In this document: positions 1 to 64,000 of the stretch, one piece after another
How the letters are laid out: every line of letters starts with the position of its first letter
Numbering within the stretch: position 1 is the stretch's first letter
DNA from: Candidatus Micrarchaeota archaeon
GTDB lineage: Archaea; Micrarchaeota; Micrarchaeia; Micrarchaeales; Micrarchaeaceae
Assembly (NCBI GenBank): GCA_027339055.1
Contig: DAHWRK010000001.1
Location: forward strand, 6,289 to 70,288
DNA length: 64,000 bases
Direction: 5' to 3'
The notes under the pieces: generated by a model
Told to the model about the DNA's origin: nothing
Database searches by the model: none
Seen by the model: the letters and a program-made list of their open reading frames with translations, nothing else
Position numbers and translations under genes: made by a program

Positions 1-1
1 A

Positions 2-1039
2 AACATGCTCACTGGCTGCGATTTGGTTTGGATGCCATGGACCATCAAATAATGGATCTGATTCAATTCTGTGTGCTATTTCTGCTGTAATGGAAGCCAG
101 TCCGTAAGCATAATTATAATCGCTCAGATTATACGGATATGATTCTGATTTGATTGATGCGGTGCCATTATCACCAAATTTATACGCCAAATCCAAGGCC
201 TTCAAAAGTATTTGTTTGTCGGTTTTTGGGTATCTTTCCAAAGGGTAATAAAACAAAATTGAATAAAACAGTTCATTACGGTCGCAACCACGGTCACACT
301 TGGAGCCAGAAGAGTCATTTAGATGGATATCATGCCCAGGTTGGTCTCTTAGCCAAAGCAGTTCATATGCTTTCAAACGGTCCATAGTGTTTAGAAGTTT
401 TAGCCTTTGTTCGTTGCTCCCATATTTAGCAATATAGTTTATTAGGTAAGTGTGCTCTATTGCCGTTTCATACCTTAGAGGGATTGGATGGCCTTCTCTA
501 CTCCACGAACCACCACCATACACTGCAACTTCCACTTGGTGTTTTTCATCAGCCTTTAGCACTGATGCGTCTTGTAACCAATCCAGAAAATCTGAAACAA
601 GACTAAAGCCGGTTTTGGATGTAAATAGGGAATAAGCTAATTTTTCTTCCTCTCCAGAATTAAGTATTTTAGAATCTGCTGGATTATCCACTTTTTTTAT
701 GCATTCCCATAATTTTTTAATCATCGCTTTGTTATTTATCTTTATAAACATAGGTGCAGTCGCTTTCAGCAAATCTGGAGCCTTTGAGGTTATAACATCT
801 AAAAGCTTTGATTGCACCTCTTCGGATACGGTAGTAAGAAGTATTTCGTATACTTTTTTGCCTCCGTAGCTGATTTCAAGCAAATCTTTGACATTGTAAA
901 AATTTAAAAATTCCAACTTTTGTTCTGTCGACCATGAGCTTGCTGGCAGGTCTACTGAATTTTTTTGCGCATCTGATATATACCCTGTTTGATTTTTATC
1001 ATTCTGTTTTTTATCCAAAGATTTGTCAACGGAAACCAT
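2..1039 (-). CDS. hypothetical protein, more than 346 aa, truncated by the window edge
   Basis: Translated by hand. ATG at 1039 (MVSVDKSLDKKQNDK...) stays open to the left edge with no stop. GTGA SD-like motif upstream. AT-rich. Absent from the ORF track because no stop codon lies in the window. Confidence 0.8.
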   Translation of the reverse strand, partial: MVSVDKSLDKKQNDKNQTGYISDAQKNSVDLPASSWSTEQKLEFLNFYNVKDLLEISYGGKKVYEILLTTVSEEVQSKLLDVITSKAPDLLKATAPMFIKINNKAMIKKLWECIKKVDNPADSKILNSGEEEKLAYSLFTSKTGFSLVSDFLDWLQDASVLKADEKHQVEVAVYGGGSWSREGHPIPLRYETAIEHTYLINYIAKYGSNEQRLKLLNTMDRLKAYELLWLRDQPGHDIHLNDSSGSKCDRGCDRNELFYSILFYYPLERYPKTDKQILLKALDLAYKFGDNGTASIKSESYPYNLSDYNYAYGLASITAEIAHRIESDPLFDGPWHPNQIAASEHV

Positions 1040-1251
1040 ATAATCACTTTGTAGTAAATATTATTAAAATCGGCCAAATATATAGCCTTTTACCATAACT
1101 TATTTAGATAGCGTAAATTATTGACAAAATTTCGTTTTTAGGAAGTTTAGGCTCTTGTCCAAAATGCCTTTTTGCCGGAAATTTACCCCGAATAAACCCA
1201 GAAACAGAATAGCTTTTTCTAGTGGCAAAATCGCTATAGTTAAACGCCATA

Positions 1252-1605
1252 TTAAAAAGAAAGTTTCGAAAGCTGCCCGTCCATCTCTACCGCAACGCTG
1301 CAGTTTTTGTCTCTGCAAAATGGGCGCGACCATTTGAGCAGCGGCAGGGCCGCCTTGTCCAGATCGCTGCCCTTGCTCATAATAACATAGCGTATTGAAT
1401 CGTTATCCTTGCGTATAAGCCCATTGCGCTCCATCAGCTTTAATACGTCAGCAAGGCCCTTTGGGCTTATTGGAGAGAGCCTTTCCAGGAGCTGGTTGTA
1501 TCTAGAAGGGCCATAAACTGCTATGCTGTTGAGTGCCAGGAGAAGCCATTTCTTTGATACCAATGCCAATGCATCCTGTGCAGAGCATGAGCTTGAGCTT
1601 TTCAT
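1252..1605 (-). CDS. HxlR-family winged-helix transcriptional regulator
   Basis: C-S-A-Q-D-A-L-A-L-V-S-K-K-W, RYNQL and ISPKGLADVLKLMERNGLI fit the HxlR pattern. SD GGTG-N5-ATG. Divergent from the mer cluster. Confidence 0.85.
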   Translation of the reverse strand: MKSSSSCSAQDALALVSKKWLLLALNSIAVYGPSRYNQLLERLSPISPKGLADVLKLMERNGLIRKDNDSIRYVIMSKGSDLDKAALPLLKWSRPFCRDKNCSVAVEMDGQLSKLSF

Positions 1606-1618
1606 TAAACCACCTTAC

Positions 1619-1650
1619 ACTTTATAACTATAAAGTTTATAGTTTAAATA
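1619..1650. promoter_or_regulatory. overlapping inverted repeats (putative operator) abutting a TATA box
   Basis: ACTTTATA-AC-TATAAAGT (1619-1636) and AACTATAAA-G-TTTATAGTT (1626-1644), followed by TTTAAATA (1643-1650), between the divergent genes. Confidence 0.55.
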
Positions 1651-1681
1651 CTTTATCTGTTCTTATATAGCAATAGATTGC

Positions 1682-2200
1682 ATGAATGGCTATGCGCAAG
1701 AAAGCGGTTTTGAAACTTATGGTGGCACAGCCGCAATCCTTAAGGCGCTTAAAATAAGGTTCTTGATATTCTTCATAGCGATGTTCGTATTTTACTACGC
1801 GATTTTCTCGTATTTCAGTTTCGGGCTTGTCCTTTTTGGAACAGTGTATTATTTCTATTATATATTGGCTTCTTCTCTTGCACTTTCGATACTAGGGGCT
1901 TTGTCAATAGTCATTGGGCTCTATTCCCAAAAAACAGCTAGAGGCAACGCGAGGGGCAACAAGACCGGAATATACGCTTTTGTAGTAAGCCTCGTGCCCT
2001 CAACCATGTGCTGCACTCCGGTTATACCATCTATCCTTGTTGCAGTTTTTGGATCCGGAGGCATTGCACTTGCTTCTGGTACTATACAGGGAGCACTTTC
2101 GAATTTCAGCCCGGTTTTCATCGTAATGGCAGCATTACTGCTTTATTATTCAATCCATGTCTCGTTGAAGAGGATAAAGAAACCTTCGTGTGAATGTTAG
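1682..2200 (+). CDS. multi-pass membrane protein with a Cys-Cys pair, putative Hg/heavy-metal transporter
   Basis: About 4 hydrophobic segments, a TMCCTP motif and C-terminal KPSCEC. First gene of the merA operon. Confidence 0.6.
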   Translation: MNGYAQESGFETYGGTAAILKALKIRFLIFFIAMFVFYYAIFSYFSFGLVLFGTVYYFYYILASSLALSILGALSIVIGLYSQKTARGNARGNKTGIYAFVVSLVPSTMCCTPVIPSILVAVFGSGGIALASGTIQGALSNFSPVFIVMAALLLYYSIHVSLKRIKKPSCEC

Positions 2201-2211
2201 CTGGTGAAAAA

Positions 2212-2784
2212 ATGCAAAAAAAGAGAATTATCTATGTATTTGCGGCAATATTAATTGCAATTGCTCTTGTATATTTCTTTGGGATAAATCGGAGCTCAGG
2301 AGCTTCGCAGTCGTTTATGCCGGCAGTTGGTGCAAAGGCTCCGGATTATTCTTTCATATATGCTTCTAACGGGACTGTGGCCAATGTCTCGTCTTTAGAA
2401 GGCAAGCCTGTCCTTCTTTGGTTTGTCGCAACGTGGTGCAGCGGATGCGCAGTGGGAAACGAAATGCTAAATAACAACATCAGCTACTTCAAAAATAAAG
2501 GCATAAATGTAATCGAAATTGAGCTTTACAGAGACCTGGGTTATAGTGGAGCACCCATAAACACATTCGTAAATGATTATGCGCCAAATGTGACTTCCTA
2601 CAGCAACTTCAGAAGCGCCATTTCAGGTTATAACTTATCTCTCACATACGACAAAGACGGTTATCTTGACATATATTATTTAATAGGGCCAAATGGAAAG
2701 ATAGTTTATGAGAATGACGGCAGCCTTGCAGCCACGATGAAAAATCTTAAAAGTAGAATAAACTCTTTATCTGGCTCATTATGA
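2212..2784 (+). CDS. membrane-anchored exported thioredoxin-fold (TlpA/redoxin-like) protein
   Basis: N-terminal TM helix, GAKAPDYSF and GKPVLLWFVATWCSGC. SD GGTG-N5-ATG at 2212. Confidence 0.8.
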   Translation: MQKKRIIYVFAAILIAIALVYFFGINRSSGASQSFMPAVGAKAPDYSFIYASNGTVANVSSLEGKPVLLWFVATWCSGCAVGNEMLNNNISYFKNKGINVIEIELYRDLGYSGAPINTFVNDYAPNVTSYSNFRSAISGYNLSLTYDKDGYLDIYYLIGPNGKIVYENDGSLAATMKNLKSRINSLSGSL

Positions 2785-2801
2785 TAAAACAGGTTTTATA
2801 A

Positions 2802-4214
2802 ATGGAAAAATTCGACTATGCGATAATAGGACAAGGAGCTGCAGCTTTCGCAGCAGCGATAAAAGCCAACGAGCTTGGCAAAAGCACAATAATGATAGGT
2901 AAAAATGCCACAGAAGGAGCAACGCTTGGAGGCACGTGCGTGAATGTCGGATGCGTGCCCAGCAAGCGCATGATAACAGTAGGAAGGTTCGTTAGGGAAC
3001 TTAGGACCAAGCGCTTTGGAGGTTTGGATTACAGGCTTGGCAGCTTGAAATACAATGAAATAGTCCAGGAAAAAGACGATCTGATAAAGGAATTCCACGA
3101 ATCCAAATACGCGGATGTTATCGATTCACTTGAAAAGGTCACATATTTGAACGAGTTCGGCTCAATAGAGGGAGCCAACCATATAAGAGCAGGATCAAAG
3201 GAAATAGAGGCAGACAGGATATTGATAGCAACAGGGGCAAGGTCATTTGTACCTAAAGTACAGGGCATGGACAAAGTAAAATACCTAGACAACGAAAGCG
3301 CCTTGTCGCTTAAGGAGCTCCCGGAAAGCATGATAGTAGTTGGAGGAAGAGCCGTAGGATTGGAATTTGCACAGATGTTCTCGATGTTCGGGACCAAGGT
3401 TACGGTATTGCAAAGGAGCCAGACGATACTCCCGAATTGGGAGCCGACAGTCTCAAAGCATTTGGAAAAATACTTGAGGGAAGATGGAATAGAGATAAAA
3501 ACCAATGTGGAAATAAAATCGGTTGCGGAGAGCAACGGCAAAACCGAAGTTAAGGCTTTGGTTAATGGAAAAGAGGAAAACATAGCCGCTGACAAATTGC
3601 TCATAGCAACCGGAAGGACCCCAAATACAGAAAAGCTGGGCCTGAAAAACGTCGGAGTAGAAACTGATGAAAAAGGCTTCATAAAAATAGACAGGATCCT
3701 GCAGACTAACATTAAGGGCATTTACGCAGCAGGAGACGTTACAGGAAATCCAATGCTTGAAACGCTTGCATCCAAAGAGGGAAATATAGCTACGCAGAAT
3801 ATGTTTGGAAGCAAAAAGCTGATAGATTTGAACGAAGTTCCCAGCGCAGTGTTTACAGAGCCAGAAGCGGCAATGGTTGGCAAAACCGAAGAACAGGTGA
3901 TAAAGGACCTCAATAATTGCGGCTGCAACGCGCTTCCAATAGCATTTGTACCGAAGTCAAAAATAATATCCGACACGAGGGGTGTCATAAAAGTAGTGAT
4001 AAACCCGAAAACCCATGAAATACTTGGAGTGCACATGCTCGGGCACGGAGCCGCAGACCTAATACATGAAGCAGTGATGGCAGTAAAGTTCCACCTGAAA
4101 TTAGAAGATGTAATAGACACTGTACACGTATTCCCAACCATGAGCGAGGGATTCAAGCTCGCATGCCAATCCTTTTTCGCAGACATATCGAAGCAGAGCT
4201 GCTGCACAGTATAG
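2802..4214 (+). CDS. merA: mercuric reductase
   Basis: GGTCVNVGCVPSK redox motif, FAD and NAD(P) folds, HVFPTMSE and C-terminal SCC pair. No N-terminal NmerA domain. Confidence 0.93.
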   Translation: MEKFDYAIIGQGAAAFAAAIKANELGKSTIMIGKNATEGATLGGTCVNVGCVPSKRMITVGRFVRELRTKRFGGLDYRLGSLKYNEIVQEKDDLIKEFHESKYADVIDSLEKVTYLNEFGSIEGANHIRAGSKEIEADRILIATGARSFVPKVQGMDKVKYLDNESALSLKELPESMIVVGGRAVGLEFAQMFSMFGTKVTVLQRSQTILPNWEPTVSKHLEKYLREDGIEIKTNVEIKSVAESNGKTEVKALVNGKEENIAADKLLIATGRTPNTEKLGLKNVGVETDEKGFIKIDRILQTNIKGIYAAGDVTGNPMLETLASKEGNIATQNMFGSKKLIDLNEVPSAVFTEPEAAMVGKTEEQVIKDLNNCGCNALPIAFVPKSKIISDTRGVIKVVINPKTHEILGVHMLGHGAADLIHEAVMAVKFHLKLEDVIDTVHVFPTMSEGFKLACQSFFADISKQSCCTV

Positions 4215-4274
4215 CTTATCCAAAGCTGCATGGAATTAATTTATACTTTGACTGCTAAAATTGGCTGTGATTAC

Positions 4275-5489
4275 ATGGAGGGGAATAAAAGCAGCCTTAT
4301 TTCGATTATAGAAAAATACAAAGACGACATGGTAAGCACCATGTCAAAAATGGTTTCGATACCTTCGATTTCCCCAATGAGCGATGGAAAAGGAGAAGGA
4401 GCAAGGGCAGACTTCCTTGAAGGAAAGCTCAAGGAATGGGGATTTGAAGTCAAAAGGTATGATTATGTCGACGAGACAAACACCAAGAGGCCAAATCTTG
4501 TGGCCAAGCAGGGAAACAATGAAAGAACCGTGTGGTTTGTGGCACACATGGACACCGTTGCTCCTGGCGACAGGTCGTTGTGGCTTACAGACCCTTTCAA
4601 AGCCGAGATAAAAGATGGCAGAATTTACGGAAGGGGAACCAATGACAATGGGCAGGACTTGATAGCGTCGATATACGCACTTAGGGCGATTAAGGAATTT
4701 GGAAGCGATACGACTTTCAATATGGGCGTTGCGTTGGTAGCGGACGAGGAGCTTGGAAGCAGGTACGGGATACAGCAGCTCCTGCAGGAGCAGGGAATAT
4801 TCGGCGATAATGATATGTTTGTAGTTCCTGATTACCTGAGCGAAGGAGGAAGCATGGTGGAGATAGCAGAGAAGGGCTCCCTTTGGCTCAAGATAAAAGT
4901 GAACGGCAAGCAGGTGCACGCAAGCACGCCGGCGCTCGGAGTCAACGCAAACAGGAATGCCTCAAAGCTCATAACAAAGATAGACGAGATGCTGCACCAG
5001 AAATACAACGCAACGGATAACATTTATCAGCCACCTTATTCGACCTTTGAGCCTACGAAGAGGGAGAAAAACGTAGACAGCGTGAATATAGTCCCTGGTT
5101 CTGACATTTTCTATTTTGACTGCAGGGTGCTTCCTACGTACAAGCTGGACGATGTGCTTAACGACGTAAAGAGCGTCTGCAATTCTGACGATTTCAAAGC
5201 GGTTAAGATAGAGATAGAAACATTCAGCAGGGAGGATCCGGCAGAGCCTACAAGCATGGATTCGGATGTGGTAAAAAGGCTGCTCAAGAGCATAAAAGAG
5301 GTTATGAATGTGGATGCGAAGCCCATGGGCGTAGGCGGAGGCACGTGCGCAGCATTCTTCAGGCACAAGGGATTTCCTGCAGTTGCATGGGGCACTGAAG
5401 CCGAAGATATGGCACACCAGCCGAATGAATATTGCAGAATAGACGATATGGTAAACGATGCGAAGGTATTCGCCAACATGTGCCTATGA
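4275..5489 (+). CDS. M20 family metallohydrolase (ArgE/DapE-like)
   Basis: AHMDTV, GRGTNDN, ADEE, AEKG and AHQPNE motifs. Start refined to the ATG at 4275. Confidence 0.9.
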   Translation: MEGNKSSLISIIEKYKDDMVSTMSKMVSIPSISPMSDGKGEGARADFLEGKLKEWGFEVKRYDYVDETNTKRPNLVAKQGNNERTVWFVAHMDTVAPGDRSLWLTDPFKAEIKDGRIYGRGTNDNGQDLIASIYALRAIKEFGSDTTFNMGVALVADEELGSRYGIQQLLQEQGIFGDNDMFVVPDYLSEGGSMVEIAEKGSLWLKIKVNGKQVHASTPALGVNANRNASKLITKIDEMLHQKYNATDNIYQPPYSTFEPTKREKNVDSVNIVPGSDIFYFDCRVLPTYKLDDVLNDVKSVCNSDDFKAVKIEIETFSREDPAEPTSMDSDVVKRLLKSIKEVMNVDAKPMGVGGGTCAAFFRHKGFPAVAWGTEAEDMAHQPNEYCRIDDMVNDAKVFANMCL

Positions 5490-5513
5490 ATTGCCTTGTA
5501 TTGGGATGCTGCC

Positions 5514-8192
5514 TTATCTTATAAGCATTCCCTGGGCTATGCGCTTCGAGCCTCCGCCCTTGAACTCCTTGGCCTTGAGCTTAGTTAGGCTTGACTTGAG
5601 GAACTCGCTTGCGTCCTTTCCCGAATCGTTTCCGGATATGCAGACAACGTTTCCAGATTTGTTGTAGAGCAGTATTATCCTTGACGCGTCCGCATCGACA
5701 ACCTTCGTAGCTATCTGCCTGAGCATATCCATCTCGTAATCCAGCTCTTCTATTATCGATTTCTCCTTTGAAGACAAAAACTTTTCTGCCGCTTGCGATG
5801 CGTCGGTTGATTTCATTGATTCGACCATTCTTTTGTATTCCGAGAGCTGCTTCGACATCTGTGACAATGCGCCGGTTAGCTTCTCGCTGTCCGTGCCGGC
5901 AATTCTCGCGGCTTCTGAAAGTTTTTCCTCTGTTGAATTTATGTACTTGTACGATGCAAGGCCGGCTACATATTCTAGCCTGTCTATCCCGTCGTGTATC
6001 CTCTGCGAGCCCATTATTTTTATTGTGCCTATTATTGATTCAATGCCCATGGCGTGTATGCCTCCGCATGCCTCCGCGTCTATCAGGCTGCCGTCCATGC
6101 CAGTTATTTCCACAATCCTCGGTTTAGCTACTGGGACTCCGTGCCCCTGGTATATCGAAAACCCGAATTTTGATTCAGCTTCACTCCTGTCCATCTCCTG
6201 TATTTTTACCCTTATCCCGTTCTGCAGGTAGGAATTTGCCGTGGCCTCTATGTCTTTTATCTGCCTGTCGCTAAGCTTTTCGTAATGCGCTATGTCTATA
6301 TGCGCTTTAGTGACGCCCTTATGCGCGCCTTCCTGCCATGCGTGCTTTCCCAGGACGCTCCTTGATGCCGCGCTTATAAGGTGTGTTGCTGTATGGTGCG
6401 CTATGAGCTGCATCCTTCTTTTTCTGTCGACCGCGCAATGCACTTTTGAACCTGCCTTGAAATCTGGCTTTCCATCCAGCAGATGTATTATCACTCCGTT
6501 CTGCGACTGCACGTCCTTGACTTTTATCCCATTTATGGTGCCGTGGTCTGCTTCCTGGCCGCCGCTTTCGGCGTAGAATGGCGTCTTGTCCAAAACCACC
6601 ATATCGGAACTGCACAAAAGCACCTTAGAATCGGATTCAAGTGCGAAGTCGTAGAAAAGCTTCTCCGTTTTCTTGATCCCAGAAATGTCCAAATCGAAAC
6701 GTTCTTTCTTCTTGGCCTTTTCCGTGAAGTCTCCCTTGATTATGCTTGAATATGAGCTTTCCGGGAGCTCAAGGGTAATGCCCTTGGACGCCGCTACGCT
6801 GTTTATCAGATCCGGGGTTACGCCGTTGCTCTCGTAGAGCACCCTCATTTTTTCAGGAGTTATCTTCTCGTGCTTTTCTATTATGGTGCTTATTGTCTTT
6901 ATTGCCGATACCCTAGTATTCTCGTAGCGCTCCTTCTCCACTCTTATGATGTCTTCTAGCTCGTCTATGCTGCCGGATAGCTCTGGATACATGTGGGACA
7001 TTGATTTGGCAATTATCTCCATGAGCTCTCCCATGTCAAAATCCATGCGGTACCTTGATCTGAAATCGAATATTCTCCTAAGTATTATCCTTAGGTTGTA
7101 GCCGCCGCCAACGTTGCTTGGCAGTGCGCCGTCCGTTATGGCGAACAGCAGTGTTTTTGCATGGTCCGCTATTGCGTATGCGGCTTGCATGGGCTTTATT
7201 ATTGTGTTGTAGTCCGATGCGCTTATGCCTGCCGCTTCTACGGCCTTGAGCTCTACATCTTCAAAGGACTTGGTTTCGCTCAGGTCTATTCTTCCGAACT
7301 GCCCTGCAACCTTCGAATAGAGTGCCCTGTCAGGGGTTATGCCGCTCTTCTTGTATATATAAGCGAGTGCGTCTTTGAATACTGGATCGTATGCGGTTTG
7401 GGCACCGCTCTTGAACCAGACCAGCCTTTCCAGACCCCAGCCCACATCCACCACTTTACCGGATAGCTCACGCCTCACTCCGTCTGCATATTCGAACTGG
7501 GTAAATACATTGTTTACCATTTCGAGGCCGCCGGAAAAAGCTTCCAGGCTTGGCCCGAATTCCGAGAAATCGCCCATAGCCCATACATCTTCGACATATG
7601 TTATGTCCTTCTTTTTTACTCCGACTATTTTCGTCAGGGCATCGTAGTTCAGCTCTATGGTTCTATCCCTCCAGTAGCCTTCCTTGGGATAATTAAAAGC
7701 AGTCTGGCCCGCCATTATGAAAGACGTGAAATGCCTTCCGGTGACTCCGGTGTTAGGTATGTCGTTGAATCTCAGGCACATTTGAGGCACGAGAAGCGGA
7801 TTGGAGCTGTATTCGAAGCTCATGTTTCCGTTCTCTATCCTTTGAAAATCCTGTATGCTGGCTATTGTGAAATAAAGGTCTTGCCGCCACCTGCTGACCA
7901 CTGGGTACCTCTCTATCACCGCATGCCCGTTGTTCTCGAAGAATTTTGCGAACTTCGACCAAAATTGTTCTAGCGATATGTCTTCAGGGTCCTTTTTCAT
8001 GAAGCTGTACCCTTCATGCTCAGAATCTCCGCAATATTCCCTCGATTCGTCAGAAGTCCAAAAAAATTTCCCGCAGCCTGTGCAGCGTTTGCGCACGAAG
8101 CCTTCGCTTTCGAAGAGCTTGGTTTTGTAGTATAAATCCGGCTTTACGGAAAATTCTTTCCTTAAGGATTCCTTGTCAAGCATGTCGATCAC
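5514..8192 (-). CDS. alaS: alanyl-tRNA synthetase (archaeal type)
   Basis: TIASIQDFQ, GRHFTSF, VDVGWGLER, HTATH editing motif, CGGIH, C-terminal GGGS. True start may be the ATG at 8183. Confidence 0.97.
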   Translation of the reverse strand: MIDMLDKESLRKEFSVKPDLYYKTKLFESEGFVRKRCTGCGKFFWTSDESREYCGDSEHEGYSFMKKDPEDISLEQFWSKFAKFFENNGHAVIERYPVVSRWRQDLYFTIASIQDFQRIENGNMSFEYSSNPLLVPQMCLRFNDIPNTGVTGRHFTSFIMAGQTAFNYPKEGYWRDRTIELNYDALTKIVGVKKKDITYVEDVWAMGDFSEFGPSLEAFSGGLEMVNNVFTQFEYADGVRRELSGKVVDVGWGLERLVWFKSGAQTAYDPVFKDALAYIYKKSGITPDRALYSKVAGQFGRIDLSETKSFEDVELKAVEAAGISASDYNTIIKPMQAAYAIADHAKTLLFAITDGALPSNVGGGYNLRIILRRIFDFRSRYRMDFDMGELMEIIAKSMSHMYPELSGSIDELEDIIRVEKERYENTRVSAIKTISTIIEKHEKITPEKMRVLYESNGVTPDLINSVAASKGITLELPESSYSSIIKGDFTEKAKKKERFDLDISGIKKTEKLFYDFALESDSKVLLCSSDMVVLDKTPFYAESGGQEADHGTINGIKVKDVQSQNGVIIHLLDGKPDFKAGSKVHCAVDRKRRMQLIAHHTATHLISAASRSVLGKHAWQEGAHKGVTKAHIDIAHYEKLSDRQIKDIEATANSYLQNGIRVKIQEMDRSEAESKFGFSIYQGHGVPVAKPRIVEITGMDGSLIDAEACGGIHAMGIESIIGTIKIMGSQRIHDGIDRLEYVAGLASYKYINSTEEKLSEAARIAGTDSEKLTGALSQMSKQLSEYKRMVESMKSTDASQAAEKFLSSKEKSIIEELDYEMDMLRQIATKVVDADASRIILLYNKSGNVVCISGNDSGKDASEFLKSSLTKLKAKEFKGGGSKRIAQGMLIR

Positions 8193-9086
8193 TCACAGCG
8201 TTTTTTGTGCGAACCACACCTTGCATTCCTTGCCGAAGAATGCACAGTAATCGCATTTCCATTTCTCTTCGTAGGGAACCGGGAGCGCCTCCCTTTCTCC
8301 GCTCCAATATTTAAGCGCGAAATTTATCGTGCCTTCGAATTCTTCTTCTGGCACTTTGAATTTGTAGTTGTCTATTTTCTGACCGGTGTACTGGTTTATG
8401 TACCTTATAACCAACGTTTCGCTGAGATGGCCTATTCCCCTGTATAATTTGAAGAACTTGCCAGTTATTTCTGGCAGAGTCTGCATGTTCTTGGGGATTT
8501 TGAGGGCGTCAAGCTGCCTTTCAAACTCTTTTGTAACGCTGAGCCTGTGTACCCCATATTCCTTTGAAAAAACGTCTTCGTTGTACGCTCCGGATATTAT
8601 GTCTCCCAGAAGCTTCTTGTAAAGTATGACTTGGGCCTTGTGCGATTTTAGCTGCGCATCGGATGGAAGCTTGTCTGTTGCCCTGGTCTTGTCTTCGACT
8701 ATTACGACATTTCCGCCGGATATGAGAAGTTCGTCCATCTTCCCGACAATCCTGTATTTGCCCATGTTTCCGTAAAGGAGAAGTTCCCTTGACTTCTTGT
8801 TTTTCTTCAACGTTTCGAGAGCTTCGCACGTGGTGTACAGGCTTTTGTACATAAAGTCTGCATAACTCTTCGTCTGGAGAACTATTGGAATGTTGGTCTC
8901 GTTCTCCATCTCCTCGTGTATCTCCTTCCCTTTCATTATTTCCTTTGTTATTGACGGGCCTATGAGGTAGTTGAGTTCCATTTGCTTCTCGCACCAGTAT
9001 TGCGCCGCTATATCGGTAGCGCGAATACTTTTCTTGCCAAGTCTTTGCAATGCATCCAATAAATCAGCCCGCCTACCTCTCTTCAT
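8193..9086 (-). CDS. Exonuclease V (Exo5)/Cas4-like PD-(D/E)xK nuclease with an Fe-S cluster
   Basis: ATDIAAQYWCEKQMEL, GKEIHEEME, GKMDEL...VEDKT, QVILY and C-terminal KCDYCAFFGKEC. Confidence 0.8.
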   Translation of the reverse strand: MKRGRRADLLDALQRLGKKSIRATDIAAQYWCEKQMELNYLIGPSITKEIMKGKEIHEEMENETNIPIVLQTKSYADFMYKSLYTTCEALETLKKNKKSRELLLYGNMGKYRIVGKMDELLISGGNVVIVEDKTRATDKLPSDAQLKSHKAQVILYKKLLGDIISGAYNEDVFSKEYGVHRLSVTKEFERQLDALKIPKNMQTLPEITGKFFKLYRGIGHLSETLVIRYINQYTGQKIDNYKFKVPEEEFEGTINFALKYWSGEREALPVPYEEKWKCDYCAFFGKECKVWFAQKTL

Positions 9087-9165
9087 AGCCTTAGCTCAGC
9101 GATTACCTCATTCATCATATGCTATGAATTGCATTATAGGTTATAAATAAGTTATGTGGTTAAAA

Positions 9166-9783
9166 TTATTTTTGCCTTGTCATCCTTGACATTGCAACCC
9201 TGTATATCGCGTAAAGCGCTATTGCGAAAACGCCTATGGCAGTAAGAGTTATTACTGCATTGTGCGTAGTAAGGGCCTTCATCCCGAATATTATGAGCAC
9301 TATGTCGTATATCCCGGTTCCGAGTATGGAATAGGAATAGAACTTTTTCTGTGGCATTTTGGCGAACCCTGCCGGAAGGCTCATTATGGTCCTTAGCACA
9401 GGTATGAAGCGAGTAAAGAAGACCGAGGCCACACCGTTCTTGTCGAACCAACTGTCGAAAGCATCAAGCTGCTCCTGGCTTATGTGAAATAGCTTCAGGT
9501 GCTTGTACACCACGTCCTTCCCTAGGAAATATCCTATGTAGTAGTCTATTGCAAGGCCGCCTATGCTGCCGAGCAGCGCGGCTATGTAAACCGGTATGAA
9601 GGAGAGGGTGTGCTGCGCGACCAGAACACCGGCAAGGGGGAGAACCACCTCGCTAGGCACCGGCAGCGATGAGCCCTCCAGAAGCATCAATCCGAATATG
9701 GCAAGGTAACCGTATTGTGCCATCAGGGTGTTTATAGTGCCGTATGCGTTTGAGAGTATTGATAACAAAACCAGTCCAAGCAT
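9166..9783 (-). CDS. DedA family membrane protein
   Basis: LEGSSLPVPSEVVLPLAG and FTRFIPVLRTIMSLPAG motifs. Confidence 0.92.
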   Translation of the reverse strand: MLGLVLLSILSNAYGTINTLMAQYGYLAIFGLMLLEGSSLPVPSEVVLPLAGVLVAQHTLSFIPVYIAALLGSIGGLAIDYYIGYFLGKDVVYKHLKLFHISQEQLDAFDSWFDKNGVASVFFTRFIPVLRTIMSLPAGFAKMPQKKFYSYSILGTGIYDIVLIIFGMKALTTHNAVITLTAIGVFAIALYAIYRVAMSRMTRQK

Positions 9784-9828
9784 TTGAATCCATACTGTTT
9801 TTGCTGTTTAATTTAAAAATCTGCTTCA

Positions 9829-10761
9829 TTAGCCGGCCACAGCAGGGCATGGGATTGGATGGGTCCTTATGATCTTGAATATTGCATATTGGCCGGCATA
9901 GCTGGAGTTTTGCAGGTATGCAGCATAGCCAGAGCATGAGAAGCTTACCTCCTGCCCATCGCGGAATACTTCTTTCGATGGCTTTATGCTTGTGTTTACC
10001 ATAACGTAATAGTATGGATAGACAAGGCCGGTTATTGTGCCGTTGGGGTTAACATGCGACAGCACGAAGTTCAGCAGGCGTGAGCCGTCATTGCAACGTA
10101 CATATGTACTTTGGTTTATTGCAATTGGAGGGCCTGTGCTGCAAGCATATTGCGAGATTGTTGAGTTCAGGTAGGGAGTTGGCGACAGTTTTATGGAATA
10201 ATTGCTCGTGGAATTAGCCGGACCTGTGCGCAGTTCGTAGGATCTCGAAATTGCGAGTATAAACATCGGGCATGCAAGGCCTGGGAAGCAGTACGGGCTT
10301 TCAGCTCCCTTTATGGTAACCGAATAGTTTGAGTAGGGCTCAAGCCCTGTGAAAAGCATATGCGTTTCGTTGTCCGGCACCACCACAGTTTTGTTAAGTT
10401 CTGCGTTTGAGCTTATTGTTATTGGGCCGGAGGCCGAGCTTATGCCTTTTACCTCGCTGTAATTCAGCATGTAGAGTTTCGGGCCGAGCTTTGCATACTG
10501 CGATTCGTTAAAACCGTTGCCTGATACAGTAACCTCAAAAGTTACAACCGAATACGGCGAAGCGGTAATTATCAGATTAAGCCCTGAGCTGGGCGCTTGC
10601 GCTATTGTGCTTGTAGGGGATGTGCTGCTGGGATTGCCGTGATGTGTTCCGAGGCATATGGCAAAGGATTCGACTACTAGCGCGATTGACAGAATTATTA
10701 TGGCTGCAATAAGTAGGTACTCGTTGCCAGCGGCTTTTCTGCTTATAATACCACCATCCAA
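9829..10761 (-). CDS. membrane-anchored extracellular protein, Ser/Thr/Asn-rich
   Basis: N-terminal TM helix, many N-x-S/T sequons and paired Cys (CFPGLACP). Start uncertain: TTG at 10761 or ATA at 10746. Confidence 0.7.
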   Translation of the reverse strand: MDGGIISRKAAGNEYLLIAAIIILSIALVVESFAICLGTHHGNPSSTSPTSTIAQAPSSGLNLIITASPYSVVTFEVTVSGNGFNESQYAKLGPKLYMLNYSEVKGISSASGPITISSNAELNKTVVVPDNETHMLFTGLEPYSNYSVTIKGAESPYCFPGLACPMFILAISRSYELRTGPANSTSNYSIKLSPTPYLNSTISQYACSTGPPIAINQSTYVRCNDGSRLLNFVLSHVNPNGTITGLVYPYYYVMVNTSIKPSKEVFRDGQEVSFSCSGYAAYLQNSSYAGQYAIFKIIRTHPIPCPAVAG

Positions 10762-10822
10762 AACAATATTTATTATAAGCGCAAATAATAAATTGGCGTA
10801 ATGCACTGTAAGGTTTTGTTTT

Positions 10823-11845
10823 ATGCACATAGTAAAGTTTTACCAAGGAGAAGGCGTCATGAGGCTCAAGCTCGACACCTTAGAGGACTTGTGGACAGTG
10901 CAACGCATAGTGCTTCCGAACGATCTTGTAAAATCGAAGAGCCTCAGAAAGTTCAAGGCAAACGAGACGGATGTGGGAGAGCTGAAGGAGGTCGTCATAA
11001 CCCTGCGCGTTGAGAAGACCGAGCTCGACAAGAACGCGCTGAGGCTAAGGATAATGGGAAAGATAGTCGAAGGAAAACCGGAGCAGTATATACGGCTTAA
11101 CAGCTACCACACGCTCAACATAGCCCCGTCCGATACGCTAGACATAATAAAAGCAGAATGGCCGGATTACCTGGTTAATGTAGTGAAAAATGCTGTCGGA
11201 GACACGAAAAAACCCAGGCTTGGAATAATAGTGGTCGACGACGAGAAGGCCCTCCCCGCCTATCTCCTTGGATACGGTGTTGAGTTCAGGAATGAGATTT
11301 ACAGCAACCTGAGCAAAAGAATGACGCAGAAGGATTTCCAGGAGCAGCAAAGGAAGTTTTACGAAGCCATAACGAACACGATAAAGGGCATGGATGTTGA
11401 CACCGTAATAGTTGCGGGCCCCGGATTCACCAAGGACGATGTTCGCGCTTACATGGAATCCAAGCAGGAAAAGATAGACAAGCGCATAATATACCAGCAG
11501 GCAAGCAATACCGAGCGCTCAGGGGTGTATGAGATAATACGCAGCCCTGAAGTAGAAGGCCTTTTGAGGAGCGAGCACATAAGAAGCGAATTTGCAGTCA
11601 TGGAAGAATTTCTGAAGGGCCTTTCTTCCGGGACATCCAAATATGGAATAGAAAATGTTGCTGCGGCCATTGACGACTACGCGGTTGGCTCCCTGATAGT
11701 CAACGACTCCATGCTCGGAAACCAGGATGTGCAAAAAATACTTGCAAAGGCAGAATCCATGCGAATAAAGATAGACATTTTTAACTCCATGGACGAGGCG
11801 GGTGAGCAGCTGGCTTCGTTCAAAGGCATTGCATCCATAGCATAA
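10823..11845 (+). CDS. pelA: pelota/Dom34 ribosome rescue factor
   Basis: EDLWTV, LRIMGKI, SYHTLNI and VAGPGFTKDD motifs. Confidence 0.95.
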   Translation: MHIVKFYQGEGVMRLKLDTLEDLWTVQRIVLPNDLVKSKSLRKFKANETDVGELKEVVITLRVEKTELDKNALRLRIMGKIVEGKPEQYIRLNSYHTLNIAPSDTLDIIKAEWPDYLVNVVKNAVGDTKKPRLGIIVVDDEKALPAYLLGYGVEFRNEIYSNLSKRMTQKDFQEQQRKFYEAITNTIKGMDVDTVIVAGPGFTKDDVRAYMESKQEKIDKRIIYQQASNTERSGVYEIIRSPEVEGLLRSEHIRSEFAVMEEFLKGLSSGTSKYGIENVAAAIDDYAVGSLIVNDSMLGNQDVQKILAKAESMRIKIDIFNSMDEAGEQLASFKGIASIA

Positions 11846-11873
11846 GGCCCTGAGATATTGGTTTGGCGCCGCC

Positions 11874-12920
11874 TTAAGACGAATCCATCGCTTCGTGTAT
11901 TGCTTCGTGATGGTCCCCATAATAAAATTCTTTCACGATCCACTCGATTCCGAAACTTTCCCAATCTTCATAGGATAATAAGTATGGGTTCTTGTGCGAT
12001 ACGGACGAGAGCCAGATGGTGGATTCTATTCTGGTTTTCTTATCTAGAAAAAGCGATTTTGGAGGATCTTTCATCTCCCATATTTTAAAATCCTTTATTA
12101 CATCGGATACTGCAAGCCATGTAAGGAGCTTTCTTTCTTCCTCTGGCTTTTTGGAGCCGTTCGGAAATATATAGCTCTGGGAATAGTATGACAATATGCT
12201 TTCCATGCCGTACAGTTCGAAACTTTGATAGTTTACCGATTTGGGCGATCCGAATATCTTTATGAGCATCGATATTGCAGCACGCCTTTTGGCAGTATTG
12301 TTTACAAATTCTTTGTCCAAGTATTTTGCCGAGAGTGCTTTTAGCGAGTTGCATTCTATGAAATCTGGCTGCGCGAATACGATTGCGTCGAACGCGTTGC
12401 TGTAGAATGAAAGGGCGAAGCCGACTCCGTTATTCTCAAAATCATCTTCTGTCACGGCACCTGATTTCTTCTTAGCAAGCCACTTTATTGCTTCGTCTGC
12501 TGTTTCCCTGTTTTTGGATATTGTGCCTTTAAGGCTTCTTATGTCCCATAGATTTACCTTAAGCTCAGGATATGCTTCTTTCAGGGCGTTGAAAACCGCT
12601 GGAAAAGAATGGCGTTTTATAGAGTATGCTTTTAGCAAATCCATAAGCCCCATTTTGAAAAAGTCTTCGTTTTTAAGATCTAGAGGAGATATATCCATAA
12701 CTTCTACAAGCTTGCGAACGGATCTTATCCTATCCTCTTTATTGCTCCAGTTAGTATTGAACTTCAATTTCCCGTTGCTGCCCCTGATTATATACCCTTC
12801 TGATTCCATCCATGATAGAAAATCGGCCTTTGCAGAGCTCGGGTATTCAGTTCTGGACAGTGACGCAAGACCTTCGCGCGTCTCTTTGTTCGCCGTAGCT
12901 GCTTCCTTCTTTATTTCCAT
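11874..12920 (-). CDS. hypothetical helical-repeat protein (possibly DUF4046-like)
   Basis: Recurrent W...(A/T)I(K/W)L...DF(E/F)xxG units. No catalytic motif recognised. Confidence 0.6.
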   Translation of the reverse strand: MEIKKEAATANKETREGLASLSRTEYPSSAKADFLSWMESEGYIIRGSNGKLKFNTNWSNKEDRIRSVRKLVEVMDISPLDLKNEDFFKMGLMDLLKAYSIKRHSFPAVFNALKEAYPELKVNLWDIRSLKGTISKNRETADEAIKWLAKKKSGAVTEDDFENNGVGFALSFYSNAFDAIVFAQPDFIECNSLKALSAKYLDKEFVNNTAKRRAAISMLIKIFGSPKSVNYQSFELYGMESILSYYSQSYIFPNGSKKPEEERKLLTWLAVSDVIKDFKIWEMKDPPKSLFLDKKTRIESTIWLSSVSHKNPYLLSYEDWESFGIEWIVKEFYYGDHHEAIHEAMDSS

Positions 12921-13225
12921 TAAGACCAAATGACTTATAAATTTTTGAAATATTTATCACTTGTGCTTGAGCGATTCACACTCCGACGTTGCTGCACATA
13001 AGGTTTAAATATTGTTGTTCTGGTTTAAACATAACACGATGTGCTTTAGCAAATAGGCAGCAAATGGAACTGGTGTGAAAAAAATGCAATTCGCAGCGCT
13101 GTGGAGAAGTTTTGTCTCATCCTTTATAGGCAGCGGCTGCATTGCAAATAATTCAATGATTAAGTACACACCATTGGACCATTTGGCTGCATAAACCCCC
13201 TTTAAAAAATTTCTGAGGTGTTTAT

Positions 13226-13588
13226 GTGGGCCAAATGGTATTTAGTGTAGAGAAGGGTTTGTTGAGACTTACTGAGCGTGAGCAGCTCGTGATTCTCGAG
13301 ATAGGAAGCGACGCCATAGACAGCGCAAGCAGCTTCGTCGGGTACATAAGCGACACTTACAGCATATCCAAAAGCTCGGTGTGGTATCTTCTCAACAGGC
13401 TAAAGGAAAAAGGAATGCTGGATTTCGCAAGCAGGGATGAGCCAGGAAAGCCGCTAATGCTGACACAGCTTGGCAGAAGCACGCTTGAGGAAATAAACGC
13501 GAAAGGAAAGGACCTGATGGCGAGGTACGAAAGCGTGTCCGTAGCTTACAGCGCAAAAAATGAGAGCTTTGGAGCTTATAGGTTTTAA
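13226..13588 (+). CDS. winged-helix DNA-binding protein
   Basis: ISKSSVWYLLNRLKEKGML...LTQLGR. SD GGTG-N5-GTG. Confidence 0.75.
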   Translation: MGQMVFSVEKGLLRLTEREQLVILEIGSDAIDSASSFVGYISDTYSISKSSVWYLLNRLKEKGMLDFASRDEPGKPLMLTQLGRSTLEEINAKGKDLMARYESVSVAYSAKNESFGAYRF

Positions 13589-13607
13589 GCCTTGGGTGGA
13601 TAAGAAT

Positions 13608-13629
13608 CCCGGCGGTCTATTCCGCCGGG
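13608..13629. terminator. GC-rich hairpin between convergent genes
   Basis: CCCGGCGG-TCTATT-CCGCCGGG, a perfect 8-bp stem. Confidence 0.55.
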
Positions 13630-13959
13630 CTACTTCTTTTTTGAATTGACATGCCCGTTGCTTATTTTCACTCCTTCCATGCGAAGCAGTTTTATTTTCC
13701 TGGCCCCTGATTTGCCGGAGTATTTTCCCGGCTCCCCTGAGCTTTTTATTACCCTGTGGCAGGGTATTGTTATGGGAAATGGATTTTTACGCAGCGCTGT
13801 GCCAACTGCCCTGCAGGCGCCCGGATGCCCTATTTCAACCGCTATTTCCTTATATGTCCTGACTTGGCCCACAGGTATTTTTGATGTGGCGTTGAGGACG
13901 CTTATCTGGAAGTCCGTCATCCCCATCTTCTTGAGCTTTCTCCTTGTCGAAACGTCCAT
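13630..13959 (-). CDS. ogt: methylated-DNA--protein-cysteine methyltransferase
   Basis: RAVGTAL and IPCHRV active-site motif. Confidence 0.93.
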   Translation of the reverse strand: MDVSTRRKLKKMGMTDFQISVLNATSKIPVGQVRTYKEIAVEIGHPGACRAVGTALRKNPFPITIPCHRVIKSSGEPGKYSGKSGARKIKLLRMEGVKISNGHVNSKKK

Positions 13960-14027
13960 GATCGTATTACAGACACAAACGCTATTAACTTATTATATTT
14001 TCACATGGGAGCTTTATGGGTGTTTTT

Positions 14028-14942
14028 ATGGATGGCAGCAATTTGAAGGTATGGCTTGACGGAAAAATTATGGATTATGCAGATGCAAAGGTGCCGATAC
14101 TTACACATTCGCTGCAGTACGGAAGCGGGATTTTCGAGGGAATAAGGGCTTACAAGAACGGCTCAGGCACGGCAGTTTTCAGGCTTGGGGACCACGTAAG
14201 GCGTTTCTTTGAAACTGCCAAGATATATTCCATGAAGCTTGGCTTCTCCGAGGATGAAATACGCAAGGCGATACTGCAAGTAATAAAGCTCAATGGACTT
14301 GATTCCTGCTACATACGGCCGTTTGCATTCTACAGTGATGATGGAATAGGGATGACCACTTCAGGAAAGCACGTTAGCGTTTTCATAGCTGCGGTGCCTT
14401 TCGGGGCATATTTCGGAAGCGGCGTAGACAAAGGAATAAAGTGCAAGGTTTCTTCGTGGCGCAGAATAAATTCCGACATATTGCCGGTAAGGGCAAAGGC
14501 GAGCGGCAATTACATAAACTCCATAATTGCAGAGAACGAAGCGCACGCTTCAGGATATGACGAGGCGATACTGCTTTCGCTAAACGGTTACGTAGCGGAA
14601 GGCCCTGGCGAGAACATATTCTTGGTAAAGAAAGGAAGATTGCTCGCGCTTGGAAATGAATCGGACATACTTTTAGGCATTACCAGGGACAGCATAATTA
14701 AGGTTGCGGGAGATGAAGGGATCGAAGTGGTCGAATCCGAAGTGCACAGGGAAGAGCTTTACACTGCAGACGAGGTCTTCTTTGCGGGAACTGCAGCGGA
14801 GGTAACGCCGATAATAGACATCGATGGGATACAAATAGGGAATGGGGCCGTCGGGCCGCTCACTTCTAAAATTGCCTCTGTATACAGGGACATAGTCGGC
14901 GGAAAAAACATCAAATACAGGGATTGGCTCACCCAGGTGTGA
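14028..14942 (+). CDS. ilvE: branched-chain amino acid aminotransferase
   Basis: LQYGSGIFEGIRAY, KASGNY, EGPGENIF, LLGITR and GTAAEV motifs. Confidence 0.95.
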   Translation: MDGSNLKVWLDGKIMDYADAKVPILTHSLQYGSGIFEGIRAYKNGSGTAVFRLGDHVRRFFETAKIYSMKLGFSEDEIRKAILQVIKLNGLDSCYIRPFAFYSDDGIGMTTSGKHVSVFIAAVPFGAYFGSGVDKGIKCKVSSWRRINSDILPVRAKASGNYINSIIAENEAHASGYDEAILLSLNGYVAEGPGENIFLVKKGRLLALGNESDILLGITRDSIIKVAGDEGIEVVESEVHREELYTADEVFFAGTAAEVTPIIDIDGIQIGNGAVGPLTSKIASVYRDIVGGKNIKYRDWLTQV

Positions 14943-14947
14943 ACGCG

Positions 14948-15304
14948 TCAGAGCAGCTTGAGCTGCCTGGTGAATAGGTCGATCTCTTCGCTTCTCCATG
15001 GGCCTATGCCAAGGGCGGTCTTGCTCCCAGGAGGTATTTCAGTGAGCCCCGCGTCAGTTACCAGAGCGCAAGGCACCTTCTTGAACTTGAATGCGTTATA
15101 AAGTTTCACCAATGACTCTTCGTCGCTGACCTTGAGAACTATTTTCTTTTCTCCGGTATCTAGCCATTCCCTGGCTATCTGCTTGTCCTGCTTCTCCGCC
15201 TCGAAATAGCCCATTAGGGATGCGTGAGCCGCCTGCGCCGCAGTCTTTCCCTTGCTCATCTCCAGGTCAGATCTTATTATTATTGCCTGTTTTATTTCCG
15301 TCAA
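14948..15304 (-). CDS. pth2: peptidyl-tRNA hydrolase Pth2
   Basis: MSKGKTAAQAAHA, KIVLKV and DAGLTEIPPGSKTALGIGP motifs. Confidence 0.96.
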   Translation of the reverse strand: MTEIKQAIIIRSDLEMSKGKTAAQAAHASLMGYFEAEKQDKQIAREWLDTGEKKIVLKVSDEESLVKLYNAFKFKKVPCALVTDAGLTEIPPGSKTALGIGPWRSEEIDLFTRQLKLL

Positions 15305-15489
15305 TCAAACGCCAGCTTATCTATTTTACGTTGCGGCTGTTGTTGCATCCGAACATATTTATTACGCTGTCTATATTTTATGCCTTGCGTGTTGCGGCAG
15401 GGATTTGTCAAAGAGACATGCCATGTTCTCTGCTCCATGATTTATAATGGTTTTCTGCCAAGAGTGTATACATTCAGAAAGTGTTTAAG

Positions 15490-16005
15490 ATGGACGCGCT
15501 TCTTTACGCGATATATTCGATTGTAATATACCCTATAATTTACATCTTCCCAGCTTACGCTGCAAACGGCGCTCCGGTGCTATTTGGAGGAGGGAAACCC
15601 CTAGATTTTGGCAGAAGGATAAACGGGAAAAGGATATTTGGAGACCACAAGACCTTCAGAGGGACCGCATCCAGCCTGGCAGCAGGAATAGCCGTGGGGC
15701 TCATAGAATACCCGTTCCTGCATTATATGCTGCCGGTCGCAGTACTGCTTACGCTCGGGGCCAACTTTGGCGACCTTATAGGAAGCTTCATAAAAAGGCA
15801 GCTTGGAATAAGGTCTGGCAAGAGCTTCCCAGTAATGGACCAGTATGGGTTCTTCATTTTCGCAATGGTTTTTGCCTTTTTGTTTTACCGGGCAGGTATT
15901 CCCGACGCTTATGGCCTTGTTTTCCTTGTTCTCCTGACAGGAATAACGCATTTGATGACAAACATAGGCGCGTACAGGCTTAAGCTAAAAGAAGTCCCTT
16001 GGTAG
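15490..16005 (+). CDS. carS: CDP-archaeol synthase
   Basis: PAYAANGAP, GDHKTFRG, GDLIGSFIKRQLG and PVMDQ motifs, ending KEVPW. Confidence 0.92.
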   Translation: MDALLYAIYSIVIYPIIYIFPAYAANGAPVLFGGGKPLDFGRRINGKRIFGDHKTFRGTASSLAAGIAVGLIEYPFLHYMLPVAVLLTLGANFGDLIGSFIKRQLGIRSGKSFPVMDQYGFFIFAMVFAFLFYRAGIPDAYGLVFLVLLTGITHLMTNIGAYRLKLKEVPW

Positions 16006-16113
16006 TGGCCCGTAAAAGGGTTTAAATTTTAATAAATATAAGAGATTGCAGTGTAGCTGGTGACGTGTTAGCATAGCATTATATGCAGTACCGCGCCGCA
16101 GAAGGTATTTCGG

Positions 16114-18867
16114 ATGCCAAAAATAGGTAATGAAGAGGTAAAAAGCGAAAGAGTCCGCAATATACTCAAGCAGGCAAGGCGAGGGCCCCTGTGGTATTAC
16201 AGGATAAAGGACCTGATGGTGAACATATGGTCCAACAAGAACTTCCTTGATGCTGTACTGGTTGCTCTTGCTTTTGTATCGATCGCATACGCATTTCCCT
16301 TTTACCCTTATGTCATACTTCTGCTTGTAGCCATAGGGCTCTTCGCTGCCACTGAGGTACACCCATTCCTGGGATTTATATTGCTTATGCTTATAATGAT
16401 ACCGATATTGGTATATCAGACACCAGCGTTAGCTTGGGTATTCCTATTCATATTGAGCTTCTCGCTCATATACGGTTACATGCATTACAGGACAATACTG
16501 TTCGCTTACATACTTGTTGCTTCTGCTTTTTCGATTGTCGGAGCAGCCATCTCGATACCCGTAGCGATATTTGCAGTGCTTACCGTAGGATTCAAAAGGT
16601 CTGCGGTGATGTTCCTCCTTGTAGTGCTTGGCATCGCTGCGTTTTCAGGAGTAATGGGAATAGGATCCAGTGCACTCGTACCATTCAATGGACATCTGGC
16701 ACATCAAGGATTCGGCACGAAGTATTTCGGTAGCGAATTAAATTATACATATGAAGGGTTGCCCGTCCTTAACCTCATGAATTTTGCCAAAGGGAGCAGT
16801 GTTGCGGCAAGCAAATTTGTTTCCAAAAACGCCATAGAAAGCATAGACTTGACGTTTGCAATGTTGCTAAGCGCCATTTCAAAGCAGATATATTACCTTT
16901 TGGTAATACCCATATACCTGCTTGCCGCATTTTTGATTGAAAGGATTGCAATAAACAGCAGATCTAAGATAAAGGGAGGCAAGGCGGCGATAGCAGGGGC
17001 AATAATTCCAATAGGATACCTCGCAATTGGAATGCTGCAGCCCATTAACATAAATTACGTTTATCCGTTCATAAGCTTTGCAATAGCGCCAGCAGGTCTC
17101 GCGATAATGGAGCTTTACAATGTGAAGGTAGTAAAAGCCCTCGATGTCAAGAAACACGATACGCGAATGAAGTTCGGCGAGGCATTTGAAGATTTGCAGC
17201 AGGGCAACGTTACCGAAACGTTTGACGACATAGGAAATTATGAAAATACCAAGACAGAGCTCAAGGAGGCCATAATAGCCCCATTGGAGCAAAAGGGCAT
17301 TTCGAGGGCATACAACATAAAGCCGCTCAAAGGCATCGTATTTTTCGGGCCGCCTGGAACAGGAAAGACGCTCATGATGAGGGCTCTTGCCAACGAAATA
17401 CATGCAAACTTCTTTTACATCAAAGGAACGAATATAATATCCGCATATACTGGCGAATCTGAGAAGATGCTCAGCAACATATTTGGAATAGCGAACAAGA
17501 ACACCCCATGCGTGCTTTTCATAGACGAAATAGATTCCATAGCCACTAGCAGGGAGATAGAGACCGACGAGGTTCACAGGCACATACTATCGCAGTTGCT
17601 GCAAGAGCTTGACGGATTCCAAAAGCTTGAGCATGTGATAGTGGTTGGAGCTACAAACACCCCGGATAAACTAGACCCTGCACTCCTGAGGCCAGGAAGG
17701 ATAGACAGGGCCATATACATGCAGCTCCCCGACTTCAACGGAAGGAAAAAGATATTTGAGATCTACCTTAAAAAATTGCCGATCGCAAGCAATATGGACC
17801 TTGACCTGCTGGCGGAAAAGACGCCCAGGTATACCGGCGCCGACATAAAAGCAGTGTGCCAAAGCGTAGCCCAGATGGTGGCCCAAGAAGCGGCGAACGA
17901 ACACAGGATACTTGAGATAACGATGGACGACATGCTGAGCGTTATAAAATCGACAAAGCCTTCGACAACGCTAGCACAGATTGAGAAATACAATACGTTC
18001 AAAGTAGATTTCGAAAGGCGCATGGGCAACGATGCCACGCCCAAAAAAGGGGACGAAATCACGCTTGACAAAGTTATAGGGCTTGAAGCTGCAAAGAAGG
18101 CAATAGTAGAGGCAATACAGATACCGCTCATGCATCCTGACCTTCTTGAGAAATACGATATAAAGACGATAAATGGCATGCTTCTTTTCGGGCCGCCTGG
18201 AACAGGAAAGACAATGCTAATGCGTGCAGTTGCCAATGAGCTGAAAGGAGTGACCATGCTGGAGATAGACGCGCCCACCCTGCAAAACGAGGGCATAGAA
18301 AACGCGAATGCCAAGTTAAAGTCCATCTTTTACAGGGCCATAGAGAACAAGCCATCAATCATATTCATAGACGAGATAGACGGGATAATAATAAACAGGC
18401 AAAATGCTAGCGAGATAAACGCACAGATAACAACAGAAATGCTTAAGGACATGGACGGGCTGAAGCAGATGAACAACGTAATAGTGGTAGGGGCTACGAA
18501 CAGGCCCGATGTAATGGATCCTGCAATATTAAGGCCGGGGAGATTCGACAAGCTCATATTCATAAAACCTCCAGACGAAGAAGCTAGAGCCAAGATATTC
18601 GAAGAATATTTGGAGAAGGTTCCGAAAGCGGCGAATATGGATTTCAAGCTTCTCGCGAGCATGACCAAGAATTATACAGGGGCAGACATAGCAAGCATTT
18701 GCAGGGAGGCAAAAACCAGGGCAATGCAGCGCACAATAAAGAGCGGAGAGGATTCGAAGGTCACAAATGACGACCTGGAGGGCATAATTAAATTGACAAA
18801 GCCTTCTGCCCCTGACGTTGTCATGAGCCAATACTTGTCATTTTACGCAAAATACGGACAGAGATAA
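16114..18867 (+). CDS. Cdc48-like double AAA+ ATPase with an N-terminal polytopic membrane domain
   Basis: Two GPPGTGKT Walker A motifs, two FIDEID Walker B motifs and two DPAxLRPGR SRH motifs. The first ~335 aa contain many TM helices. Confidence 0.88.
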   Translation: MPKIGNEEVKSERVRNILKQARRGPLWYYRIKDLMVNIWSNKNFLDAVLVALAFVSIAYAFPFYPYVILLLVAIGLFAATEVHPFLGFILLMLIMIPILVYQTPALAWVFLFILSFSLIYGYMHYRTILFAYILVASAFSIVGAAISIPVAIFAVLTVGFKRSAVMFLLVVLGIAAFSGVMGIGSSALVPFNGHLAHQGFGTKYFGSELNYTYEGLPVLNLMNFAKGSSVAASKFVSKNAIESIDLTFAMLLSAISKQIYYLLVIPIYLLAAFLIERIAINSRSKIKGGKAAIAGAIIPIGYLAIGMLQPININYVYPFISFAIAPAGLAIMELYNVKVVKALDVKKHDTRMKFGEAFEDLQQGNVTETFDDIGNYENTKTELKEAIIAPLEQKGISRAYNIKPLKGIVFFGPPGTGKTLMMRALANEIHANFFYIKGTNIISAYTGESEKMLSNIFGIANKNTPCVLFIDEIDSIATSREIETDEVHRHILSQLLQELDGFQKLEHVIVVGATNTPDKLDPALLRPGRIDRAIYMQLPDFNGRKKIFEIYLKKLPIASNMDLDLLAEKTPRYTGADIKAVCQSVAQMVAQEAANEHRILEITMDDMLSVIKSTKPSTTLAQIEKYNTFKVDFERRMGNDATPKKGDEITLDKVIGLEAAKKAIVEAIQIPLMHPDLLEKYDIKTINGMLLFGPPGTGKTMLMRAVANELKGVTMLEIDAPTLQNEGIENANAKLKSIFYRAIENKPSIIFIDEIDGIIINRQNASEINAQITTEMLKDMDGLKQMNNVIVVGATNRPDVMDPAILRPGRFDKLIFIKPPDEEARAKIFEEYLEKVPKAANMDFKLLASMTKNYTGADIASICREAKTRAMQRTIKSGEDSKVTNDDLEGIIKLTKPSAPDVVMSQYLSFYAKYGQR

Positions 18868-18877
18868 CGCGTCGTTT

Positions 18878-19639
18878 TTAGACGACTGCAATTCTGGAGA
18901 GATCGCCTGCATGCACCTCTATTGTGCCGTTGTTTTCGCGGACATCGCAGAATTCTATTCTTGCCTTTGAATTCAGAGGCAATTTCGAAGCCAGTTCTGC
19001 CGAAGAGCCGGTGCATGCAACATTGACGGAAGTTTTGCCGTCGCTTAGCGTAATGTATGTAGATAAAAATTTCCGGGATGCGGAATTTCCCAGAGTTACG
19101 ACCGGGCCTGCCTCTATTGCAATTCCCACAATGTCTATATTCTTCATTCCTGCGCTCAGCAGGGAAAAATCTTTTATGCATGCATCGTCGACGGCAATTT
19201 TTTTTATTGAGGTTTTTTGCGTTGGCCTGAGAAGGGACGCCCTTATGTCAATCGTCAGGTTTGTGATTATTACTGTGTCTCCCCTGCAGAACAACCCGGA
19301 ATCTATTGCATCTGATAATTTTTTCCCCAACAGCACTTTTACAGTACTGCCCTCTGGGCCCAGGACCAAAATGCGTGATACCGAATCAGAGTTGCCGAAA
19401 TTTTTTTTGACGGGATTGAAAATACGATAGATTTTATCCTCAAGGTTTAGCTTTTCTTTTTCAAGCCCCTTGAGTATGCCAATTGCCCCGGGACTCATGA
19501 GATCGCTCATATACACTGCAGTCACGGATTCTTCCTTTATCACGGGGCGTGACCTCGATTCCGAATACAGCCTGTCCGCCTGTTCCTTGGTCAGCAGCCC
19601 GTCAAAGCCGTCTATTATGTCGTCGGAAGTTTTCATCAT
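18878..19639 (-). CDS. OB-fold protein, RPA/SSB-like
   Basis: Two OB-like units (IKDFSLLSAGMKNIDIVGI; ITLSDGKTSVNV; IEVHAGDLSRI). Confidence 0.65.
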   Translation of the reverse strand: MMKTSDDIIDGFDGLLTKEQADRLYSESRSRPVIKEESVTAVYMSDLMSPGAIGILKGLEKEKLNLEDKIYRIFNPVKKNFGNSDSVSRILVLGPEGSTVKVLLGKKLSDAIDSGLFCRGDTVIITNLTIDIRASLLRPTQKTSIKKIAVDDACIKDFSLLSAGMKNIDIVGIAIEAGPVVTLGNSASRKFLSTYITLSDGKTSVNVACTGSSAELASKLPLNSKARIEFCDVRENNGTIEVHAGDLSRIAVV

Positions 19640-19648
19640 CTGATCGAC

Positions 19649-20497
19649 CTAGTTGCGTGCCTCCAATCCTTTGACGAATTCCGAATACAGTGTAGGTTCT
19701 TTGACAACTTCTTTAAGTATGCTGTCTTGGCGGTAAAAATCATATCCCAGCATGTCCATCTGTTCTTTTTCTATTATGCCAGCATGCGCCAATATTGGTG
19801 ACATTGCCTTAAACAGCAGCATTGACGCCTGGCGCACGGGTTTCTTTCCAAACCTTTTCCTAAATATATTGAACATGTCTCCGAACCTCAGGTTTTCATT
19901 CCCGCAAACATTGAAAACCCCTGTTGAGTCCATCTTGGATTTCACTACTTCCACTATATCGTCGATATATACTGGACATATAAGGCCTGATTTCGGAAAA
20001 ATAGGGATATTCTGATTGAGAAGCTTATAGAACTGCAAGGTCAGAAAATCGTATTTCCCGTATATTATGGAAGGCCTTATTATCAGACTGTTTTTGTATG
20101 CGGAGATTATTTTCTCTGCTTCTCTTTTTGTCCTGAAATATTCTGTAGTCCCATTTTCGGCGTTTATCGCGGATATATAAATTATTTTTGGTTCGGTGCC
20201 GGCAGACAATGCCGCGTCTGTTATGTTCCGCGTTCCTGTTATGTTCACGTCCGAATGCTTCTGCGCTTTTTCATTTATCAATCCAACAAAATCGAATATG
20301 TAGTCGTAGCCCAGTTCCAATGTCCTTTCGACGTCGGCCTTTGAGGTTATGTCTCCTTCTATCCAACCCTTGCCTTCAACGTTGCCGGTGTCATGCTTGT
20401 ATCTTGACATTACTTCTACAGAATATTTTTCGGCCAGCGCTGAGTACATATGGCTTCCAAAGAAACCGTAGCCGCCGATTAACAATGCTTTTTCCAT
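19649..20497 (-). CDS. NAD-dependent epimerase/dehydratase (atypical SDR)
   Basis: GGYGFFG, YFRTK and IIRPSIIYG motifs. Confidence 0.88.
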   Translation of the reverse strand: MEKALLIGGYGFFGSHMYSALAEKYSVEVMSRYKHDTGNVEGKGWIEGDITSKADVERTLELGYDYIFDFVGLINEKAQKHSDVNITGTRNITDAALSAGTEPKIIYISAINAENGTTEYFRTKREAEKIISAYKNSLIIRPSIIYGKYDFLTLQFYKLLNQNIPIFPKSGLICPVYIDDIVEVVKSKMDSTGVFNVCGNENLRFGDMFNIFRKRFGKKPVRQASMLLFKAMSPILAHAGIIEKEQMDMLGYDFYRQDSILKEVVKEPTLYSEFVKGLEARN

Positions 20498-20586
20498 CGA
20501 ATCATATCGTTGTGTGCTGCTATTTGTTTTGGTATAAAAAGTATTAAGGCTTTTATATATTTCAGGGCAAAATAATCTAGTTTCTT

Positions 20587-20661
20587 GGGCTCGTAACTCA
20601 GTTTGGCCAGAGTGGGAGGCTTTTAACCTCTAAGTCGAGGGTCCAAATCCCTCCGAGCCCG
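20587..20661 (+). tRNA. tRNA-Lys(UUU)
   Basis: Acceptor stem GGGCTCG/CGAGCCC, anticodon loop CTTTTAA, T arm GAGGG-TCCAAAT-CCCTC, followed by a T-run. Confidence 0.93.
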
Positions 20662-20756
20662 CTTTTTTTAAACCGCCTAAAAATAGTGCATATTACTACA
20701 GAACAGATTTGGGAAAATGCTAAATAAAAGAAATTGCATTTGCTATTTGTGATTGC

Positions 20757-21337
20757 ATGGAGGAGAAAAGATTCAATTTCAAGGAAACAGCCCTCGTAGT
20801 TATAGACCTGCAGAAGGGGATAGCCGCAAGCGGAAGAAACACCGAACCGAATGCGGCATCGGAAGTTGTTGCGAACGCTGCGATGCTTGCAGCCAAGTTC
20901 AGGGAGAACAAAGCGCCTGTGTGCCTGGTGCACGTGTCTTCCATAGATGGGAAGGACATGCTCAATCCGATATTGGACAGCGCACCGAATTGGGGAGGCG
21001 AAAGGCCTGCAGACTGGGACGAATTCGTGCCAGAGATGAATGCGCAGAAAGGAGATATAATAATAACAAAGAGGCATTGGGGCGCTTTTTACGGCACAGA
21101 GCTGGACCTGCAGCTCAGGCGCAGGGGAATAAAAAACATAGTGCTGTGCGGAATATCGACAAACATAGGAGTCGAATCTACTGCAAGAGAGGCATACCAG
21201 AACGGCTACAACCAGATATTCGCCGAGACGCCATGGGCGCGATGAGCAGGGAGGAACACGATGCGACAGTCAAGAATATATTTCCGAGGATAGGCCTGGT
21301 AAGAAAAACCAGCGATGTGCTCGGAATGCTTTCATGA
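20757..21337 (+). pseudogene. isochorismatase/cysteine hydrolase with a 1-nt frameshift near 21227
   Basis: ALVVIDLQ, KRHWGAF and GISTNIGVESTAR motifs. The family C-terminus (DAMGAMS...IFPRIG) continues in another frame. GCCGAGACGCC lacks one G of GAG-GAC. Confidence 0.75.
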
Positions 21338-21385
21338 AAGCACGCATTTTGAAGATGCCAAATTTCCATGGCATTGAAAAATGAG

Positions 21386-21486
21386 CGCCGGGGGTGGGAA
21401 TCGAACCCACGAAGGCCTTTCAGCCAAACAGCTTAGCAGGCTGCCGCCCTTTAGAGTGCTTGCGCATACCTCTAGGCGACCCCGGC
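21386..21486 (-). tRNA. tRNA-Ser(GCU) with a 17-nt D-loop intron (21451-21467)
   Basis: Acceptor stem GCCGGGG/CCCCGGC, anticodon loop CTGCTAA, long variable arm, TTCGATT T-loop, and a BHB motif in the D-loop. Confidence 0.92.
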
Positions 21487-21526
21487 ATGCTATTCATTTA
21501 CGTTTGCACTGTTTTTAAATCTTAGC

Positions 21527-21785
21527 GGCGGAAGCCGGCCTTGCCATGCAAGCAGCAGTTGCGTTGACCATACTTCAGCTCAGCCCCGTATCCCGGGAGC
21601 GTAGCCTGAATGTGCTTAAGGTTGCTCCTTCCGGCCTGGCCTGGTTCACGCACCAAGCTACCACCTGGGGCAAGGCATCAACGCTTCCATCTGGGCGCAA
21701 AAGCCGCTTGCATAACGCAACCGGCATTGGCCCGCCAGAAAGGGATTTGCGAACGGGAAACCCTTAGCTTCCCAGCCTATCCGCC
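21527..21785 (-). ncRNA. ffs: signal recognition particle (7S) RNA
   Basis: Helix-8 motif GCCAGGCCGGAAGGAGCAA, terminal pairing GGCGGA/TCCGCC, TATA-like TTTATAA about 25 nt upstream. Confidence 0.88.
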
Positions 21786-21895
21786 AAGGCTTATATTCAA
21801 TAATGAGTTATAAATAGGTTTGCGGAGATAAGAATGGGACAGAACGGAACAAGCTCAAAATAGCACATGCTAAATATTTTATTCTCTAGAATATT

Positions 21896-22327
21896 ATGCC
21901 GGTGATTGAAATAAATGACAAAGAATACTCGGAATTGCTCGACAGGGCCTTTTCGAAGCTACCCGCACTAGAAGCGGAAAAATCTGACTTCGTAATACCT
22001 ACTTTAGATTCCATAGTGCAGGGGAACAAGACAATAATAAGAAATATGGCAGTAATTGCGGACAAGGCAAGAAGGGACGTCTCCGACATTGCAAGATATT
22101 TAAGCAAGGAATTTGGAGTGCCGACAAGCATGGAGGACCAGAGGCTGGTACTCACAGGAAAATTCACCCAGGAGCAACTGGACAAGGAGATACATAAATA
22201 TTTTGAAACTTACGTTATCTGCAGGGAGTGCCACAAGCCGGATACGCACCTGGAAAATGCAGGCAGGGGCATGCTCATGCTCGTGTGCGAGGCGTGCGGC
22301 GCAAGATACGGATTGAAGAACTATTGA
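21896..22327 (+). CDS. eif2b: translation initiation factor aIF2 beta subunit
   Basis: QGNKTIIRN and the YVICRECHKPDT...CEACGA zinc ribbon. Confidence 0.95.
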   Translation: MPVIEINDKEYSELLDRAFSKLPALEAEKSDFVIPTLDSIVQGNKTIIRNMAVIADKARRDVSDIARYLSKEFGVPTSMEDQRLVLTGKFTQEQLDKEIHKYFETYVICRECHKPDTHLENAGRGMLMLVCEACGARYGLKNY

Positions 22328-22334
22328 TGGTCAT

Positions 22335-22655
22335 ATGGGAAAAAATGAAGGAAGGACTCACGACAGCAGGAGAGGCGCGCCGGTATCCTATCAGACCAAG
22401 ATGCCAAACAATGGCGAGGTTGTAGGGAGAGTCTCGAAGATAGTAGGATCAACGAGATTCCTGGTCGACTGCAGCGACGGCAACCAGAGGCTATGCATAA
22501 TTCCAGGGAGGCTCAGGAGGAGATTTTGGATAAAAGAAAACGACGTTGTGCTTGTAAAGCCGTGGAGCGTCCAAGCTAATGAGCGCGGCGACATAGTGTG
22601 GAGGTACAGCCTCATGGACATAAGCAAGCTTAAGAACATGAACATGATAAGTTAA
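22335..22655 (+). CDS. eif1a: translation initiation factor aIF1A
   Basis: CSDGNQRLCIIPGRLRRRFWIKENDVVLVKPW and GDIVWRY motifs. Confidence 0.95.
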   Translation: MGKNEGRTHDSRRGAPVSYQTKMPNNGEVVGRVSKIVGSTRFLVDCSDGNQRLCIIPGRLRRRFWIKENDVVLVKPWSVQANERGDIVWRYSLMDISKLKNMNMIS

Positions 22656-22696
22656 AGTTTAGCGATAGGCAAGCCTGCTAGCGGCAAGGGGGTAAT

Positions 22697-23917
22697 ATGC
22701 AGACTTTGAAGGACATTATAGGCGAATCAAAGATATTTGCTCAGCGTGAGGTCTTATCGCCGCATTACACCCCAAAAAAGCTCATATTAAGGGAAAAGGA
22801 GATAAACAACATAGAGAAGGCAATAAAGCCAGCGCTTGAGGGGGAGAAAGGCAGGAACCTTTTCGTGTACGGAAGGACCGGAACGGGCAAAACAACGTGC
22901 GCAAGGTACGTAATATCCGAGATAAAAGACATACCGAACACCAAGGCCAGGGTTTCATACGTAAACTGCAGGATGTACAACACGCGATTTAGGGTTCTCA
23001 ACAAAGTCATAGCAGACCACATGCCGAATTATGCAAGAAGGGGATACGGCATCATAGATTTATACGGGAAGCTTACGAGCTGGATAGAGGAAGACAACAA
23101 GATACTTGTTCTAGTGCTCGACGAAATAGACATGGTAAAGGACCTCGACGACCTCGTATATACAATGACGAGGATAAACAGCGAGATAAGGTCCGGAGGC
23201 GTGGCAATGATAGGAATATCCAACAAGGTTTCTTTCAAGGAGGAGCTGGATCCGAGGAGCCTCTCGGCCCTATACGAAAGCGAGCTCGTGTTCCCGTCCT
23301 ATTACTCTGACGAGCTTTATGAGATAGTAAAAGACAGGGCGGAGACCGGCTTCAAAAAAGGAGTTATTGATGACGACATATTGCATTTCATCGCAGCGGC
23401 GGCAGCCAAGGAAGGCGGAGATGCGAGGCTTTCGCTTAAGATACTTTCAAAATCCGGCGAGATAGCCGAAGAGCATGGAAAGGACAGTATAACCATGGCA
23501 GAAGCAGAAGAAGCGATAAAAATGGCGGAGAGCGAAATAGTCTACGAACTCATATCTTCGCTCCCGGAGCACCAAAAGCTTGTTCTCTACTCCATAGTAC
23601 TGCTTGCGCAGAGCGGGGGCTCATACAAGAAGCTTACCGACGGCATAGATACGTACCTTTTCAGCGGCGAAGTTTACAACAGGTACAAGTCCATAGCAGA
23701 AGGGCTCAAAAGAGTGCCGAAAAGCGAAAGGTGGTACAGGAACTACATATCCGAACTGGAAATGCAGGGGCTGATAGCGTCATTTGATTCGAGCAAGGGG
23801 ATAAGGGGCCACACTAAGCTCATAAAGCTGCTTTATCCCACGCAGAAGACGCGCGCTGTCCTTGAGAAGAATATATTCGGCCTCAGCGGCAATTCTGAAA
23901 AGAAGGAAGACGATTAG
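22697..23917 (+). CDS. cdc6: Cdc6/Orc1 replication initiator
   Basis: YGRTGTGKT, YVNC, LDEID and GDAR motifs with a C-terminal wHTH. Confidence 0.94.
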   Translation: MQTLKDIIGESKIFAQREVLSPHYTPKKLILREKEINNIEKAIKPALEGEKGRNLFVYGRTGTGKTTCARYVISEIKDIPNTKARVSYVNCRMYNTRFRVLNKVIADHMPNYARRGYGIIDLYGKLTSWIEEDNKILVLVLDEIDMVKDLDDLVYTMTRINSEIRSGGVAMIGISNKVSFKEELDPRSLSALYESELVFPSYYSDELYEIVKDRAETGFKKGVIDDDILHFIAAAAAKEGGDARLSLKILSKSGEIAEEHGKDSITMAEAEEAIKMAESEIVYELISSLPEHQKLVLYSIVLLAQSGGSYKKLTDGIDTYLFSGEVYNRYKSIAEGLKRVPKSERWYRNYISELEMQGLIASFDSSKGIRGHTKLIKLLYPTQKTRAVLEKNIFGLSGNSEKKEDD

Positions 23918-23925
23918 GTGTTTGC

Positions 23926-24450
23926 TTGGCATATTACGACGCGGTGCGCAGCGGCATGGCAAATACGCGCGCGCTTTTCGGGCGCTTGGGCTTCCGCAGT
24001 GTAATCATAGAAGGAGAAGATTTCGAGTTTTCGAAGGATCCGGGGTCGGCCAACGGAAACGCGGTAGTTTACTCTTCCAAGAACGAAAACCTTTTGCCTT
24101 ACCTGAAGAACGGAGCCAGGGCAATAATACCGCAGAATCCTGAAACGCTTGAAGAGATGGAGAAGTACGTAAAGGACATGAAGGATTACGGAACCTCGTT
24201 CATAATAGACGCATCTGCAATAGAAAACGCTTACGGTACATATCGCGCGCTGCTTATGGGAAAGTTCCGCGACTGTACTGAAGTTATGCTCGGAAAGGAT
24301 ATCGCAGTAGGCATCGCTTCGCTTGCGAGGAACGAGGCCGAAGCGCTCGCCCCGCAGCAGCTTATGGCGATATGCGGCGCGTTGGGAATGGATAAGAACG
24401 GCGCCAAGAGGGCGCTTGCGGAAAACAGAAGCATTATCTCAAAACAGTGA
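23926..24450 (+). CDS. RNase P protein Rpp30-like (divergent)
   Basis: Lies immediately before pop5. C-terminal IASLARN...LAPQQLMAICGALGMDKNGAKRAL resembles Rpp30. Confidence 0.6.
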   Translation: MAYYDAVRSGMANTRALFGRLGFRSVIIEGEDFEFSKDPGSANGNAVVYSSKNENLLPYLKNGARAIIPQNPETLEEMEKYVKDMKDYGTSFIIDASAIENAYGTYRALLMGKFRDCTEVMLGKDIAVGIASLARNEAEALAPQQLMAICGALGMDKNGAKRALAENRSIISKQ

Positions 24451-24462
24451 ATAGGCCTTGAA

Positions 24463-24795
24463 ATGATAAGGGACAAGAAACGCTACATAATGATCGAAGC
24501 CAGCTCGGAATTGAATATGGGCAAGGAGGAGCTTGACCGTGCGCTCAAGCAGGCAGTCTTATCGCTGGTTGGCCAGTTGGGATACTACGACATTTCGCCA
24601 AAGCTTATTTCGCTGGCCGACAGCAGGCATTTCGTTGTCAGGTGCAAGCTGCGTGGCTACGAAAGGATGCTTCTGGCATCTGCCCTTATAAAAAGAATAG
24701 GAGCAACAGAGACAGGGCTTTATACGCTCAAAAGTTCCGGCACAATAAAGGCGCTGATGAAAGGAAAGGCCTCAGAAGATCTCTCCGACGATTGA
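24463..24795 (+). CDS. rnp2: RNase P protein Pop5/Rpp14
   Basis: RDKKRYI, LVGQLG, FVVRC and SSGTIKAL motifs. Confidence 0.88.
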   Translation: MIRDKKRYIMIEASSELNMGKEELDRALKQAVLSLVGQLGYYDISPKLISLADSRHFVVRCKLRGYERMLLASALIKRIGATETGLYTLKSSGTIKALMKGKASEDLSDD

Positions 24796-25086
24796 GGTTA
24801 TCCCGCCTTTGAGGTTAAATGTCTCTATCCCGTGCTTGTCCTTTATCATCTCGGATACAAAAGCCGAGGTGTTTCCATGGTAGCAAACAAGCACAGAGCC
24901 CTCATATTTCAGCAGCTCCTCTTTCGGGGCGTTTAGCATTTCCATAGGGTCGGCAGCTTCTATAAGCCCCTCTTCCAGATCCAGTAGGCTGCGTATGTAA
25001 TCGGTAGGCTCGGAGCCGAGCCATACGAGCTTTTTTCCACTCTGCTTGGCAGTGGCAAGGGCTTCTTCGTATTCGATGTTCTGCAT
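24772..25086 (-). CDS. rhodanese-like domain protein
   Basis: VLVCYHGNTS and FNLKGGI motifs. Confidence 0.75.
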   Translation of the reverse strand: MQNIEYEEALATAKQSGKKLVWLGSEPTDYIRSLLDLEEGLIEAADPMEMLNAPKEELLKYEGSVLVCYHGNTSAFVSEMIKDKHGIETFNLKGGITSIVGEIF

Positions 25087-25225
25087 ATACAGTATTTGGT
25101 ACCTGCAATTTTAAAAAACAGCGCCCGGATTGATGCGAAGGAAGTAACGAACAGCGTGAAATTATTTATATATATGCCGCCATCAGTAATGAAATAGCAT
25201 ATGTAATAACCAGAAAGTTGCTATC

Positions 25226-25729
25226 ATGCCTAAAACAAGCAAAAGCAAAGGTTTTGAATCTGTAAGCATTAGTGTAAACAATAAAACATATACCAAAATG
25301 ATGCGCAGCGATGAGGCACTGGCTTACAGGGAAAGGCAGAAGCTCATAAGCGAAACTGTACCGAGGATCGGGAGCAGGTTCAGCAGTTTGATAGAAGAGC
25401 TTGAGACCGCTTACGCGAATTTGTATGTGCCAAAAACGCTTGCTGAAAGGCTTATTGGCAACGAGAAAACACTGTATGACAATTTCGTTAAGCCCAGCAT
25501 TGAAGCAAAGATATGGGCCATCTGCAGGGAGCACATAACAGAGAGCAGCGTAGATATAGAAAAAGCCGAGAACGAAGCAAACGATCTTGGAGACCGTATC
25601 GAGGTCTGCATTGAGCAAACTAAAAACAGCATTAGGGGCGGCAGGGCCGGATTCCACGACACGACTATGCTGTCTTACGAAAAGCTGAAGAAGTCGATAG
25701 CGGAAGTGCTAGGAATATGGATTTATTAG
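25226..25729 (+). CDS. hypothetical helical protein
   Basis: 167-aa ORF filling the intergenic space. No motif recognised. Confidence 0.65.
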   Translation: MPKTSKSKGFESVSISVNNKTYTKMMRSDEALAYRERQKLISETVPRIGSRFSSLIEELETAYANLYVPKTLAERLIGNEKTLYDNFVKPSIEAKIWAICREHITESSVDIEKAENEANDLGDRIEVCIEQTKNSIRGGRAGFHDTTMLSYEKLKKSIAEVLGIWIY

Positions 25730-25888
25730 CCCCGCCGGCAAAGCGTTAAAAGGTTTATATTTCATAATGCTAACTGTCATCTTGGACTTTTGCAATTTTG
25801 TATACTCAGAGGCAGATAAAATTTTTTTTAGGACATGTTTAAAAAGCATTGATTCCAAATATGTAAGAAAGATTTGACTGGTGAATAG

Positions 25889-26584
25889 ATGTACCCAAAC
25901 ATACAGGCTTATGACAGAGGAGTGATGTTCAGCCCGGACGGAAGGCTGTTTCAGGTGGAATATGCAAAGGAGGCCGTAAGGAAAGGTGCAACTTCTGTAG
26001 GCATGGTAACCGAAGAGGGAGTTGTCCTTATAGCGCACAAGAATATAGTTGAGCCGCTCATAATACCAAGCACGGTGCAGAAGATATTCAAAGTGGACTC
26101 ATTCGTTGGGACCACATACAGCGGGCTCGTCTCGGATGGCCTGCACGTCGTGGGAATGATGCGCTCCAAAACACAGACACACAGGATGGTTTATGACGAG
26201 ACCGAATCCGTAGAGACCATAGCGAGGGAGATATCCGAAGAGATGCAGATGGCAACTCAGTACGGAGGGCTGAGGCCTTATGCCATATCCCTGCTCATTG
26301 GCGGCTACGATACGGATTACAGGCTTTTTGAAGTCGAACCGGGAGCTTCGTTCTCAGGCTACAGGGCAGATGCGATAGGCATAGGCAAAAAGGTGGCGGA
26401 AGACATACTCGTGAAGGAATACAAAGACGGAATGAAGCTGAATGACGCCATAAACCTTGGTGTCAGCATACTTAAGAAAATAAACGAGAAGAAGCTGTCT
26501 CCGGAGAACGTAGATATATCGACAATAACCAAGGCGAAAGGCTACAAGCCATTCGACATAAAGGACATAAACACATATCTCTGA
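25889..26584 (+). CDS. psmA: proteasome subunit alpha
   Basis: AYDRGVMFSPDGRLFQVEYAKEAV signature. Confidence 0.97.
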   Translation: MYPNIQAYDRGVMFSPDGRLFQVEYAKEAVRKGATSVGMVTEEGVVLIAHKNIVEPLIIPSTVQKIFKVDSFVGTTYSGLVSDGLHVVGMMRSKTQTHRMVYDETESVETIAREISEEMQMATQYGGLRPYAISLLIGGYDTDYRLFEVEPGASFSGYRADAIGIGKKVAEDILVKEYKDGMKLNDAINLGVSILKKINEKKLSPENVDISTITKAKGYKPFDIKDINTYL

Positions 26585-26592
26585 GTGGTTTT

Positions 26593-27276
26593 ATGGGCAA
26601 GACCGTAACGGCAAAATATTCCGATGGCAAGGACAGCTTCGAGATATTGGTAGATGCCGATATGGCTTATGAGTATGTCACAGGAAAGAGAAAGGAACCG
26701 CTCTCCGTCCTTGAAGCCGAGCAGGTTTTCAAGGATGCGAGAAAGGGAGAGCGCCAGAGCGACGAGAAGATAAAGAAGGTTTTCGGAACTACAGACTTGG
26801 CTTCCGTAGTCGATCAGATACTCAAAAAAGGGGACCTGCCGATAACTACAGAGCAAAGGGCAAAGATGCTCGAGGAAAAAAGGAAGCAGATAATAGACAT
26901 AATAGCGAGGAATTCCATAGACCCGAGGACCAACGCCCCAGCAACAGCTTTGAGGGTAGAAAACGCCATGAAGGAGGCAAAGGTGCCAATAGACCCATTC
27001 AAGAACGCTAACGAGCAGGTAGAAGCGGTAGTCAAAAAAATAAGCATGCTGCTTCCGATAAAGTTCACCAACATAAAGATAGAAGTAATCATACCAGCTG
27101 ATTCGGTAAACAGGTGCTACAATACGCTAAAGCAGTTTGGGCTCAAGTCAGAGGAATGGATGAGCAACGGCTCCCTCAAGGCAGTCGTAGAATTCCCTGC
27201 GGGCATGCAGAACGAGCTTTACGACAAGCTGAACAAGGCAACACAGGGAAGGGTAGAGACAAAGATAATCGGATGA
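26593..27276 (+). CDS. ribosome maturation factor SBDS/Sdo1
   Basis: FEILVD, VFKDARKG, LPITTEQR and IDPRT motifs. Confidence 0.95.
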   Translation: MGKTVTAKYSDGKDSFEILVDADMAYEYVTGKRKEPLSVLEAEQVFKDARKGERQSDEKIKKVFGTTDLASVVDQILKKGDLPITTEQRAKMLEEKRKQIIDIIARNSIDPRTNAPATALRVENAMKEAKVPIDPFKNANEQVEAVVKKISMLLPIKFTNIKIEVIIPADSVNRCYNTLKQFGLKSEEWMSNGSLKAVVEFPAGMQNELYDKLNKATQGRVETKIIG

Positions 27277-27282
27277 TTTTGA

Positions 27283-27906
27283 ATGAGGCAGTTTGTTACA
27301 CCCGGTGAAGAGCTTCCTAAAGATACGAGGCGCAACGAATACGTAATGCTGCAGAACGGAAAGGCTTATTCCAACATACTGGGCTTTTACGACAGCGACA
27401 AGAAGGACGTGATACCTCTTGAAGGGATGTGGAAGCCAAGGATAGGCGACAACGTCATAGGAGTCGTCGAAAAGCCCACCAAGCCAGGGCTCTACAACGT
27501 GGTGCTTACGGAATTCGTCCAGGGGCTGATAATAACTAGCAAGTTTGACTCTGGGCCGATTTTTGAAGCCAACGACATAATAGAGGCAACGGTCGCCAGC
27601 GTGGAGAGGAAGAGGCTGGCAATACTTGAGAGGCCGAGGAAGCTGGCGCTCGGGCAGACGCTGTACGTAAAGCCCGTGAGGATACCGCGCATAATAGGCA
27701 AGAGCGAGACTATGGCAAACCAGATAGCCAGGCTCACGGGAAGCAGGATAATAATAGGCAGGAACGGCATAATATGGATAAACGGAGGCAACACTGAGCT
27801 GGCAATAAAAGCAATCAAGACCGTTGAAAGCGAAGCCCACACTAGCGGGCTGACCGAAAGGATTAAGTCGATGCTTGAAGCAGAAGCGCCAGTGGAAAAC
27901 CGCTAA
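27283..27906 (+). CDS. rrp4: exosome RNA-binding subunit Rrp4
   Basis: FVTPGEEL, IPLEG..PRIGDNVIG and KH-domain PRIIGK...GRNGIIWI. Confidence 0.92.
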   Translation: MRQFVTPGEELPKDTRRNEYVMLQNGKAYSNILGFYDSDKKDVIPLEGMWKPRIGDNVIGVVEKPTKPGLYNVVLTEFVQGLIITSKFDSGPIFEANDIIEATVASVERKRLAILERPRKLALGQTLYVKPVRIPRIIGKSETMANQIARLTGSRIIIGRNGIIWINGGNTELAIKAIKTVESEAHTSGLTERIKSMLEAEAPVENR

Positions 27907-27976
27907 AAAGCTTATTATATTATTACGTTAAAAGAAATATGCAGATTTTCGCAATTTTTGATTTTGAAGTGATTTC

Positions 27977-28702
27977 ATGGCTTCTTCGTTAAACAAACCA
28001 GAGCTTATAGTAAATGGCAAAAGGCTCGACGGAAGGGATTTTGACGAGCTAAGGCCCCTGAAGATAGAGGCCAATGTGCTTAAAAACGCACAGGGCTCGG
28101 CCTACCTAGAGTGGGGCAACAACAGGGTGCTTGCCGCAGTATACGGGCCAAAGGAGGCCATGCCTAGGCACACCGCAGACTCTACAAAAGCGGTAGTCAA
28201 ATGCAGGTACTCTATGGCGCCTTTTTCAGGCTTGGGAGAGCACGGAAGGACAGGGCCTAACAGGAGGGCTACCGAAATATCAAAGGTCACGAAGGAAGTG
28301 TTCGAAAACGTCATATTCCTTAACGAATTCCCAGGAAGCGAGATAGACATATTCATAGAGATACTGCAAAGCGACGGAGGAACCAGAGCAGCTGGAATAA
28401 CCGCAGCTGCTGTTGCGCTGGCCAACGCAGGCATAAAAATGAGAGACCTGGTCTATGCCGTCAGCGCTGGCAGGATAGGCGAACACGTGGTCCTGGATGT
28501 TGACATGATAGAAGACAATTATTCCGATGCAGACATGCCAATGGCAATATCTCCGAAAAGCAACGATGTGCTGCTGCTGCAAATGGACGGAGGCTTGGAC
28601 AAGGACCAGCTGAAGCAGGCCATGAATATGGTAGTAGAAGCGGGCAAGAGCATATCGAAGGCTCAGAGAGATGCCCTGAAGGCCATATACGAAAACAGGT
28701 GA
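27977..28702 (+). CDS. rrp41: exosome subunit Rrp41
   Basis: RLDGR..DELRP, GSAYLEWG, DGGTR and DMPMA motifs. Confidence 0.96.
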   Translation: MASSLNKPELIVNGKRLDGRDFDELRPLKIEANVLKNAQGSAYLEWGNNRVLAAVYGPKEAMPRHTADSTKAVVKCRYSMAPFSGLGEHGRTGPNRRATEISKVTKEVFENVIFLNEFPGSEIDIFIEILQSDGGTRAAGITAAAVALANAGIKMRDLVYAVSAGRIGEHVVLDVDMIEDNYSDADMPMAISPKSNDVLLLQMDGGLDKDQLKQAMNMVVEAGKSISKAQRDALKAIYENR

Positions 28703-28706
28703 TTTT

Positions 28707-29492
28707 ACGGGTGCAATAGAGATTATAAAAAGCGATTATATAAGGGAAATGATAGCCAAAGGCGAGCGAGAGGACAAGCGCGGCGCGATGGATTACAGGA
28801 ATATAGAGATAAAAACTGGTGTCATAGACCATGCCGAGGGTTCGGCACAGGTAGACATAGGAAACACAAGAGTGCTTGCCGGAGCCAAAATAGTGGTAGA
28901 CGAAGTGCATTCCGATACTCCGGACCAAGGCAACATAGTGGTTTCGGCAGAGCTTCTGCCGCTGGCTGCAGCAGAGTACGAAGCAGGGCCGCCAAGCCCT
29001 GAAGCAATAGAGCTCGCAAGGGTTGTCGACAGGGGCATAAGGGCAGGAAACTGCATAAAGCTCGAGGAGCTGTTTTTGGAAGAAGGCAAGGCATGGACGG
29101 TTTACGTTGACGTGTACGTCCTCAACTACGACGGCAACCTTTTCGACGCCAGTACGCTTGCTGCCATGGCTGCAATAGCAAATTCAAGGCTGCCGGCCTA
29201 CAAGGACGGAGTGGCGGATTACAAGGAGAGGAACACTCCGATAAATGTTAATAACATAGTGGCATCATGCACGTTCGCAAAGATAGGCAATGCGATAGTG
29301 CTGGATCCGAGCGGAGTTGAAGAATCGGCAATGGATGCAAGGCTCACGATTGCAACTGACGGAAAGACAGTAAGGGCAATGCAGAAGGGGCTTAAAGGAA
29401 GTTTTACGCTCAAGGAGATTGAAGAACTGGTAGATGCTGCGATCGAGAAGCACAAGGAGCTCGCAAAGCACATCGAAAAGGCAAAAAGATGA
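28707..29492 (+). CDS. rrp42: exosome subunit Rrp42 (probable ACG start at 28707; first ATG is at 28749)
   Basis: AEGSAQV, ELARVVDRGIR and YDGNLFDA motifs. The in-frame extension GAIEIIKSDYIREM follows GGTG-N5-ACG. Confidence 0.95.
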   Translation, partial: TGAIEIIKSDYIREMIAKGEREDKRGAMDYRNIEIKTGVIDHAEGSAQVDIGNTRVLAGAKIVVDEVHSDTPDQGNIVVSAELLPLAAAEYEAGPPSPEAIELARVVDRGIRAGNCIKLEELFLEEGKAWTVYVDVYVLNYDGNLFDASTLAAMAAIANSRLPAYKDGVADYKERNTPINVNNIVASCTFAKIGNAIVLDPSGVEESAMDARLTIATDGKTVRAMQKGLKGSFTLKEIEELVDAAIEKHKELAKHIEKAKR

Positions 29493-29496
29493 TTTT

Positions 29497-29745
29497 ATGG
29501 CAAGCCCTAATATAAGGTATGGAGCCAGGATAAGGAAGAGGCAGAAAGCGGTAAAGGCCGATAAGGTAGCACTCTACAAATGCGAAGAATGCGGCCACGT
29601 AGCCGTGAAGAGGATAAGCACCAGCATATGGAGATGCAGGCACTGCGGAGCGACTTATGCCGGAGGAGCATACACAATGACCACAGCCGCTGGCGAGGTC
29701 GCCAGAAGGCAGGTTGATTCCATAAGGAAGAGCAACAAGGGATAA
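29497..29745 (+). CDS. rpl37ae: 50S ribosomal protein L37Ae (eL43)
   Basis: RYGARIRK and CEECG..VKRISTSIWRCRHCG..YAGGAY motifs. Confidence 0.95.
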   Translation: MASPNIRYGARIRKRQKAVKADKVALYKCEECGHVAVKRISTSIWRCRHCGATYAGGAYTMTTAAGEVARRQVDSIRKSNKG

Positions 29746-29750
29746 TCGCA

Positions 29751-30131
29751 ATGGTAAAAATAAGCTTTTCGCCGGTAAACGAGCTCGTGGTTCACGAGGT
29801 TGTAAAGGTAGGCATGGACGACCTCATGAGGGAAAGGATAACCCCTGCAGGAACGATGCCCCTATACTGGTGCAATGGCTTTATTTTCAGCTTTTCGTCG
29901 GTCCCTATGAACAAGCGCGTCCTTGACGATTACCTTAACGGCAGGATACACTGGATGGAGGTGCACTACACAGAGATGAAGGACTATGACGAAGTGGTGG
30001 TGCTAAACGACGAGCATTACAACGGAAGCATGAAGATAAGGGTCATAGACACGAGCAAGTCTGCCCTTCACAGCGATTTCGTCAAATGGCTCAAGGCCAA
30101 CAGCAAGCCGGCCAGGGAAAGCAATAAATAA
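29751..30131 (+). CDS. hypothetical protein in the exosome superoperon
   Basis: 126-aa ORF between rpl37ae and rpoP on the same strand. Confidence 0.75.
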   Translation: MVKISFSPVNELVVHEVVKVGMDDLMRERITPAGTMPLYWCNGFIFSFSSVPMNKRVLDDYLNGRIHWMEVHYTEMKDYDEVVVLNDEHYNGSMKIRVIDTSKSALHSDFVKWLKANSKPARESNK

Positions 30132-30179
30132 TAATAAAGCCAACAGTATCGCAATGTTTACGTTCAAAGGTGTCAAAAA

Positions 30180-30311
30180 ATGAGCTATGTATGCATGAGC
30201 TGCAACAGGGAAATAGAGCAGATAGAGGGATTCGTAAGATGCCCCTACTGCGGAGGAAGAAGGCTTATAAAGAAAAGGCCCAGCATACCGAGAGAAGTCT
30301 CAACCGATTGA
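30180..30311 (+). CDS. rpoP: RNA polymerase subunit P (Rpo12)
   Basis: Hand-translated 43 aa: MSYVCMSCNREIEQIEGFVRCPYCGGRRLIKKRPSIPREVSTD. GGTG SD upstream. Confidence 0.93.
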   Translation: MSYVCMSCNREIEQIEGFVRCPYCGGRRLIKKRPSIPREVSTD

Positions 30312-30340
30312 AGGCTGGCTTTTTTATTTTAGGCCAAAGT

Positions 30341-30589
30341 TCAGCGCTTTGCCTCGGAAGCCCCCACTATGACTGTTTCTGATACGTTCTTTACCCTGTC
30401 ATAGCTTACGCTGTTTTTCTTCAGCAGCTGCGCGGTGTGGTCGCTTCTTATCAGGCTGTCTATCTTCACCGTAAGCATGCTTGCTATCTTGCCCTCCTCG
30501 AAATCTATTATCAGATCCTCGACGGTTCCGATCCTCTTGCCTTCGTTGCTTATTATCTGCTTTCCATACATGTCGGAGAGTAATACCAT
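30341..30589 (-). CDS. PRC-barrel domain protein
   Basis: LSDMYGKQIISNEGKRIGTVEDLIID pattern. Confidence 0.88.
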   Translation of the reverse strand: MVLLSDMYGKQIISNEGKRIGTVEDLIIDFEEGKIASMLTVKIDSLIRSDHTAQLLKKNSVSYDRVKNVSETVIVGASEAKR

Positions 30590-30598
30590 TTCAAAAAC

Positions 30599-31144
30599 CT
30601 ATTTTACGTTTAGTATGTGCTTGGAAGCGAATACTCTTATTATATAGGCTTTAAGCTCATTTATAAACTTTTGCTCGTCAGTCTCGAATTCCTTCATATC
30701 AATGCCGTCAAAAAGCTCCCTGTTTGAAACTACCAGCTTTTTCAGATACGCGTCAGTCAGGTAGTACGCTTTTGTGCCGCATGAGCCGCAGTCATACACC
30801 GGCATTATAGGTATTTTGGATGGCTTTTTCTCTGTCGAAGCGTGCCTTACTAGGGTATTGCGGTGGCATGACGGGCATTCTTTGTGAAGCGCTATTGGCT
30901 CGTAAACGCTCTCCTTCGGCTCTATCCCGTTTGAGTCCATGAAGGCCTCGACGAGCTCCTTCTGGTCGTGGCCTTTTATGTTTATGAGCCTCTGGTCGAG
31001 TATTCCGCCGTCCCTGTCGAATGTGGTCTGCAGGGCGTAGCTGTCGCCCTTGGGCTCCCACAGCACCTGAAGCTGTGCGCCATCCAGCTCGTATTCGAGC
31101 TTTATGGAGTGTTCCGGGCTTTCGGATAGGTTGCCTGATGCCAT
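30599..31144 (-). CDS. hypothetical zinc-ribbon protein
   Basis: CPSC...CGSC motif. Directly abuts the histone gene. Confidence 0.7.
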   Translation of the reverse strand: MASGNLSESPEHSIKLEYELDGAQLQVLWEPKGDSYALQTTFDRDGGILDQRLINIKGHDQKELVEAFMDSNGIEPKESVYEPIALHKECPSCHRNTLVRHASTEKKPSKIPIMPVYDCGSCGTKAYYLTDAYLKKLVVSNRELFDGIDMKEFETDEQKFINELKAYIIRVFASKHILNVK

Positions 31145-31354
31145 CTAATTACCGGGGTCAAGCGCGTACGCCTCCACGTCCTCGGCAGTAACCCTGCCGT
31201 TATTGCTCGATTTGGCGTGCTCCACAGCGTATTTTGCTATCTCCGAAGCCTTGTTATCCAGCATCTTGGCCATTGCAGCGGCAGCTTCGTCGTCTATTTT
31301 GATCCCGTATTTGCCCATGACAAGTTTTTTCACAGCAGCAATAGGTATGCCCAT
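31145..31354 (-). CDS. archaeal histone-fold protein (divergent)
   Basis: IPIAAVKKL...IDDEAAAAMAKML...IAKYAVEHAK...VTAEDV aligns by eye with HMf-type histones. Confidence 0.8.
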   Translation of the reverse strand: MGIPIAAVKKLVMGKYGIKIDDEAAAAMAKMLDNKASEIAKYAVEHAKSSNNGRVTAEDVEAYALDPGN

Positions 31355-31361
31355 TCAACCA

Positions 31362-31424
31362 CACAATCAGCACTCAAGATCCACATCACAGCAATCGCTC
31401 AGTGCGCTTTGTTCATCACAGCAG
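31362..31424 (-). ncRNA. C/D box guide sRNA, predicted guide for tRNA-Leu(CAA) Cm34
   Basis: Box C GTGATGA (31419-31413), D' CTGA (31402-31399), C' TGATGT (31388-31383), D CTGA (31370-31367). D guide GGATCTTGAGTG. TATA-like TTTTTATA at about 31450-31443. Confidence 0.8.
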
Positions 31425-31477
31425 ACTTATTGCAATTTAACATATAAAAATATGACGCCGTAGAGAGATAGCGGAAG

Positions 31478-31493
31478 TGCCGCATATGCGGCA
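31478..31493. repeat. perfect 16-bp palindrome in a divergent promoter region
   Basis: TGCCGCATATGCGGCA. Confidence 0.6.
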
Positions 31494-31583
31494 TGGCCGC
31501 ATTTTTATTTATTTTTATAATAGGAATGCTGCGATAGGCTTAAATAACATATAAAAAAGAATATATATGAAAAAGGTGATAGA

Positions 31584-31904
31584 GTGAGCGTTAAGGATGT
31601 AAACGAAAAGGAATTCGAAGAAGAAGTGCTTAAATCCGATATGCCAGTACTTGTTGACGTATGGGCAACATGGTGCGGCCCTTGCAGGATGTACTCTCCG
31701 ATAGTGGACGAAGTGTCGAACGACTACGAAGGAAAGATAAAATTTGTCAAGGTAGACGCTGACGAAAACGAGAATATAGCGGCAAAGTACGGCATAATGA
31801 GCATACCGACTACGCTGCTCATCGAGAAAGGCAAGGTAAAGGCCCAGAGCGTCGGAGCGGTTCCAAAAGAAGTGCTAAAGAAGTGGATAGAGAAGAACCT
31901 GTGA
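31584..31904 (+). CDS. trxA: thioredoxin
   Basis: WATWCGPC and IMSIPT motifs. Confidence 0.96.
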   Translation: MSVKDVNEKEFEEEVLKSDMPVLVDVWATWCGPCRMYSPIVDEVSNDYEGKIKFVKVDADENENIAAKYGIMSIPTTLLIEKGKVKAQSVGAVPKEVLKKWIEKNL

Positions 31905-31979
31905 TTGCAGGGCTTCTTTTTATTCTTTTTCTTCTGAATATCAGTGTCCAGCAGCGTAGCTGGCTTGCTAGTGTGTTTT

Positions 31980-33251
31980 ATGGGAGAAATACCATTCCCT
32001 AGGGGAGTAAGGGACCTTATGCCGAACGAGGCCATAGCCAGAAACGAAGTTATGGAAAAAATTGAGCGTGTATACAGGAGCTTCGGCTTCCTCCCGATAT
32101 ATACTCCTTACATGGAAAGCCTTGATGTGCTTAAGGCCAAGGAGGTCATAGGGGAAGAGAACAAGCTCATATTCGAGCTCAAGGACCAGAACAACGGGCT
32201 AAGATACGATCATACGGTAGGGCTTGCCAGGTACATAAGCATGCACAACAGCATGCCGCTGCCTTTCAAGAGGTATGCAATAGGCACAGTCTGGCGCATG
32301 GACGAGCCGCAGAAGATGAGGCTGAGGGAATTCGCTCAGGCCGACGTAGACATATTGGGAGGCGATGCCATAAAGGCCAACGCTGAAGCAATAGCTGCGG
32401 TATGCAAGGCAATGGACGAGCTCGGGCTTGATTACACCATAAGGCTCAACAGCAGGCAGACGGTTGACGTTTTCATGGAAAGGATAGGCCTGAAGGAACA
32501 GACGCAGAAGATAATGAGGATTATGGACAAAGCCGATAAAATAGGCAGGGAAGGAGTATCAAAGGAACTGTCTGCCATAGGCTTGAAGGACGATTCGATA
32601 GACCAGATAGGCGCGCTTGTTGGGGTTTCCGGGACCAATGAAGAAAGGATCAAAGCCATAAACGGCATGGCAGGAAGCGAAGATGCGTGCGCGGAGATAT
32701 CAGGCACGCTTGAGCTTTTGCAGAAATATGCAATAAAGGGCAAGTGCATAGTCGATCCTTCGATAGTAAGGGGAATAGATTACTACACCGGCATAGTTAT
32801 GGAAACAATCGACAACACAGGCTTTGCAGGCAGCACTTCCATATGCTCTGGAGGGAGATACGACAACCTTGTGTCAAGGTTCAGCGAAAGCAAATTGCCA
32901 GGAGTTGGATTCAGCATAGGAATAGACAGGGTGCTTGACGTTATGAAGTTCGGGGATAGCAAGAAACGCACATACGCCAAGGTATTTGTGGCTTACATAA
33001 AGGAGCAGAATTACGATTACGCGCTTGATGTCGCGATGAAGCTTAGAAGCGCAGGCGTTGAGGTTGACCTCAACCAGGCGAGCAGGAACATATCCAACCA
33101 GCTCTCATACGCTTCGTCCCTTGGCATGCCCTATTCCATAGTCGTAGGGCCGAAGGAGCAGGATACCGGCAAGGTAAAGCTCAGGAATATGGACACGGGC
33201 GATGAATCCGAGATGTCGGTTGACGAAGCCATAGCGAGCATTGCCAAGTGA
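31980..33251 (+). CDS. hisS: histidyl-tRNA synthetase
   Basis: PRGVRD, LRYDHT, REFAQADVD, RGIDYYTG and GGRYD motifs. Confidence 0.96.
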   Translation: MGEIPFPRGVRDLMPNEAIARNEVMEKIERVYRSFGFLPIYTPYMESLDVLKAKEVIGEENKLIFELKDQNNGLRYDHTVGLARYISMHNSMPLPFKRYAIGTVWRMDEPQKMRLREFAQADVDILGGDAIKANAEAIAAVCKAMDELGLDYTIRLNSRQTVDVFMERIGLKEQTQKIMRIMDKADKIGREGVSKELSAIGLKDDSIDQIGALVGVSGTNEERIKAINGMAGSEDACAEISGTLELLQKYAIKGKCIVDPSIVRGIDYYTGIVMETIDNTGFAGSTSICSGGRYDNLVSRFSESKLPGVGFSIGIDRVLDVMKFGDSKKRTYAKVFVAYIKEQNYDYALDVAMKLRSAGVEVDLNQASRNISNQLSYASSLGMPYSIVVGPKEQDTGKVKLRNMDTGDESEMSVDEAIASIAK

Positions 33252-33296
33252 TTTATAAATTTTTAGGATAAAATAGGTTATTCGAAGGTAATTGAC

Positions 33297-33806
33297 ATGG
33301 GAAAATCAGAGGTTGAAAAGCTTACCGACGAGAAGATAGCGAAAGGCGGCGTTCTCGTGAAACTTTATTTTGACATGCAGCACAAGGAGAAGGAGAAACT
33401 TCAGCCGCTGATGGCAGACCTGATAAACGAAAGGCTGATGAAGGAGAAGGGCGTTGTCTACTGCTACGGCAGCATAGAGGAACCGTTAAAGAGGGACGAC
33501 CTGTACACTACCAGCGCGATGGTGACCGTTCTGTTCGAAAGCTTCTTCCCGCTAATAGGCGTGGCCTTCAATTATGCGCCTGCAGGCGTAGAGGTATTGA
33601 GGCCTGAGAAAGAGATGAGGTTTACAACCGCAGAGCTGCAGAGCCTGATACTTGAGCTCTCGCAGATATCCGTAACGTACTCTAAATACATACTGGAGCG
33701 CGTAATGAAGCCAGAGGAGATAGACTCGCTTAGCAAAAGCATGGATACGCGCGCCGAAGTCGGCAAAAAGTTTCTGGGCAAAAAGGACGACGAGCAGGCA
33801 GCTTGA
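33297..33806 (+). CDS. hypothetical protein
   Basis: 169-aa ORF with an SD (AGGT) and an upstream TATA-like element. Confidence 0.75.
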   Translation: MGKSEVEKLTDEKIAKGGVLVKLYFDMQHKEKEKLQPLMADLINERLMKEKGVVYCYGSIEEPLKRDDLYTTSAMVTVLFESFFPLIGVAFNYAPAGVEVLRPEKEMRFTTAELQSLILELSQISVTYSKYILERVMKPEEIDSLSKSMDTRAEVGKKFLGKKDDEQAA

Positions 33807-33811
33807 GCGTA

Positions 33812-34903
33812 TTACTTTGCATCGGCAAGGCGGTACTGCCTTGCCAGGTCGGCCGAAAGCCTGGAAAGGGCTTTGGTCGATTCGTTATTGTTCATTTCAG
33901 AGGCCCTTACTATTTCTGACATCTTTGCTATAACGTCGTCGTATTCCCTGAGGTTTATTGGATAGGGTATCCCATCCTTTCCGCCTACGTTATAGGAATA
34001 CATTACAGGGTCCCTGTACGATACCTCTTTGTCGTATATCAGCGAGGATATGAGCGCGAGCGATTTTAGGGTTTTTCTTCCTAGGCCCTTTATTGAAAGG
34101 AGCTCTTCATAGCTCTCCGGCTGCATCTCATTTGCGTATTTCAGAGTATCTCGCGCACGCTTGGACATATCCACATTTTCGAGTATTTCGTGGCGTGAAG
34201 GGAGCCGGTAAACCTTCGAGTTAAAATTGAGTATGGCATTTATGTCCTCGTTGACTGCGGCAACGCTGTCATTTTTTATGCCTGTGTTGTCGTTAAAGGT
34301 AAGGTCAAGAGTCTGGGAGCTGCTTGATGCGCCTACGGCGCTGTTGGTTTCCTTGGTCATGTCGGAATAGTCTATTTTTCTGGAATCTATCTGGAACCGT
34401 ATTGCATTGTCTGTCGAGTTCTGCATTGCCTGCTGGACTACGCACCAGTCGCCCTTATCCGAGAACACGAATGTATGGTGGTATATCCCTATGTCATCGT
34501 ATACGAGCGCGGAATCTATCTTTGCCGACATCCTGCTCATGCGCACGTATTCTTCGGCTTTGGACTCCATTGAAAAGTATTTGAGGCCCTGCATTATCTG
34601 CTCCGGCGTGGATGTCCCCTGCTTGCCCTTGCCTCCTGCTATGAAAATCCCTGAGTTGTTGTTTAGCGCCTCCTTTAGCGCACCCATCGTGACCGTTGTT
34701 GTGCCGCTGCTGTGCCAGTCGTAGCCTATGGCGCAGGAAAGCGCCTGGAACCAGTACGGGTTCGAGAGCCGCGACACAAACTCCGATTCGCCGTACTCGC
34801 GTATTACGACCTCGCTTACGAGCTTTGATAGCTTGACCATCCTAGGGAACAGCCATCTTGGGGCCCTCCCACCATGGAGAGGCAGCACGCTTACGCTTTG
34901 CAT
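33812..34903 (-). CDS. DUF763 family protein
   Basis: LPLHGGRAPRWLFPRM, GYDWHSSGTTT and GGKDGIPYP motifs. Confidence 0.9.
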   Translation of the reverse strand: MQSVSVLPLHGGRAPRWLFPRMVKLSKLVSEVVIREYGESEFVSRLSNPYWFQALSCAIGYDWHSSGTTTVTMGALKEALNNNSGIFIAGGKGKQGTSTPEQIMQGLKYFSMESKAEEYVRMSRMSAKIDSALVYDDIGIYHHTFVFSDKGDWCVVQQAMQNSTDNAIRFQIDSRKIDYSDMTKETNSAVGASSSSQTLDLTFNDNTGIKNDSVAAVNEDINAILNFNSKVYRLPSRHEILENVDMSKRARDTLKYANEMQPESYEELLSIKGLGRKTLKSLALISSLIYDKEVSYRDPVMYSYNVGGKDGIPYPINLREYDDVIAKMSEIVRASEMNNNESTKALSRLSADLARQYRLADAK

Positions 34904-34947
34904 GATTAGAATTCCGCTTGCAGCTATTTAAAAAGATTGTTTGGCGG

Positions 34948-36003
34948 TTACGAAGAAACTGTCGTCAGGTTTATCAATATGCCTGGAGTCTGCGATGGCA
35001 GGGGCGACATATGAAAGCCCGTGACTGCGATATAGCTGTGATGCTTGAGGCTTTGTGCCACTACCCTTACCTGGACGGCATCTCCGGAAAGAGATATTAA
35101 CGGTATGCTGGCATTCCTGAACGTATAGGGCGCAGTGGTTCCAAATTTAGATATGTTGAACGTATTGTAATGCGCTATCTCGGCAGGGAGCCCGTCATGG
35201 AGTATTTCAACGTAGATATTGGCATCTTCCGGGCTTATTACCTTGAAGTTAAGGAACGGCTCTGATACAATGAAGGGGCTCGAGGTCAGATTGCCCGGAG
35301 CGTTGCTAAGCCCGCAGTTGAATGTTGTGGCGAAATAGCTGCCGTTGTAACCAGCCCATGGCGCGCCAAGATAGCAGCCTTCGCTGTCAGCCTTTGCTAT
35401 GCTTGTCGGCGCGGTGCCGAAGCCAGTATTGGCCAGATACCAGCCGTTGTATTCTCCAGTGCTGAAATTGCCGTTGTACACTTCGGGATATGTGACATTT
35501 GAAGGTGCGGTTGTCGTTGTGTTAAGCTTTATGAATGCATACTTGTTGCTGCATGTTCCCCCCGGCTGCCCTGTCTTCAGAGTTACTTTGTAATACGCTG
35601 CCGGAAGCGTTATATTCTGCAGGAACGTGGAGCACGAATACGAAGATGTACCGTTAAGATAGGTTATGTTGTTTATTCCCCTTATTGAATAGCTTATGCT
35701 TTTGGAACTCCCTGACGCAACCCATATTCCTATTGGGCCGCCAGACCAAATGCAGTAATTTATGTCTATGGAATTGCTAGTGGAATTGAACATACCGAGA
35801 TCGGCGCAGTTGCTTAGGTAGTACACAGTAGTGGTCGTGTTAGTTTTGTTTGACGTGACATTTGAAGTTGTGTTTGGCTTTATTGTGCTTGAAAGAGTTG
35901 ACGTGCTCGTTATTCTTGCAGGAAACTTGAAACCGATGGTGAAATACCAAAGCGCTATTATAATGAGTATTATTGCTATGTAAGCGATTATGCCTTTGTG
36001 CGT
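34948..36003 (-). CDS. membrane-anchored surface protein (probable ACG start at 36003)
   Basis: (M)HKG-IIAYIAIILIIIALWYF signal/TM segment, Thr-rich linker, many sequons. The ORF-track N-terminal extension overlaps rpl41e on the opposite strand. Confidence 0.75.
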   Translation of the reverse strand, partial: THKGIIAYIAIILIIIALWYFTIGFKFPARITSTSTLSSTIKPNTTSNVTSNKTNTTTTVYYLSNCADLGMFNSTSNSIDINYCIWSGGPIGIWVASGSSKSISYSIRGINNITYLNGTSSYSCSTFLQNITLPAAYYKVTLKTGQPGGTCSNKYAFIKLNTTTTAPSNVTYPEVYNGNFSTGEYNGWYLANTGFGTAPTSIAKADSEGCYLGAPWAGYNGSYFATTFNCGLSNAPGNLTSSPFIVSEPFLNFKVISPEDANIYVEILHDGLPAEIAHYNTFNISKFGTTAPYTFRNASIPLISLSGDAVQVRVVAQSLKHHSYIAVTGFHMSPLPSQTPGILINLTTVSS

Positions 36004-36121
36004 TGCAACACCGTATGGATTATTAGGACAGTATATATGAATACAGAACTTATTTAAATGATGATGGATAAATACTATACGCCGATGCAGCTTAGTAGCG
36101 GCAACGTTCAAAGGTGTTATT

Positions 36122-36235
36122 TTGGGAAGCATCCCTAGGAAATGGAAGAAGAAAGGGCGAATGCGCTGGAAATGGAAGAAGAAAAGGCGCAAGCGCTTGA
36201 AGAGAGCACAGAAACGCAGAGTAGGAGAGCTTTGA
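36122..36235 (+). CDS. rpl41e: ribosomal protein L41e (eL41/eS32)
   Basis: Hand-translated MGSIPRKWKKKGRMRWKWKKKRRKRLKRAQKRRVGEL. SD GGTG-N5-TTG. Confidence 0.9.
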   Translation: MGSIPRKWKKKGRMRWKWKKKRRKRLKRAQKRRVGEL

Positions 36236-36315
36236 GCTCTCCGTTCTTGCGGAAAGTCTTTTCCTTTGTGCCGGATAAAATCCGGCAAGCTTTATTTTTA
36301 CCTTTACTGTAAACT

Positions 36316-37770
36316 CTATTTTGTTAGCTTGTCGAGCATCGGATACGTCTCGAAAAGACTCTCCTGCTCGAGCTGCTGGTACAGCATGTATATTATGCCG
36401 ACCGTAAGCAGTATTCCTATCCCGGTGCCTATGGCTCCAGTAAGATTGGCTACGGCTGCAAGCAATCCAACGAATATGCTGCCAAGCACTGTTATTGTAG
36501 GTATGTATTTGTTGAGCACATTCTCGACTATCCTAGGATCGCGCCTGAACCCTGGTATTTGCCAGCCCATATCGCCGAGCTGCTGTGCCATGTTCTTTGG
36601 AGACTGCCCCGTCATTTCTACCCAGAACTTTCCGAATATGACGCAAAGGACTACGAATACCAAAACGTATATTATCATGTGTATCCATTCAGGAACGAGC
36701 ACGAAGCCGCCCCACGGCATGAATAGCTGCGTGGTGTGCGTAGCCAGATAAGTGAAATAAGTCGCATAGTTTCCTATCCCGTAAGGTGCGGCGTATGGAA
36801 GTGGAAAATCAGGAGATATCAAGTACAGAAGCCCTCCGTTAAGCGTCACAGTGCCGCCTATGTTCTGGTACAGCCCTATGAATTTTGCTATGTTGCCCAG
36901 CGAGCCGCCAACGTTGTAGAGCAATGGCTTGAACCAGACGCTTAAGCTTTCTTCGAGTGCCGTAGCAAGTATAACCGGCAGCACGCTTACGTACAGGAAC
37001 GGTATGGGCAATCTCCCGCCTACGCCCCTGAGCTGCTCAAAGCTCAGCGGCAGTTCTATCTTCATGCCGTACGCGTATATGCTTATAAGAAATATTATTA
37101 TCGCGAAGAACAGCGGGCCGAACGCCATTATCGCATTGGAAAGGGCTGCAGCGCCTCCGGCCTGTATGGCGGCTATTGCTTCCGGTATGAGTATTTTTAT
37201 TGTTCCTGCGACTATTGCGAACGAAACCCCTCCGGCTATGAACATGTTTATTCCGGAGGTTATCCCATATTTTGTCATTATCTCGTCAAGGAATATGATT
37301 ATTATGGCGCCTATGGCGAGCTGCAATATGACTATGCCTATCTGTGCAGAGCTTATAACAGGCACATACCCGCTTATCACGAAAACAGCGGATTCTATTA
37401 CTGCTATTGACATGGCAGCGAGCTTCTGCATTGCCTGGAACCTGGACTTCTGCGTAGTGTCGTTCATGTCCATTTTTAGCAGTCCGGAGCCGTTAAGCAG
37501 CTGCAAAATTATGCTGGAAAGCACTATGGGCCCTATTCCAACGGTTATCAGGCTGCCGATTTTTGCTGCAAATATTATGCTGATGAGCTGCAACACCGGC
37601 TGCGAAACGGCCGTAGGGCTGACGCCTATGGCATAAGCGTTGTAAAGCATGAAGTAGATAGTCATTATTCCTGCGGTCCAGTACATCTTTTCCCTTAGCG
37701 ACAGGGGTTTTTTTGGCCCTCTTATCGTAGGTATGTACGGGGCTATCTTGTCCATGAATTCTAGAGTCAT
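36316..37770 (-). CDS. secY: preprotein translocase SecY/Sec61alpha
   Basis: GSLITVGIGPIV, GITSGINMFIA, IPGFRRD and GTGILL-like motifs. Confidence 0.97.
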   Translation of the reverse strand: MTLEFMDKIAPYIPTIRGPKKPLSLREKMYWTAGIMTIYFMLYNAYAIGVSPTAVSQPVLQLISIIFAAKIGSLITVGIGPIVLSSIILQLLNGSGLLKMDMNDTTQKSRFQAMQKLAAMSIAVIESAVFVISGYVPVISSAQIGIVILQLAIGAIIIIFLDEIMTKYGITSGINMFIAGGVSFAIVAGTIKILIPEAIAAIQAGGAAALSNAIMAFGPLFFAIIIFLISIYAYGMKIELPLSFEQLRGVGGRLPIPFLYVSVLPVILATALEESLSVWFKPLLYNVGGSLGNIAKFIGLYQNIGGTVTLNGGLLYLISPDFPLPYAAPYGIGNYATYFTYLATHTTQLFMPWGGFVLVPEWIHMIIYVLVFVVLCVIFGKFWVEMTGQSPKNMAQQLGDMGWQIPGFRRDPRIVENVLNKYIPTITVLGSIFVGLLAAVANLTGAIGTGIGILLTVGIIYMLYQQLEQESLFETYPMLDKLTK

Positions 37771-37880
37771 TGTTACCTCCGCTATCGAGTTTCGTTGTTG
37801 CTGTGGTCGAATTTCTGGTGTGGCGCTTTAGTTGTAAGCTATCCCTAAGCCAGTTCCCAGAGAAGCACCAGCATTTTAGG

Positions 37881-39056
37881 TTATTTATTCTTCAGTTTTA
37901 AAAGCTTTGCGTCAAAGCTTATCGCAAGGCTATAGGAAAGCCCAGTATTTGAGAGATTTATAGAGATTTTGGCTGTGCCGTTTGTCAGGCCAGAGGCAAA
38001 CCTTTCCAGAGAGTCCATATAGCGCGAATCTGAATTAAGAGGATCGAAAATGAATTTTATCCCGGATCCATTGTATTCGAAGTCTGTTGAGGCTGATACC
38101 GTGCGCATTATTTCCAAAATCATGCGCTCTGGATTCCTGGAATGCCGCATGTCGAATCCAAATTCCTTGTTGGCGTATTCGCCAAGCGTGCGCATTTCGG
38201 GAATTGGGCCCCTTACGTGCTTTACTGTTGAAATTATAATCGCGTTGTATATCCAAGAGAAGTCCCCCCGTTCTCTCTTTTTTATGTGCGAAGCGGCGAG
38301 ATGCTTTGCGAAATTTCGCATAAGTGCATTTTTATCTATCGCGGAGGCGCCCTTCTGGCCTGTTTCAAACACGCATTCTTCCGCACCGTTGCATGCGCAC
38401 TCGCTTTCGTGCATTGCTATATAGGAATTCCTGGCGCTGCTTAGAAAACCTGAAATTATCCCTGCCTCGAATGAATGGGCGTTGAATCCAAGCTTAATGC
38501 TTGGATTTGATTTTAAAGTCACAACAGGGCTTCCATACTTTGATATCTTATATTTTGCAGCATAGCCCAGCTTCTGGAAAAACTTAGCGAGCTCAGGTAT
38601 TGAATCCTCATACCATTTGGGCCTTGAGCTTACGGCTTGGCTGTAATACAGCTTGCCAAGCCTGAATCCTGATCGGTATTGCTCGCTTGCATGCATGCTC
38701 AAATACATGATGAGCTTTGAAAACATTATGGCCTCTGAAGAAACTAAGCTTTCATCGCCGACGCTCTGAGCGAGCAGGTTCTTTATGATTGCATGGTTGT
38801 ATGAATCTGGAGGCCCTGGGGCGTAATTCGCCGGCGGGGGCTCGACTTTTCCTTTTGCGCGTGGCAATTTAACCTTGCCTGCTTTCGAGGCTTTTTTTAT
38901 AGGTTGGCGGCGCCTTTGCATCTTGGATTTAGCAATTTTTGCAATTTCCGCTTTTCTTGGGTTTTTGTCTGCTGTGCTCGCTTTTCCAGGTTTTTTTGCA
39001 TGAGCCCGATGTATTTGCCGGTTTCTTTTCCCGTCATTTTGGCGTTTTGCTGCCAT
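37881..39056 (-). CDS. V4R-domain protein with a Lys/Arg-rich N-terminus
   Basis: HSFEAGIISGFL...HESECACNGAEECVF fits V4R. Confidence 0.75.
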   Translation of the reverse strand: MAAKRQNDGKRNRQIHRAHAKKPGKASTADKNPRKAEIAKIAKSKMQRRRQPIKKASKAGKVKLPRAKGKVEPPPANYAPGPPDSYNHAIIKNLLAQSVGDESLVSSEAIMFSKLIMYLSMHASEQYRSGFRLGKLYYSQAVSSRPKWYEDSIPELAKFFQKLGYAAKYKISKYGSPVVTLKSNPSIKLGFNAHSFEAGIISGFLSSARNSYIAMHESECACNGAEECVFETGQKGASAIDKNALMRNFAKHLAASHIKKRERGDFSWIYNAIIISTVKHVRGPIPEMRTLGEYANKEFGFDMRHSRNPERMILEIMRTVSASTDFEYNGSGIKFIFDPLNSDSRYMDSLERFASGLTNGTAKISINLSNTGLSYSLAISFDAKLLKLKNK

Positions 39057-39072
39057 TTCACCTTACCTGTTT

Positions 39073-39585
39073 TCACTTATTTCCTGATTTCCTTGGCTTC
39101 CTTATTGCGCATGAGGGTTTTGAAAGCTTGCTTGAATAGTATCCAAGTATTACAAGGTTTAGTGCGAGCGCAGCAAGCATCAGCGGGGTCTCGTAATTTG
39201 CTATAGTTGTGTCGAGGCTTATTATCGAGCCAGAGCTCAGCCCTATTACGGCAAGATACGAAAGCGCGGAGAAGCTGCAACCGCAGCTTACCGCGAAACT
39301 GCCAGCCAGGGCCACTGCGCTCCCGGAGACCGGTGCAGATAACTTGGCCCTGTTGTTTTTCGTATTGAAGGCAGAGTATATGGCCAATGTAACGAGAACC
39401 GATGAGGTTATTGCTATCAGATAGAACAGGTATTCTGAAGCATTGTTGTTGAAAAGTATTATCTTGTTGTCGATAAGGACTATGCCCCTCATCACGAAGT
39501 AGTATATGAAAAAGGCTGCGATGTTCAGCGCAATGTATTTTGGCTTTCTTATGTAAAGCGCCCTAAACGTTTCGTAAACACCCAT
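39073..39585 (-). CDS. multi-pass membrane protein with a CxC motif
   Basis: About 4 TM segments, SCGC and C-terminal KPSC. Resembles the 1682-2200 protein. Confidence 0.7.
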   Translation of the reverse strand: MGVYETFRALYIRKPKYIALNIAAFFIYYFVMRGIVLIDNKIILFNNNASEYLFYLIAITSSVLVTLAIYSAFNTKNNRAKLSAPVSGSAVALAGSFAVSCGCSFSALSYLAVIGLSSGSIISLDTTIANYETPLMLAALALNLVILGYYSSKLSKPSCAIRKPRKSGNK

Positions 39586-40602
39586 TCAAACACCCATGGC
39601 AGACTCAAGATCCTTTATTCCCTGCAACTGGCAAACTGGCGGAGTATTATTAAGCGAGGGGCACAGGTAGGCCACGTAAACATCTGCAGCCGCGTACTCG
39701 CCCCAGGCGAACTGATCGTTGAAATTCTTGAGCTGTGACAATACCTGTGCGTGCGTTTCGTTTGTCAGTGGAAGGGTTGACGTATTAGGGGTTGTATTTC
39801 CGAAAACTATCCCGGTAGCCCCTGGAACAAGAACTTTTCCCCAGAAGGTAAACGGCGTACCTTGGAAATCGTTAGTAGAGTTCATGAATGACATTGCCGA
39901 CTTGTACGTGGCATTCGGTGCTTGGCTTACAAAATAGGATAGAGGCTGTACCTCAAATCCGTCCACTATTGGGGATTCATAGTCTGCCGATATGAAGTTT
40001 ACATATTTGCTGCTGTAATAGTTGCCAAAGCCAACTCCCTCTGGAATTGTGTAGTTGTTGTTGTTCCAGTATATAGTAGGAACGTCATGGTCGCCGAAGC
40101 TGCTGTAGCCTTCATACAGCTTCGAAAAATTGCCAAAGCGAGACAGGGCAAGAGCCATCGCCCACCTGTTCTCTCCGCAGAATACGCAGGATATTGCGCC
40201 TATGTATATCACGCTGGGCTTTCCGTTTACCACGAAAGTATGGTTTGACTTCAAAGTAGGGGGCGTGTCTATTATCTCGTCGGTTAACGAACCGTTGAGA
40301 AGCTTCAGGGCTGCAGTGTTGAAATATGAATTAGAGGCATTGTTTATTATCGACAAGTATTGAGGGCTGAATGGAACGTCTATGTTGGTAAGCCTTGAGC
40401 CGAAATGCTTGTTTGGTGGCTTGAGCGGATTTACCATTGCGAATGCAAGTATTATTACAACTAACAAGAGCACTATCGTACTCCACTTATAGCGATTCTT
40501 CTGTTTTGAAAGTTCTGCTATGGACTGTTTGGTGCGATGCGCCTTAGATTTAGACATCCCAGCAAGTCTTCGGAACCTCATTGCCAAAACCGTATCAATC
40601 AT
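39586..40602 (-). CDS. DUF929-like exported thioredoxin-fold protein
   Basis: TM anchor and GKPSVIYIGAISCVFCGENRWAMALALSRFG. Start may be the ATG at 40557. Confidence 0.8.
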   Translation of the reverse strand: MIDTVLAMRFRRLAGMSKSKAHRTKQSIAELSKQKNRYKWSTIVLLLVVIILAFAMVNPLKPPNKHFGSRLTNIDVPFSPQYLSIINNASNSYFNTAALKLLNGSLTDEIIDTPPTLKSNHTFVVNGKPSVIYIGAISCVFCGENRWAMALALSRFGNFSKLYEGYSSFGDHDVPTIYWNNNNYTIPEGVGFGNYYSSKYVNFISADYESPIVDGFEVQPLSYFVSQAPNATYKSAMSFMNSTNDFQGTPFTFWGKVLVPGATGIVFGNTTPNTSTLPLTNETHAQVLSQLKNFNDQFAWGEYAAADVYVAYLCPSLNNTPPVCQLQGIKDLESAMGV

Positions 40603-40660
40603 ATTTAAAATAAAGAATATATAATCTTTTGTATTATGTTTTTACCTTGAGGGAATTTTT

Positions 40661-41461
40661 ATGGCATCGGCACAGCTTAGCGCTAAAAACGAGGAAGTCA
40701 AGCACAAACAGAAGCTAGAGTTCATAGATGCGCACTGTCATCCTGACTTTCTTTGCGACGAGGAACTTGATATTGCAAATGGAAGAGGAGTAACGGCGTT
40801 TGTAGTCAACGGCGTAGACACCAAGTCAAACATGTCGATAATGGGAGAAAGATGGCGCTCGGGAGTGTTCGCGGCTTTGGGCGTCCACCCTGAGAATGCC
40901 CTGAAGATGGCGGATAACGAAATCGATTACAACGTAAACCTGATAAGGGCAAATGCAAAGAGCGTATCCGCAATAGGAGAAATAGGCCTTGATTATAAAT
41001 TTGCAAACAACGAAAAAGATAGGGAAAGGCAAAAAGAAGTCTTCAAAAAGTTCGTGAATCTTGCGATAGAGCTTGACAAGCCCGCCAGCGTCCATTCTAG
41101 GGACGCGTTGGACGACGTCTTGGATATTCTCGGCGCATCAGCGATAAAGAAGGCCCATATCCACTTTTTTGAAGGGAATGCAGAGCAAGCTGAAAGGGTG
41201 GCAAAAATGGGATTTATGGTCTCCGTGCCGCCAATGCACTCAGCAAAAAGAATGGCAGCCATTGAGCCGATACCTATATCAAACATAATGGCAGAGACTG
41301 ATTCTCCAACAGCAGGCATGCACGTATATGACATTGACAAGTCGGTAATGCTGATTGCCAAAGCCAAGGGCATGGATTTCGAAAGCTGCGCCGTTAAGAT
41401 AGCAGACAATACAAAAAGATTCTTTAATATTGGCGTTCACAATCTAATTCGACGGATTTAA
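40661..41461 (+). CDS. TatD family DNase
   Basis: IDAHCH, GVHP, IGEIGLD, VHSR and ETDSP motifs. Confidence 0.93.
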   Translation: MASAQLSAKNEEVKHKQKLEFIDAHCHPDFLCDEELDIANGRGVTAFVVNGVDTKSNMSIMGERWRSGVFAALGVHPENALKMADNEIDYNVNLIRANAKSVSAIGEIGLDYKFANNEKDRERQKEVFKKFVNLAIELDKPASVHSRDALDDVLDILGASAIKKAHIHFFEGNAEQAERVAKMGFMVSVPPMHSAKRMAAIEPIPISNIMAETDSPTAGMHVYDIDKSVMLIAKAKGMDFESCAVKIADNTKRFFNIGVHNLIRRI

Positions 41462-41568
41462 GGGCCCGTAGCTCAGCTTGGACAGAGCAGCAGCCTTCTA
41501 AGCTGATGGTCGCGGGTTCAAAATAAGTTTAGCTGTTCGCTAAGGCTATGGAATTCCCGCCGGGCCCG
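41462..41568 (+). tRNA. tRNA-Arg(UCU) with a 32-nt T-loop intron (41523-41554)
   Basis: Acceptor stem GGGCCCG/CGGGCCC and anticodon loop CTTCTAA. BHB-guided removal restores the T-loop TTCAAAT. Confidence 0.92.
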
Positions 41569-41986
41569 AATCCGCGCTTTCTTTTTGGCTTCTCCCCCCT
41601 CTCTTGTCCTGCTTGCCCTGCTTCGCGTTCGCGAATTCTATGGAGAGATCCTCTTCCGAAGGCGTTTCCATCCATGCCTTTATGTAGGACGCTATGTTTC
41701 TGAAAGGCTTCGAATACCGGTCCGTAAGCTCGTATATCGAATTTTCGTGCTTAAGCAGCCCAAGCTGAACGGCATAATCAAGGTATCTCTTTGCCGTGGC
41801 AATAGGTATGCCATCGGGAACGTCCTTGAGCCGCAGCCCGCCCTTCTTTGCCATGCTTAAAAGTACGGCGAACCTGTACGCCTCGGTTTCGTTTTCGAAG
41901 AATATCCTTGCAATGTCCGCAACCTTTGGGTTCTTGACCTTCTCCCTGAAAGGCGCATCTTCGAATTCCCAGTATTTTATCGCCAT
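41546..41986 (-). CDS. winged-helix-like hypothetical protein overlapping tRNA-Arg on the opposite strand
   Basis: IPIATAKRYLDYAVQLGLLKHENSIYELT. SD GGAGGT precedes the ATG at 41986. Confidence 0.75.
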   Translation of the reverse strand: MAIKYWEFEDAPFREKVKNPKVADIARIFFENETEAYRFAVLLSMAKKGGLRLKDVPDGIPIATAKRYLDYAVQLGLLKHENSIYELTDRYSKPFRNIASYIKAWMETPSEEDLSIEFANAKQGKQDKRGGRSQKESADSGPAGIP

Positions 41987-42048
41987 TTTTACCTCCGCAG
42001 ACATATCTGATTATAAGCATATATTTTTATCCATGGGAGAGCTTGAGC

Positions 42049-43152
42049 TTATCTTTCCTTTATGAACGTGACTGTGTCCCTGTCGCGCAGTACGTGCTTT
42101 ACCCCTACGCGCTGGTTCCTGAATTTCACGCTGGGGCCATCGACGAATGCGCATTTTAGCTCGTCCACTATTGAGGTATGTATTTTTCCGGCCAGCTCAC
42201 CTACGGTTGCATTCTTGCTTATTATGATCGGTTCAGAATCTCCCCCTATTTTTGGCTTTAGGAATATCCTCATTATGCCAAGATTCTCGTATATACCTGC
42301 CTTCAATTCGTTTATTCCGTGGCCGGTGGTTGCGCTTATTGGAAAAACCTGCATTGGGTAGCGCTTCGAAACATCCGATTGTATGTTTTTGTTTTGCCCA
42401 AGCAGATCCACTTTGTTTAGGGCTATTATCCCTCTCATGTAATATGCCTTTTCCGATATTATTGCTATAAGGTCGTCCTCGTTTACCTTGTCCCATATCT
42501 TGACTATTGCCTTGAATATGCCAAATGCATTGAGTATTGCTTTTATGTCGTCTTCAAGAAGCCCGGATTTGTTTACTTCCAGCATTATACCGTTGGCATC
42601 GTTCTTCTTTATTATCGAGATGCGCGGCTTTTGTTCGTTTATGTGTATATTGAGGCCCTTAAGTTCCGCCATGAGTGCGTCAAGCTGCCAAGCGTTGGTA
42701 GCATCAATCACAAAGACCACCAGTTCCGAAACGCGCATTTGCGCTATGACCGCCTTCCCGCCGCCCTTTCCTAGGTGTGCGTCTTCTATTATGCCAGGCA
42801 TGTCAAGAACCTGTATGTGCGCGCCGTTGTATATCATGGTCCCAGGTATTATGGTAGTCGTTGTAAATGCGTATGCCGCAGTCTTTGACCTCGAATTTGT
42901 AAGCACGTTCAGTAGTGAGGACTTTCCGGCGCTTGGAAATCCGAGCAGCGATATGGTGGAGTCTCCGGTCTTTTTTATGAAAAATCCCTTGCCGTGCTGC
43001 CGTTTTCCGGCTTCCACAAGTTCTCGGCGTGCTTCTGCTACCTTTGAACGCAGCTTTGCAAGATGCTTGTTGGTGGCCTTGTTGTCCTTTGTCTTCGAAA
43101 GTTCTTCTTCAAGTTCTTCGAGCCTTTGGTTTACGGCCTCCTTTTTGTCCAT
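42049..43152 (-). CDS. DRG/OBG-family GTPase with a TGS domain
   Basis: KATNKH, GFPSAGKS, YAFTT, DMPG and NKVD motifs, C-terminal TGS. Confidence 0.93.
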   Translation of the reverse strand: MDKKEAVNQRLEELEEELSKTKDNKATNKHLAKLRSKVAEARRELVEAGKRQHGKGFFIKKTGDSTISLLGFPSAGKSSLLNVLTNSRSKTAAYAFTTTTIIPGTMIYNGAHIQVLDMPGIIEDAHLGKGGGKAVIAQMRVSELVVFVIDATNAWQLDALMAELKGLNIHINEQKPRISIIKKNDANGIMLEVNKSGLLEDDIKAILNAFGIFKAIVKIWDKVNEDDLIAIISEKAYYMRGIIALNKVDLLGQNKNIQSDVSKRYPMQVFPISATTGHGINELKAGIYENLGIMRIFLKPKIGGDSEPIIISKNATVGELAGKIHTSIVDELKCAFVDGPSVKFRNQRVGVKHVLRDRDTVTFIKER

Positions 43153-43291
43153 TATTACACTTATAAAATTAATTTACTTTAATAAATTAATATATATGAA
43201 GATAAAATTTAATTTATTTTATAGTTTATTTTATTCAGTATATTTTTTATAGATTACTTTTGTAGTATGCATAAGTTTAAAAGTGAGATAA

Positions 43292-43384
43292 ATGGCAAAG
43301 GCAGCAAAAAAGAAGACTTCAAAGAAAAGCACAAAGAAGTCTAAACCAAAGTCAAAGTCAAAGTCTTCGAAGAAAAAGAGATAA
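43292..43384 (+). CDS. 30-aa Lys/Ser-rich basic peptide
   Basis: MAKAAKKKTSKKSTKKSKPKSKSKSSKKKR. GTGA SD, AT-rich promoter region upstream and T-rich terminator downstream. Confidence 0.65.
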   Translation: MAKAAKKKTSKKSTKKSKPKSKSKSSKKKR

Positions 43385-43433
43385 GGTTGTTACCCGTTGC
43401 TCTTTTTCTTTTTTTCTTTTTTTATGATTTTTA

Positions 43434-44732
43434 TCAGCCCGAAAATTTCGACATAAATCTTTTCATGTTCCTATCGTTTTTCAGCATGTTGAACGACTTC
43501 TTCATCTTTGCGAAGTCTGAAAGCAGCTCCCTTACCTCCTTTTCCGATGTTCCGCTTCCGAGCGCTATCCTCCTTATGCGGCCATCCTGATGCAATATGT
43601 GCTCGTCGAGGCGCTCCGCCTTGGTCATTGAGGATATTATTACCTTATATTTTACGAGCTTTTCCTCGCCCTTTTCTATGACGTCCTTTGGCATGTCGGA
43701 TGCGCCAAGCATTCCGAAAACGCTTTTGAGCGGGCCCATCCTATTCAACGCCTTGAGCTGCGCGTAGAAGCTTTCGAAATTTAGCTTTTGGACTTCTACT
43801 TCTTCGGGATTTATGTTTTCCGCAGTTATGGCGTTCTGGACTTTTTCGAGGAGATTTGCTATGTCAGGCATGCCAAGCAATGAGCCTATGAACCTTTCAG
43901 AGTTGTATGGCTCTATTTCTGACAGTTTTTCCCCGATGCCTATGAACATGACTTTGGCGTCGGCAGCATTGGCGGCGCTGAGTGCTCCGCCGCCCTTTCC
44001 TGAGCCGTCCATCTTGGTTATTATCAGGCCCGTTATGCCGACCGCATCGCCGAATTCGCTGGCGAGGCGACCGGCCACCTGACCTATATCTGCGCTGAGC
44101 ACCAGTATGGTGTCATCGGGCTTGAATTCTTTGTTTATCTCTTTTAGCTCGTCTATCAATTCCTCGTTTATCGAGTTCCTGCCGCTTGTGTCGCAGATGA
44201 TCACCTGCTTGCCCTTGAGAGCCTCAAGGCCCTGCTTGACTATTTTGGCGGCATTGCTCTCGCCTTTTATCCCGAAAAATGCCACGTTGGCCTGGGAAGC
44301 GAGAGTTTCTAGCTGCTCATAGGCAGACGGCCTAGTCACGTCGCAGCAGATTAGGCCAGCGCTTAAGCCCCTGTCCTGGTAGTATTTTGCCAGCTTGGCT
44401 GCCGTGGTGGTCTTTCCGGAGCCGTACAGGCCCATCAGGAGTATCCTGCGCGGCTTCATTTCAGGCTCATAGCTCTTGCCCATGAATGAGACAAGCTCGT
44501 TGTAGACTATGTCGGTTATATAATCGTGTGGGGTGATTCCGGGAGGCGGATTCGACTTGAGGGCCTTTTGCTCTATGCTGCTCGTGAGTTTCAGCACTAG
44601 CGAAACGTCTACGTCGCTGCTTATAAGTGTCTTTTGCAGCTCCTTGTCGAATTCCTTTATTGTTTTTGCATCTATTATGGTGGCTCGCGACAGTCTTGCC
44701 ATTGCCTTCCTGATGCCTTCTCCCAGATCCAT
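43434..44732 (-). CDS. srp54: signal recognition particle protein SRP54
   Basis: GLYGSGKTT, DTSGR, TKMDGSGKGGGALS and M-domain RIRRIALGSG motifs. Confidence 0.96.
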   Translation of the reverse strand: MDLGEGIRKAMARLSRATIIDAKTIKEFDKELQKTLISSDVDVSLVLKLTSSIEQKALKSNPPPGITPHDYITDIVYNELVSFMGKSYEPEMKPRRILLMGLYGSGKTTTAAKLAKYYQDRGLSAGLICCDVTRPSAYEQLETLASQANVAFFGIKGESNAAKIVKQGLEALKGKQVIICDTSGRNSINEELIDELKEINKEFKPDDTILVLSADIGQVAGRLASEFGDAVGITGLIITKMDGSGKGGGALSAANAADAKVMFIGIGEKLSEIEPYNSERFIGSLLGMPDIANLLEKVQNAITAENINPEEVEVQKLNFESFYAQLKALNRMGPLKSVFGMLGASDMPKDVIEKGEEKLVKYKVIISSMTKAERLDEHILHQDGRIRRIALGSGTSEKEVRELLSDFAKMKKSFNMLKNDRNMKRFMSKFSG

Positions 44733-44843
44733 AAAAACAGCCCTTCAGCTTCCTTGCTCTTTGGTTTTTACATTTATTAATTTATCCGTATTGCTGCGCA
44801 CGTTATTTAATTGATAACTGGAATTTATTATATAGTGATTGGA

Positions 44844-45974
44844 TTGAAGGTGCTCATCGCTCAGGCCAACCTCACCCTCAAGGGAGGCGCCGAAAAGGTA
44901 GTCCTGAAGATAGCCCAGCATTACCGCGCCAGGATAATAACGGCAGAATATGATCCAGAAGGCACATTCCCGGAATATCAAAAGCTGGACGTTGATGTAA
45001 TAGGTGGAAATTCCACGGGTTTTCCGGCTTATGGGAGAGTTTTTCAGGGATTGAAATACGGCCTCGGATTTTATAGCATGAGCGTGGACGAGGATTATGA
45101 TGTTATAAATGCGCATATAGCCCCGAGCCATTGGATAAGGAACAGGAACGAGCGCGTGCTTTGGTATTGCCATACCCCGCTGCGGGACGCGTATGATATG
45201 TACAGGTTCAGGATGTCGATGAAAAAGTTTTACCAGAAACCAGTGCATTATCTTGGCATAAAAGTGGTAAGGCGCATGGACAGGAAAGTGGTAAATAAAA
45301 TAGAACGCATAGTTGCCAACAGCCAGAATACCAAGGGCAGAATAGAAAAATACCTGGGAAGAAGCGATGCCAGGGTACTGGGCGGGGGAATAGACCATCA
45401 AAAGTACAGGAACAGGGGCGACGAACATTATTTTTTATACCCGTCAAGGATATCGCCCAACAAAAACCAGGAATTTGCCATAAGGGCATTTGAAGAATTC
45501 AGCAAAAAGAAAAAGGGATATAAGCTCATATTGATGGGTGCAGTATCGAAAGATGCATTTTACCAAGATTATTATAGGCGCATAGAGGGAATGGCTAAGG
45601 GCAGGAAGGACATCTCCATAATGGCAAATGTAGGCGAGGATGAGTTTAGGGATGCCTATTCGAGGGCGACCGCAGTGCTGTATCCGCCGATAAACGAAGA
45701 TTACGGGCTTGTGCCGCTTGAGGCCATGGCAAGCTCTAAGCCGGTCATAGCGCTCAACCAAGGCGGCCCTAGAGAGACAGTTATTGACGGCAAGACGGGC
45801 TATTTAGTCAGCGACGAGCATTCTATGTGCAACGCAATGCTGAAGATATCCGAGGAACCGGATATTGCCTCGATGATTGGAGAAAATGGGAGAAAACATG
45901 TGATCAAAAACTATTCCTGGAGGCGTTTCTTCACTGAATTCGACAAGGAGCTTAAATTAGCCTCCAAGTCATGA
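44844..45974 (+). CDS. GT4 family glycosyltransferase
   Basis: GGAEKV, WYCHTP and EDYGLVPLEAMAS motifs. Confidence 0.92.
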   Translation: MKVLIAQANLTLKGGAEKVVLKIAQHYRARIITAEYDPEGTFPEYQKLDVDVIGGNSTGFPAYGRVFQGLKYGLGFYSMSVDEDYDVINAHIAPSHWIRNRNERVLWYCHTPLRDAYDMYRFRMSMKKFYQKPVHYLGIKVVRRMDRKVVNKIERIVANSQNTKGRIEKYLGRSDARVLGGGIDHQKYRNRGDEHYFLYPSRISPNKNQEFAIRAFEEFSKKKKGYKLILMGAVSKDAFYQDYYRRIEGMAKGRKDISIMANVGEDEFRDAYSRATAVLYPPINEDYGLVPLEAMASSKPVIALNQGGPRETVIDGKTGYLVSDEHSMCNAMLKISEEPDIASMIGENGRKHVIKNYSWRRFFTEFDKELKLASKS

Positions 45975-45983
45975 AGCGAGGAT

Positions 45984-46334
45984 TTACTTTTCCGGCGGAT
46001 TAAGCGAAATCACGTATTTGGACATTACCTTTGCAACGTATTCCAGTATGCTCTTTACTTCCGGCTCTGTCCTCGCGCCGGTGCATATCATCTTGCCATT
46101 CTTGAATAGTATGACCGTCCTGGATTCGGATATCTTGAATATCGCCCCGGGAAACTGCTCAGGTTCATAGTCAACTGCCTTTACCTCCTTCGAAAGAGCG
46201 TATAGGTCTACGACAGCATGCAGGTCTGCACTGACAACTATGTTGTAAATAGATATTTTAGGAGATTCTAGGCTGCCGGTTTGGGCTCCAGCAGGCTTTG
46301 CATCGCTTTTTTTTGTGCTTTTCTTGTTTGGCGT
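45984..46334 (-). CDS. single-repeat TATA-binding-protein domain protein (probable ACG start)
   Basis: Hand-translated ...IYNIVVSADLHAVVDLYALSKEVKAVDYEPEQFPGAIFKISESRTVILFKNGKMICTGARTEPEV... 116 aa from ACG 46334 to TAA 45984. Confidence 0.85.
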   Translation of the reverse strand, partial: TPNKKSTKKSDAKPAGAQTGSLESPKISIYNIVVSADLHAVVDLYALSKEVKAVDYEPEQFPGAIFKISESRTVILFKNGKMICTGARTEPEVKSILEYVAKVMSKYVISLNPPEK

Positions 46335-46397
46335 TGAACCACCGCAGTTAATAATAAGTTTAAATAGAAAGCTATAAATACCGCAGAGGCGTTTCGC

Positions 46398-47504
46398 TTG
46401 AAAAGAGTAGTTATAGTAGGGGCAGGCATAATTGGCTTGATGATGGCCAAGGAGCTGTCAAGCCGCGGCCTTGAGGCCATAGTTTATGACGGGAAAAAGG
46501 ATGTTTCCGAAGGGTCAGAAAAGGCTTCAGGCATACTGTCAAAGAGAGGCCTTGAGCTCAGCGGCATGGATTATAAGGACAGCATAGTGAATACGCTAAG
46601 AGGGGCAAGGCTTCATTTTGGCAGGCAGACGCTCAAAGTGATAGCCAAAAACGTGCAGGCGTATGTGCTTGACAGGGGGAAGCTTGCCGAGGCCAATCTT
46701 AGGGGTGCGGCAGAGGCAGGAGCAGACATAAGGCTTGGAAGCAGGCTAGATTTAGAAAAGATACGCGATTTTGACGATGGAAATACAGTAATAGTTGGAG
46801 CTGACGGCGCAGTATCTAGCGTTGCAAGGGCTTTTTCATTCCCGCAGATAAAAAGCTTCGTTTTAACGTATAAGGCAGAATACAGGAATGCACGGATAAG
46901 CGACAGAAGCGTTGTTGACCTTTATTTCTCGAAAAGATACGCCCAGGGATTTTTCGGCTGGGTTGCCCCTTATTCCGATTCCGTGGCTGAGCTGGGAATT
47001 GGCATAACGGACAAAATAAAAAAGCACAGCATGATGGCTTTTGACTCTTTCACTGGGGCAGACGAGGTAAAAGAGACCATAGAAGGTGCAGAATTGATTA
47101 AGGGCCATGCAAGCATAATACCAGTTTCAAGAAGGGATAAAACTGCCGAAGGCAATGTTATTTTGGTTGGCGATGCTGCAGGCCAGACCAAAGCAACTAC
47201 TGGAGGCGGCATAATATTCGGGATTGCATGCGCGAAGGTTGCAGCAAGAAGCATTTATCTCAACATTAAAGAAGGAAGGAGGCTTTCGCTTTATGACAGG
47301 GACTGGAGGAAATCTTACGGTGCCGATTTGAGAATGCATGCCGCACTGCACGATTATTATTCTAGGGTAAGCGAAGCGCACATGGAAAGGTTCATAGGCA
47401 TTGCCAAGGCTCTTGGAGCTGAAAGCTTCTTTTCTAAGTACGGAGACATGGACAGCCCTACGCTGATGCTTAAGCGCCTTTTCCTGCGCAAGCTAGTCAA
47501 ATGA
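46398..47504 (+). CDS. geranylgeranyl reductase family FAD oxidoreductase
   Basis: VGAGIIG, GADGAVS, FFGWVAP and GDAAGQTKATTGGGI motifs. Confidence 0.9.
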   Translation: MKRVVIVGAGIIGLMMAKELSSRGLEAIVYDGKKDVSEGSEKASGILSKRGLELSGMDYKDSIVNTLRGARLHFGRQTLKVIAKNVQAYVLDRGKLAEANLRGAAEAGADIRLGSRLDLEKIRDFDDGNTVIVGADGAVSSVARAFSFPQIKSFVLTYKAEYRNARISDRSVVDLYFSKRYAQGFFGWVAPYSDSVAELGIGITDKIKKHSMMAFDSFTGADEVKETIEGAELIKGHASIIPVSRRDKTAEGNVILVGDAAGQTKATTGGGIIFGIACAKVAARSIYLNIKEGRRLSLYDRDWRKSYGADLRMHAALHDYYSRVSEAHMERFIGIAKALGAESFFSKYGDMDSPTLMLKRLFLRKLVK

Positions 47505-48891
47505 CTGAGAATAAAGAGGCTGCAGCCGAATGCGCAAGATACATCAGCGGCGCAGGATATACACCGAAAACTATTATTATTACGACTGCAGCAAGTATTG
47601 GAAAATATACCGTCTTTGGAACGTGCATTGTCTTGTGGGATCTGCTGGAATAGACATTGCCTATAAGCCTCCCGTAGTAGTATATCGAGAGAAAGCTGTT
47701 TATTATCCCTATAAATGCCAGGGCGATAAGCCCTGAACTTATTGCGCTGGAGAATAGCAGGAACTTGCCGACAAAGCCGATAAGACCGGGTATGCCTGCC
47801 ATTGACAGCATCATTACAGTAAGCGAAAACGCAAGGAAACCGCTTCTCCTGTATAATCCAGAGTAATCGTTTATGGTATCGAGCCCTTCCATAGATAGAA
47901 AACCGGCCAGAACAAAAGCACCTATTATCATGAATGAATGCGCAAATATCTGGAAAAGAGACGCTTCGAGCCCGAAGACCGAGAATGCGGCGAGGCCAAC
48001 CATTATGTATCCGGCCTGTGATATGGATGAATATGCCAGCATGCGCTTCACGTTTGTCTGTGCCATTGCTCCCAGGTTGCCGAAGAACATCGTGAGTATG
48101 GCAAGCACCTCGAATACCAAGGATATTTCCGCCTTTTGGCCGGAAAATACCACGAATGCTATTTCTATCAGGGCTACGAACGCCACTTTCTTGTTTACTC
48201 CTGCCAGAAGCGGGCTTACGCTGTGCGGAGATCCCTGATAAACGTCCGGTATCCAAAGATCAAACGGGAATAGCGCAGCTTCCGTACCTAGCGATGCTAC
48301 AAGCAGCACCAGGGCCAATACCAAGAAATATTGGGAGCCCATATTGCCCGATGCCGCCTGCGAGAGCGACAAGCTAGAATCATACGGGAAGACCAGCGTT
48401 ATGGCGAACGCAAGCACCGCTATGGATATCGCAGCCATGAGAAAAAGTTTTGTAGCGGGCTCGGCGAACTGCTTTCCGCTGAATGCTATCAGAAGTATTG
48501 TAGGGACAGTCATGAGCTCTATGGAAACTATTATTGTAAGTAACGAAGAGGCCATGCCAACGGAAAGTATGCCAACGGAAAGGATGGGGAGCATCGTTCC
48601 GAATTTTGCATATTTTTCATCGAGATGCAGGGCTGCGGCGTTGACTATCAGCAGAGCAAGGGAAAACAGCACAAGGAGGAATGATGAAAACGGATAGACG
48701 TGGTATAGCGAGACAGCATTGAATGAGATTGAAAATGCGGAATAGTATATCCCGAATGCCAGAACCAGAAGCAGCATTATTGTATTGGACAGGAAAGACA
48801 GCTTTTTGTTTTTGTGCATTGCCGTAGCTAGCCCGGATGCTATAAGCCCGACGAAAAGAATTGGTATGGCAAAATTCAAGATTTCAAACAT
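47497..48891 (-). CDS. nuoN: NADH-quinone oxidoreductase subunit N
   Basis: PFDLWIPDVYQG, KRMLAYSSISQAGY and SMAGIP motifs. Confidence 0.92.
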   Translation of the reverse strand: MFEILNFAIPILFVGLIASGLATAMHKNKKLSFLSNTIMLLLVLAFGIYYSAFSISFNAVSLYHVYPFSSFLLVLFSLALLIVNAAALHLDEKYAKFGTMLPILSVGILSVGMASSLLTIIVSIELMTVPTILLIAFSGKQFAEPATKLFLMAAISIAVLAFAITLVFPYDSSLSLSQAASGNMGSQYFLVLALVLLVASLGTEAALFPFDLWIPDVYQGSPHSVSPLLAGVNKKVAFVALIEIAFVVFSGQKAEISLVFEVLAILTMFFGNLGAMAQTNVKRMLAYSSISQAGYIMVGLAAFSVFGLEASLFQIFAHSFMIIGAFVLAGFLSMEGLDTINDYSGLYRRSGFLAFSLTVMMLSMAGIPGLIGFVGKFLLFSSAISSGLIALAFIGIINSFLSIYYYGRLIGNVYSSRSHKTMHVPKTVYFPILAAVVIIIVFGVYPAPLMYLAHSAAASLFSVI

Positions 48892-48900
48892 AAATACCAC

Positions 48901-50319
48901 TCATATGCCGAAAAGCGCAGTCACCAGATAAGGGAATATCCCGAAAATGAATATTGCAGCCATTGCAATGGCGTATGTAAACGCCATCTGCCGAGGCAGC
49001 TTGGCTATGCTCTGTGATGATTCCTTTGTAGAAAGGAATGATTTGTTTACAGCGTAATACATGTAAAAACCGAGCAGCATTATGCTGAATATTGGTATTG
49101 CTCCGTATAGCCCGTAGGTTTTTATTGCGCCTATGAATATAAGGACGTCGGCTACAAATCCAGCCGTCAAAGGTATTCCGGTGGATGCGAAGGTGCCCAC
49201 CAGGAAGGAATATGCAGACCCTACCGAGTCCTTAACTATTCCCTTCAGCATCGTTATGTTCCTGCTGCCGTATGAAATTTCTATGCCGCCGATTACCGCG
49301 AACATCAAAGCCATCACTAGGCCGTGCGCGAGCATCAGGTATAATGCGCCTGCGATGCCGAAAACATTGAGCGATGATATGCCAACCAATATTATCCCGG
49401 ATTCCAGCATGCTGGAATATGCCGCTATCCTTTTTAGGTCCTTCTGCCTCATCACCACGAAAGCGGCGTAGAACGAGGATATTGCCCCTATCACAAATGC
49501 ATATTTGGCAAACTCCGAAGAGAAGGCAAAAACCGTGAAAAGCAGCAGCATCCCGTAGGCCCCGAATTTTGACAGCACTCCGGATATAAGCATTGAGCCC
49601 TGTGTCGGCGCTTCGGAATACGCATTTGCAATCCATGAATGAAACGGAAATATCGGCATTTTTACCATGAATGCTATGAAGAATAGCGTGAATATCATGC
49701 CCTGTATATCCGCAGGTATTTCGAAGCTGTGGGACGCTATGTAACCTATGTCGAACGAATGCACTGGAGTGTAAAAATATATCAGCATTATACCGAAAAG
49801 CAGAACGGCGCTGGCAAATATGGAATATATTAGGAAGGTGTTCGCCGCATGCTTGTTCTCGCCTTTTCCGAAAGCGCTTATCAGGAAGTATGATGCCACT
49901 ACACCGACGTCCCAGAATATGTAGAAAAGGAACAGGTTGGCCGAGACGAACAGCCCTATGGCCGAGAATTCAAAAAGCAATATTAGAGGATAAAGATTCC
50001 TGTTGTCCTCGAATTTGGTTGAAACGGCGACCGATGCTGCGAAGGAGACTATCGAAGCAAGCAGCACAAGCACCACTCCAAATTGCGTTATGGTAAATGA
50101 GAGGTATATTCCAAACTGCCCTATGTACGGAAGCGATTCCGTACTCCCTAGAAATCCTGGCGAAGTAAGAGCTCCTAGTACCATATATGAAGCAATCAGA
50201 AGCGCCACTGCACTGAAAAGTATTGCCGTGAGCTTTGATCTCGAATAGCTTCCAGCCAGGGCTGCCACAAGTCCCCCTATGCCGAGGATGGCAAGCATCA
50301 AGAAAATTATTGGAAGCAC
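48901..50319 (-). CDS. nuoM: NADH-quinone oxidoreductase subunit M
   Basis: VKMPIFPFHSW, EAPT and DLKRIAAYSS motifs. Confidence 0.92.
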   Translation of the reverse strand: MLPIIFLMLAILGIGGLVAALAGSYSRSKLTAILFSAVALLIASYMVLGALTSPGFLGSTESLPYIGQFGIYLSFTITQFGVVLVLLASIVSFAASVAVSTKFEDNRNLYPLILLFEFSAIGLFVSANLFLFYIFWDVGVVASYFLISAFGKGENKHAANTFLIYSIFASAVLLFGIMLIYFYTPVHSFDIGYIASHSFEIPADIQGMIFTLFFIAFMVKMPIFPFHSWIANAYSEAPTQGSMLISGVLSKFGAYGMLLLFTVFAFSSEFAKYAFVIGAISSFYAAFVVMRQKDLKRIAAYSSMLESGIILVGISSLNVFGIAGALYLMLAHGLVMALMFAVIGGIEISYGSRNITMLKGIVKDSVGSAYSFLVGTFASTGIPLTAGFVADVLIFIGAIKTYGLYGAIPIFSIMLLGFYMYYAVNKSFLSTKESSQSIAKLPRQMAFTYAIAMAAIFIFGIFPYLVTALFGI

Positions 50320-50321
50320 AG

Positions 50322-52088
50322 TTACACCAGCAGAAGCAATATTATGAGTATTATGCCAGCCACGAAGGCTATCAGATAATTGTTTGTATCTCCTGTTACT
50401 ATCAGTCTTAGCTTATTTGATATTGCTACAATTCCTTCGCCTCCGGAGGCGAAGAATCCGTATATGAGCTCATCGAGCACGTTAATGCCCTCTGCAAAAT
50501 ACATTATCGCATTGGCAATGTATGAGTATGCTGCATTTACCAGCACGCTGTTGAAAAGGGCGTAATACAAGCGCGTTTTTATTGCCCCAGTAGGTTTTGC
50601 AAGGACGAAAAGCTTGTAAGATAAGGCTATTCCCAATGCTACGGCTACCGTTTCGATTATCGAATCCAGCAGGCTTAACGGAAGACTTGCGCTGTACCCG
50701 TAATAGGAAAGAAAACCGCTTATGTAGAAGAAAACAACAGCAGCAAGTATTACAAGCGCAGATGTTATCGCACCAGCGCATATCATGCTGCGTGGTATCT
50801 GCGCGTAATTGCTTTGATGAGCCTTTGAATTCTTGCGCGAGTGTATGAACATCCACCTGAATATGTAGGCGCTTGTTGCAAAGTCTATTATTACCAGTAT
50901 TGCGTACGCGAAAATGTTCGAAGAAGCCGCAGTATCTATGGCTGCCTTCCCGAAGAATCCGCTTAGAGGAAATATGCCAGCTATGGAAACCACGCCTATC
51001 AGCATAGGCACATAAAGCGACTTCCTTCTTGATGAGCCATACAGCTTGTATATGTCTTCCTCTTCGTTGTTCGCCCTCATTATTGAGCCCGCAGACATGA
51101 AGAGTACGGCTTTGTAAAACGCCTGCACTATGAAGAACAGCACCGCTGCAATTATGGCATGAAGGCCTATGGCTACGAACATCAGGCCGAGATCTTCTAT
51201 TGTGGAATATGCGAGTATTTTCTTTATGTGGTGGGACGATATGGCGTTTGAGGCGCCTAGGACCACAGATATCATGCCTATTGAAAGTATCAGTTCCGAC
51301 AGGCCGGCCTTAAAGAAAAGAGGGGAGAGCACAAGAACCAGAAATACCCCTGCTTTTACCATTGTTGACGAATGGAGAAAAGCAGAAACAGGAGTCGGGC
51401 CTTCCATGGCGTCGGCAAGCCATTCGTGAAAAGGGAACTGGGCGGATTTGGTAAAGCACGCTATGAGAACGAGAAGCATTGCTATGGGCAGATACACCGT
51501 AGAATGGGCTGCGAGTATTGCGGAAAAGCTGAACGTGTGGTAGGACGACCATATAATAAGCATTGCCGCCAGCATGGAGAAGTCGCCGATTATTATGGTC
51601 GATATAGATTTTCTTGCAGCGTATGGTGCATGCTCCTTGTGGTACCAGAAGCCTATGAGCAGATAACTCGTTATCCCAAGCATCTCCCACGCTATGAACA
51701 TAGTTATGAAGTTGCCTGATATTGCAAAAAGCAGCATAGCAGAGGCAAAGATCCCCATTTCGAAAAAGAATCTGGGCCGTTCCATCTTTGAGTCAATATA
51801 GCCCATTGAATACAGCAGTATCAGAGGAGTTATGATTCCGATAAGCATTACAAGTATGATGTTAAGCGGGAGCAGCTGCGTAGTTATATGGAAAGTATAT
51901 CCAGATATGCCGAACCAGCCGAGCTCTTGGATTTTGCCGTAAGAGCTAAAGGACGCATATGCTATCAGCAGGGATGTTATCAGGCTTCCCGCAAGCACTA
52001 TCGGGCCGGTGTATTTTTCCTTGCCATAGGTAAGCAGGGCCAGGAACGATGCGGCCAGAAGCGGGAATATAACCAACAACGTAAGCAT
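50322..52088 (-). CDS. nuoL: NADH-quinone oxidoreductase subunit L
   Basis: KSAQFPFHEWLADAMEGPTPVSAFLHSSTMVKAG signature. Confidence 0.94.
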   Translation of the reverse strand: MLTLLVIFPLLAASFLALLTYGKEKYTGPIVLAGSLITSLLIAYASFSSYGKIQELGWFGISGYTFHITTQLLPLNIILVMLIGIITPLILLYSMGYIDSKMERPRFFFEMGIFASAMLLFAISGNFITMFIAWEMLGITSYLLIGFWYHKEHAPYAARKSISTIIIGDFSMLAAMLIIWSSYHTFSFSAILAAHSTVYLPIAMLLVLIACFTKSAQFPFHEWLADAMEGPTPVSAFLHSSTMVKAGVFLVLVLSPLFFKAGLSELILSIGMISVVLGASNAISSHHIKKILAYSTIEDLGLMFVAIGLHAIIAAVLFFIVQAFYKAVLFMSAGSIMRANNEEEDIYKLYGSSRRKSLYVPMLIGVVSIAGIFPLSGFFGKAAIDTAASSNIFAYAILVIIDFATSAYIFRWMFIHSRKNSKAHQSNYAQIPRSMICAGAITSALVILAAVVFFYISGFLSYYGYSASLPLSLLDSIIETVAVALGIALSYKLFVLAKPTGAIKTRLYYALFNSVLVNAAYSYIANAIMYFAEGINVLDELIYGFFASGGEGIVAISNKLRLIVTGDTNNYLIAFVAGIILIILLLLV

Positions 52089-52089
52089 T

Positions 52090-52389
52090 TCAATCCCTTA
52101 GTTTTGAAAGCGATTTTATGTCAAGGCTCGCCTTGCTGCCTGCCAGATATCTGTAGAACACTATGACCATTATTACTTCAGCTGCTGCTATTGACCATAT
52201 GGTGAATAGAAGGGGAACTATGCTGCCGTTGACATTGAAGTTGAAGAACACTACTGCCATGAAAGATGCAGACAGCATTATCACTTCCGTAGAAAGCAGC
52301 ATTATAATCACGTTCCTGCTCGAAACTATTCCAGCTACTCCCAGAACGAACACGGCGAAACCAAGAAATATGAATGCTTGCTCAATCAT
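52090..52389 (-). CDS. nuoK: NADH-quinone oxidoreductase subunit K
   Basis: RNVIIMLLSTEVIM and IAAAEV motifs. Confidence 0.92.
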   Translation of the reverse strand: MIEQAFIFLGFAVFVLGVAGIVSSRNVIIMLLSTEVIMLSASFMAVVFFNFNVNGSIVPLLFTIWSIAAAEVIMVIVFYRYLAGSKASLDIKSLSKLRD

Positions 52390-52871
52390 TTAGATCGCCC
52401 GAGAGATTTTACAAGAATTATTGAACCTATGGCTATGCCAAACAGCATTGCCGTTATCAAATAGAAAAGCCCCATGTACGATGATATCCCGGTTTTTACC
52501 TGCAGAGCCGTAAACTGGTTGTACTGCATTACGGTATTTTTCATTCCGAATACGGGATAGGATATAGCTGCCAGCAGTATTATGAACACAGCTATGAAAG
52601 CGAGCCTGTTTGTATGGGGGAATTTCGAGAAGCTTGCAGAAGCGACACCGACAATGGCATACGTTGATATTCCTCCGACGAATATGAAGAGCTGTATTAT
52701 GGCGAGGAAAGGCTGCTGTAGGGCCAGAAAGAGGGCGGAATTGGCTACGAAGGCAAGAGTCAGGCTTATTACCGAATGAAGAAGGCTCTTCGATATGAAT
52801 ATGAACGCTATCGCTGCCAGTTCAAGCACTGCAATTATTGCAACTATTGCCAACAGCAAAATTCCGTACAT
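52386..52871 (-). CDS. nuoJ: NADH-quinone oxidoreductase subunit J
   Basis: FLAIIQLFIFVGGI motif and operon position. Confidence 0.88.
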   Translation of the reverse strand: MYGILLLAIVAIIAVLELAAIAFIFISKSLLHSVISLTLAFVANSALFLALQQPFLAIIQLFIFVGGISTYAIVGVASASFSKFPHTNRLAFIAVFIILLAAISYPVFGMKNTVMQYNQFTALQVKTGISSYMGLFYLITAMLFGIAIGSIILVKSLGRSK

Positions 52872-52879
52872 TCAAAACC

Positions 52880-53245
52880 TCATTGCAGGTCTTCAGGACG
52901 CTTGACGTATTCCCTCCTGTCATATGCTTCATAATCGTAGTCCTTGGTAAGTATCAGGCATTGTGGGGGGCACACCTCCTCGCACAGAGCGCAGAAAAGG
53001 CAGCGCTCGAGATTTATCTGTGGCATCTTTTTTGTTCCTTTGTCCGTTTCGGTATCGACCATGTCTATGGTCTGGTTCGGGCATATCCTTGCGCATGCGG
53101 CGCAGCTTATGCACGTTTTCATGTCAAGCTTGTGTATGCCCCTGTAGTTGTCTGCAAGGTCCTCCCTTACCTCAGGATATTCGAGCGTAGAGGGCTTCTT
53201 TAGCATTTCTTTGCCTACCTCATATATTCCCTTAATTATTGTCAT
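52880..53245 (-). CDS. nuoI: NADH-quinone oxidoreductase subunit I
   Basis: TLEYPE and two ferredoxin motifs CISCAACARICP and CLFCALCEEVCP. The ATG at 53245 overlaps the nuoH stop (ATGA). Confidence 0.94.
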   Translation of the reverse strand: MTIIKGIYEVGKEMLKKPSTLEYPEVREDLADNYRGIHKLDMKTCISCAACARICPNQTIDMVDTETDKGTKKMPQINLERCLFCALCEEVCPPQCLILTKDYDYEAYDRREYVKRPEDLQ

Positions 53246-54288
53246 GCCAACCACACAAATATTATATACGATGCCAAAATGTTTATTACTGCTAGTGGCA
53301 GCAGATAGAGCCAGCCTATCCTGAGCAGCTTGCGTATTGTAAGCCTGACGGTGGTTGCCCTTATTACTATTATGAAAATTGTAAGTATTACCACCTTTAT
53401 CATTGTCCATGCGAACGGAGGCAAAACTGGGCCGTTCCAGCCCCCTAGGAACAGTATTGTAATCAGTAGGGTCCCAACGAACATCCTGGTATAGTCCAGA
53501 AAGAGGGCAAGGCCATAGTATGGGGCGCTTACGTCGGTAAGCCAGCCTGCTATCAGCTCGTTGTCTGCTTCCCTTATGTCAAACGGCGGCCTTTCAAGCT
53601 CTGCCAGCATTATTATAAAAAATAGCACAAAGCCTATCGGAAGCATGATGGCATACCACACATGCGACTGTGATGCTACTATATTCATGAACGAGAATCC
53701 GTGCGCCGCTATTGCAACAGAGGCTACCACGAGAATAAGAGGAACTTCGTAGCTTACTAGCATTATCACAGACCTTTGCGCGCTTATGGATCCGAATTTG
53801 TTTCCGCTGGTCCAGCCTGCCAGGAACAATAGGAGCGGCATAAACGAAAGCACAAGGAAAACAGCTATGAGAGCTATGGACGTATTTATGCCGACGAAAG
53901 TGCTGGTTAGGGGTATGAACGCGAAAGTGAATACGAACAGGGCATACACAACTGGCAGTATCATCCCGAATATTGGCATGTCGGCATTGTTCGGAATTAT
54001 GTTCTCTTTCGAAAGCAGCTTTATGACGTCTGCCATGTTTTGCAGTATGCCGAATGGGCCGGTATATGTTGGGCCGTGCCTGGATTGCATCCTGCCCATT
54101 ATCTTCCTTTCTCCCCAGCCGAACAGGTATACGAAAAGCACTATCAGTATTAAAAGTATTACAGCAAATACAGCGAAAGATATCAGGAAGGAAAGTACAT
54201 TCGCATATATTGCGGGCATGTAGCTATGCAGATATGCGTATATGGCAGAGTAAAGCCCGCCTATAAACCCAGAGCTGACAGCTATCAA
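53242..54288 (-). CDS. nuoH: NADH-quinone oxidoreductase subunit H
   Basis: ERKIMGRMQSRHGP, GILQNMADVIKLLSKE and ERPPFDIREA motifs. Confidence 0.95.
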   Translation of the reverse strand: MIAVSSGFIGGLYSAIYAYLHSYMPAIYANVLSFLISFAVFAVILLILIVLFVYLFGWGERKIMGRMQSRHGPTYTGPFGILQNMADVIKLLSKENIIPNNADMPIFGMILPVVYALFVFTFAFIPLTSTFVGINTSIALIAVFLVLSFMPLLLFLAGWTSGNKFGSISAQRSVIMLVSYEVPLILVVASVAIAAHGFSFMNIVASQSHVWYAIMLPIGFVLFFIIMLAELERPPFDIREADNELIAGWLTDVSAPYYGLALFLDYTRMFVGTLLITILFLGGWNGPVLPPFAWTMIKVVILTIFIIVIRATTVRLTIRKLLRIGWLYLLPLAVINILASYIIFVWLA

Positions 54289-54430
54289 TTGAGCACCGAT
54301 TTATACCTATTGCAAGCTAAAATTTTATAATGGATTTGATTCTTGAATGAAATAGTATTGAATGGTTGAATTTGGGTTTTGCTGCGCTTTTCGCAATTAA
54401 TAAATATGATTTCGGCAAAATCAAAAGGTA

Positions 54431-54703
54431 ATGGGTGTTATATTGGAAGACAAAGTAGCTTCGATAATAAGCAGGGGCAGCATAAGGATCGAAGTAAAGC
54501 GTTCTGGAATGCTGCAGAAGATGCTGTTTACAGTAAAGAGGATAAAAATAGGAGAACATGAATTCGTCGAATTGTACCTGCCAAGGCACCTTGAACTGAA
54601 CGAGCTTCAGCGCGTCGCCGACGAGACAGGATTGCCCGTAGAAGCAGAAAAAATGCGCGCGTTCCCAAAGGGGAAGGGAGCCGTTGACTTCATGGGCCTT
54701 TGA
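54431..54703 (+). CDS. hypothetical protein
   Basis: 90-aa ORF with an AGGT SD and natural composition. Confidence 0.7.
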   Translation: MGVILEDKVASIISRGSIRIEVKRSGMLQKMLFTVKRIKIGEHEFVELYLPRHLELNELQRVADETGLPVEAEKMRAFPKGKGAVDFMGL

Positions 54704-54711
54704 ATCAATTA

Positions 54712-56427
54712 TCAGCCCACGTAGAAGTCCGAGTATGTGAGAGTTCCTGTGCCGCGCAGCTGCTTGCCGGACATTGAATAGCTCATGTTCATGAAATATG
54801 TGGACACTGTGCTGGATATTGGTATTGACGGGAGCTTGCATGAAAATGATGCATTTATGCTCTGGCCGGCAGCCAAGGTCTCGTTTATGGACGTTGTTGC
54901 GTTTACAGGCAGGTAGGAACTGCAGCCTATCTTTTCTATATTTATCGGGCTGCTGAACCCGTTGCTTATCTTTATCCTGTACTTGCTGGATGTGGAATTA
55001 AAGCTTTCGTACCTGCACCCTATCGAAGAGTTGGCGAAGCTGCACGTATTGTTGTCCAGAGGCTCCCATGTCGAATACTGATTTGTAACATTTAGCTTTG
55101 TGAAAAGCGATGCTGCATTGAAAAGGGCATCCTCGCTGTAGTTTAGATCAACGAACGAGTAAAGCTGCAGCGTGTAATTCTTTGATATCGATATCGAATC
55201 CGAAAGCGAATAGTTCTGGAGCTGTAGCGCTGATGACTTGAAGTATTCTGTGCACATGCTTAGGCCGGTGCTGTTGTTGACATATATGTAGCCAGGGCAC
55301 ACCCTATGGTATGTTGAAATGTTTATGGCATGGTGGAATCCCATGATGCTGGCAAAGTTACCCGCTGCCCCGTCTTCGGAAAGCGTATATATTGAATAAT
55401 TCTTGCCTATGAGGCTTATTGCAAAACCTTCGCTTGTCGAATTTCTGTAAGTGAAGTTCGCGTCCTTCGCATATTCTGAGCTATGCGACGATGTCGCATT
55501 TGAGAGCAGCGCGTATTCCGTATCGTCATACTTGCTGCCAAGCATATGCTCGCAATTGCCGCCCGCGGTGGCGTTGTAGTATATGAATATCTTTGTCCAG
55601 CCCTTGCTTGAATAGCTGCAGAAGCTGGTAGTATAGTTCAGCTTTGCGAAAATGGCAGACGAATTCCCCTTTTGGAAGCTGTGCTCCGGGAACGAATACG
55701 TAGACAGAAGCGACTTTATGTCCGCATTGCTTATCGCGCCTTCAAGCCATAGCCCGTATACGGTTGTTCCGTTGGAATACTTTGAATAAACCCCATTGCC
55801 TAGATTCAACAGCGGAGAAAGATCGTGCATTATGCTGAACGATAGCCCAGTATCCTGGCCAAGCAGCGGCTTGAACTGGCTCACATTGTACTCTATGTCC
55901 ATTAGAGACGATAGCTCCATGCCCCTCGGGAAGAGCGTAAACGTGTAAGTCTCGTTAGTGTTCTGCGATGGTATGTACTGGTAAAGGTTGGGCTGCTGGG
56001 GGTTTCGTACGTTTATTGCGAGCTGTGCCGATGATGTCGATGAGTTCGCGATGTCGAGGATGCGGCTCGGATCGGCTACTACAGAAAAATTGTATGTACC
56101 ATTTTGGGAATAGGTATAGTTTTCCTTTATATAGGCGCTTTCGTGGGCCGGTATCGAAACGTTGTAGTATTTTATAGCCTGATCGTCCAGATAGAAGCCA
56201 ACCTGCATTCCGCGAACTGGAGCAGAGCCCGTGTTGCTTATGGTTATGTTAAAATAGGTAGTGTTGAACAGGTAGGTAGCATTCGGATTGTAGTTAGGGG
56301 CATTCATTGAAACGTCAAGTTTATACGGGCCAGACGGTTGGAACGATACCACTATCGCTATGAAAACCGCTATGACTACAACTATCGCTATTCCTCCATA
56401 TAGAAGTATGCTCTTATCTGACGACAT
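54712..56427 (-). CDS. membrane-anchored surface protein with a CARDB/Ig-like domain
   Basis: N-terminal TM helix, ITISNTGSAP...YNFSVVADP and numerous sequons. Confidence 0.8.
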   Translation of the reverse strand: MSSDKSILLYGGIAIVVVIAVFIAIVVSFQPSGPYKLDVSMNAPNYNPNATYLFNTTYFNITISNTGSAPVRGMQVGFYLDDQAIKYYNVSIPAHESAYIKENYTYSQNGTYNFSVVADPSRILDIANSSTSSAQLAINVRNPQQPNLYQYIPSQNTNETYTFTLFPRGMELSSLMDIEYNVSQFKPLLGQDTGLSFSIMHDLSPLLNLGNGVYSKYSNGTTVYGLWLEGAISNADIKSLLSTYSFPEHSFQKGNSSAIFAKLNYTTSFCSYSSKGWTKIFIYYNATAGGNCEHMLGSKYDDTEYALLSNATSSHSSEYAKDANFTYRNSTSEGFAISLIGKNYSIYTLSEDGAAGNFASIMGFHHAINISTYHRVCPGYIYVNNSTGLSMCTEYFKSSALQLQNYSLSDSISISKNYTLQLYSFVDLNYSEDALFNAASLFTKLNVTNQYSTWEPLDNNTCSFANSSIGCRYESFNSTSSKYRIKISNGFSSPINIEKIGCSSYLPVNATTSINETLAAGQSINASFSCKLPSIPISSTVSTYFMNMSYSMSGKQLRGTGTLTYSDFYVG

Positions 56428-56443
56428 ATTATCACTTATTTGC

Positions 56444-56905
56444 TCAGCGTTTTTTAATTTCCCTTATAACAGAGGCTATCTTTTCGCGTATCGGAGATAT
56501 TTCGGATTCGAAATAGCCGCGTATCCATGCGCTTTCGTCATATTTCTCCCCATCTTCCGGAAAAAGCATGGAATACCTGCCCTTCGAATGCACTATTATG
56601 TTGCTGGTCTTCAGCTGCAGAAGGTGGTAGCGCAGGGTCTTTTCGTTTATGGGCTGCCAGGACTTTGATATGTATTCCGAAAGCTCCTCAACGTTTGGAT
56701 CCTGCTTTTTTTGGAACTGGAAATAGAGCATGGCATCCAGCACATATATTGCGCTAAGCCTGGTCTCGCCCGGATTTATTATGCCGAGCGACAGGGCAAG
56801 CCACCTTACCATTGACCTTCTGGTCTCTGTGACCTCCTTGGTAACCAGAAGATTCCTTAGCTTTACCTCCGCCTGTATAAGCTTTGCTTCGTTTATGGCT
56901 GGCAT
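56444..56905 (-). CDS. winged-helix-like hypothetical protein
   Basis: VRWLALSLG and INEKTLRYHLLQLKTSNIIVHSKGRY. Confidence 0.72.
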   Translation of the reverse strand: MPAINEAKLIQAEVKLRNLLVTKEVTETRRSMVRWLALSLGIINPGETRLSAIYVLDAMLYFQFQKKQDPNVEELSEYISKSWQPINEKTLRYHLLQLKTSNIIVHSKGRYSMLFPEDGEKYDESAWIRGYFESEISPIREKIASVIREIKKR

Positions 56906-57002
56906 GTGGATCTCTTTGCGGGTTTGACGCTTCTGTGATATTATTTTGTTAAAGATATAAAATACTTAAGCCGCATAAGTGTTATCAGATTGTGGTGTTT
57001 TC

Positions 57003-57416
57003 ATGGCGACCGTTGAATTGAAAACAAGCTTTGAGCCAGAGGAACTCAAGGCTTTTATGAAAAACGAATTCAAGATGAAAGTAGAGTTCAGGAACCTTGA
57101 CCCTGAAAAGGCTTACTGGTGCGAATCGGACATAGTAGCAAAGGCGCCGCTTTCGCTGGCGCATGACATGCCGCTTGAGAATGGAAGAATAAGGATAGGG
57201 CTCCTCAAGCCTAATTCTACAATAAACAAGGTGGTAAACCTTTATACCCTCCCAAACAATTTCCCGGACAGCTACAGCATAAACTTCGTGGTTTACCTGT
57301 ATGACGAGGAAGGAACCATAAGCAGCAGGATAGAGGAGACAAGCAGCATCGAATGCAGGCAGAACAAGGCAGGAGCCAGCGCAGGAGTCCACAATACGGC
57401 AGGTATGGAATCCTGA
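57003..57416 (+). CDS. hypothetical protein
   Basis: SD GGTG-N5-ATG at 57003. No motif recognised. Confidence 0.65.
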   Translation: MATVELKTSFEPEELKAFMKNEFKMKVEFRNLDPEKAYWCESDIVAKAPLSLAHDMPLENGRIRIGLLKPNSTINKVVNLYTLPNNFPDSYSINFVVYLYDEEGTISSRIEETSSIECRQNKAGASAGVHNTAGMES

Positions 57417-57689
57417 TTACCGTATTTCAAAAGTATTGCAGCTATCTGTTTCTTCTTCCGCATGCGAGTAGATTTTGTGAACCTGAGGGCCGTGCTTTGT
57501 ATCTACGTTTATCGATTTCAGGAACTCTTCTATCATTGGTTTTGTACCCATTGCAAGTATCTCCACGCTGCCGTCTGGCATATTTTCGGCATATCCCGTT
57601 ATCCCAAGCTGTTTGGCTATTCCCATTACCAGTGCCCTGTAGCCTACCCCTTGTACTGTGCCATGGACGGTTATTTTTACAGCAGGCAT
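57417..57689 (-). CDS. acyP: acylphosphatase
   Basis: VHGTVQGVGYR and GYAENMPDGSVE motifs. Confidence 0.94.
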   Translation of the reverse strand: MPAVKITVHGTVQGVGYRALVMGIAKQLGITGYAENMPDGSVEILAMGTKPMIEEFLKSINVDTKHGPQVHKIYSHAEEETDSCNTFEIR

Positions 57690-57745
57690 GCGATCAGTAT
57701 TGATATCTGCGAATGATATTTAAAATGTTAATTGCAAACCTTATC

Positions 57746-59326
57746 ATGCGAAAAGGCTTGACGGCTCAAAGCGCGATTGAGTTTATAACTACTTATAGCA
57801 CAGTACTGCTCATAATAACAGTTGCGATAGCAGTACTTTTTCTTTTTATATCGCTACCTGCATCCATACTTCCTACAGAATGTAATTTTTACAATAGCTT
57901 CGGCTGCTATGATGCGGTTTATGGGGTAAACTATACGAGCAGCAACGTGCCGACTGGGACTGCTCTGCTTGTCGTAGCAAATTTTGAAGAACCGGGAATA
58001 ATAAATACCAGCAGCTTCAGTGCATTTGTCGGAGGAGTTGAAAGCAATTCGGGCTATTGCGCACCTAAGGTAGCATTGCAGGGGCAGAAAGTGTACTGCA
58101 TAGCTTTTTTCAAAGGGCAGAGCTTGACCCCCGGAAAGCTTTATTCTGGGACCTTCAGCGTGTATGCGAACTATTGCGCCGTAGCGCCAAGCGTCATTTC
58201 TACCGCTTATTGCCCGCCGCCTAACGCAACAAGCTATTATAGGTATGGAGGCGTAGTTAGGACACAGGGAGTTCTGCAGACCATAGGGGGCATATACGCA
58301 GTTCCGATAAACATCACAATAAACAATTTTGATTTCTTTGATTGGTTCTTCCTTAGCTTTATAGAGCCAGGGTACCAGGTTCCAATAAGCTTCAATCCAA
58401 AAAATACGTCGTATGTGCTCCATGAATCGCCAGATCTTGGAAATATCAGGTTTTATTACGGCAATCAGGAGCTTTATGACTGGTGCCAGAACTGCAACGA
58501 CAGCATGACTGGCAATGCCATATTCTGGGTAAATATGCCGCAAAACACTTTCGGCATATTTTGCTTCTTCGGTGCGTGCCCGAGCGAGACACAGATACTC
58601 ATGTATTTTACCCCAATAAGCACAACATTCTCCGGAGTCCATTCCGGCCTCGCGCCGATGCTAACAACGCCTTATGGAAAATACGACAACGGGCAGCTTG
58701 TCTTCAATTACTATAGCAACTTTTTGGGAACTTCAATCCCAAGCTCTTGGGTTGATATGCTCGGAGACAATTATAGCATAAACAACGGGCTTTATTTCAA
58801 TGGCAAAGGGGTTGCGCTTCTTGAAAAGCTTAACGATTATCCCATTGACATTTACAATATAACCGAAGCGAGCATAACGATGCAAACGCCCGGGGCTGGA
58901 GGGTTGGTATTTGGAGTAAATGGAAGCGCCGAGGAGAATTATAACAATTGCAATGGCCCATATAACAATACCTGGATAAACGTAGGTTTAAGCGCGAACG
59001 ATCTGTGCTATGGGGAAACATTCAGCGTCATAGGGGGCGATTCGCTTGCAGTTGACGCAGGCACGGCTACAACAGTAGATACTTCGGTTCCATCTTCGGG
59101 TACGTACACCATAGGCCTCGCAAACGGGTTTTTCAATGCGTATTATTTCTATAATGATACCTTACAGGAAAAGGAGAGCTTGCCCTTTGTGCTGTTTGGG
59201 TATTTTGGAATTGAGAGCGATAGCGCAAATTTCAAGGTCAATTGGGTAAGGTCGATAGCGATGCTCCCGGGTGGCGAGCAGCCTCAGATAACTTTCGGAC
59301 CTATCATAAAGGAATCCGGAACATAG
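57746..59326 (+). CDS. class III signal peptide (pilin-like) surface protein with a DUF2341-like region
   Basis: MRKGLTAQSAIEFITTY prepilin-like N-terminus and DLGNIRFY...FWVNMP...YDNGQLVF. Confidence 0.78.
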   Translation: MRKGLTAQSAIEFITTYSTVLLIITVAIAVLFLFISLPASILPTECNFYNSFGCYDAVYGVNYTSSNVPTGTALLVVANFEEPGIINTSSFSAFVGGVESNSGYCAPKVALQGQKVYCIAFFKGQSLTPGKLYSGTFSVYANYCAVAPSVISTAYCPPPNATSYYRYGGVVRTQGVLQTIGGIYAVPINITINNFDFFDWFFLSFIEPGYQVPISFNPKNTSYVLHESPDLGNIRFYYGNQELYDWCQNCNDSMTGNAIFWVNMPQNTFGIFCFFGACPSETQILMYFTPISTTFSGVHSGLAPMLTTPYGKYDNGQLVFNYYSNFLGTSIPSSWVDMLGDNYSINNGLYFNGKGVALLEKLNDYPIDIYNITEASITMQTPGAGGLVFGVNGSAEENYNNCNGPYNNTWINVGLSANDLCYGETFSVIGGDSLAVDAGTATTVDTSVPSSGTYTIGLANGFFNAYYFYNDTLQEKESLPFVLFGYFGIESDSANFKVNWVRSIAMLPGGEQPQITFGPIIKESGT

Positions 59327-60064
59327 CTATTCTATCCTTGAAGCGATGTCCTTGGCCGCTATCTCTATGGGGTTTATTATGTGCTCTACGCCTATGCCCT
59401 TTAGATGCTTTTCCATGTCGGGGTTGTCCGCAACCACCGACACCGGCCTTGATGATGCGATGTTCTTGGCTATTATCGCAGCATAGAGAGACCTTGCGCT
59501 GTCGCTGGTGTCTATAACTATGTACTTGGCCTTCTTCAGCTCGAACTGCTCCATGTCCTCGGCCAAGGTCTCGTCGGCGACATACGCCCTGTAGCCCAAC
59601 GATTTTATTCTGTCGAAGGTAACCTTGTCCGATACTATTATTATGAATTTCGTGCCTTTTTGCTTAAGCATTTTGGCTATGTATATGTTCGTCGGACCGT
59701 ACCCTATAAGCACTATGTGCTTGCCGAGGCCCCTCCTTTCCATCCTTGATATCCTGCCGCTAAGGCTTTCTATTCTTGAATTCACAAAACCACTCGATAT
59801 TATTGTAACCGCGCTCAGGAACACGCTGAGCCCGACAAGTATTAGTATTATTACAAAGGCACGTGCTATTGGAGTTACTGGCACGATATCGCCATAGCCC
59901 ACGGTTCCCAATGTGACAACAACGAAGTAAAGCGCGGTAAGCGGGGTGTCTATCTTCACGTTGAAGTTCCCCGCCCTGCCAAGATAATAGGTTATTGTAG
60001 TGCCGATGATAACCACCAGTAGGGCTATCACAGCGTAGGCTATAACTTGGGAAGCAATCTTCAT
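59327..60064 (-). CDS. two-TM potassium channel with an RCK/TrkA-N domain
   Basis: TLGTVGYGDIVP selectivity filter and HIVLIGYG. Confidence 0.92.
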   Translation of the reverse strand: MKIASQVIAYAVIALLVVIIGTTITYYLGRAGNFNVKIDTPLTALYFVVVTLGTVGYGDIVPVTPIARAFVIILILVGLSVFLSAVTIISSGFVNSRIESLSGRISRMERRGLGKHIVLIGYGPTNIYIAKMLKQKGTKFIIIVSDKVTFDRIKSLGYRAYVADETLAEDMEQFELKKAKYIVIDTSDSARSLYAAIIAKNIASSRPVSVVADNPDMEKHLKGIGVEHIINPIEIAAKDIASRIE

Positions 60065-60129
60065 TTATTCACAATAGAGTATCCAATTAGAAATTTAAAT
60101 ATAGATATGCAATAGATTATCGTCTTACC

Positions 60130-61437
60130 ATGGTTAGGCTTGCGCTTTTGACTGCGGCTATTGCCTTGATAATTATCGTAGCAATAGCGCTGCTGTTGTT
60201 GGCAGCACCAAAACCCGCAAAAACAGCTTCGGAGCCGGTAATACCGATATTCCTGTATGGTAAAGGTTTGCCTTATACTCTTTACAATCTTTCTTCCAAC
60301 CTGGGCGTGGTCGTTAAGCACGGAAACGTTTCTTCGGACTTCAATTACAGCAGTTTTAAGCCTTTTTCCTTATACGGTTCGCTAATGTACGCTGCGAGCC
60401 TGAACAGTAGCTTGGATAATGCCTCGATTGACTTATTGGTGAAAAAACCCCAATTTTATTTTGAGGGAGAAAATAACAGCTTTGGAAACGGCACAATGGC
60501 CCTGCCTTTGACATTGGACAATTTTAATTCGGCAAATGCAATCGTAATAGGGCTGCGCATGTTCCCTCTGGCTTATTATTCCGCCTATCCGGAAATCGCA
60601 TTGCGCGGCGGCCTTTATCCAGTTTATTATACCGGCAATCCGAGCAGAATAAGCCAATTTATACATAACGAGAGCAGGCCGGGCATTTTGCAGTATAATA
60701 TAAGCAGCAGGGTGCCTGTTTCGTTCGATATTGCAAATACTAGCTCGGGATATGCATTGGAAGTGAACGTCACGAACAACTTGAATAGGACGCTTAACCT
60801 TACAGAGATAGAAGTTGCGGGATATTTCCTCGGATCCGAATCTGGCAATTTCGTTTTACCTGAGGTGAATGTTGTCAGCAACGGAGATGCTTATACGCTG
60901 GCGGCAATGGGCTCATTAGGGATAGATATGAACCTTAGCAGCACCCAGTCGTATCTGCAGACGAACTCAAGCGCGATAGGCAAATTCATAGCCGAAGCAA
61001 ATTCCAAGGAGATAAGCAATTCGAAACAGTTTTACTTGGACTTAAACTCTACGCTGAATGTTTCCAGGCTGAATTACCTCGAAAGCCTTATGCTCGAGAA
61101 CCAGAGCTACTACATAGCAATGCACGAGCTAGACAATTTCGACCCTCTAAACGGCACCGTGGTAGAATATGCCGGACGGCTCAGCGCGTGGGAAAACGCG
61201 TACCATGGAATGCTTGATTTTAACGTCTCGGGCAGCGGTACTTTAAATTTGCCAAGGGGCCCTGGCGCGCTGAATGGAAACGGCTTGACAATAAAACCGG
61301 GAAGAAGCGCAACCCTCACATACAATATAGGCAGCCTGAGTTACATGGGGCAGAGAGCTTCTCCTATTGAAGGCATGAACTACACCGTCTTTGCGTATTT
61401 CGACGGAGTCGTTTATTCTGACAATACGCATAATTGA
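60130..61437 (+). CDS. membrane-anchored extracellular protein
   Basis: N-terminal hydrophobic helix, Asn/Ser-rich sequence with many sequons. Confidence 0.75.
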   Translation: MVRLALLTAAIALIIIVAIALLLLAAPKPAKTASEPVIPIFLYGKGLPYTLYNLSSNLGVVVKHGNVSSDFNYSSFKPFSLYGSLMYAASLNSSLDNASIDLLVKKPQFYFEGENNSFGNGTMALPLTLDNFNSANAIVIGLRMFPLAYYSAYPEIALRGGLYPVYYTGNPSRISQFIHNESRPGILQYNISSRVPVSFDIANTSSGYALEVNVTNNLNRTLNLTEIEVAGYFLGSESGNFVLPEVNVVSNGDAYTLAAMGSLGIDMNLSSTQSYLQTNSSAIGKFIAEANSKEISNSKQFYLDLNSTLNVSRLNYLESLMLENQSYYIAMHELDNFDPLNGTVVEYAGRLSAWENAYHGMLDFNVSGSGTLNLPRGPGALNGNGLTIKPGRSATLTYNIGSLSYMGQRASPIEGMNYTVFAYFDGVVYSDNTHN

Positions 61438-61440
61438 AAT

Positions 61441-62235
61441 TTATAGCCTCAGGATTTTGCGCGCATTTTTTTCCAGCTTAAGAAGCCTGTCGTATTTTCT
61501 TACCTGCTTTAGAGCATATGATGACGCAGACCTTATGTCGGCATAGGCGCTGTTTTCCTTGAGCCATTTTATTGCTTCGGCATCGTGTAGATGATATATT
61601 GCGGTTTTTTGCGATATGAATTCCTGCTCCTCGAGTATGCGCATGAGCGTTTCGTGATCTGGCTCTGATGACAAGGCCGCCAGAACAATCATCAGGTTTT
61701 TGTTGCTATCATGGCCGAATAGCATATCGTTGATAAGTTCCGATCCTGCCTTCGATTTTGAGTCGAAGACATTGTTCATTATCCCGAAAGCCACAGCATA
61801 GACGTCCTTTTGGTCTTCAATAAATTTTTTGAGATATTCGATGTCGTTTATGCTTATTGCGAGCAGTTCTATGATGTCGAGCGATGAGCCATATCTTTTT
61901 ATGACCTCGTCATATGCCTCTGTGCTGCCTATTGAAATTAGGTTTATGGCATTTTGGAATTCGTAGTAGTCAGAACAGCCAGGGCGTGGCATCCTCAGCA
62001 AATTCTTGTCCGACATGTAGTGGTAGTCCAGCCTTGAATATACTTCGTTTATAAACGGGTGCTCCGAATGCCTGCCCTTTTCGTATAGGGGATACGACTT
62101 ATATCCGTACTGCAGCTTTGACATGCCCATTTTGGTCAAGCCGGATTTTATCAGCTCGCTCACATACCATTTGTCGGTGGTCTCGATATCCCCATAGTAA
62201 GCCTTGGCGGCTTTAGGAGCTAGCAGCATCATCAA
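61441..62235 (-). CDS. hypothetical helical protein
   Basis: 264-aa ORF. Start uncertain. Confidence 0.65.
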   Translation of the reverse strand: MMMLLAPKAAKAYYGDIETTDKWYVSELIKSGLTKMGMSKLQYGYKSYPLYEKGRHSEHPFINEVYSRLDYHYMSDKNLLRMPRPGCSDYYEFQNAINLISIGSTEAYDEVIKRYGSSLDIIELLAISINDIEYLKKFIEDQKDVYAVAFGIMNNVFDSKSKAGSELINDMLFGHDSNKNLMIVLAALSSEPDHETLMRILEEQEFISQKTAIYHLHDAEAIKWLKENSAYADIRSASSYALKQVRKYDRLLKLEKNARKILRL

Positions 62236-62336
62236 TACCTTTTGCTTTATCTTCCTTTTATTTTTTGCGTTTTGGGGCCAACACGGCCGTTGTACGAAAG
62301 TGATAAATTATTAACAGATTAAAGGCTAGTGATTTG

Positions 62337-62864
62337 ATGGACGCGAACAGAAATTTTGCAGGGCATGGCAGCAGCAATTCCATATCCAACAAAGAAGACA
62401 GGGAAGTGGCCCTTAGGCACATAGACAGCTTCATAAAATTCAAGGAGGACAGGAGGATAAAGTACAATAGAATAGCAAAGGATACGCCATCCAACAGCAT
62501 AAGATTGAATTTAGAATACATAATGTCAAGGGAAAACGAGTGCCTCAAGGAAGCAAGGGAGCTGAGGAACATCATAGAGAGCGATAGGCTCGGCGAAGTA
62601 AAGCTCAGGAAAACCAAGGATTTTCAGGTATACGACCATTTTGAAAGGCAGAATCTGGATGAGGTCGATACCCTCAACATAAAAGACATACTGATGGCAG
62701 CGCTTGCAGAGGACAAAGACATGATAGACAGGCTTAAGCTCCTGGCCGTCGAGTATATAGGGACGCGAACAGAGAACGCGGCAAAGCACCTGATGAATAG
62801 CATAATAGGCGCCAAAAACGACATAACCGACAGGCTTCTGAAGCTTGAACAGTGGGACTGGTAG
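62337..62864 (+). CDS. ferritin/rubrerythrin-like four-helix protein (degenerate)
   Basis: Helical pattern with LNIKDILMAALAEDK. Metal ligands appear incomplete. Confidence 0.5.
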   Translation: MDANRNFAGHGSSNSISNKEDREVALRHIDSFIKFKEDRRIKYNRIAKDTPSNSIRLNLEYIMSRENECLKEARELRNIIESDRLGEVKLRKTKDFQVYDHFERQNLDEVDTLNIKDILMAALAEDKDMIDRLKLLAVEYIGTRTENAAKHLMNSIIGAKNDITDRLLKLEQWDW

Positions 62865-62865
62865 A

Positions 62866-63258
62866 TTGGATTGTGTTTTCTGCAGGCTGGCTCAGGATTC
62901 CGAAGACCACCTCTACGATGACGGAAATTGCTATGTGATCCTTGACATAAATCCTGTGTCCAGGGGCCATATGCTCGTAATAACTAAAAAGCACTATGAA
63001 AATATGCTGGAGGTGCCAAAAGACGAGCTTTCGTTATGCTTCGGCATTGCGCAAGATTTTGCCAGGAGTGCCGTGGAGAAATTGGGGGCGAAAGGGGTCA
63101 ACGTTGGCACAAACATAGGAGAATATGCGGGACAGGTCGTCATGCACACCCACATACACATCATACCAAAGTACTCCCCGGGATACTCGAAAAGGCACAG
63201 GCTTGGCAGCGAGGAAAAGGCCGGGCTTTTAAGCATTTTGGGAAAACATAGCGTTTAA
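62866..63258 (+). CDS. HIT family protein
   Basis: DCVFC, GHMLV and HTHIH motifs. Confidence 0.93.
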   Translation: MDCVFCRLAQDSEDHLYDDGNCYVILDINPVSRGHMLVITKKHYENMLEVPKDELSLCFGIAQDFARSAVEKLGAKGVNVGTNIGEYAGQVVMHTHIHIIPKYSPGYSKRHRLGSEEKAGLLSILGKHSV

Positions 63259-63321
63259 ATCGCTTCCGCACTGACTGCTACAAATAAATAGGACCGATGC
63301 CAATTAGTAATGGGGGTATGA

Positions 63322-63501
63322 ATGGCAAAGAAAACATTTGCATGCAAAGACATCGGAATGCAGTGCGGATTCACTGCGGAAGCCGCTGGCGAACAGGAGC
63401 TTATGCAGAAAATAGCTAAGCACGCCAAGGAAGCGCACAGCATGGAAAAAATAGACGACGCAACTATGAAGAAGGTAAAGGCAGCAATAAAAAGCGCTTG
63501 A
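63322..63501 (+). CDS. DUF1059 family small metal-binding protein
   Basis: Hand-translated MAKKTFACKDIGMQCGFTAEAAGEQELMQKIAKHAKEAH... Confidence 0.85.
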   Translation: MAKKTFACKDIGMQCGFTAEAAGEQELMQKIAKHAKEAHSMEKIDDATMKKVKAAIKSA

Positions 63502-63648
63502 ACTACGGTATTTTAAGCTGTTAACTGTTTATTTTTTATTTTATCTTTTTGCATATTCTTTTTTTTGTATGTTCGGGAACGTATTTTTCCGAACGTATTA
63601 AATAGCTGAAACAGGGCATATCTGAGCGTTTAGTACATAGGTGTTTTG

Positions 63649-64000
63649 TTGGCAAACATGCCAGAGCAATTGCAGAAGAGGATGGAAAAGCAGGGCTACC
63701 ACTTCGTGGGCCAGCATTCGGCAGTCAAGATATGCGAGTATACTGCGAACGGGCTCAGGGGCGAGACCTTATGCTACAAATATACTTTTTACGGGATAAG
63801 GAGCTGGCAGTGCATACAGGGCACTCCGGCCATAGGTTGCGATATTGGATGCAGATTCTGCTGGAGATTGATACCGGAAGAGGAAGGCTTCAAATGGAAC
63901 GAGCTCAACGCGCTGAGCCAGTGGGATGATCCGGAGGGAATAGTCGAAGGAATGATAAGGGAGCAGAGGCGCATAGTAAGCGGCTACAAGTCGATTGCAG
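63649..64000 (+). CDS. taw1: 4-demethylwyosine synthase Taw1/TYW1 radical SAM enzyme (truncated by the window edge)
   Basis: QGYHFVGQHSAVKIC, CYKYTFYGIRSWQC and CDIGCRFCWR motifs. SD GGTG-N5-TTG. Confidence 0.92.
   Translation, partial: MANMPEQLQKRMEKQGYHFVGQHSAVKICEYTANGLRGETLCYKYTFYGIRSWQCIQGTPAIGCDIGCRFCWRLIPEEEGFKWNELNALSQWDDPEGIVEGMIREQRRIVSGYKSIA

Follow-up and report, generated by a model that had tools for sequence, protein, structure and literature searches.

The start-codon slots

The window, a 64,000-nucleotide stretch of a Micrarchaeota genome, holds three genes in which ACG lies five nucleotides after the Shine-Dalgarno (SD) core GGTG, a motif complementary to the 16S 3' end (AUCACCUC). 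These sites had been predicted from the letters of the window; each is present as claimed, and all three are inherited. Six canonical starts cited along with them also follow GGTG at that distance: ATG at 2212 and 25889; GTG at 31584; and TTG at 23926, 36122, and 63649 (among their gene labels, the HMM check covered psmA only). Two other matches to GGTG-N5-ACG, at 30871 (+) and 55010 (-), are background, with open frames of just 23 and 12 codons.

The first gene, rrp42 (28707..29492, + strand; 261 codons), encodes an exosome subunit, a label that holds in the HMM search. Its SD core (28698..28701, +), within the site GGTG-ATTTT-ACG (28698-28709), shares letters with the rrp41 stop codon, TGA at 28700-28702, an arrangement in which reinitiation may assist rrp42. 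Among nine congeneric genomes, the start column holds ACG in four (G001, G003, G005, and G000, the genome of the window) and ATG in five (G002, G004, G006, G007, and G008). Initiation at the ATG 14 codons downstream would lose 11 HMM-matched residues.

The second gene (34948..36003, - strand; 351 codons from ACG) specifies a membrane-anchored or secreted protein with an N-terminal hydrophobic segment and no match among NCBIfam or Pfam families. Its SD core is at 36009..36012 (-; GGTG-TTGCA-ACG, ending at 36001). ACG also occurs in G003, and G006 has ATG at the matching place. Here the ACG start is not forced, because in-frame TTG or ATG codons lie 36, 43, 63, and 95 codons upstream.

The third gene (45984..46334, - strand; 116 codons from ACG) encodes a single-repeat TBP of class A (half-TBP, or TBP-A), which matches PF00352 once. 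Its SD core (46340..46343, -; GGTG-GTTCA-ACG) is kept in family loci. A likely TATA box, TATTTATAG (46371..46380, -), has a similar element in relatives and implies a short leader with the SD alone; the profile of TATA positions from confirmed ATG genes has too few entries to place the transcription start. RNA contigs from three studies end 4-9 nt upstream of the ACG, a weak hint about the leader, and one flat-depth run continues. As predicted, the gene has no usable ATG, GTG, or TTG: none occurs in the 41 open codons upstream, and the first one downstream is 81 codons in.

With a genome that is 54% complete and in 38 contigs, such codons might reflect assembly errors or decaying pseudogenes. 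This explanation is scarcely credible and already refuted by the same ACG in independent assemblies of other species; moreover, the frames are intact, the proteins are 95-99% identical to those of congeners, and the genes are represented in RNA contigs as transcribed. Three random errors striking only start codons had been considered unlikely, and the comparison of related genomes agrees: ACG is regular and inherited at the start position of relatives' orthologues.

The codons in RNA

In plant organelles, genomic ACG codons in the start position become AUG through C-to-U editing, and the same process had been proposed, more speculatively, for this archaeon. ACG is indeed one C-to-U step from AUG, and PF00383-domain genes, sought as candidate deaminases, are present in two (G016 and G024) of the six genomes searched. 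Three observations depart from the organellar case and make editing very improbable. First, RNA-library contigs from a congener keep ACG at all three genes: rrp42 in X16, X18, and X19; the 36003 gene in X16 and X19, which start 3 and 13 nt ahead of it (X18 does not cover this codon); and TBP in X15, X17, and X18 (X19 does not cover it). These are consensus sequences from which minority variants are dropped, so that partial editing would be compatible with them, and the TBP and 36003 codons lie 3-13 nt from a contig end; X20 was left out as RNA evidence for its flat depth across genes and gaps. Second, the TBP-A ACG is replaced by ATA or ATC in one genome and five contigs, and C-to-U change cannot yield AUG from these codons. 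Third, the search, which used PF00383 alone, found no match in three ACG-bearing congeners (G000, 54% complete; G003 and G006, 92-95%), nor in G050.

Probable near-cognate starts genome-wide

Whether ACG appears in excess at GGTG+5 depends on gene context. A raw count gives 25 of 2337 in this genome, no excess. When slots are anchored near homology-defined N-termini, ACG is enriched, with 6 observed against 0.30 expected (480 genes with orthologues; Poisson p 7.5e-7), compared to 1 against 2.76 at the control offsets +2, +8, and +11. Leaving out the window genes, 4 were observed against 0.26 expected (409 genes), or 3 after one, C22:17632, was rejected on inspection (ACT in G003, and an upstream ATG). 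Four pooled genomes (2194 genes; kin, not independent) yield ACG 9 against 0.56 and ATA 18 against 4.9 at GGTG+5, and CTG 5 against 0.89 at +6. No enrichment was found in the gene-anchored test for ACA, ACC, or ACT; CCG, GCG, or TCG; AAG; AGG; or the control offsets. The idea of ACG as a regular initiator is upheld as to an inherited start-position codon, and lower expression, its suggested purpose, fits family-wide retention at TBP; its restriction to ACG is not upheld, given ATA, CTG, and ATC.

Some 12-18 of about 500 genes in this genome, a few percent, carry ACG, ATA, CTG, or ATC in the start slot. It is quite likely, judging from sequence comparison, that these codons are read as weak starts and that they form two classes, labile and fixed; that initiation occurs at near-cognate codons at all is very probable. 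The labile class comprises rrp42, the 36003 gene, a thioredoxin-fold gene, pyrH, rnhB, pyrB, pheT, and nmd3, in which ATG or GTG exchanges with ACG, ATA, or CTG between close species. Such codons are probably tolerated, with mildly lowered output.

The screen for near-cognate starts covered Micrarchaeota genomes only, and the survey list for G000 comprises 23 forced and 15 favoured rows; among the rows listed in the survey, many 'forced' ones were dropped as alignment overhangs that had no SD and a canonical start slightly downstream. For genes other than those discussed below, the contrast with the sister family is weak (about 5/58 versus 0/48 SD-linked starts, Fisher p 0.06). A further candidate is ATT at C35:3948. 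Another, an ATA at 10746 (-) in the window, also occurs in G003 and has no usable orthologue N-terminus.

An addition to the original prediction is aIF2-beta (21901..22327, + strand; PF01873), where GGTG-ATTGAA-ATA places ATA at 21911. An AUA start is probable here, with moderate confidence. The codon is ATA in all seven congeners examined, and 14 other genera have TTG (nine), CTG (one), or ATG (four); aIF2-gamma has CTG, TTG, and ATG in three genomes. In this genome the aIF2-beta frame also contains GTG at -3 and ATG at -5 codons, the latter near the likely transcription start.

This ATG exemplifies a different account, in which canonical codons nearby (an ATG downstream, an ATG upstream on a leaderless transcript, or the GTG of the SD) are the true starts and the near-cognate codons are ordinary Thr, Ile, or Leu codons or untranslated. 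Suitable codons exist for rrp42 and the 36003 gene, as described, and for the thioredoxin-fold gene (ATG at +2); in 6 of 18 G000 candidates a canonical codon lies 1-5 codons away, and databases annotate such starts. The account is nevertheless unlikely. It is impossible for TBP-A in the window, where the first canonical codon leaves 35 residues; for 19 TBP-A loci whose near-cognate codon directly follows an in-frame stop (4/22 genomes and 15/42 contigs); and for pyrH, C33:11570, rnhB, and rpl29 in G023 and G050. Moreover, it leaves the enrichment of ACG over ACA, ACC, and ACT unexplained.

The fixed class: half-TBP and rpl29

Half-TBP represents the second class. Of 22 family genomes, 19 have ACG in the slot, as do 31 of the clade's 42 metagenome contigs (30 by a looser rule; L268 differs), and near-cognate codons together account for 20/22 and 36/42. 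The remainder are canonical (2/22 and 6/42), meaning that the gene can do without the weak start. Two genome loci and seven contigs without an anchor or 5' sequence were left out of these counts. Outside the family clade (SH-aLRT 97 in a quick, incomplete IQ-TREE search over 85 columns), SD-linked ACG was found at TBP in 0 of 39 rows, and the sister family starts with ATG or TTG. Four-fold sites in the gene have changed extensively: 5-15 of 14-19 differ from G000 in 11 relatives. A near-cognate codon kept family-wide despite saturated synonymous sites points to selection against AUG, and selection for weakness at the fixed starts is likely.

The second fixed slot belongs to rpl29, immediately upstream of aIF1. 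Across 26 family genomes it holds ATA (23) or ATT (3), never ATG, and its GGTG is invariant; the same column is ATG in nine of nine sister-family genomes. In all 24 family genomes with the junction read, the rpl29 stop overlaps the aIF1 ATG or lies within 2 nt of it; aIF1 itself starts with ATG at every such junction. The overlap is ancestral. The upstream context differs: in three of three long family loci an unrelated gene or AT-rich, TATA-like DNA precedes the pair in place of rps3, which is kept in two of two sister-family loci.

Initiation at a canonical neighbour is a serious alternative here. With a 6-nt spacer, as found in 24 of 26 genomes, the GTG of the SD itself falls in frame at -3, in a column that is ATG in 11 of 14 more distant families; the annotated start (P0002) uses this GTG, which is excluded as a start only in G023 and G050. 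Yet GTG, the least frequent of the canonical starts across the genome, never changes at rpl29.

Initiation machinery and a possible circuit

Relaxed fidelity of aIF1 or aIF2 had been suggested as the basis for ACG initiation. This finds no support: aIF1 is present in 60/61 genomes with an ordinary basic loop (loop 1 reads K-F-N-K, similar in the sister family, versus R-F/Y-G-K in solved structures), and aIF2 alignments are without obvious loss. The initiator tRNA is normal, with A1-U72 and three G-C pairs. No lesion or loss that would explain tolerance was found in aIF1, the initiator tRNA, or, from alignments in the family, aIF2.

Several 16S positions near the P site (E. coli numbering) are unusual. 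Position 1406 lacks U in 36/36 family genomes with a match, and U1404 occurs in 15/36 and U1400 in nine (these denominators include the unpublished G074, which was left out of the 966 count and supports no claim made here); C966 occurs in 13/32. The numbering follows, in part, a published table (PMC7005279). Nep1/EMG1 was absent from 5/5 genomes tested, an absence common to the sister family. As a cause, the 16S changes were rejected: those in helix 44 are common to the sister family, and those at 966 and 1400 are not family-wide.

We suggest that the GGUG SD fixes the near-cognate codon in the P site, where the normal initiator Met-tRNA would read it, and that the fixed class (half-TBP A with ACG, rpl29 with ATA or ATT) would have a low output dependent on start-codon stringency. 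Non-AUG complexes are destabilised by aIF1 (PMC6237735, as far as the available text goes), and of 14 tests on overlapping gene pairs in Haloferax and E. coli, 13 showed strict coupling, according to the accessible part of PMC6728339. Should aIF1 fall, rpl29 AUA initiation would rise and, through termination-reinitiation, give more aIF1. This rpl29-aIF1 feedback loop is a possibility with the odds slightly against it; a wider stringency circuit, in which aIF1 limits its own synthesis via the rpl29 AUA and the same stringency governs how much half-TBP A (ACG) and aIF2 subunits (AUA, CUG, or UUG) are made, is more tentative still.

Pure tolerance is a serious competitor, with about the same standing as the feedback loop: a permissive P site and small-genome drift would suffice, the fixed genes being needed in small amounts and aIF1 exerting no feedback. 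In most cases the codon varies between close species, the 16S differences adjoin the P site, Nep1/EMG1 is missing from the genomes tested, and the rpl29-aIF1 overlap is an ancestral trait. Against this, uL29, an abundant ribosomal protein, is an odd site for a merely tolerated weak start, and its slot is near-cognate in 26/26 genomes while swapping ATA and ATT; weak starts occur at aIF2-beta in 17/21, and aIF2-gamma leans likewise. Furthermore, the sister family has the same helix-44 and Nep1 states, and its rpl29 and TBP genes start with ATG.

Relation to known systems

In bacteria, IF3 attaches to the small subunit and discriminates against non-canonical start codons (PMC4705826 and PMC4611024, in the portions available). 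The proposed feedback resembles infC autoregulation in that a conserved near-cognate codon (AUA/AUU here, as a candidate start; AUU in infC) lies upstream of a fidelity factor's coding sequence, and an aIF1 drop would raise aIF1 synthesis owing to the overlapping or abutting rpl29 stop. It differs in that the weak codon is on upstream rpl29 and would act on aIF1, which starts with ATG, by stop-start coupling; in that aIF1 is no IF3 homologue; and in that the proposed second fixed target, TBP-A, uses ACG. Eukaryotic eIF1 is autoregulated through a poor-context AUG, again a stringency feedback (same portion of PMC4705826). The same logic is proposed for aIF1, the eIF1/SUI1 homologue, acting on an SD-positioned non-AUG codon of a coupled gene, not on scanning context.

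The available text of one account lists only AUG, GUG, and UUG as archaeal starts (PMC7531240), and NCBI table 11 does not include ACG. Like canonical archaeal starts, the near-cognate slots follow an SD at 5-7 nt, and the anti-SD, the initiator tRNA, and the set of factors are all normal. Haloferax Ribo-seq showed near-cognate peaks, unvalidated (PMC7261190), and in Methanosarcina 5% of new small ORFs began with CTG (PMC11456600); unlike the present cases, these hints concern no conserved core genes in the parts of the reports available. The family-wide ACG start, if real, would be the first on a prokaryotic core gene found in the literature searched. The circuit, if it exists, would tie basal transcription capacity to translation fidelity and be the first parallel in archaea to the autoregulation of infC and eIF1. 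The conserved natural ACG and AUA codons at core-gene starts offer ready substrates for testing aIF1 proofreading and feedback in reconstituted archaeal initiation.

Finally, automated gene calling in these genomes misplaces the starts of TBP, uL29, RNase HII, UMP kinase, and other genes or cuts the genes short, so some apparent DPANN gene losses may be annotation artefacts.

ACG and its relatives at the start position

The original prediction placed ACG five nucleotides behind a GGTG Shine-Dalgarno (SD) core in three genes: rrp42 (28707, +); a surface-protein gene (36003, -); and TBP-A, encoding a single-repeat half of TBP (46334, -). These sites, and six canonical examples of the same spacing, were found exactly where described. 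Family searches confirmed the rrp42 and one-repeat TBP labels; the 36003 product does have an N-terminal hydrophobic stretch, and belongs to no known family. The 16S rRNA 3' end of the window's genome (G000) reads AUCACCUC, which identifies GGUG as the SD core. Spacers at confirmed ATG starts in G000 are 5 nt (35 cases), 6 nt (11), 7 nt (5), or 8 nt (3). By its named homologues, the source organism belongs to Micrarchaeota.

Genes were called in G000 and in stretches of four other genomes (G003, 320 kb; G006, 877 kb; G016, 952 kb; and G050, 580 kb), orthologues were paired, and codons at GGTG+5 were counted near the homology-defined N-terminus. Among 480 G000 genes this slot holds ATG 51, TTG 13, and GTG 4 times, along with 6 ACG codons versus 0.30 expected. 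Other threonine codons are absent there (0.95 expected), and ACG shows no enrichment at control offsets in G000 (1 versus 2.76 expected). Leaving out the window's genes, G000 retains 4 ACG codons versus 0.26 expected, one of which was rejected by inspection. Pooling four genomes, which are kin and not independent, gives 9 ACG (0.56 expected) and 18 ATA (4.9 expected) at GGTG+5, and 5 CTG (0.89 expected) at GGTG+6.

Twenty G000 candidates were inspected by hand, of which 12 are strong, 6 moderate (a canonical codon lies only 1-5 codons off), 1 undecided, and 1 rejected. The strong candidates use ACG (rrp42, TBP-A, the 36003 gene, C34:40652, C22:13017, C22:1779, and pyrH, right behind TGA); ATA (rnhB, C8:3594, and C22:60059); ATC behind TAA (C33:11570); and CTG (C5:8588). 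The moderate ones are rpl29, aIF2-beta, C11:85528, C11:101922, C6:6233, and C33:29987. Pfam confirmed the rnhB, pyrB-type, rpl29, aIF2-beta, and aIF2-gamma labels; pyrH, pheT, nmd3, and "thioredoxin-fold" are presumed labels, from our reading of the sequences and not from family searches. On sequence grounds, the ACG- and ATA-type start positions are real.

A possible further AUA start lies at 10746 (-), where GGTG-GTATT-ATA heads an ORF of 305 codons whose N-terminus looks signal-like; G003 has it too. The family offers more cases outside the screened genomes (loci L026, L029, and L044): ATA in rrp4-like genes and ATC in one resembling geranylgeranyl reductase, none with a canonical codon close by. 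ATA is the dominant isoleucine codon (60-85 per 1000 codons), and a tRNA-Ile with UAU anticodon is encoded at G000:C22:20493-20569 and also in G003, G016, and G050.

Labile starts

Sequencing errors at these start codons had been judged unlikely, and indeed some other genomes share the ACGs and others carry ATG in the orthologous columns. Among congeners, rrp42 has ACG in G000, G001, G003, and G005, and ATG in the same column in G002, G004, G006, G007, and G008. Other genera and the sister family, f3, which belongs to the same order, have ATG in that column at 19 of 21 loci; the other two have ATG one codon further and TTG, respectively. The 36003 orthologues have ACG in G003 and ATG at the corresponding place in G006. 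The C34:40652 gene starts with ACG in G000, G001, and G005; GTG in G004; and ATG in G002, G003, and G006. Such swaps are, judging from these alignments, frequent and recent.

RNA evidence against editing

More speculatively, the original prediction had proposed C-to-U editing of ACG to AUG. Contigs from RNA-labelled runs were compared with the G003 stretch carrying all three genes (four runs) and with the TBP start (four runs); over that stretch G003 and the window have 32% of 31-mers in common, about the same share as the runs. The rrp42 ACG is spanned unchanged by contigs from runs X16, X18, and X19, the 36003 ACG is contained in those from X16 and X19, and the TBP-A ACG in those from X15, X17, and X18. 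Thus, at the level of the majority base, which is all that these contigs record, no C-to-U change appears at the covered ACGs. Patchy coverage suggests that the runs used are real RNA; X20, which looks like DNA, was set aside. Moreover, C-to-U editing could not produce the ATA and ATC codons in the same slots. Deaminases gave a divided answer: no PF00383 member was found in G000, G003, G006, or G050, and matches are present in G016 and G024.

Start codons probably kept weak across the family

TBP-A retains GGTG-N5/6-ACG in 19 of 22 genomes of the window's family, f1 (ATA in 1, ATG in 2), although its N-terminal tails vary in length and sequence; ATG is available at all eight f3 TBP loci. Metagenome contigs of the f1 clade (n=42) have ACG (31), ATC (3), ATA (2), or a canonical codon (6), and SD-linked ACG occurs in none of 39 TBP contig rows outside that clade. 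In 4 of the 22 genomes and 15 of the 42 contigs an in-frame stop immediately precedes the codon, so that no start further upstream is possible there. Four-fold sites in the TBP core have diverged (5-15 of 14-19 differ from G000 in 11 relatives, of 13 sought), so the retention does not reflect recent common descent.

In most genomes of the family, single-repeat TBP is encoded twice, by separate genes (window 45984-46334, -; for example also G003:C1:786685-786939). The second half begins at an SD-linked ATG in G003, G006, and G016, versus ACG for half A, which could therefore be the limiting subunit.

The rpl29 start slot holds ATA (23) or ATT (3) in all 26 f1 genomes, behind an invariant GGTG. 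That column is ATG in 9 of 9 f3 genomes, and ATG lies within three codons in the sole f2 genome and in all 14 genomes from other families. Might rpl29 instead start at the GTG inside its own SD? A 6-nt spacer puts this GTG in frame at -3 in 24 of the 26 genomes, databases annotate it as the start, and the -3 column is the ATG position in 11 of 14 distant genomes. However, in G023 and G050 the GTG is out of frame and rpl29 has no canonical codon; the two codons between GTG and ATA vary freely; the GTG has never turned into ATG; and a start there would be without an SD. Initiation of rpl29 at AUA is thus quite probable. At each junction read, whether from f1 or f3, the rpl29 stop overlaps the aIF1 ATG or lies at most 2 nt off. 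In the long f1 loci examined, the pair stands outside the rps3 operon with TATA-like DNA upstream. At G000:C2:1495-1995 (likewise L079, L085, L097, and L191), it is followed by what we take to be a kae1-like gene.

aIF2-beta (21911) has ATA in the seven congeners examined; 14 other genera have TTG (9), CTG (1), or ATG (4). For aIF2-gamma the codon is CTG behind a stop in G006, TTG in G016, and ATG in G050. An archaeal SRP RNA (21525-21787, -) sits immediately 5' of aIF2-beta, in divergent orientation.

Initiation machinery and proposed mechanism

The SD would bring the near-cognate codon into the P site, where Met-tRNAi would pair with one mismatch. The initiator tRNA is ordinary. aIF1, whose relaxed fidelity had been suggested, is present in 60 of the 61 genomes. 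Both the zinc knuckle and the basic loop of this factor can be aligned with the solved archaeal aIF1 structures; the changes are conservative and partly common to f3. A 1991 paper reportedly describes AUA initiation when a gene from an archaeon is expressed in E. coli. Output from near-cognate codons would be low and is expected to be aIF1-sensitive, judging from an aIF1 study (PMC6237735) and from work on IF3 behaviour (PMC4611024). For rrp42 and pyrH, reinitiation after the adjoining stop may assist (cf. PMC6728339); TBP-A, with its own likely promoter, would initiate de novo. Labile near-cognate starts probably represent near-neutral tuning, and those of TBP-A and rpl29 would be held weak by selection, the latter plausibly as an aIF1 sensor. 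Literature searches, covering few subscription journals, found no paper on non-canonical start codons among Micrarchaeota, nor any on feedback between rpl29 and aIF1.

Beside the P site, G000 16S rRNA has 1404-1406 UAC pairing with 1495-1497 GUA, and C966 (E. coli numbering). The helix 44 top (G000:C11:4664-4790) has three compensatory changes, the usual U-U 1406-1495 becoming C-G. The 1404-1406/1495-1497 and 966 regions include positions modified in Pyrococcus, according to PMC7005279. The helix 44 form also occurs in 7 of the 12 f3 genomes that gave a match, and C966 in 13 of 32 f1 genomes and 0 of 95 others. Neither tracks the family-wide TBP ACG, since part of f3 has the former and only part of f1 the latter, and they were rejected as its cause; in certain genera they might contribute to tolerance. 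U1400 is a further difference seen in some genera, and the G000 16S gene, about 2 kb long, contains an internal coding insert. Finally, a weak 59-nt tRNA-like Rfam match (41462-41520, +; 33 bits), not called by ARAGORN, is possibly a split or intron-bearing tRNA.

Follow-up and report, generated by a model that had tools for sequence, protein, structure and literature searches.

Can half of a TATA-binding protein (TBP) do the work of a whole one? The question is raised by a frame of 116 codons in the window, the 64,000-nucleotide stretch of Micrarchaeota DNA analysed here, which gives one match to the TBP repeat profile PF00352 (frame 45984-46334, minus strand; residues 27-107, profile 2-85 of 85, E 1.8e-20). 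An earlier note on this DNA had described exactly one TBP repeat with its named motifs and both intercalating Phe residues, and the translation and the profile match bear this out. NIV, YEPEQFPG, LFKNGKMICTGA and Phe residues 61 and 77 follow a Lys-rich tail, the match scores 73 bits against a curated cut-off of 22.9, and the chain holds a single repeat, flanked at either end by stops and genes.

The half-TBP gene and its probable start codon

Half TBPs of this order come in two types, A and B, which are about 50% identical within one genome; the window gene is of type B. Type B occurs in two families, here called 1 and 3, family 3 being the sister family. The features of the locus, with the basis for each, are the following.

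44811..45974, plus strand: convergent GT4 glycosyltransferase gene, a conserved neighbour in position (3' of B in 23/28 family-1 and 8/8 family-3 loci)
45984..46334, minus strand: type B half-TBP gene of 116 codons, counted from the proposed ACG start and ending in TAA (frame, profile match, orthologues)
46014..46256, minus strand: single TBP repeat, PF00352 profile 2-85 of 85 (profile; model matches one lobe of solved TBPs)
46146..46169, minus strand: YEPEQFPG loop with two Glu (TFB-binding in canonical TBP) and the first intercalating Phe (invariant in 31/31 B and 43/43 A rows)
46257..46334, minus strand: Lys-rich N-terminal tail (sequence and length vary among relatives, always in frame)
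46332..46334, minus strand: inferred start codon ACG (in frame after GGTG in 34/47 family-1 B genes, out of frame in 0)
46338..46343, minus strand: Shine-Dalgarno-like GGTGGT, its GGTG 5 nt before the ACG (sequence)
46359..46366, plus strand: TATA-like TTTAAATA, putative promoter of the divergent reductase gene (pattern only)
46373..46380, minus strand: TATA-like TATTTATA, putative half-TBP promoter (pattern only)
46398..47504, plus strand: divergent FAD-dependent geranylgeranyl-reductase-like gene, a conserved neighbour in position (5' of B in 27/28 family-1 loci)

Because a convergent and a divergent gene flank the type B frame, the stop at 45984 lying 9 nt from the stop of the glycosyltransferase gene and the 5' end 63 nt from the geranylgeranyl-reductase-like gene, there is no space for a second repeat, as the earlier note had seen.

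The window's own assembly (54% complete) contains one TBP match in total. Its B locus aligns with that of the single-contig genome G003 over 3301 bases at 87% identity, and the core of the gene differs from those of seven relatives in the genus by 28-50 synonymous and 0-11 non-synonymous changes. The dN/dS values against the window gene are 0-0.02 in five of the seven pairs, dS being saturated in the other two. Named homologues are from Micrarchaeota, including a 119-aa protein of Ca. Mancarchaeum acidiphilum (66% identity), and the database entries for B itself are a 160-aa version (97% identity) and an 82-aa hypothetical protein (91% identity). The syntenic single-repeat orthologues that the earlier note had suggested looking for exist in two families, with the same neighbours. 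A relative with a full two-repeat gene at the B locus was not found; the relatives' B genes are also one-lobed. Judged by these comparisons, the type B gene is real, conserved and under strong purifying selection, in agreement with the earlier argument that intact motifs speak against decay. That B is a piece of a normal TBP left by decay or mis-assembly, as a frame without an ATG, GTG or TTG start in so incomplete an assembly might suggest, is refuted by the orthologues and has next to no probability, given a size and neighbours that are constant across two families, a dN/dS of 0.02 or less and the long alignment to G003.

Two small peculiarities of the B proteins were also seen. The loop before the fourth strand (window 45987-46280, minus strand) is one residue shorter in B of the genus and of G016, and a Tyr stands just ahead of NIV in the genus, where other B proteins mostly have Gln.

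No ATG, GTG or TTG lies ahead of the domain in the type B frame of the window. The ACG proposed as its start stands 5 nt after GGTG, which is also the commonest GGTG-to-ATG spacing in this genome (46/69). Across family 1, ACG occurs 4-6 nt after GGTG and in frame in 34 of 47 B genes, representing 18 of 24 genera, and is never out of frame even with tails of 18 to 43 codons before the motif anchor (the B locus of G042, which was not parsed, is left out of the start-codon count). In three B genes an ATG stands in this context, and ATG without an ACG start is seen in 11/47 family-1 and 7/8 family-3 B genes; the family-1 A genes have ATG in all cases (27/27). The comparison thus supports ACG well as the start of B, and such a start would be expected to affect the level of the B protein. 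It also matters for annotation, as the databases would then carry the wrong 5' end for this protein. Contigs from three RNA runs gave only pieces of less than 115 bases, of other organisms' RNA, and none across the ACG. Loss of aIF1, which is described as discriminating against non-AUG starts in archaea (PMC6237735), was considered as a cause of the odd starts and is ruled out, aIF1 being present with an ATG start in 5/5 single-contig genomes.

Unusual starts were noticed on other genes too. An Rrp42-like exosome gene with two RNase PH domains (window 28707-29492, plus strand) has an apparent ACG start after GGTGA; over 27 genomes the Rrp42 start is ACG in four, and most of the others have ATG at the same place. 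The aIF2-beta gene (window 21911-22327, plus strand) appears to start with ATA after GGTGA in the genus (9/9 genomes) and with TTG in many relatives outside it. It is a start-selection factor with a weak start, from which self-regulation could follow. Outside the window, contigs C5, C8 and C33 of G000 have frames in which a CTG, ATA or ATC after GGTG is the candidate start, no canonical start codon lying further upstream. Many TBP genes of other Micrarchaeota families have TTG or GTG after GGTG (L094, L096, L097, L098, L099, L104, L071, L086, L106, L107), and weak starts may be more widespread among TBP genes.

A TATA-like element similar to that of the window gene lies at the same distance 5' of many B genes, as judged by eye. 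The earlier note had connected a symmetric TBP with bidirectional promoters. However, the two-lobed TBP of Pyrococcus is reported to fire both ways from one TATA box (PMC6640164). The divergent arrangement here therefore does not speak for a special role, and the connection is not a distinctive one. Genome-wide, and with crude gene calls, a TATA-like word was present in 41/110 tandem and 56/124 divergent upstream regions, and the upstream profile, on the same calls, contained no clear mirrored BRE signal. A sigma-70 promoter scan was discarded as unsuited to archaea.

Two types of half TBP and their distribution

In a first sample of 41 genomes, 39 had a PF00352 match, and the 69 loci covering these matches were inspected. 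TBP genes with one lobe only were found in 37 of the 39. The remaining two genomes, G017 and G029, each also have a two-lobed TBP gene; both of these genes group with non-Micrarchaeota TBPs, that of G029 lies on a 3.7-kb contig, and we read them as contamination or transfer. A native two-lobed TBP was not found in the searched genomes of the order. This speaks against a two-repeat TBP elsewhere in the genome, a point that the earlier note had wanted checked, and the suggested competition with canonical TBP is not supported.

The A and B genes are unlinked, and A is present in nearly all relatives. Type A genes are divergent from rpl21e and rpo4, at the site where the two-lobed TBP of other Micrarchaeota is found. 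The nearest called upstream frame is the rpl21e cluster at 16/27 family-1 A loci, and the rpl21e cluster or rpo4 at 16/21 two-lobed TBP loci. Type B genes adjoin the glycosyltransferase gene in both of their families. The whole A locus, including rpl21e, is absent from the window's assembly; we read this as an assembly gap and assign an A gene to the window organism from its genus.

The distribution was tallied over 86 genomes at least 90% complete, including the unpublished G057 and G127, among the matches listed. On this basis B is present in 52/53 near-complete genomes of family 1, with at least two TBP matches in 51/53. Among the matches listed for family 3, 15/33 near-complete genomes have B plus a second match and the other 18 a single non-B match, 17 at type A scores and one weak. 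The presence of B follows genus, with eight genera having it, seven lacking it and none mixed, and no genus with B alone was found in the 86 genomes, again among the matches listed. In a single genome, G087 (92% complete, 30 contigs), B is the only type seen. The B gene of G012 is cut by a contig end and was excluded from the trees; its place in the distribution comes from inspection of the locus. For two of the A-only family-3 genomes, each a single contig, A must be sufficient without B, and if a saddle is needed, this would require A to pair with itself.

Beyond these families, B was found neither in 14 half-state genomes of eight other families nor in one family-2 genome. Those 14, all inspected, come from a wider sample of the phylum and carry A-like halves only; in the same sample, 38 genomes from six families have at least two matches, with 21 of the 38 inspected and all 21 two-lobed; both counts are among the matches listed. 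Some genomes hold additional copies: G115 has three A-like half genes (L077, L106, L107), and G102 and G139 apparently have two A-scoring genes plus B.

Proposed pairing of the halves

The AlphaFold model of B (pLDDT 74.7) has the TBP lobe fold of five strands and two helices and matches one lobe of solved TBPs. Its 44 structural matches at E <=0.001 are TBP chains wherever listed, and Foldseek aligns it to PDB 1MP9 at E 4e-6 with a TM-score of about 0.7 over the query. F43 and F59 are invariant in the 31 B rows, N13 and T67 are conserved at 90% or more, and the two loop Glu, E39 and E41 (C.L3.2 and C.L3.4), are invariant in both B and A. The Asn and Thr presumably face the DNA, and we take the other Phe to be intercalating as well. 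By these predicted roles, B keeps all of the DNA-facing and TFB-binding motif residues. In canonical TBP the two loop Glu bind TFB, and a role for the L5.1 Phe is described in the same source (PMC7221094). Each of five single-contig genomes has one TFB gene, and a second TFB dedicated to B was looked for there without result.

The dimer structure prediction proposed by the earlier note gave a B-B complex model exactly at the pass mark, with a score of 0.42 (best of three controls 0.00; one run 0.38; pLDDT 81), its runs agreeing in at least 85% of contacts. The mark is one that 20/30 solved self-pairs and 1/23 solved single chains reach, and the resemblance of B to solved TBPs may account for the pass. 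The modelled interface consists of the antiparallel first strand and the long helix, which we take to be the lobe-lobe contact of canonical TBP, and the B-specific residues at it are Ile9, Val16, His21, Ala22, Met/Leu64, Leu79 and Ala83.

Against lobe profiles from 121 outside TBPs, 65/66 A proteins are N-lobe-like and 24/35 B proteins C-lobe-like, with differences of a few bits, and Leu79 is common to B and to the C-lobes of two-lobed Micrarchaeota TBPs. These lobe-type residues of B are a hint of A-B pairing. At the positions predicted to be in contact, A and B showed no significant covariation (33 genomes, p 0.24), and the interface residues of A showed no difference between family-3 genomes with and without B. 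Complex prediction covered the B-B pair, which reached the mark; the A-B pair is a candidate from sequence signals and gene distribution.

The genomes have only one-lobed TBP genes (37/39), two unlinked half genes each and one TFB gene (5/5 single-contig genomes), and we consider it very probable that TBP works here as two separately encoded halves in a pair. In the mechanism that we propose, the B lobe would pair with the separately encoded A half, rebuilding the DNA-bending saddle, which would recruit the single TFB. The halves are predicted to join through their antiparallel first strands and long helices, like the two lobes within one chain. A-A would be the older and sufficient form; B would have arisen before the split of families 1 and 3 and would take the C-lobe-like place in A-B, restoring asymmetry, with some B-B possible. 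The ACG start, together with a strong ribosome-binding site, would set the supply of B. We hold the chances to be evenly balanced that A-B is the main form for B. The weak start codon counts against it, being more in keeping with a minor or regulatory subunit than with a partner in strict 1:1 ratio; ACG and ATA starts occur here on core complex subunits too.

The earlier note had itself favoured a homodimer. A self-pair can indeed be modelled (0.42 against 0.00, at the mark), and to that extent the proposal stands. It does not stand as the favoured form, because nearly all relatives have an unlinked A half gene and a mixed pair is at least as likely. In its present shape the proposal is that B pairs mainly with itself and, as a symmetric second TBP next to A-A, serves only some promoters or conditions. 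Residues specific to B are concentrated at the modelled interface, as expected if B avoids A, all DNA-facing and TFB-binding motif residues are retained, and Methanosarcina provides a precedent of several TBPs with one TFB (PMC5501381). However, the model scores exactly at the mark, with one run below it, and may reflect likeness to solved TBP; a genus with B alone was not found, and the C-lobe-like leaning of B and N-lobe-like leaning of A suit a mixed pair. We regard this reading as unlikely, if still worth serious attention.

The retained motifs bear differently on the idea that B is a low-abundance regulator, entering A pairs and damping or redirecting initiation, with the stringency of start-codon selection governing its level by way of the ACG. 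The ACG kept in 18/24 family-1 genera beside ATG in 27/27 family-1 A genes would suit such a role, as would the presence of aIF1, with its described discrimination against non-AUG starts (PMC6237735), in 5/5 single-contig genomes. Yet B has lost none of its functional motifs, is conserved at least as well as A (mean identity 0.75 vs 0.71 in 25 family-1 genomes), and starts with ATG and no ACG in 7/8 family-3 and 11/47 family-1 genes, which makes a regulator improbable.

Origin of the halves and comparison with known TBPs

In the repeat tree, all Micrarchaeota repeats, that is the halves and both lobes of the two-lobed proteins, form one clade (100/100) apart from the outside N and C lobes. With wider outgroups the clade is kept at 95/93 with one unnamed protein inside, sister DPANN phyla not being identified among the tips. 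B is one clade (100/99), and the ML trees group A with B. These trees were built on 88 columns and their bootstraps are not fully settled. In an RNA polymerase tree (1273 columns, 30 genomes, rooted on three euryarchaeal genomes), the half-state families branch at the base as a paraphyletic group, and nested among them the two-lobed families make one clade (98/99), so that two changes suffice. Based on these trees, the simplest reading is that one lobe was lost at the base of the phylum and that re-duplication followed at least twice; part of the same pattern could also be produced by gene conversion between lobes. A half TBP that survives from a primordial homodimer is disfavoured, as the trees point to a derived half.

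Several individual sequences deserve mention here. P0004-P0007 are two-lobed TBPs, each with two nearly identical repeats of type A that fall among the family-3 halves, a recent re-duplication. P0231 joins a type B first half to a type A second half and is probably an assembly chimera, possibly gene conversion. P0124-P0126, P0140 and P0228 are two-lobed with the Micrarchaeota signature in both lobes, P0124-P0126 forming a clade of their own.

The same trees speak to whether an ancestral two-lobed TBP was split into A (N lobe) and B (C lobe), which would work as an obligate heterodimer, with B lost from the A-only lineages. The N-like scores of A and C-like scores of B agree with this, and the AU test rejects neither B grouped with outside C lobes (p 0.17) nor B grouped with outside N lobes (p 0.16). 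It is nevertheless a poor prospect: all Micrarchaeota repeats form one clade apart from the outside N and C lobes, whether in the first tree or with wider outgroups, 18 family-3 genomes, two single-contig ones among them, manage with A alone, and the absence of B from the 14 half-state genomes of eight other families and the family-2 genome searched would need many losses.

Returning to loss followed by re-duplication, we tentatively suggest, at somewhat less than an even chance, that the Micrarchaeota ancestor ran transcription on a symmetric one-lobe homodimer, and that asymmetry re-evolved both by tandem re-duplication (at least twice) and through a free B, dosed by its ACG and converging on the C-lobe. 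If true, the steps by which TBP arose would be repeated in the living cells of this phylum, where A-A and A-B pairs and re-fused proteins could be compared.

No paper on a lineage with half TBPs only was found in a search of mostly open-access main texts, nor, in the same kind of texts, one joining Micrarchaeota or Micrarchaeum with TBP in transcription initiation. The main text of one study mentions single-lobe archaeal versions in one sentence in which Micrarchaeota are not named, and its supplementary alignment may list some (PMC7221094). TBP is only listed as conserved in DPANN elsewhere (PMC8407392). Archaeal TBP is described as generally monomeric (PMC5501381), and its origin by single-domain duplication has been inferred in a study that treats the known single-domain proteins as accessory (PMC3597702). 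Whole Micrarchaeota families appear to run on one-lobe TBPs, and the proposed dimeric stage is thereby open to direct study. The questions raised include whether DNA is bent by a TBP of two chains, how direction is set by TFB on a symmetric saddle, and what asymmetry buys.

B resembles canonical archaeal TBP (PDB 1MP9, 2Z8U, 1PCZ/1AIS) in its fold, motifs, TFB-binding Glu pair and Phe residues. The canonical protein, in contrast, has PF00352 twice and two lobes per chain, where here there is one lobe, two unlinked genes and a putative ACG start. The two-lobed TBPs of other Micrarchaeota (Anstonellales and others) share with the halves their clade and the type A slot beside rpl21e and rpo4; they differ in having two lobes per chain, and their families are nested among half-state families (98/99). 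As described in PMC3597702, Halobacterial TbpA is like B a single TBP-type domain that clusters with true TBP lobes, and the Thermococcales monopartite proteins (such as P. furiosus NP_578195) are likewise about 90-100 aa with one TBP domain. However, TbpA is non-essential and stands beside full-length TBPs of the same species, and the Thermococcales proteins are strongly diverged, form their own cluster and coexist with normal TBP (PMC3597702). Our trees were built without either of these groups, and one Halobacterium plasmid locus holds a two-lobed TBP. The window protein matches true TBP lobes at E values down to 5.5e-35. In the searched genomes of this order it is not an accessory domain beside a full-length TBP, no native one having been found, and the half state, unlike TbpA, spans much of the phylum. 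We conclude that B is likely to be part of a TBP variant whose saddle is built from separate halves.
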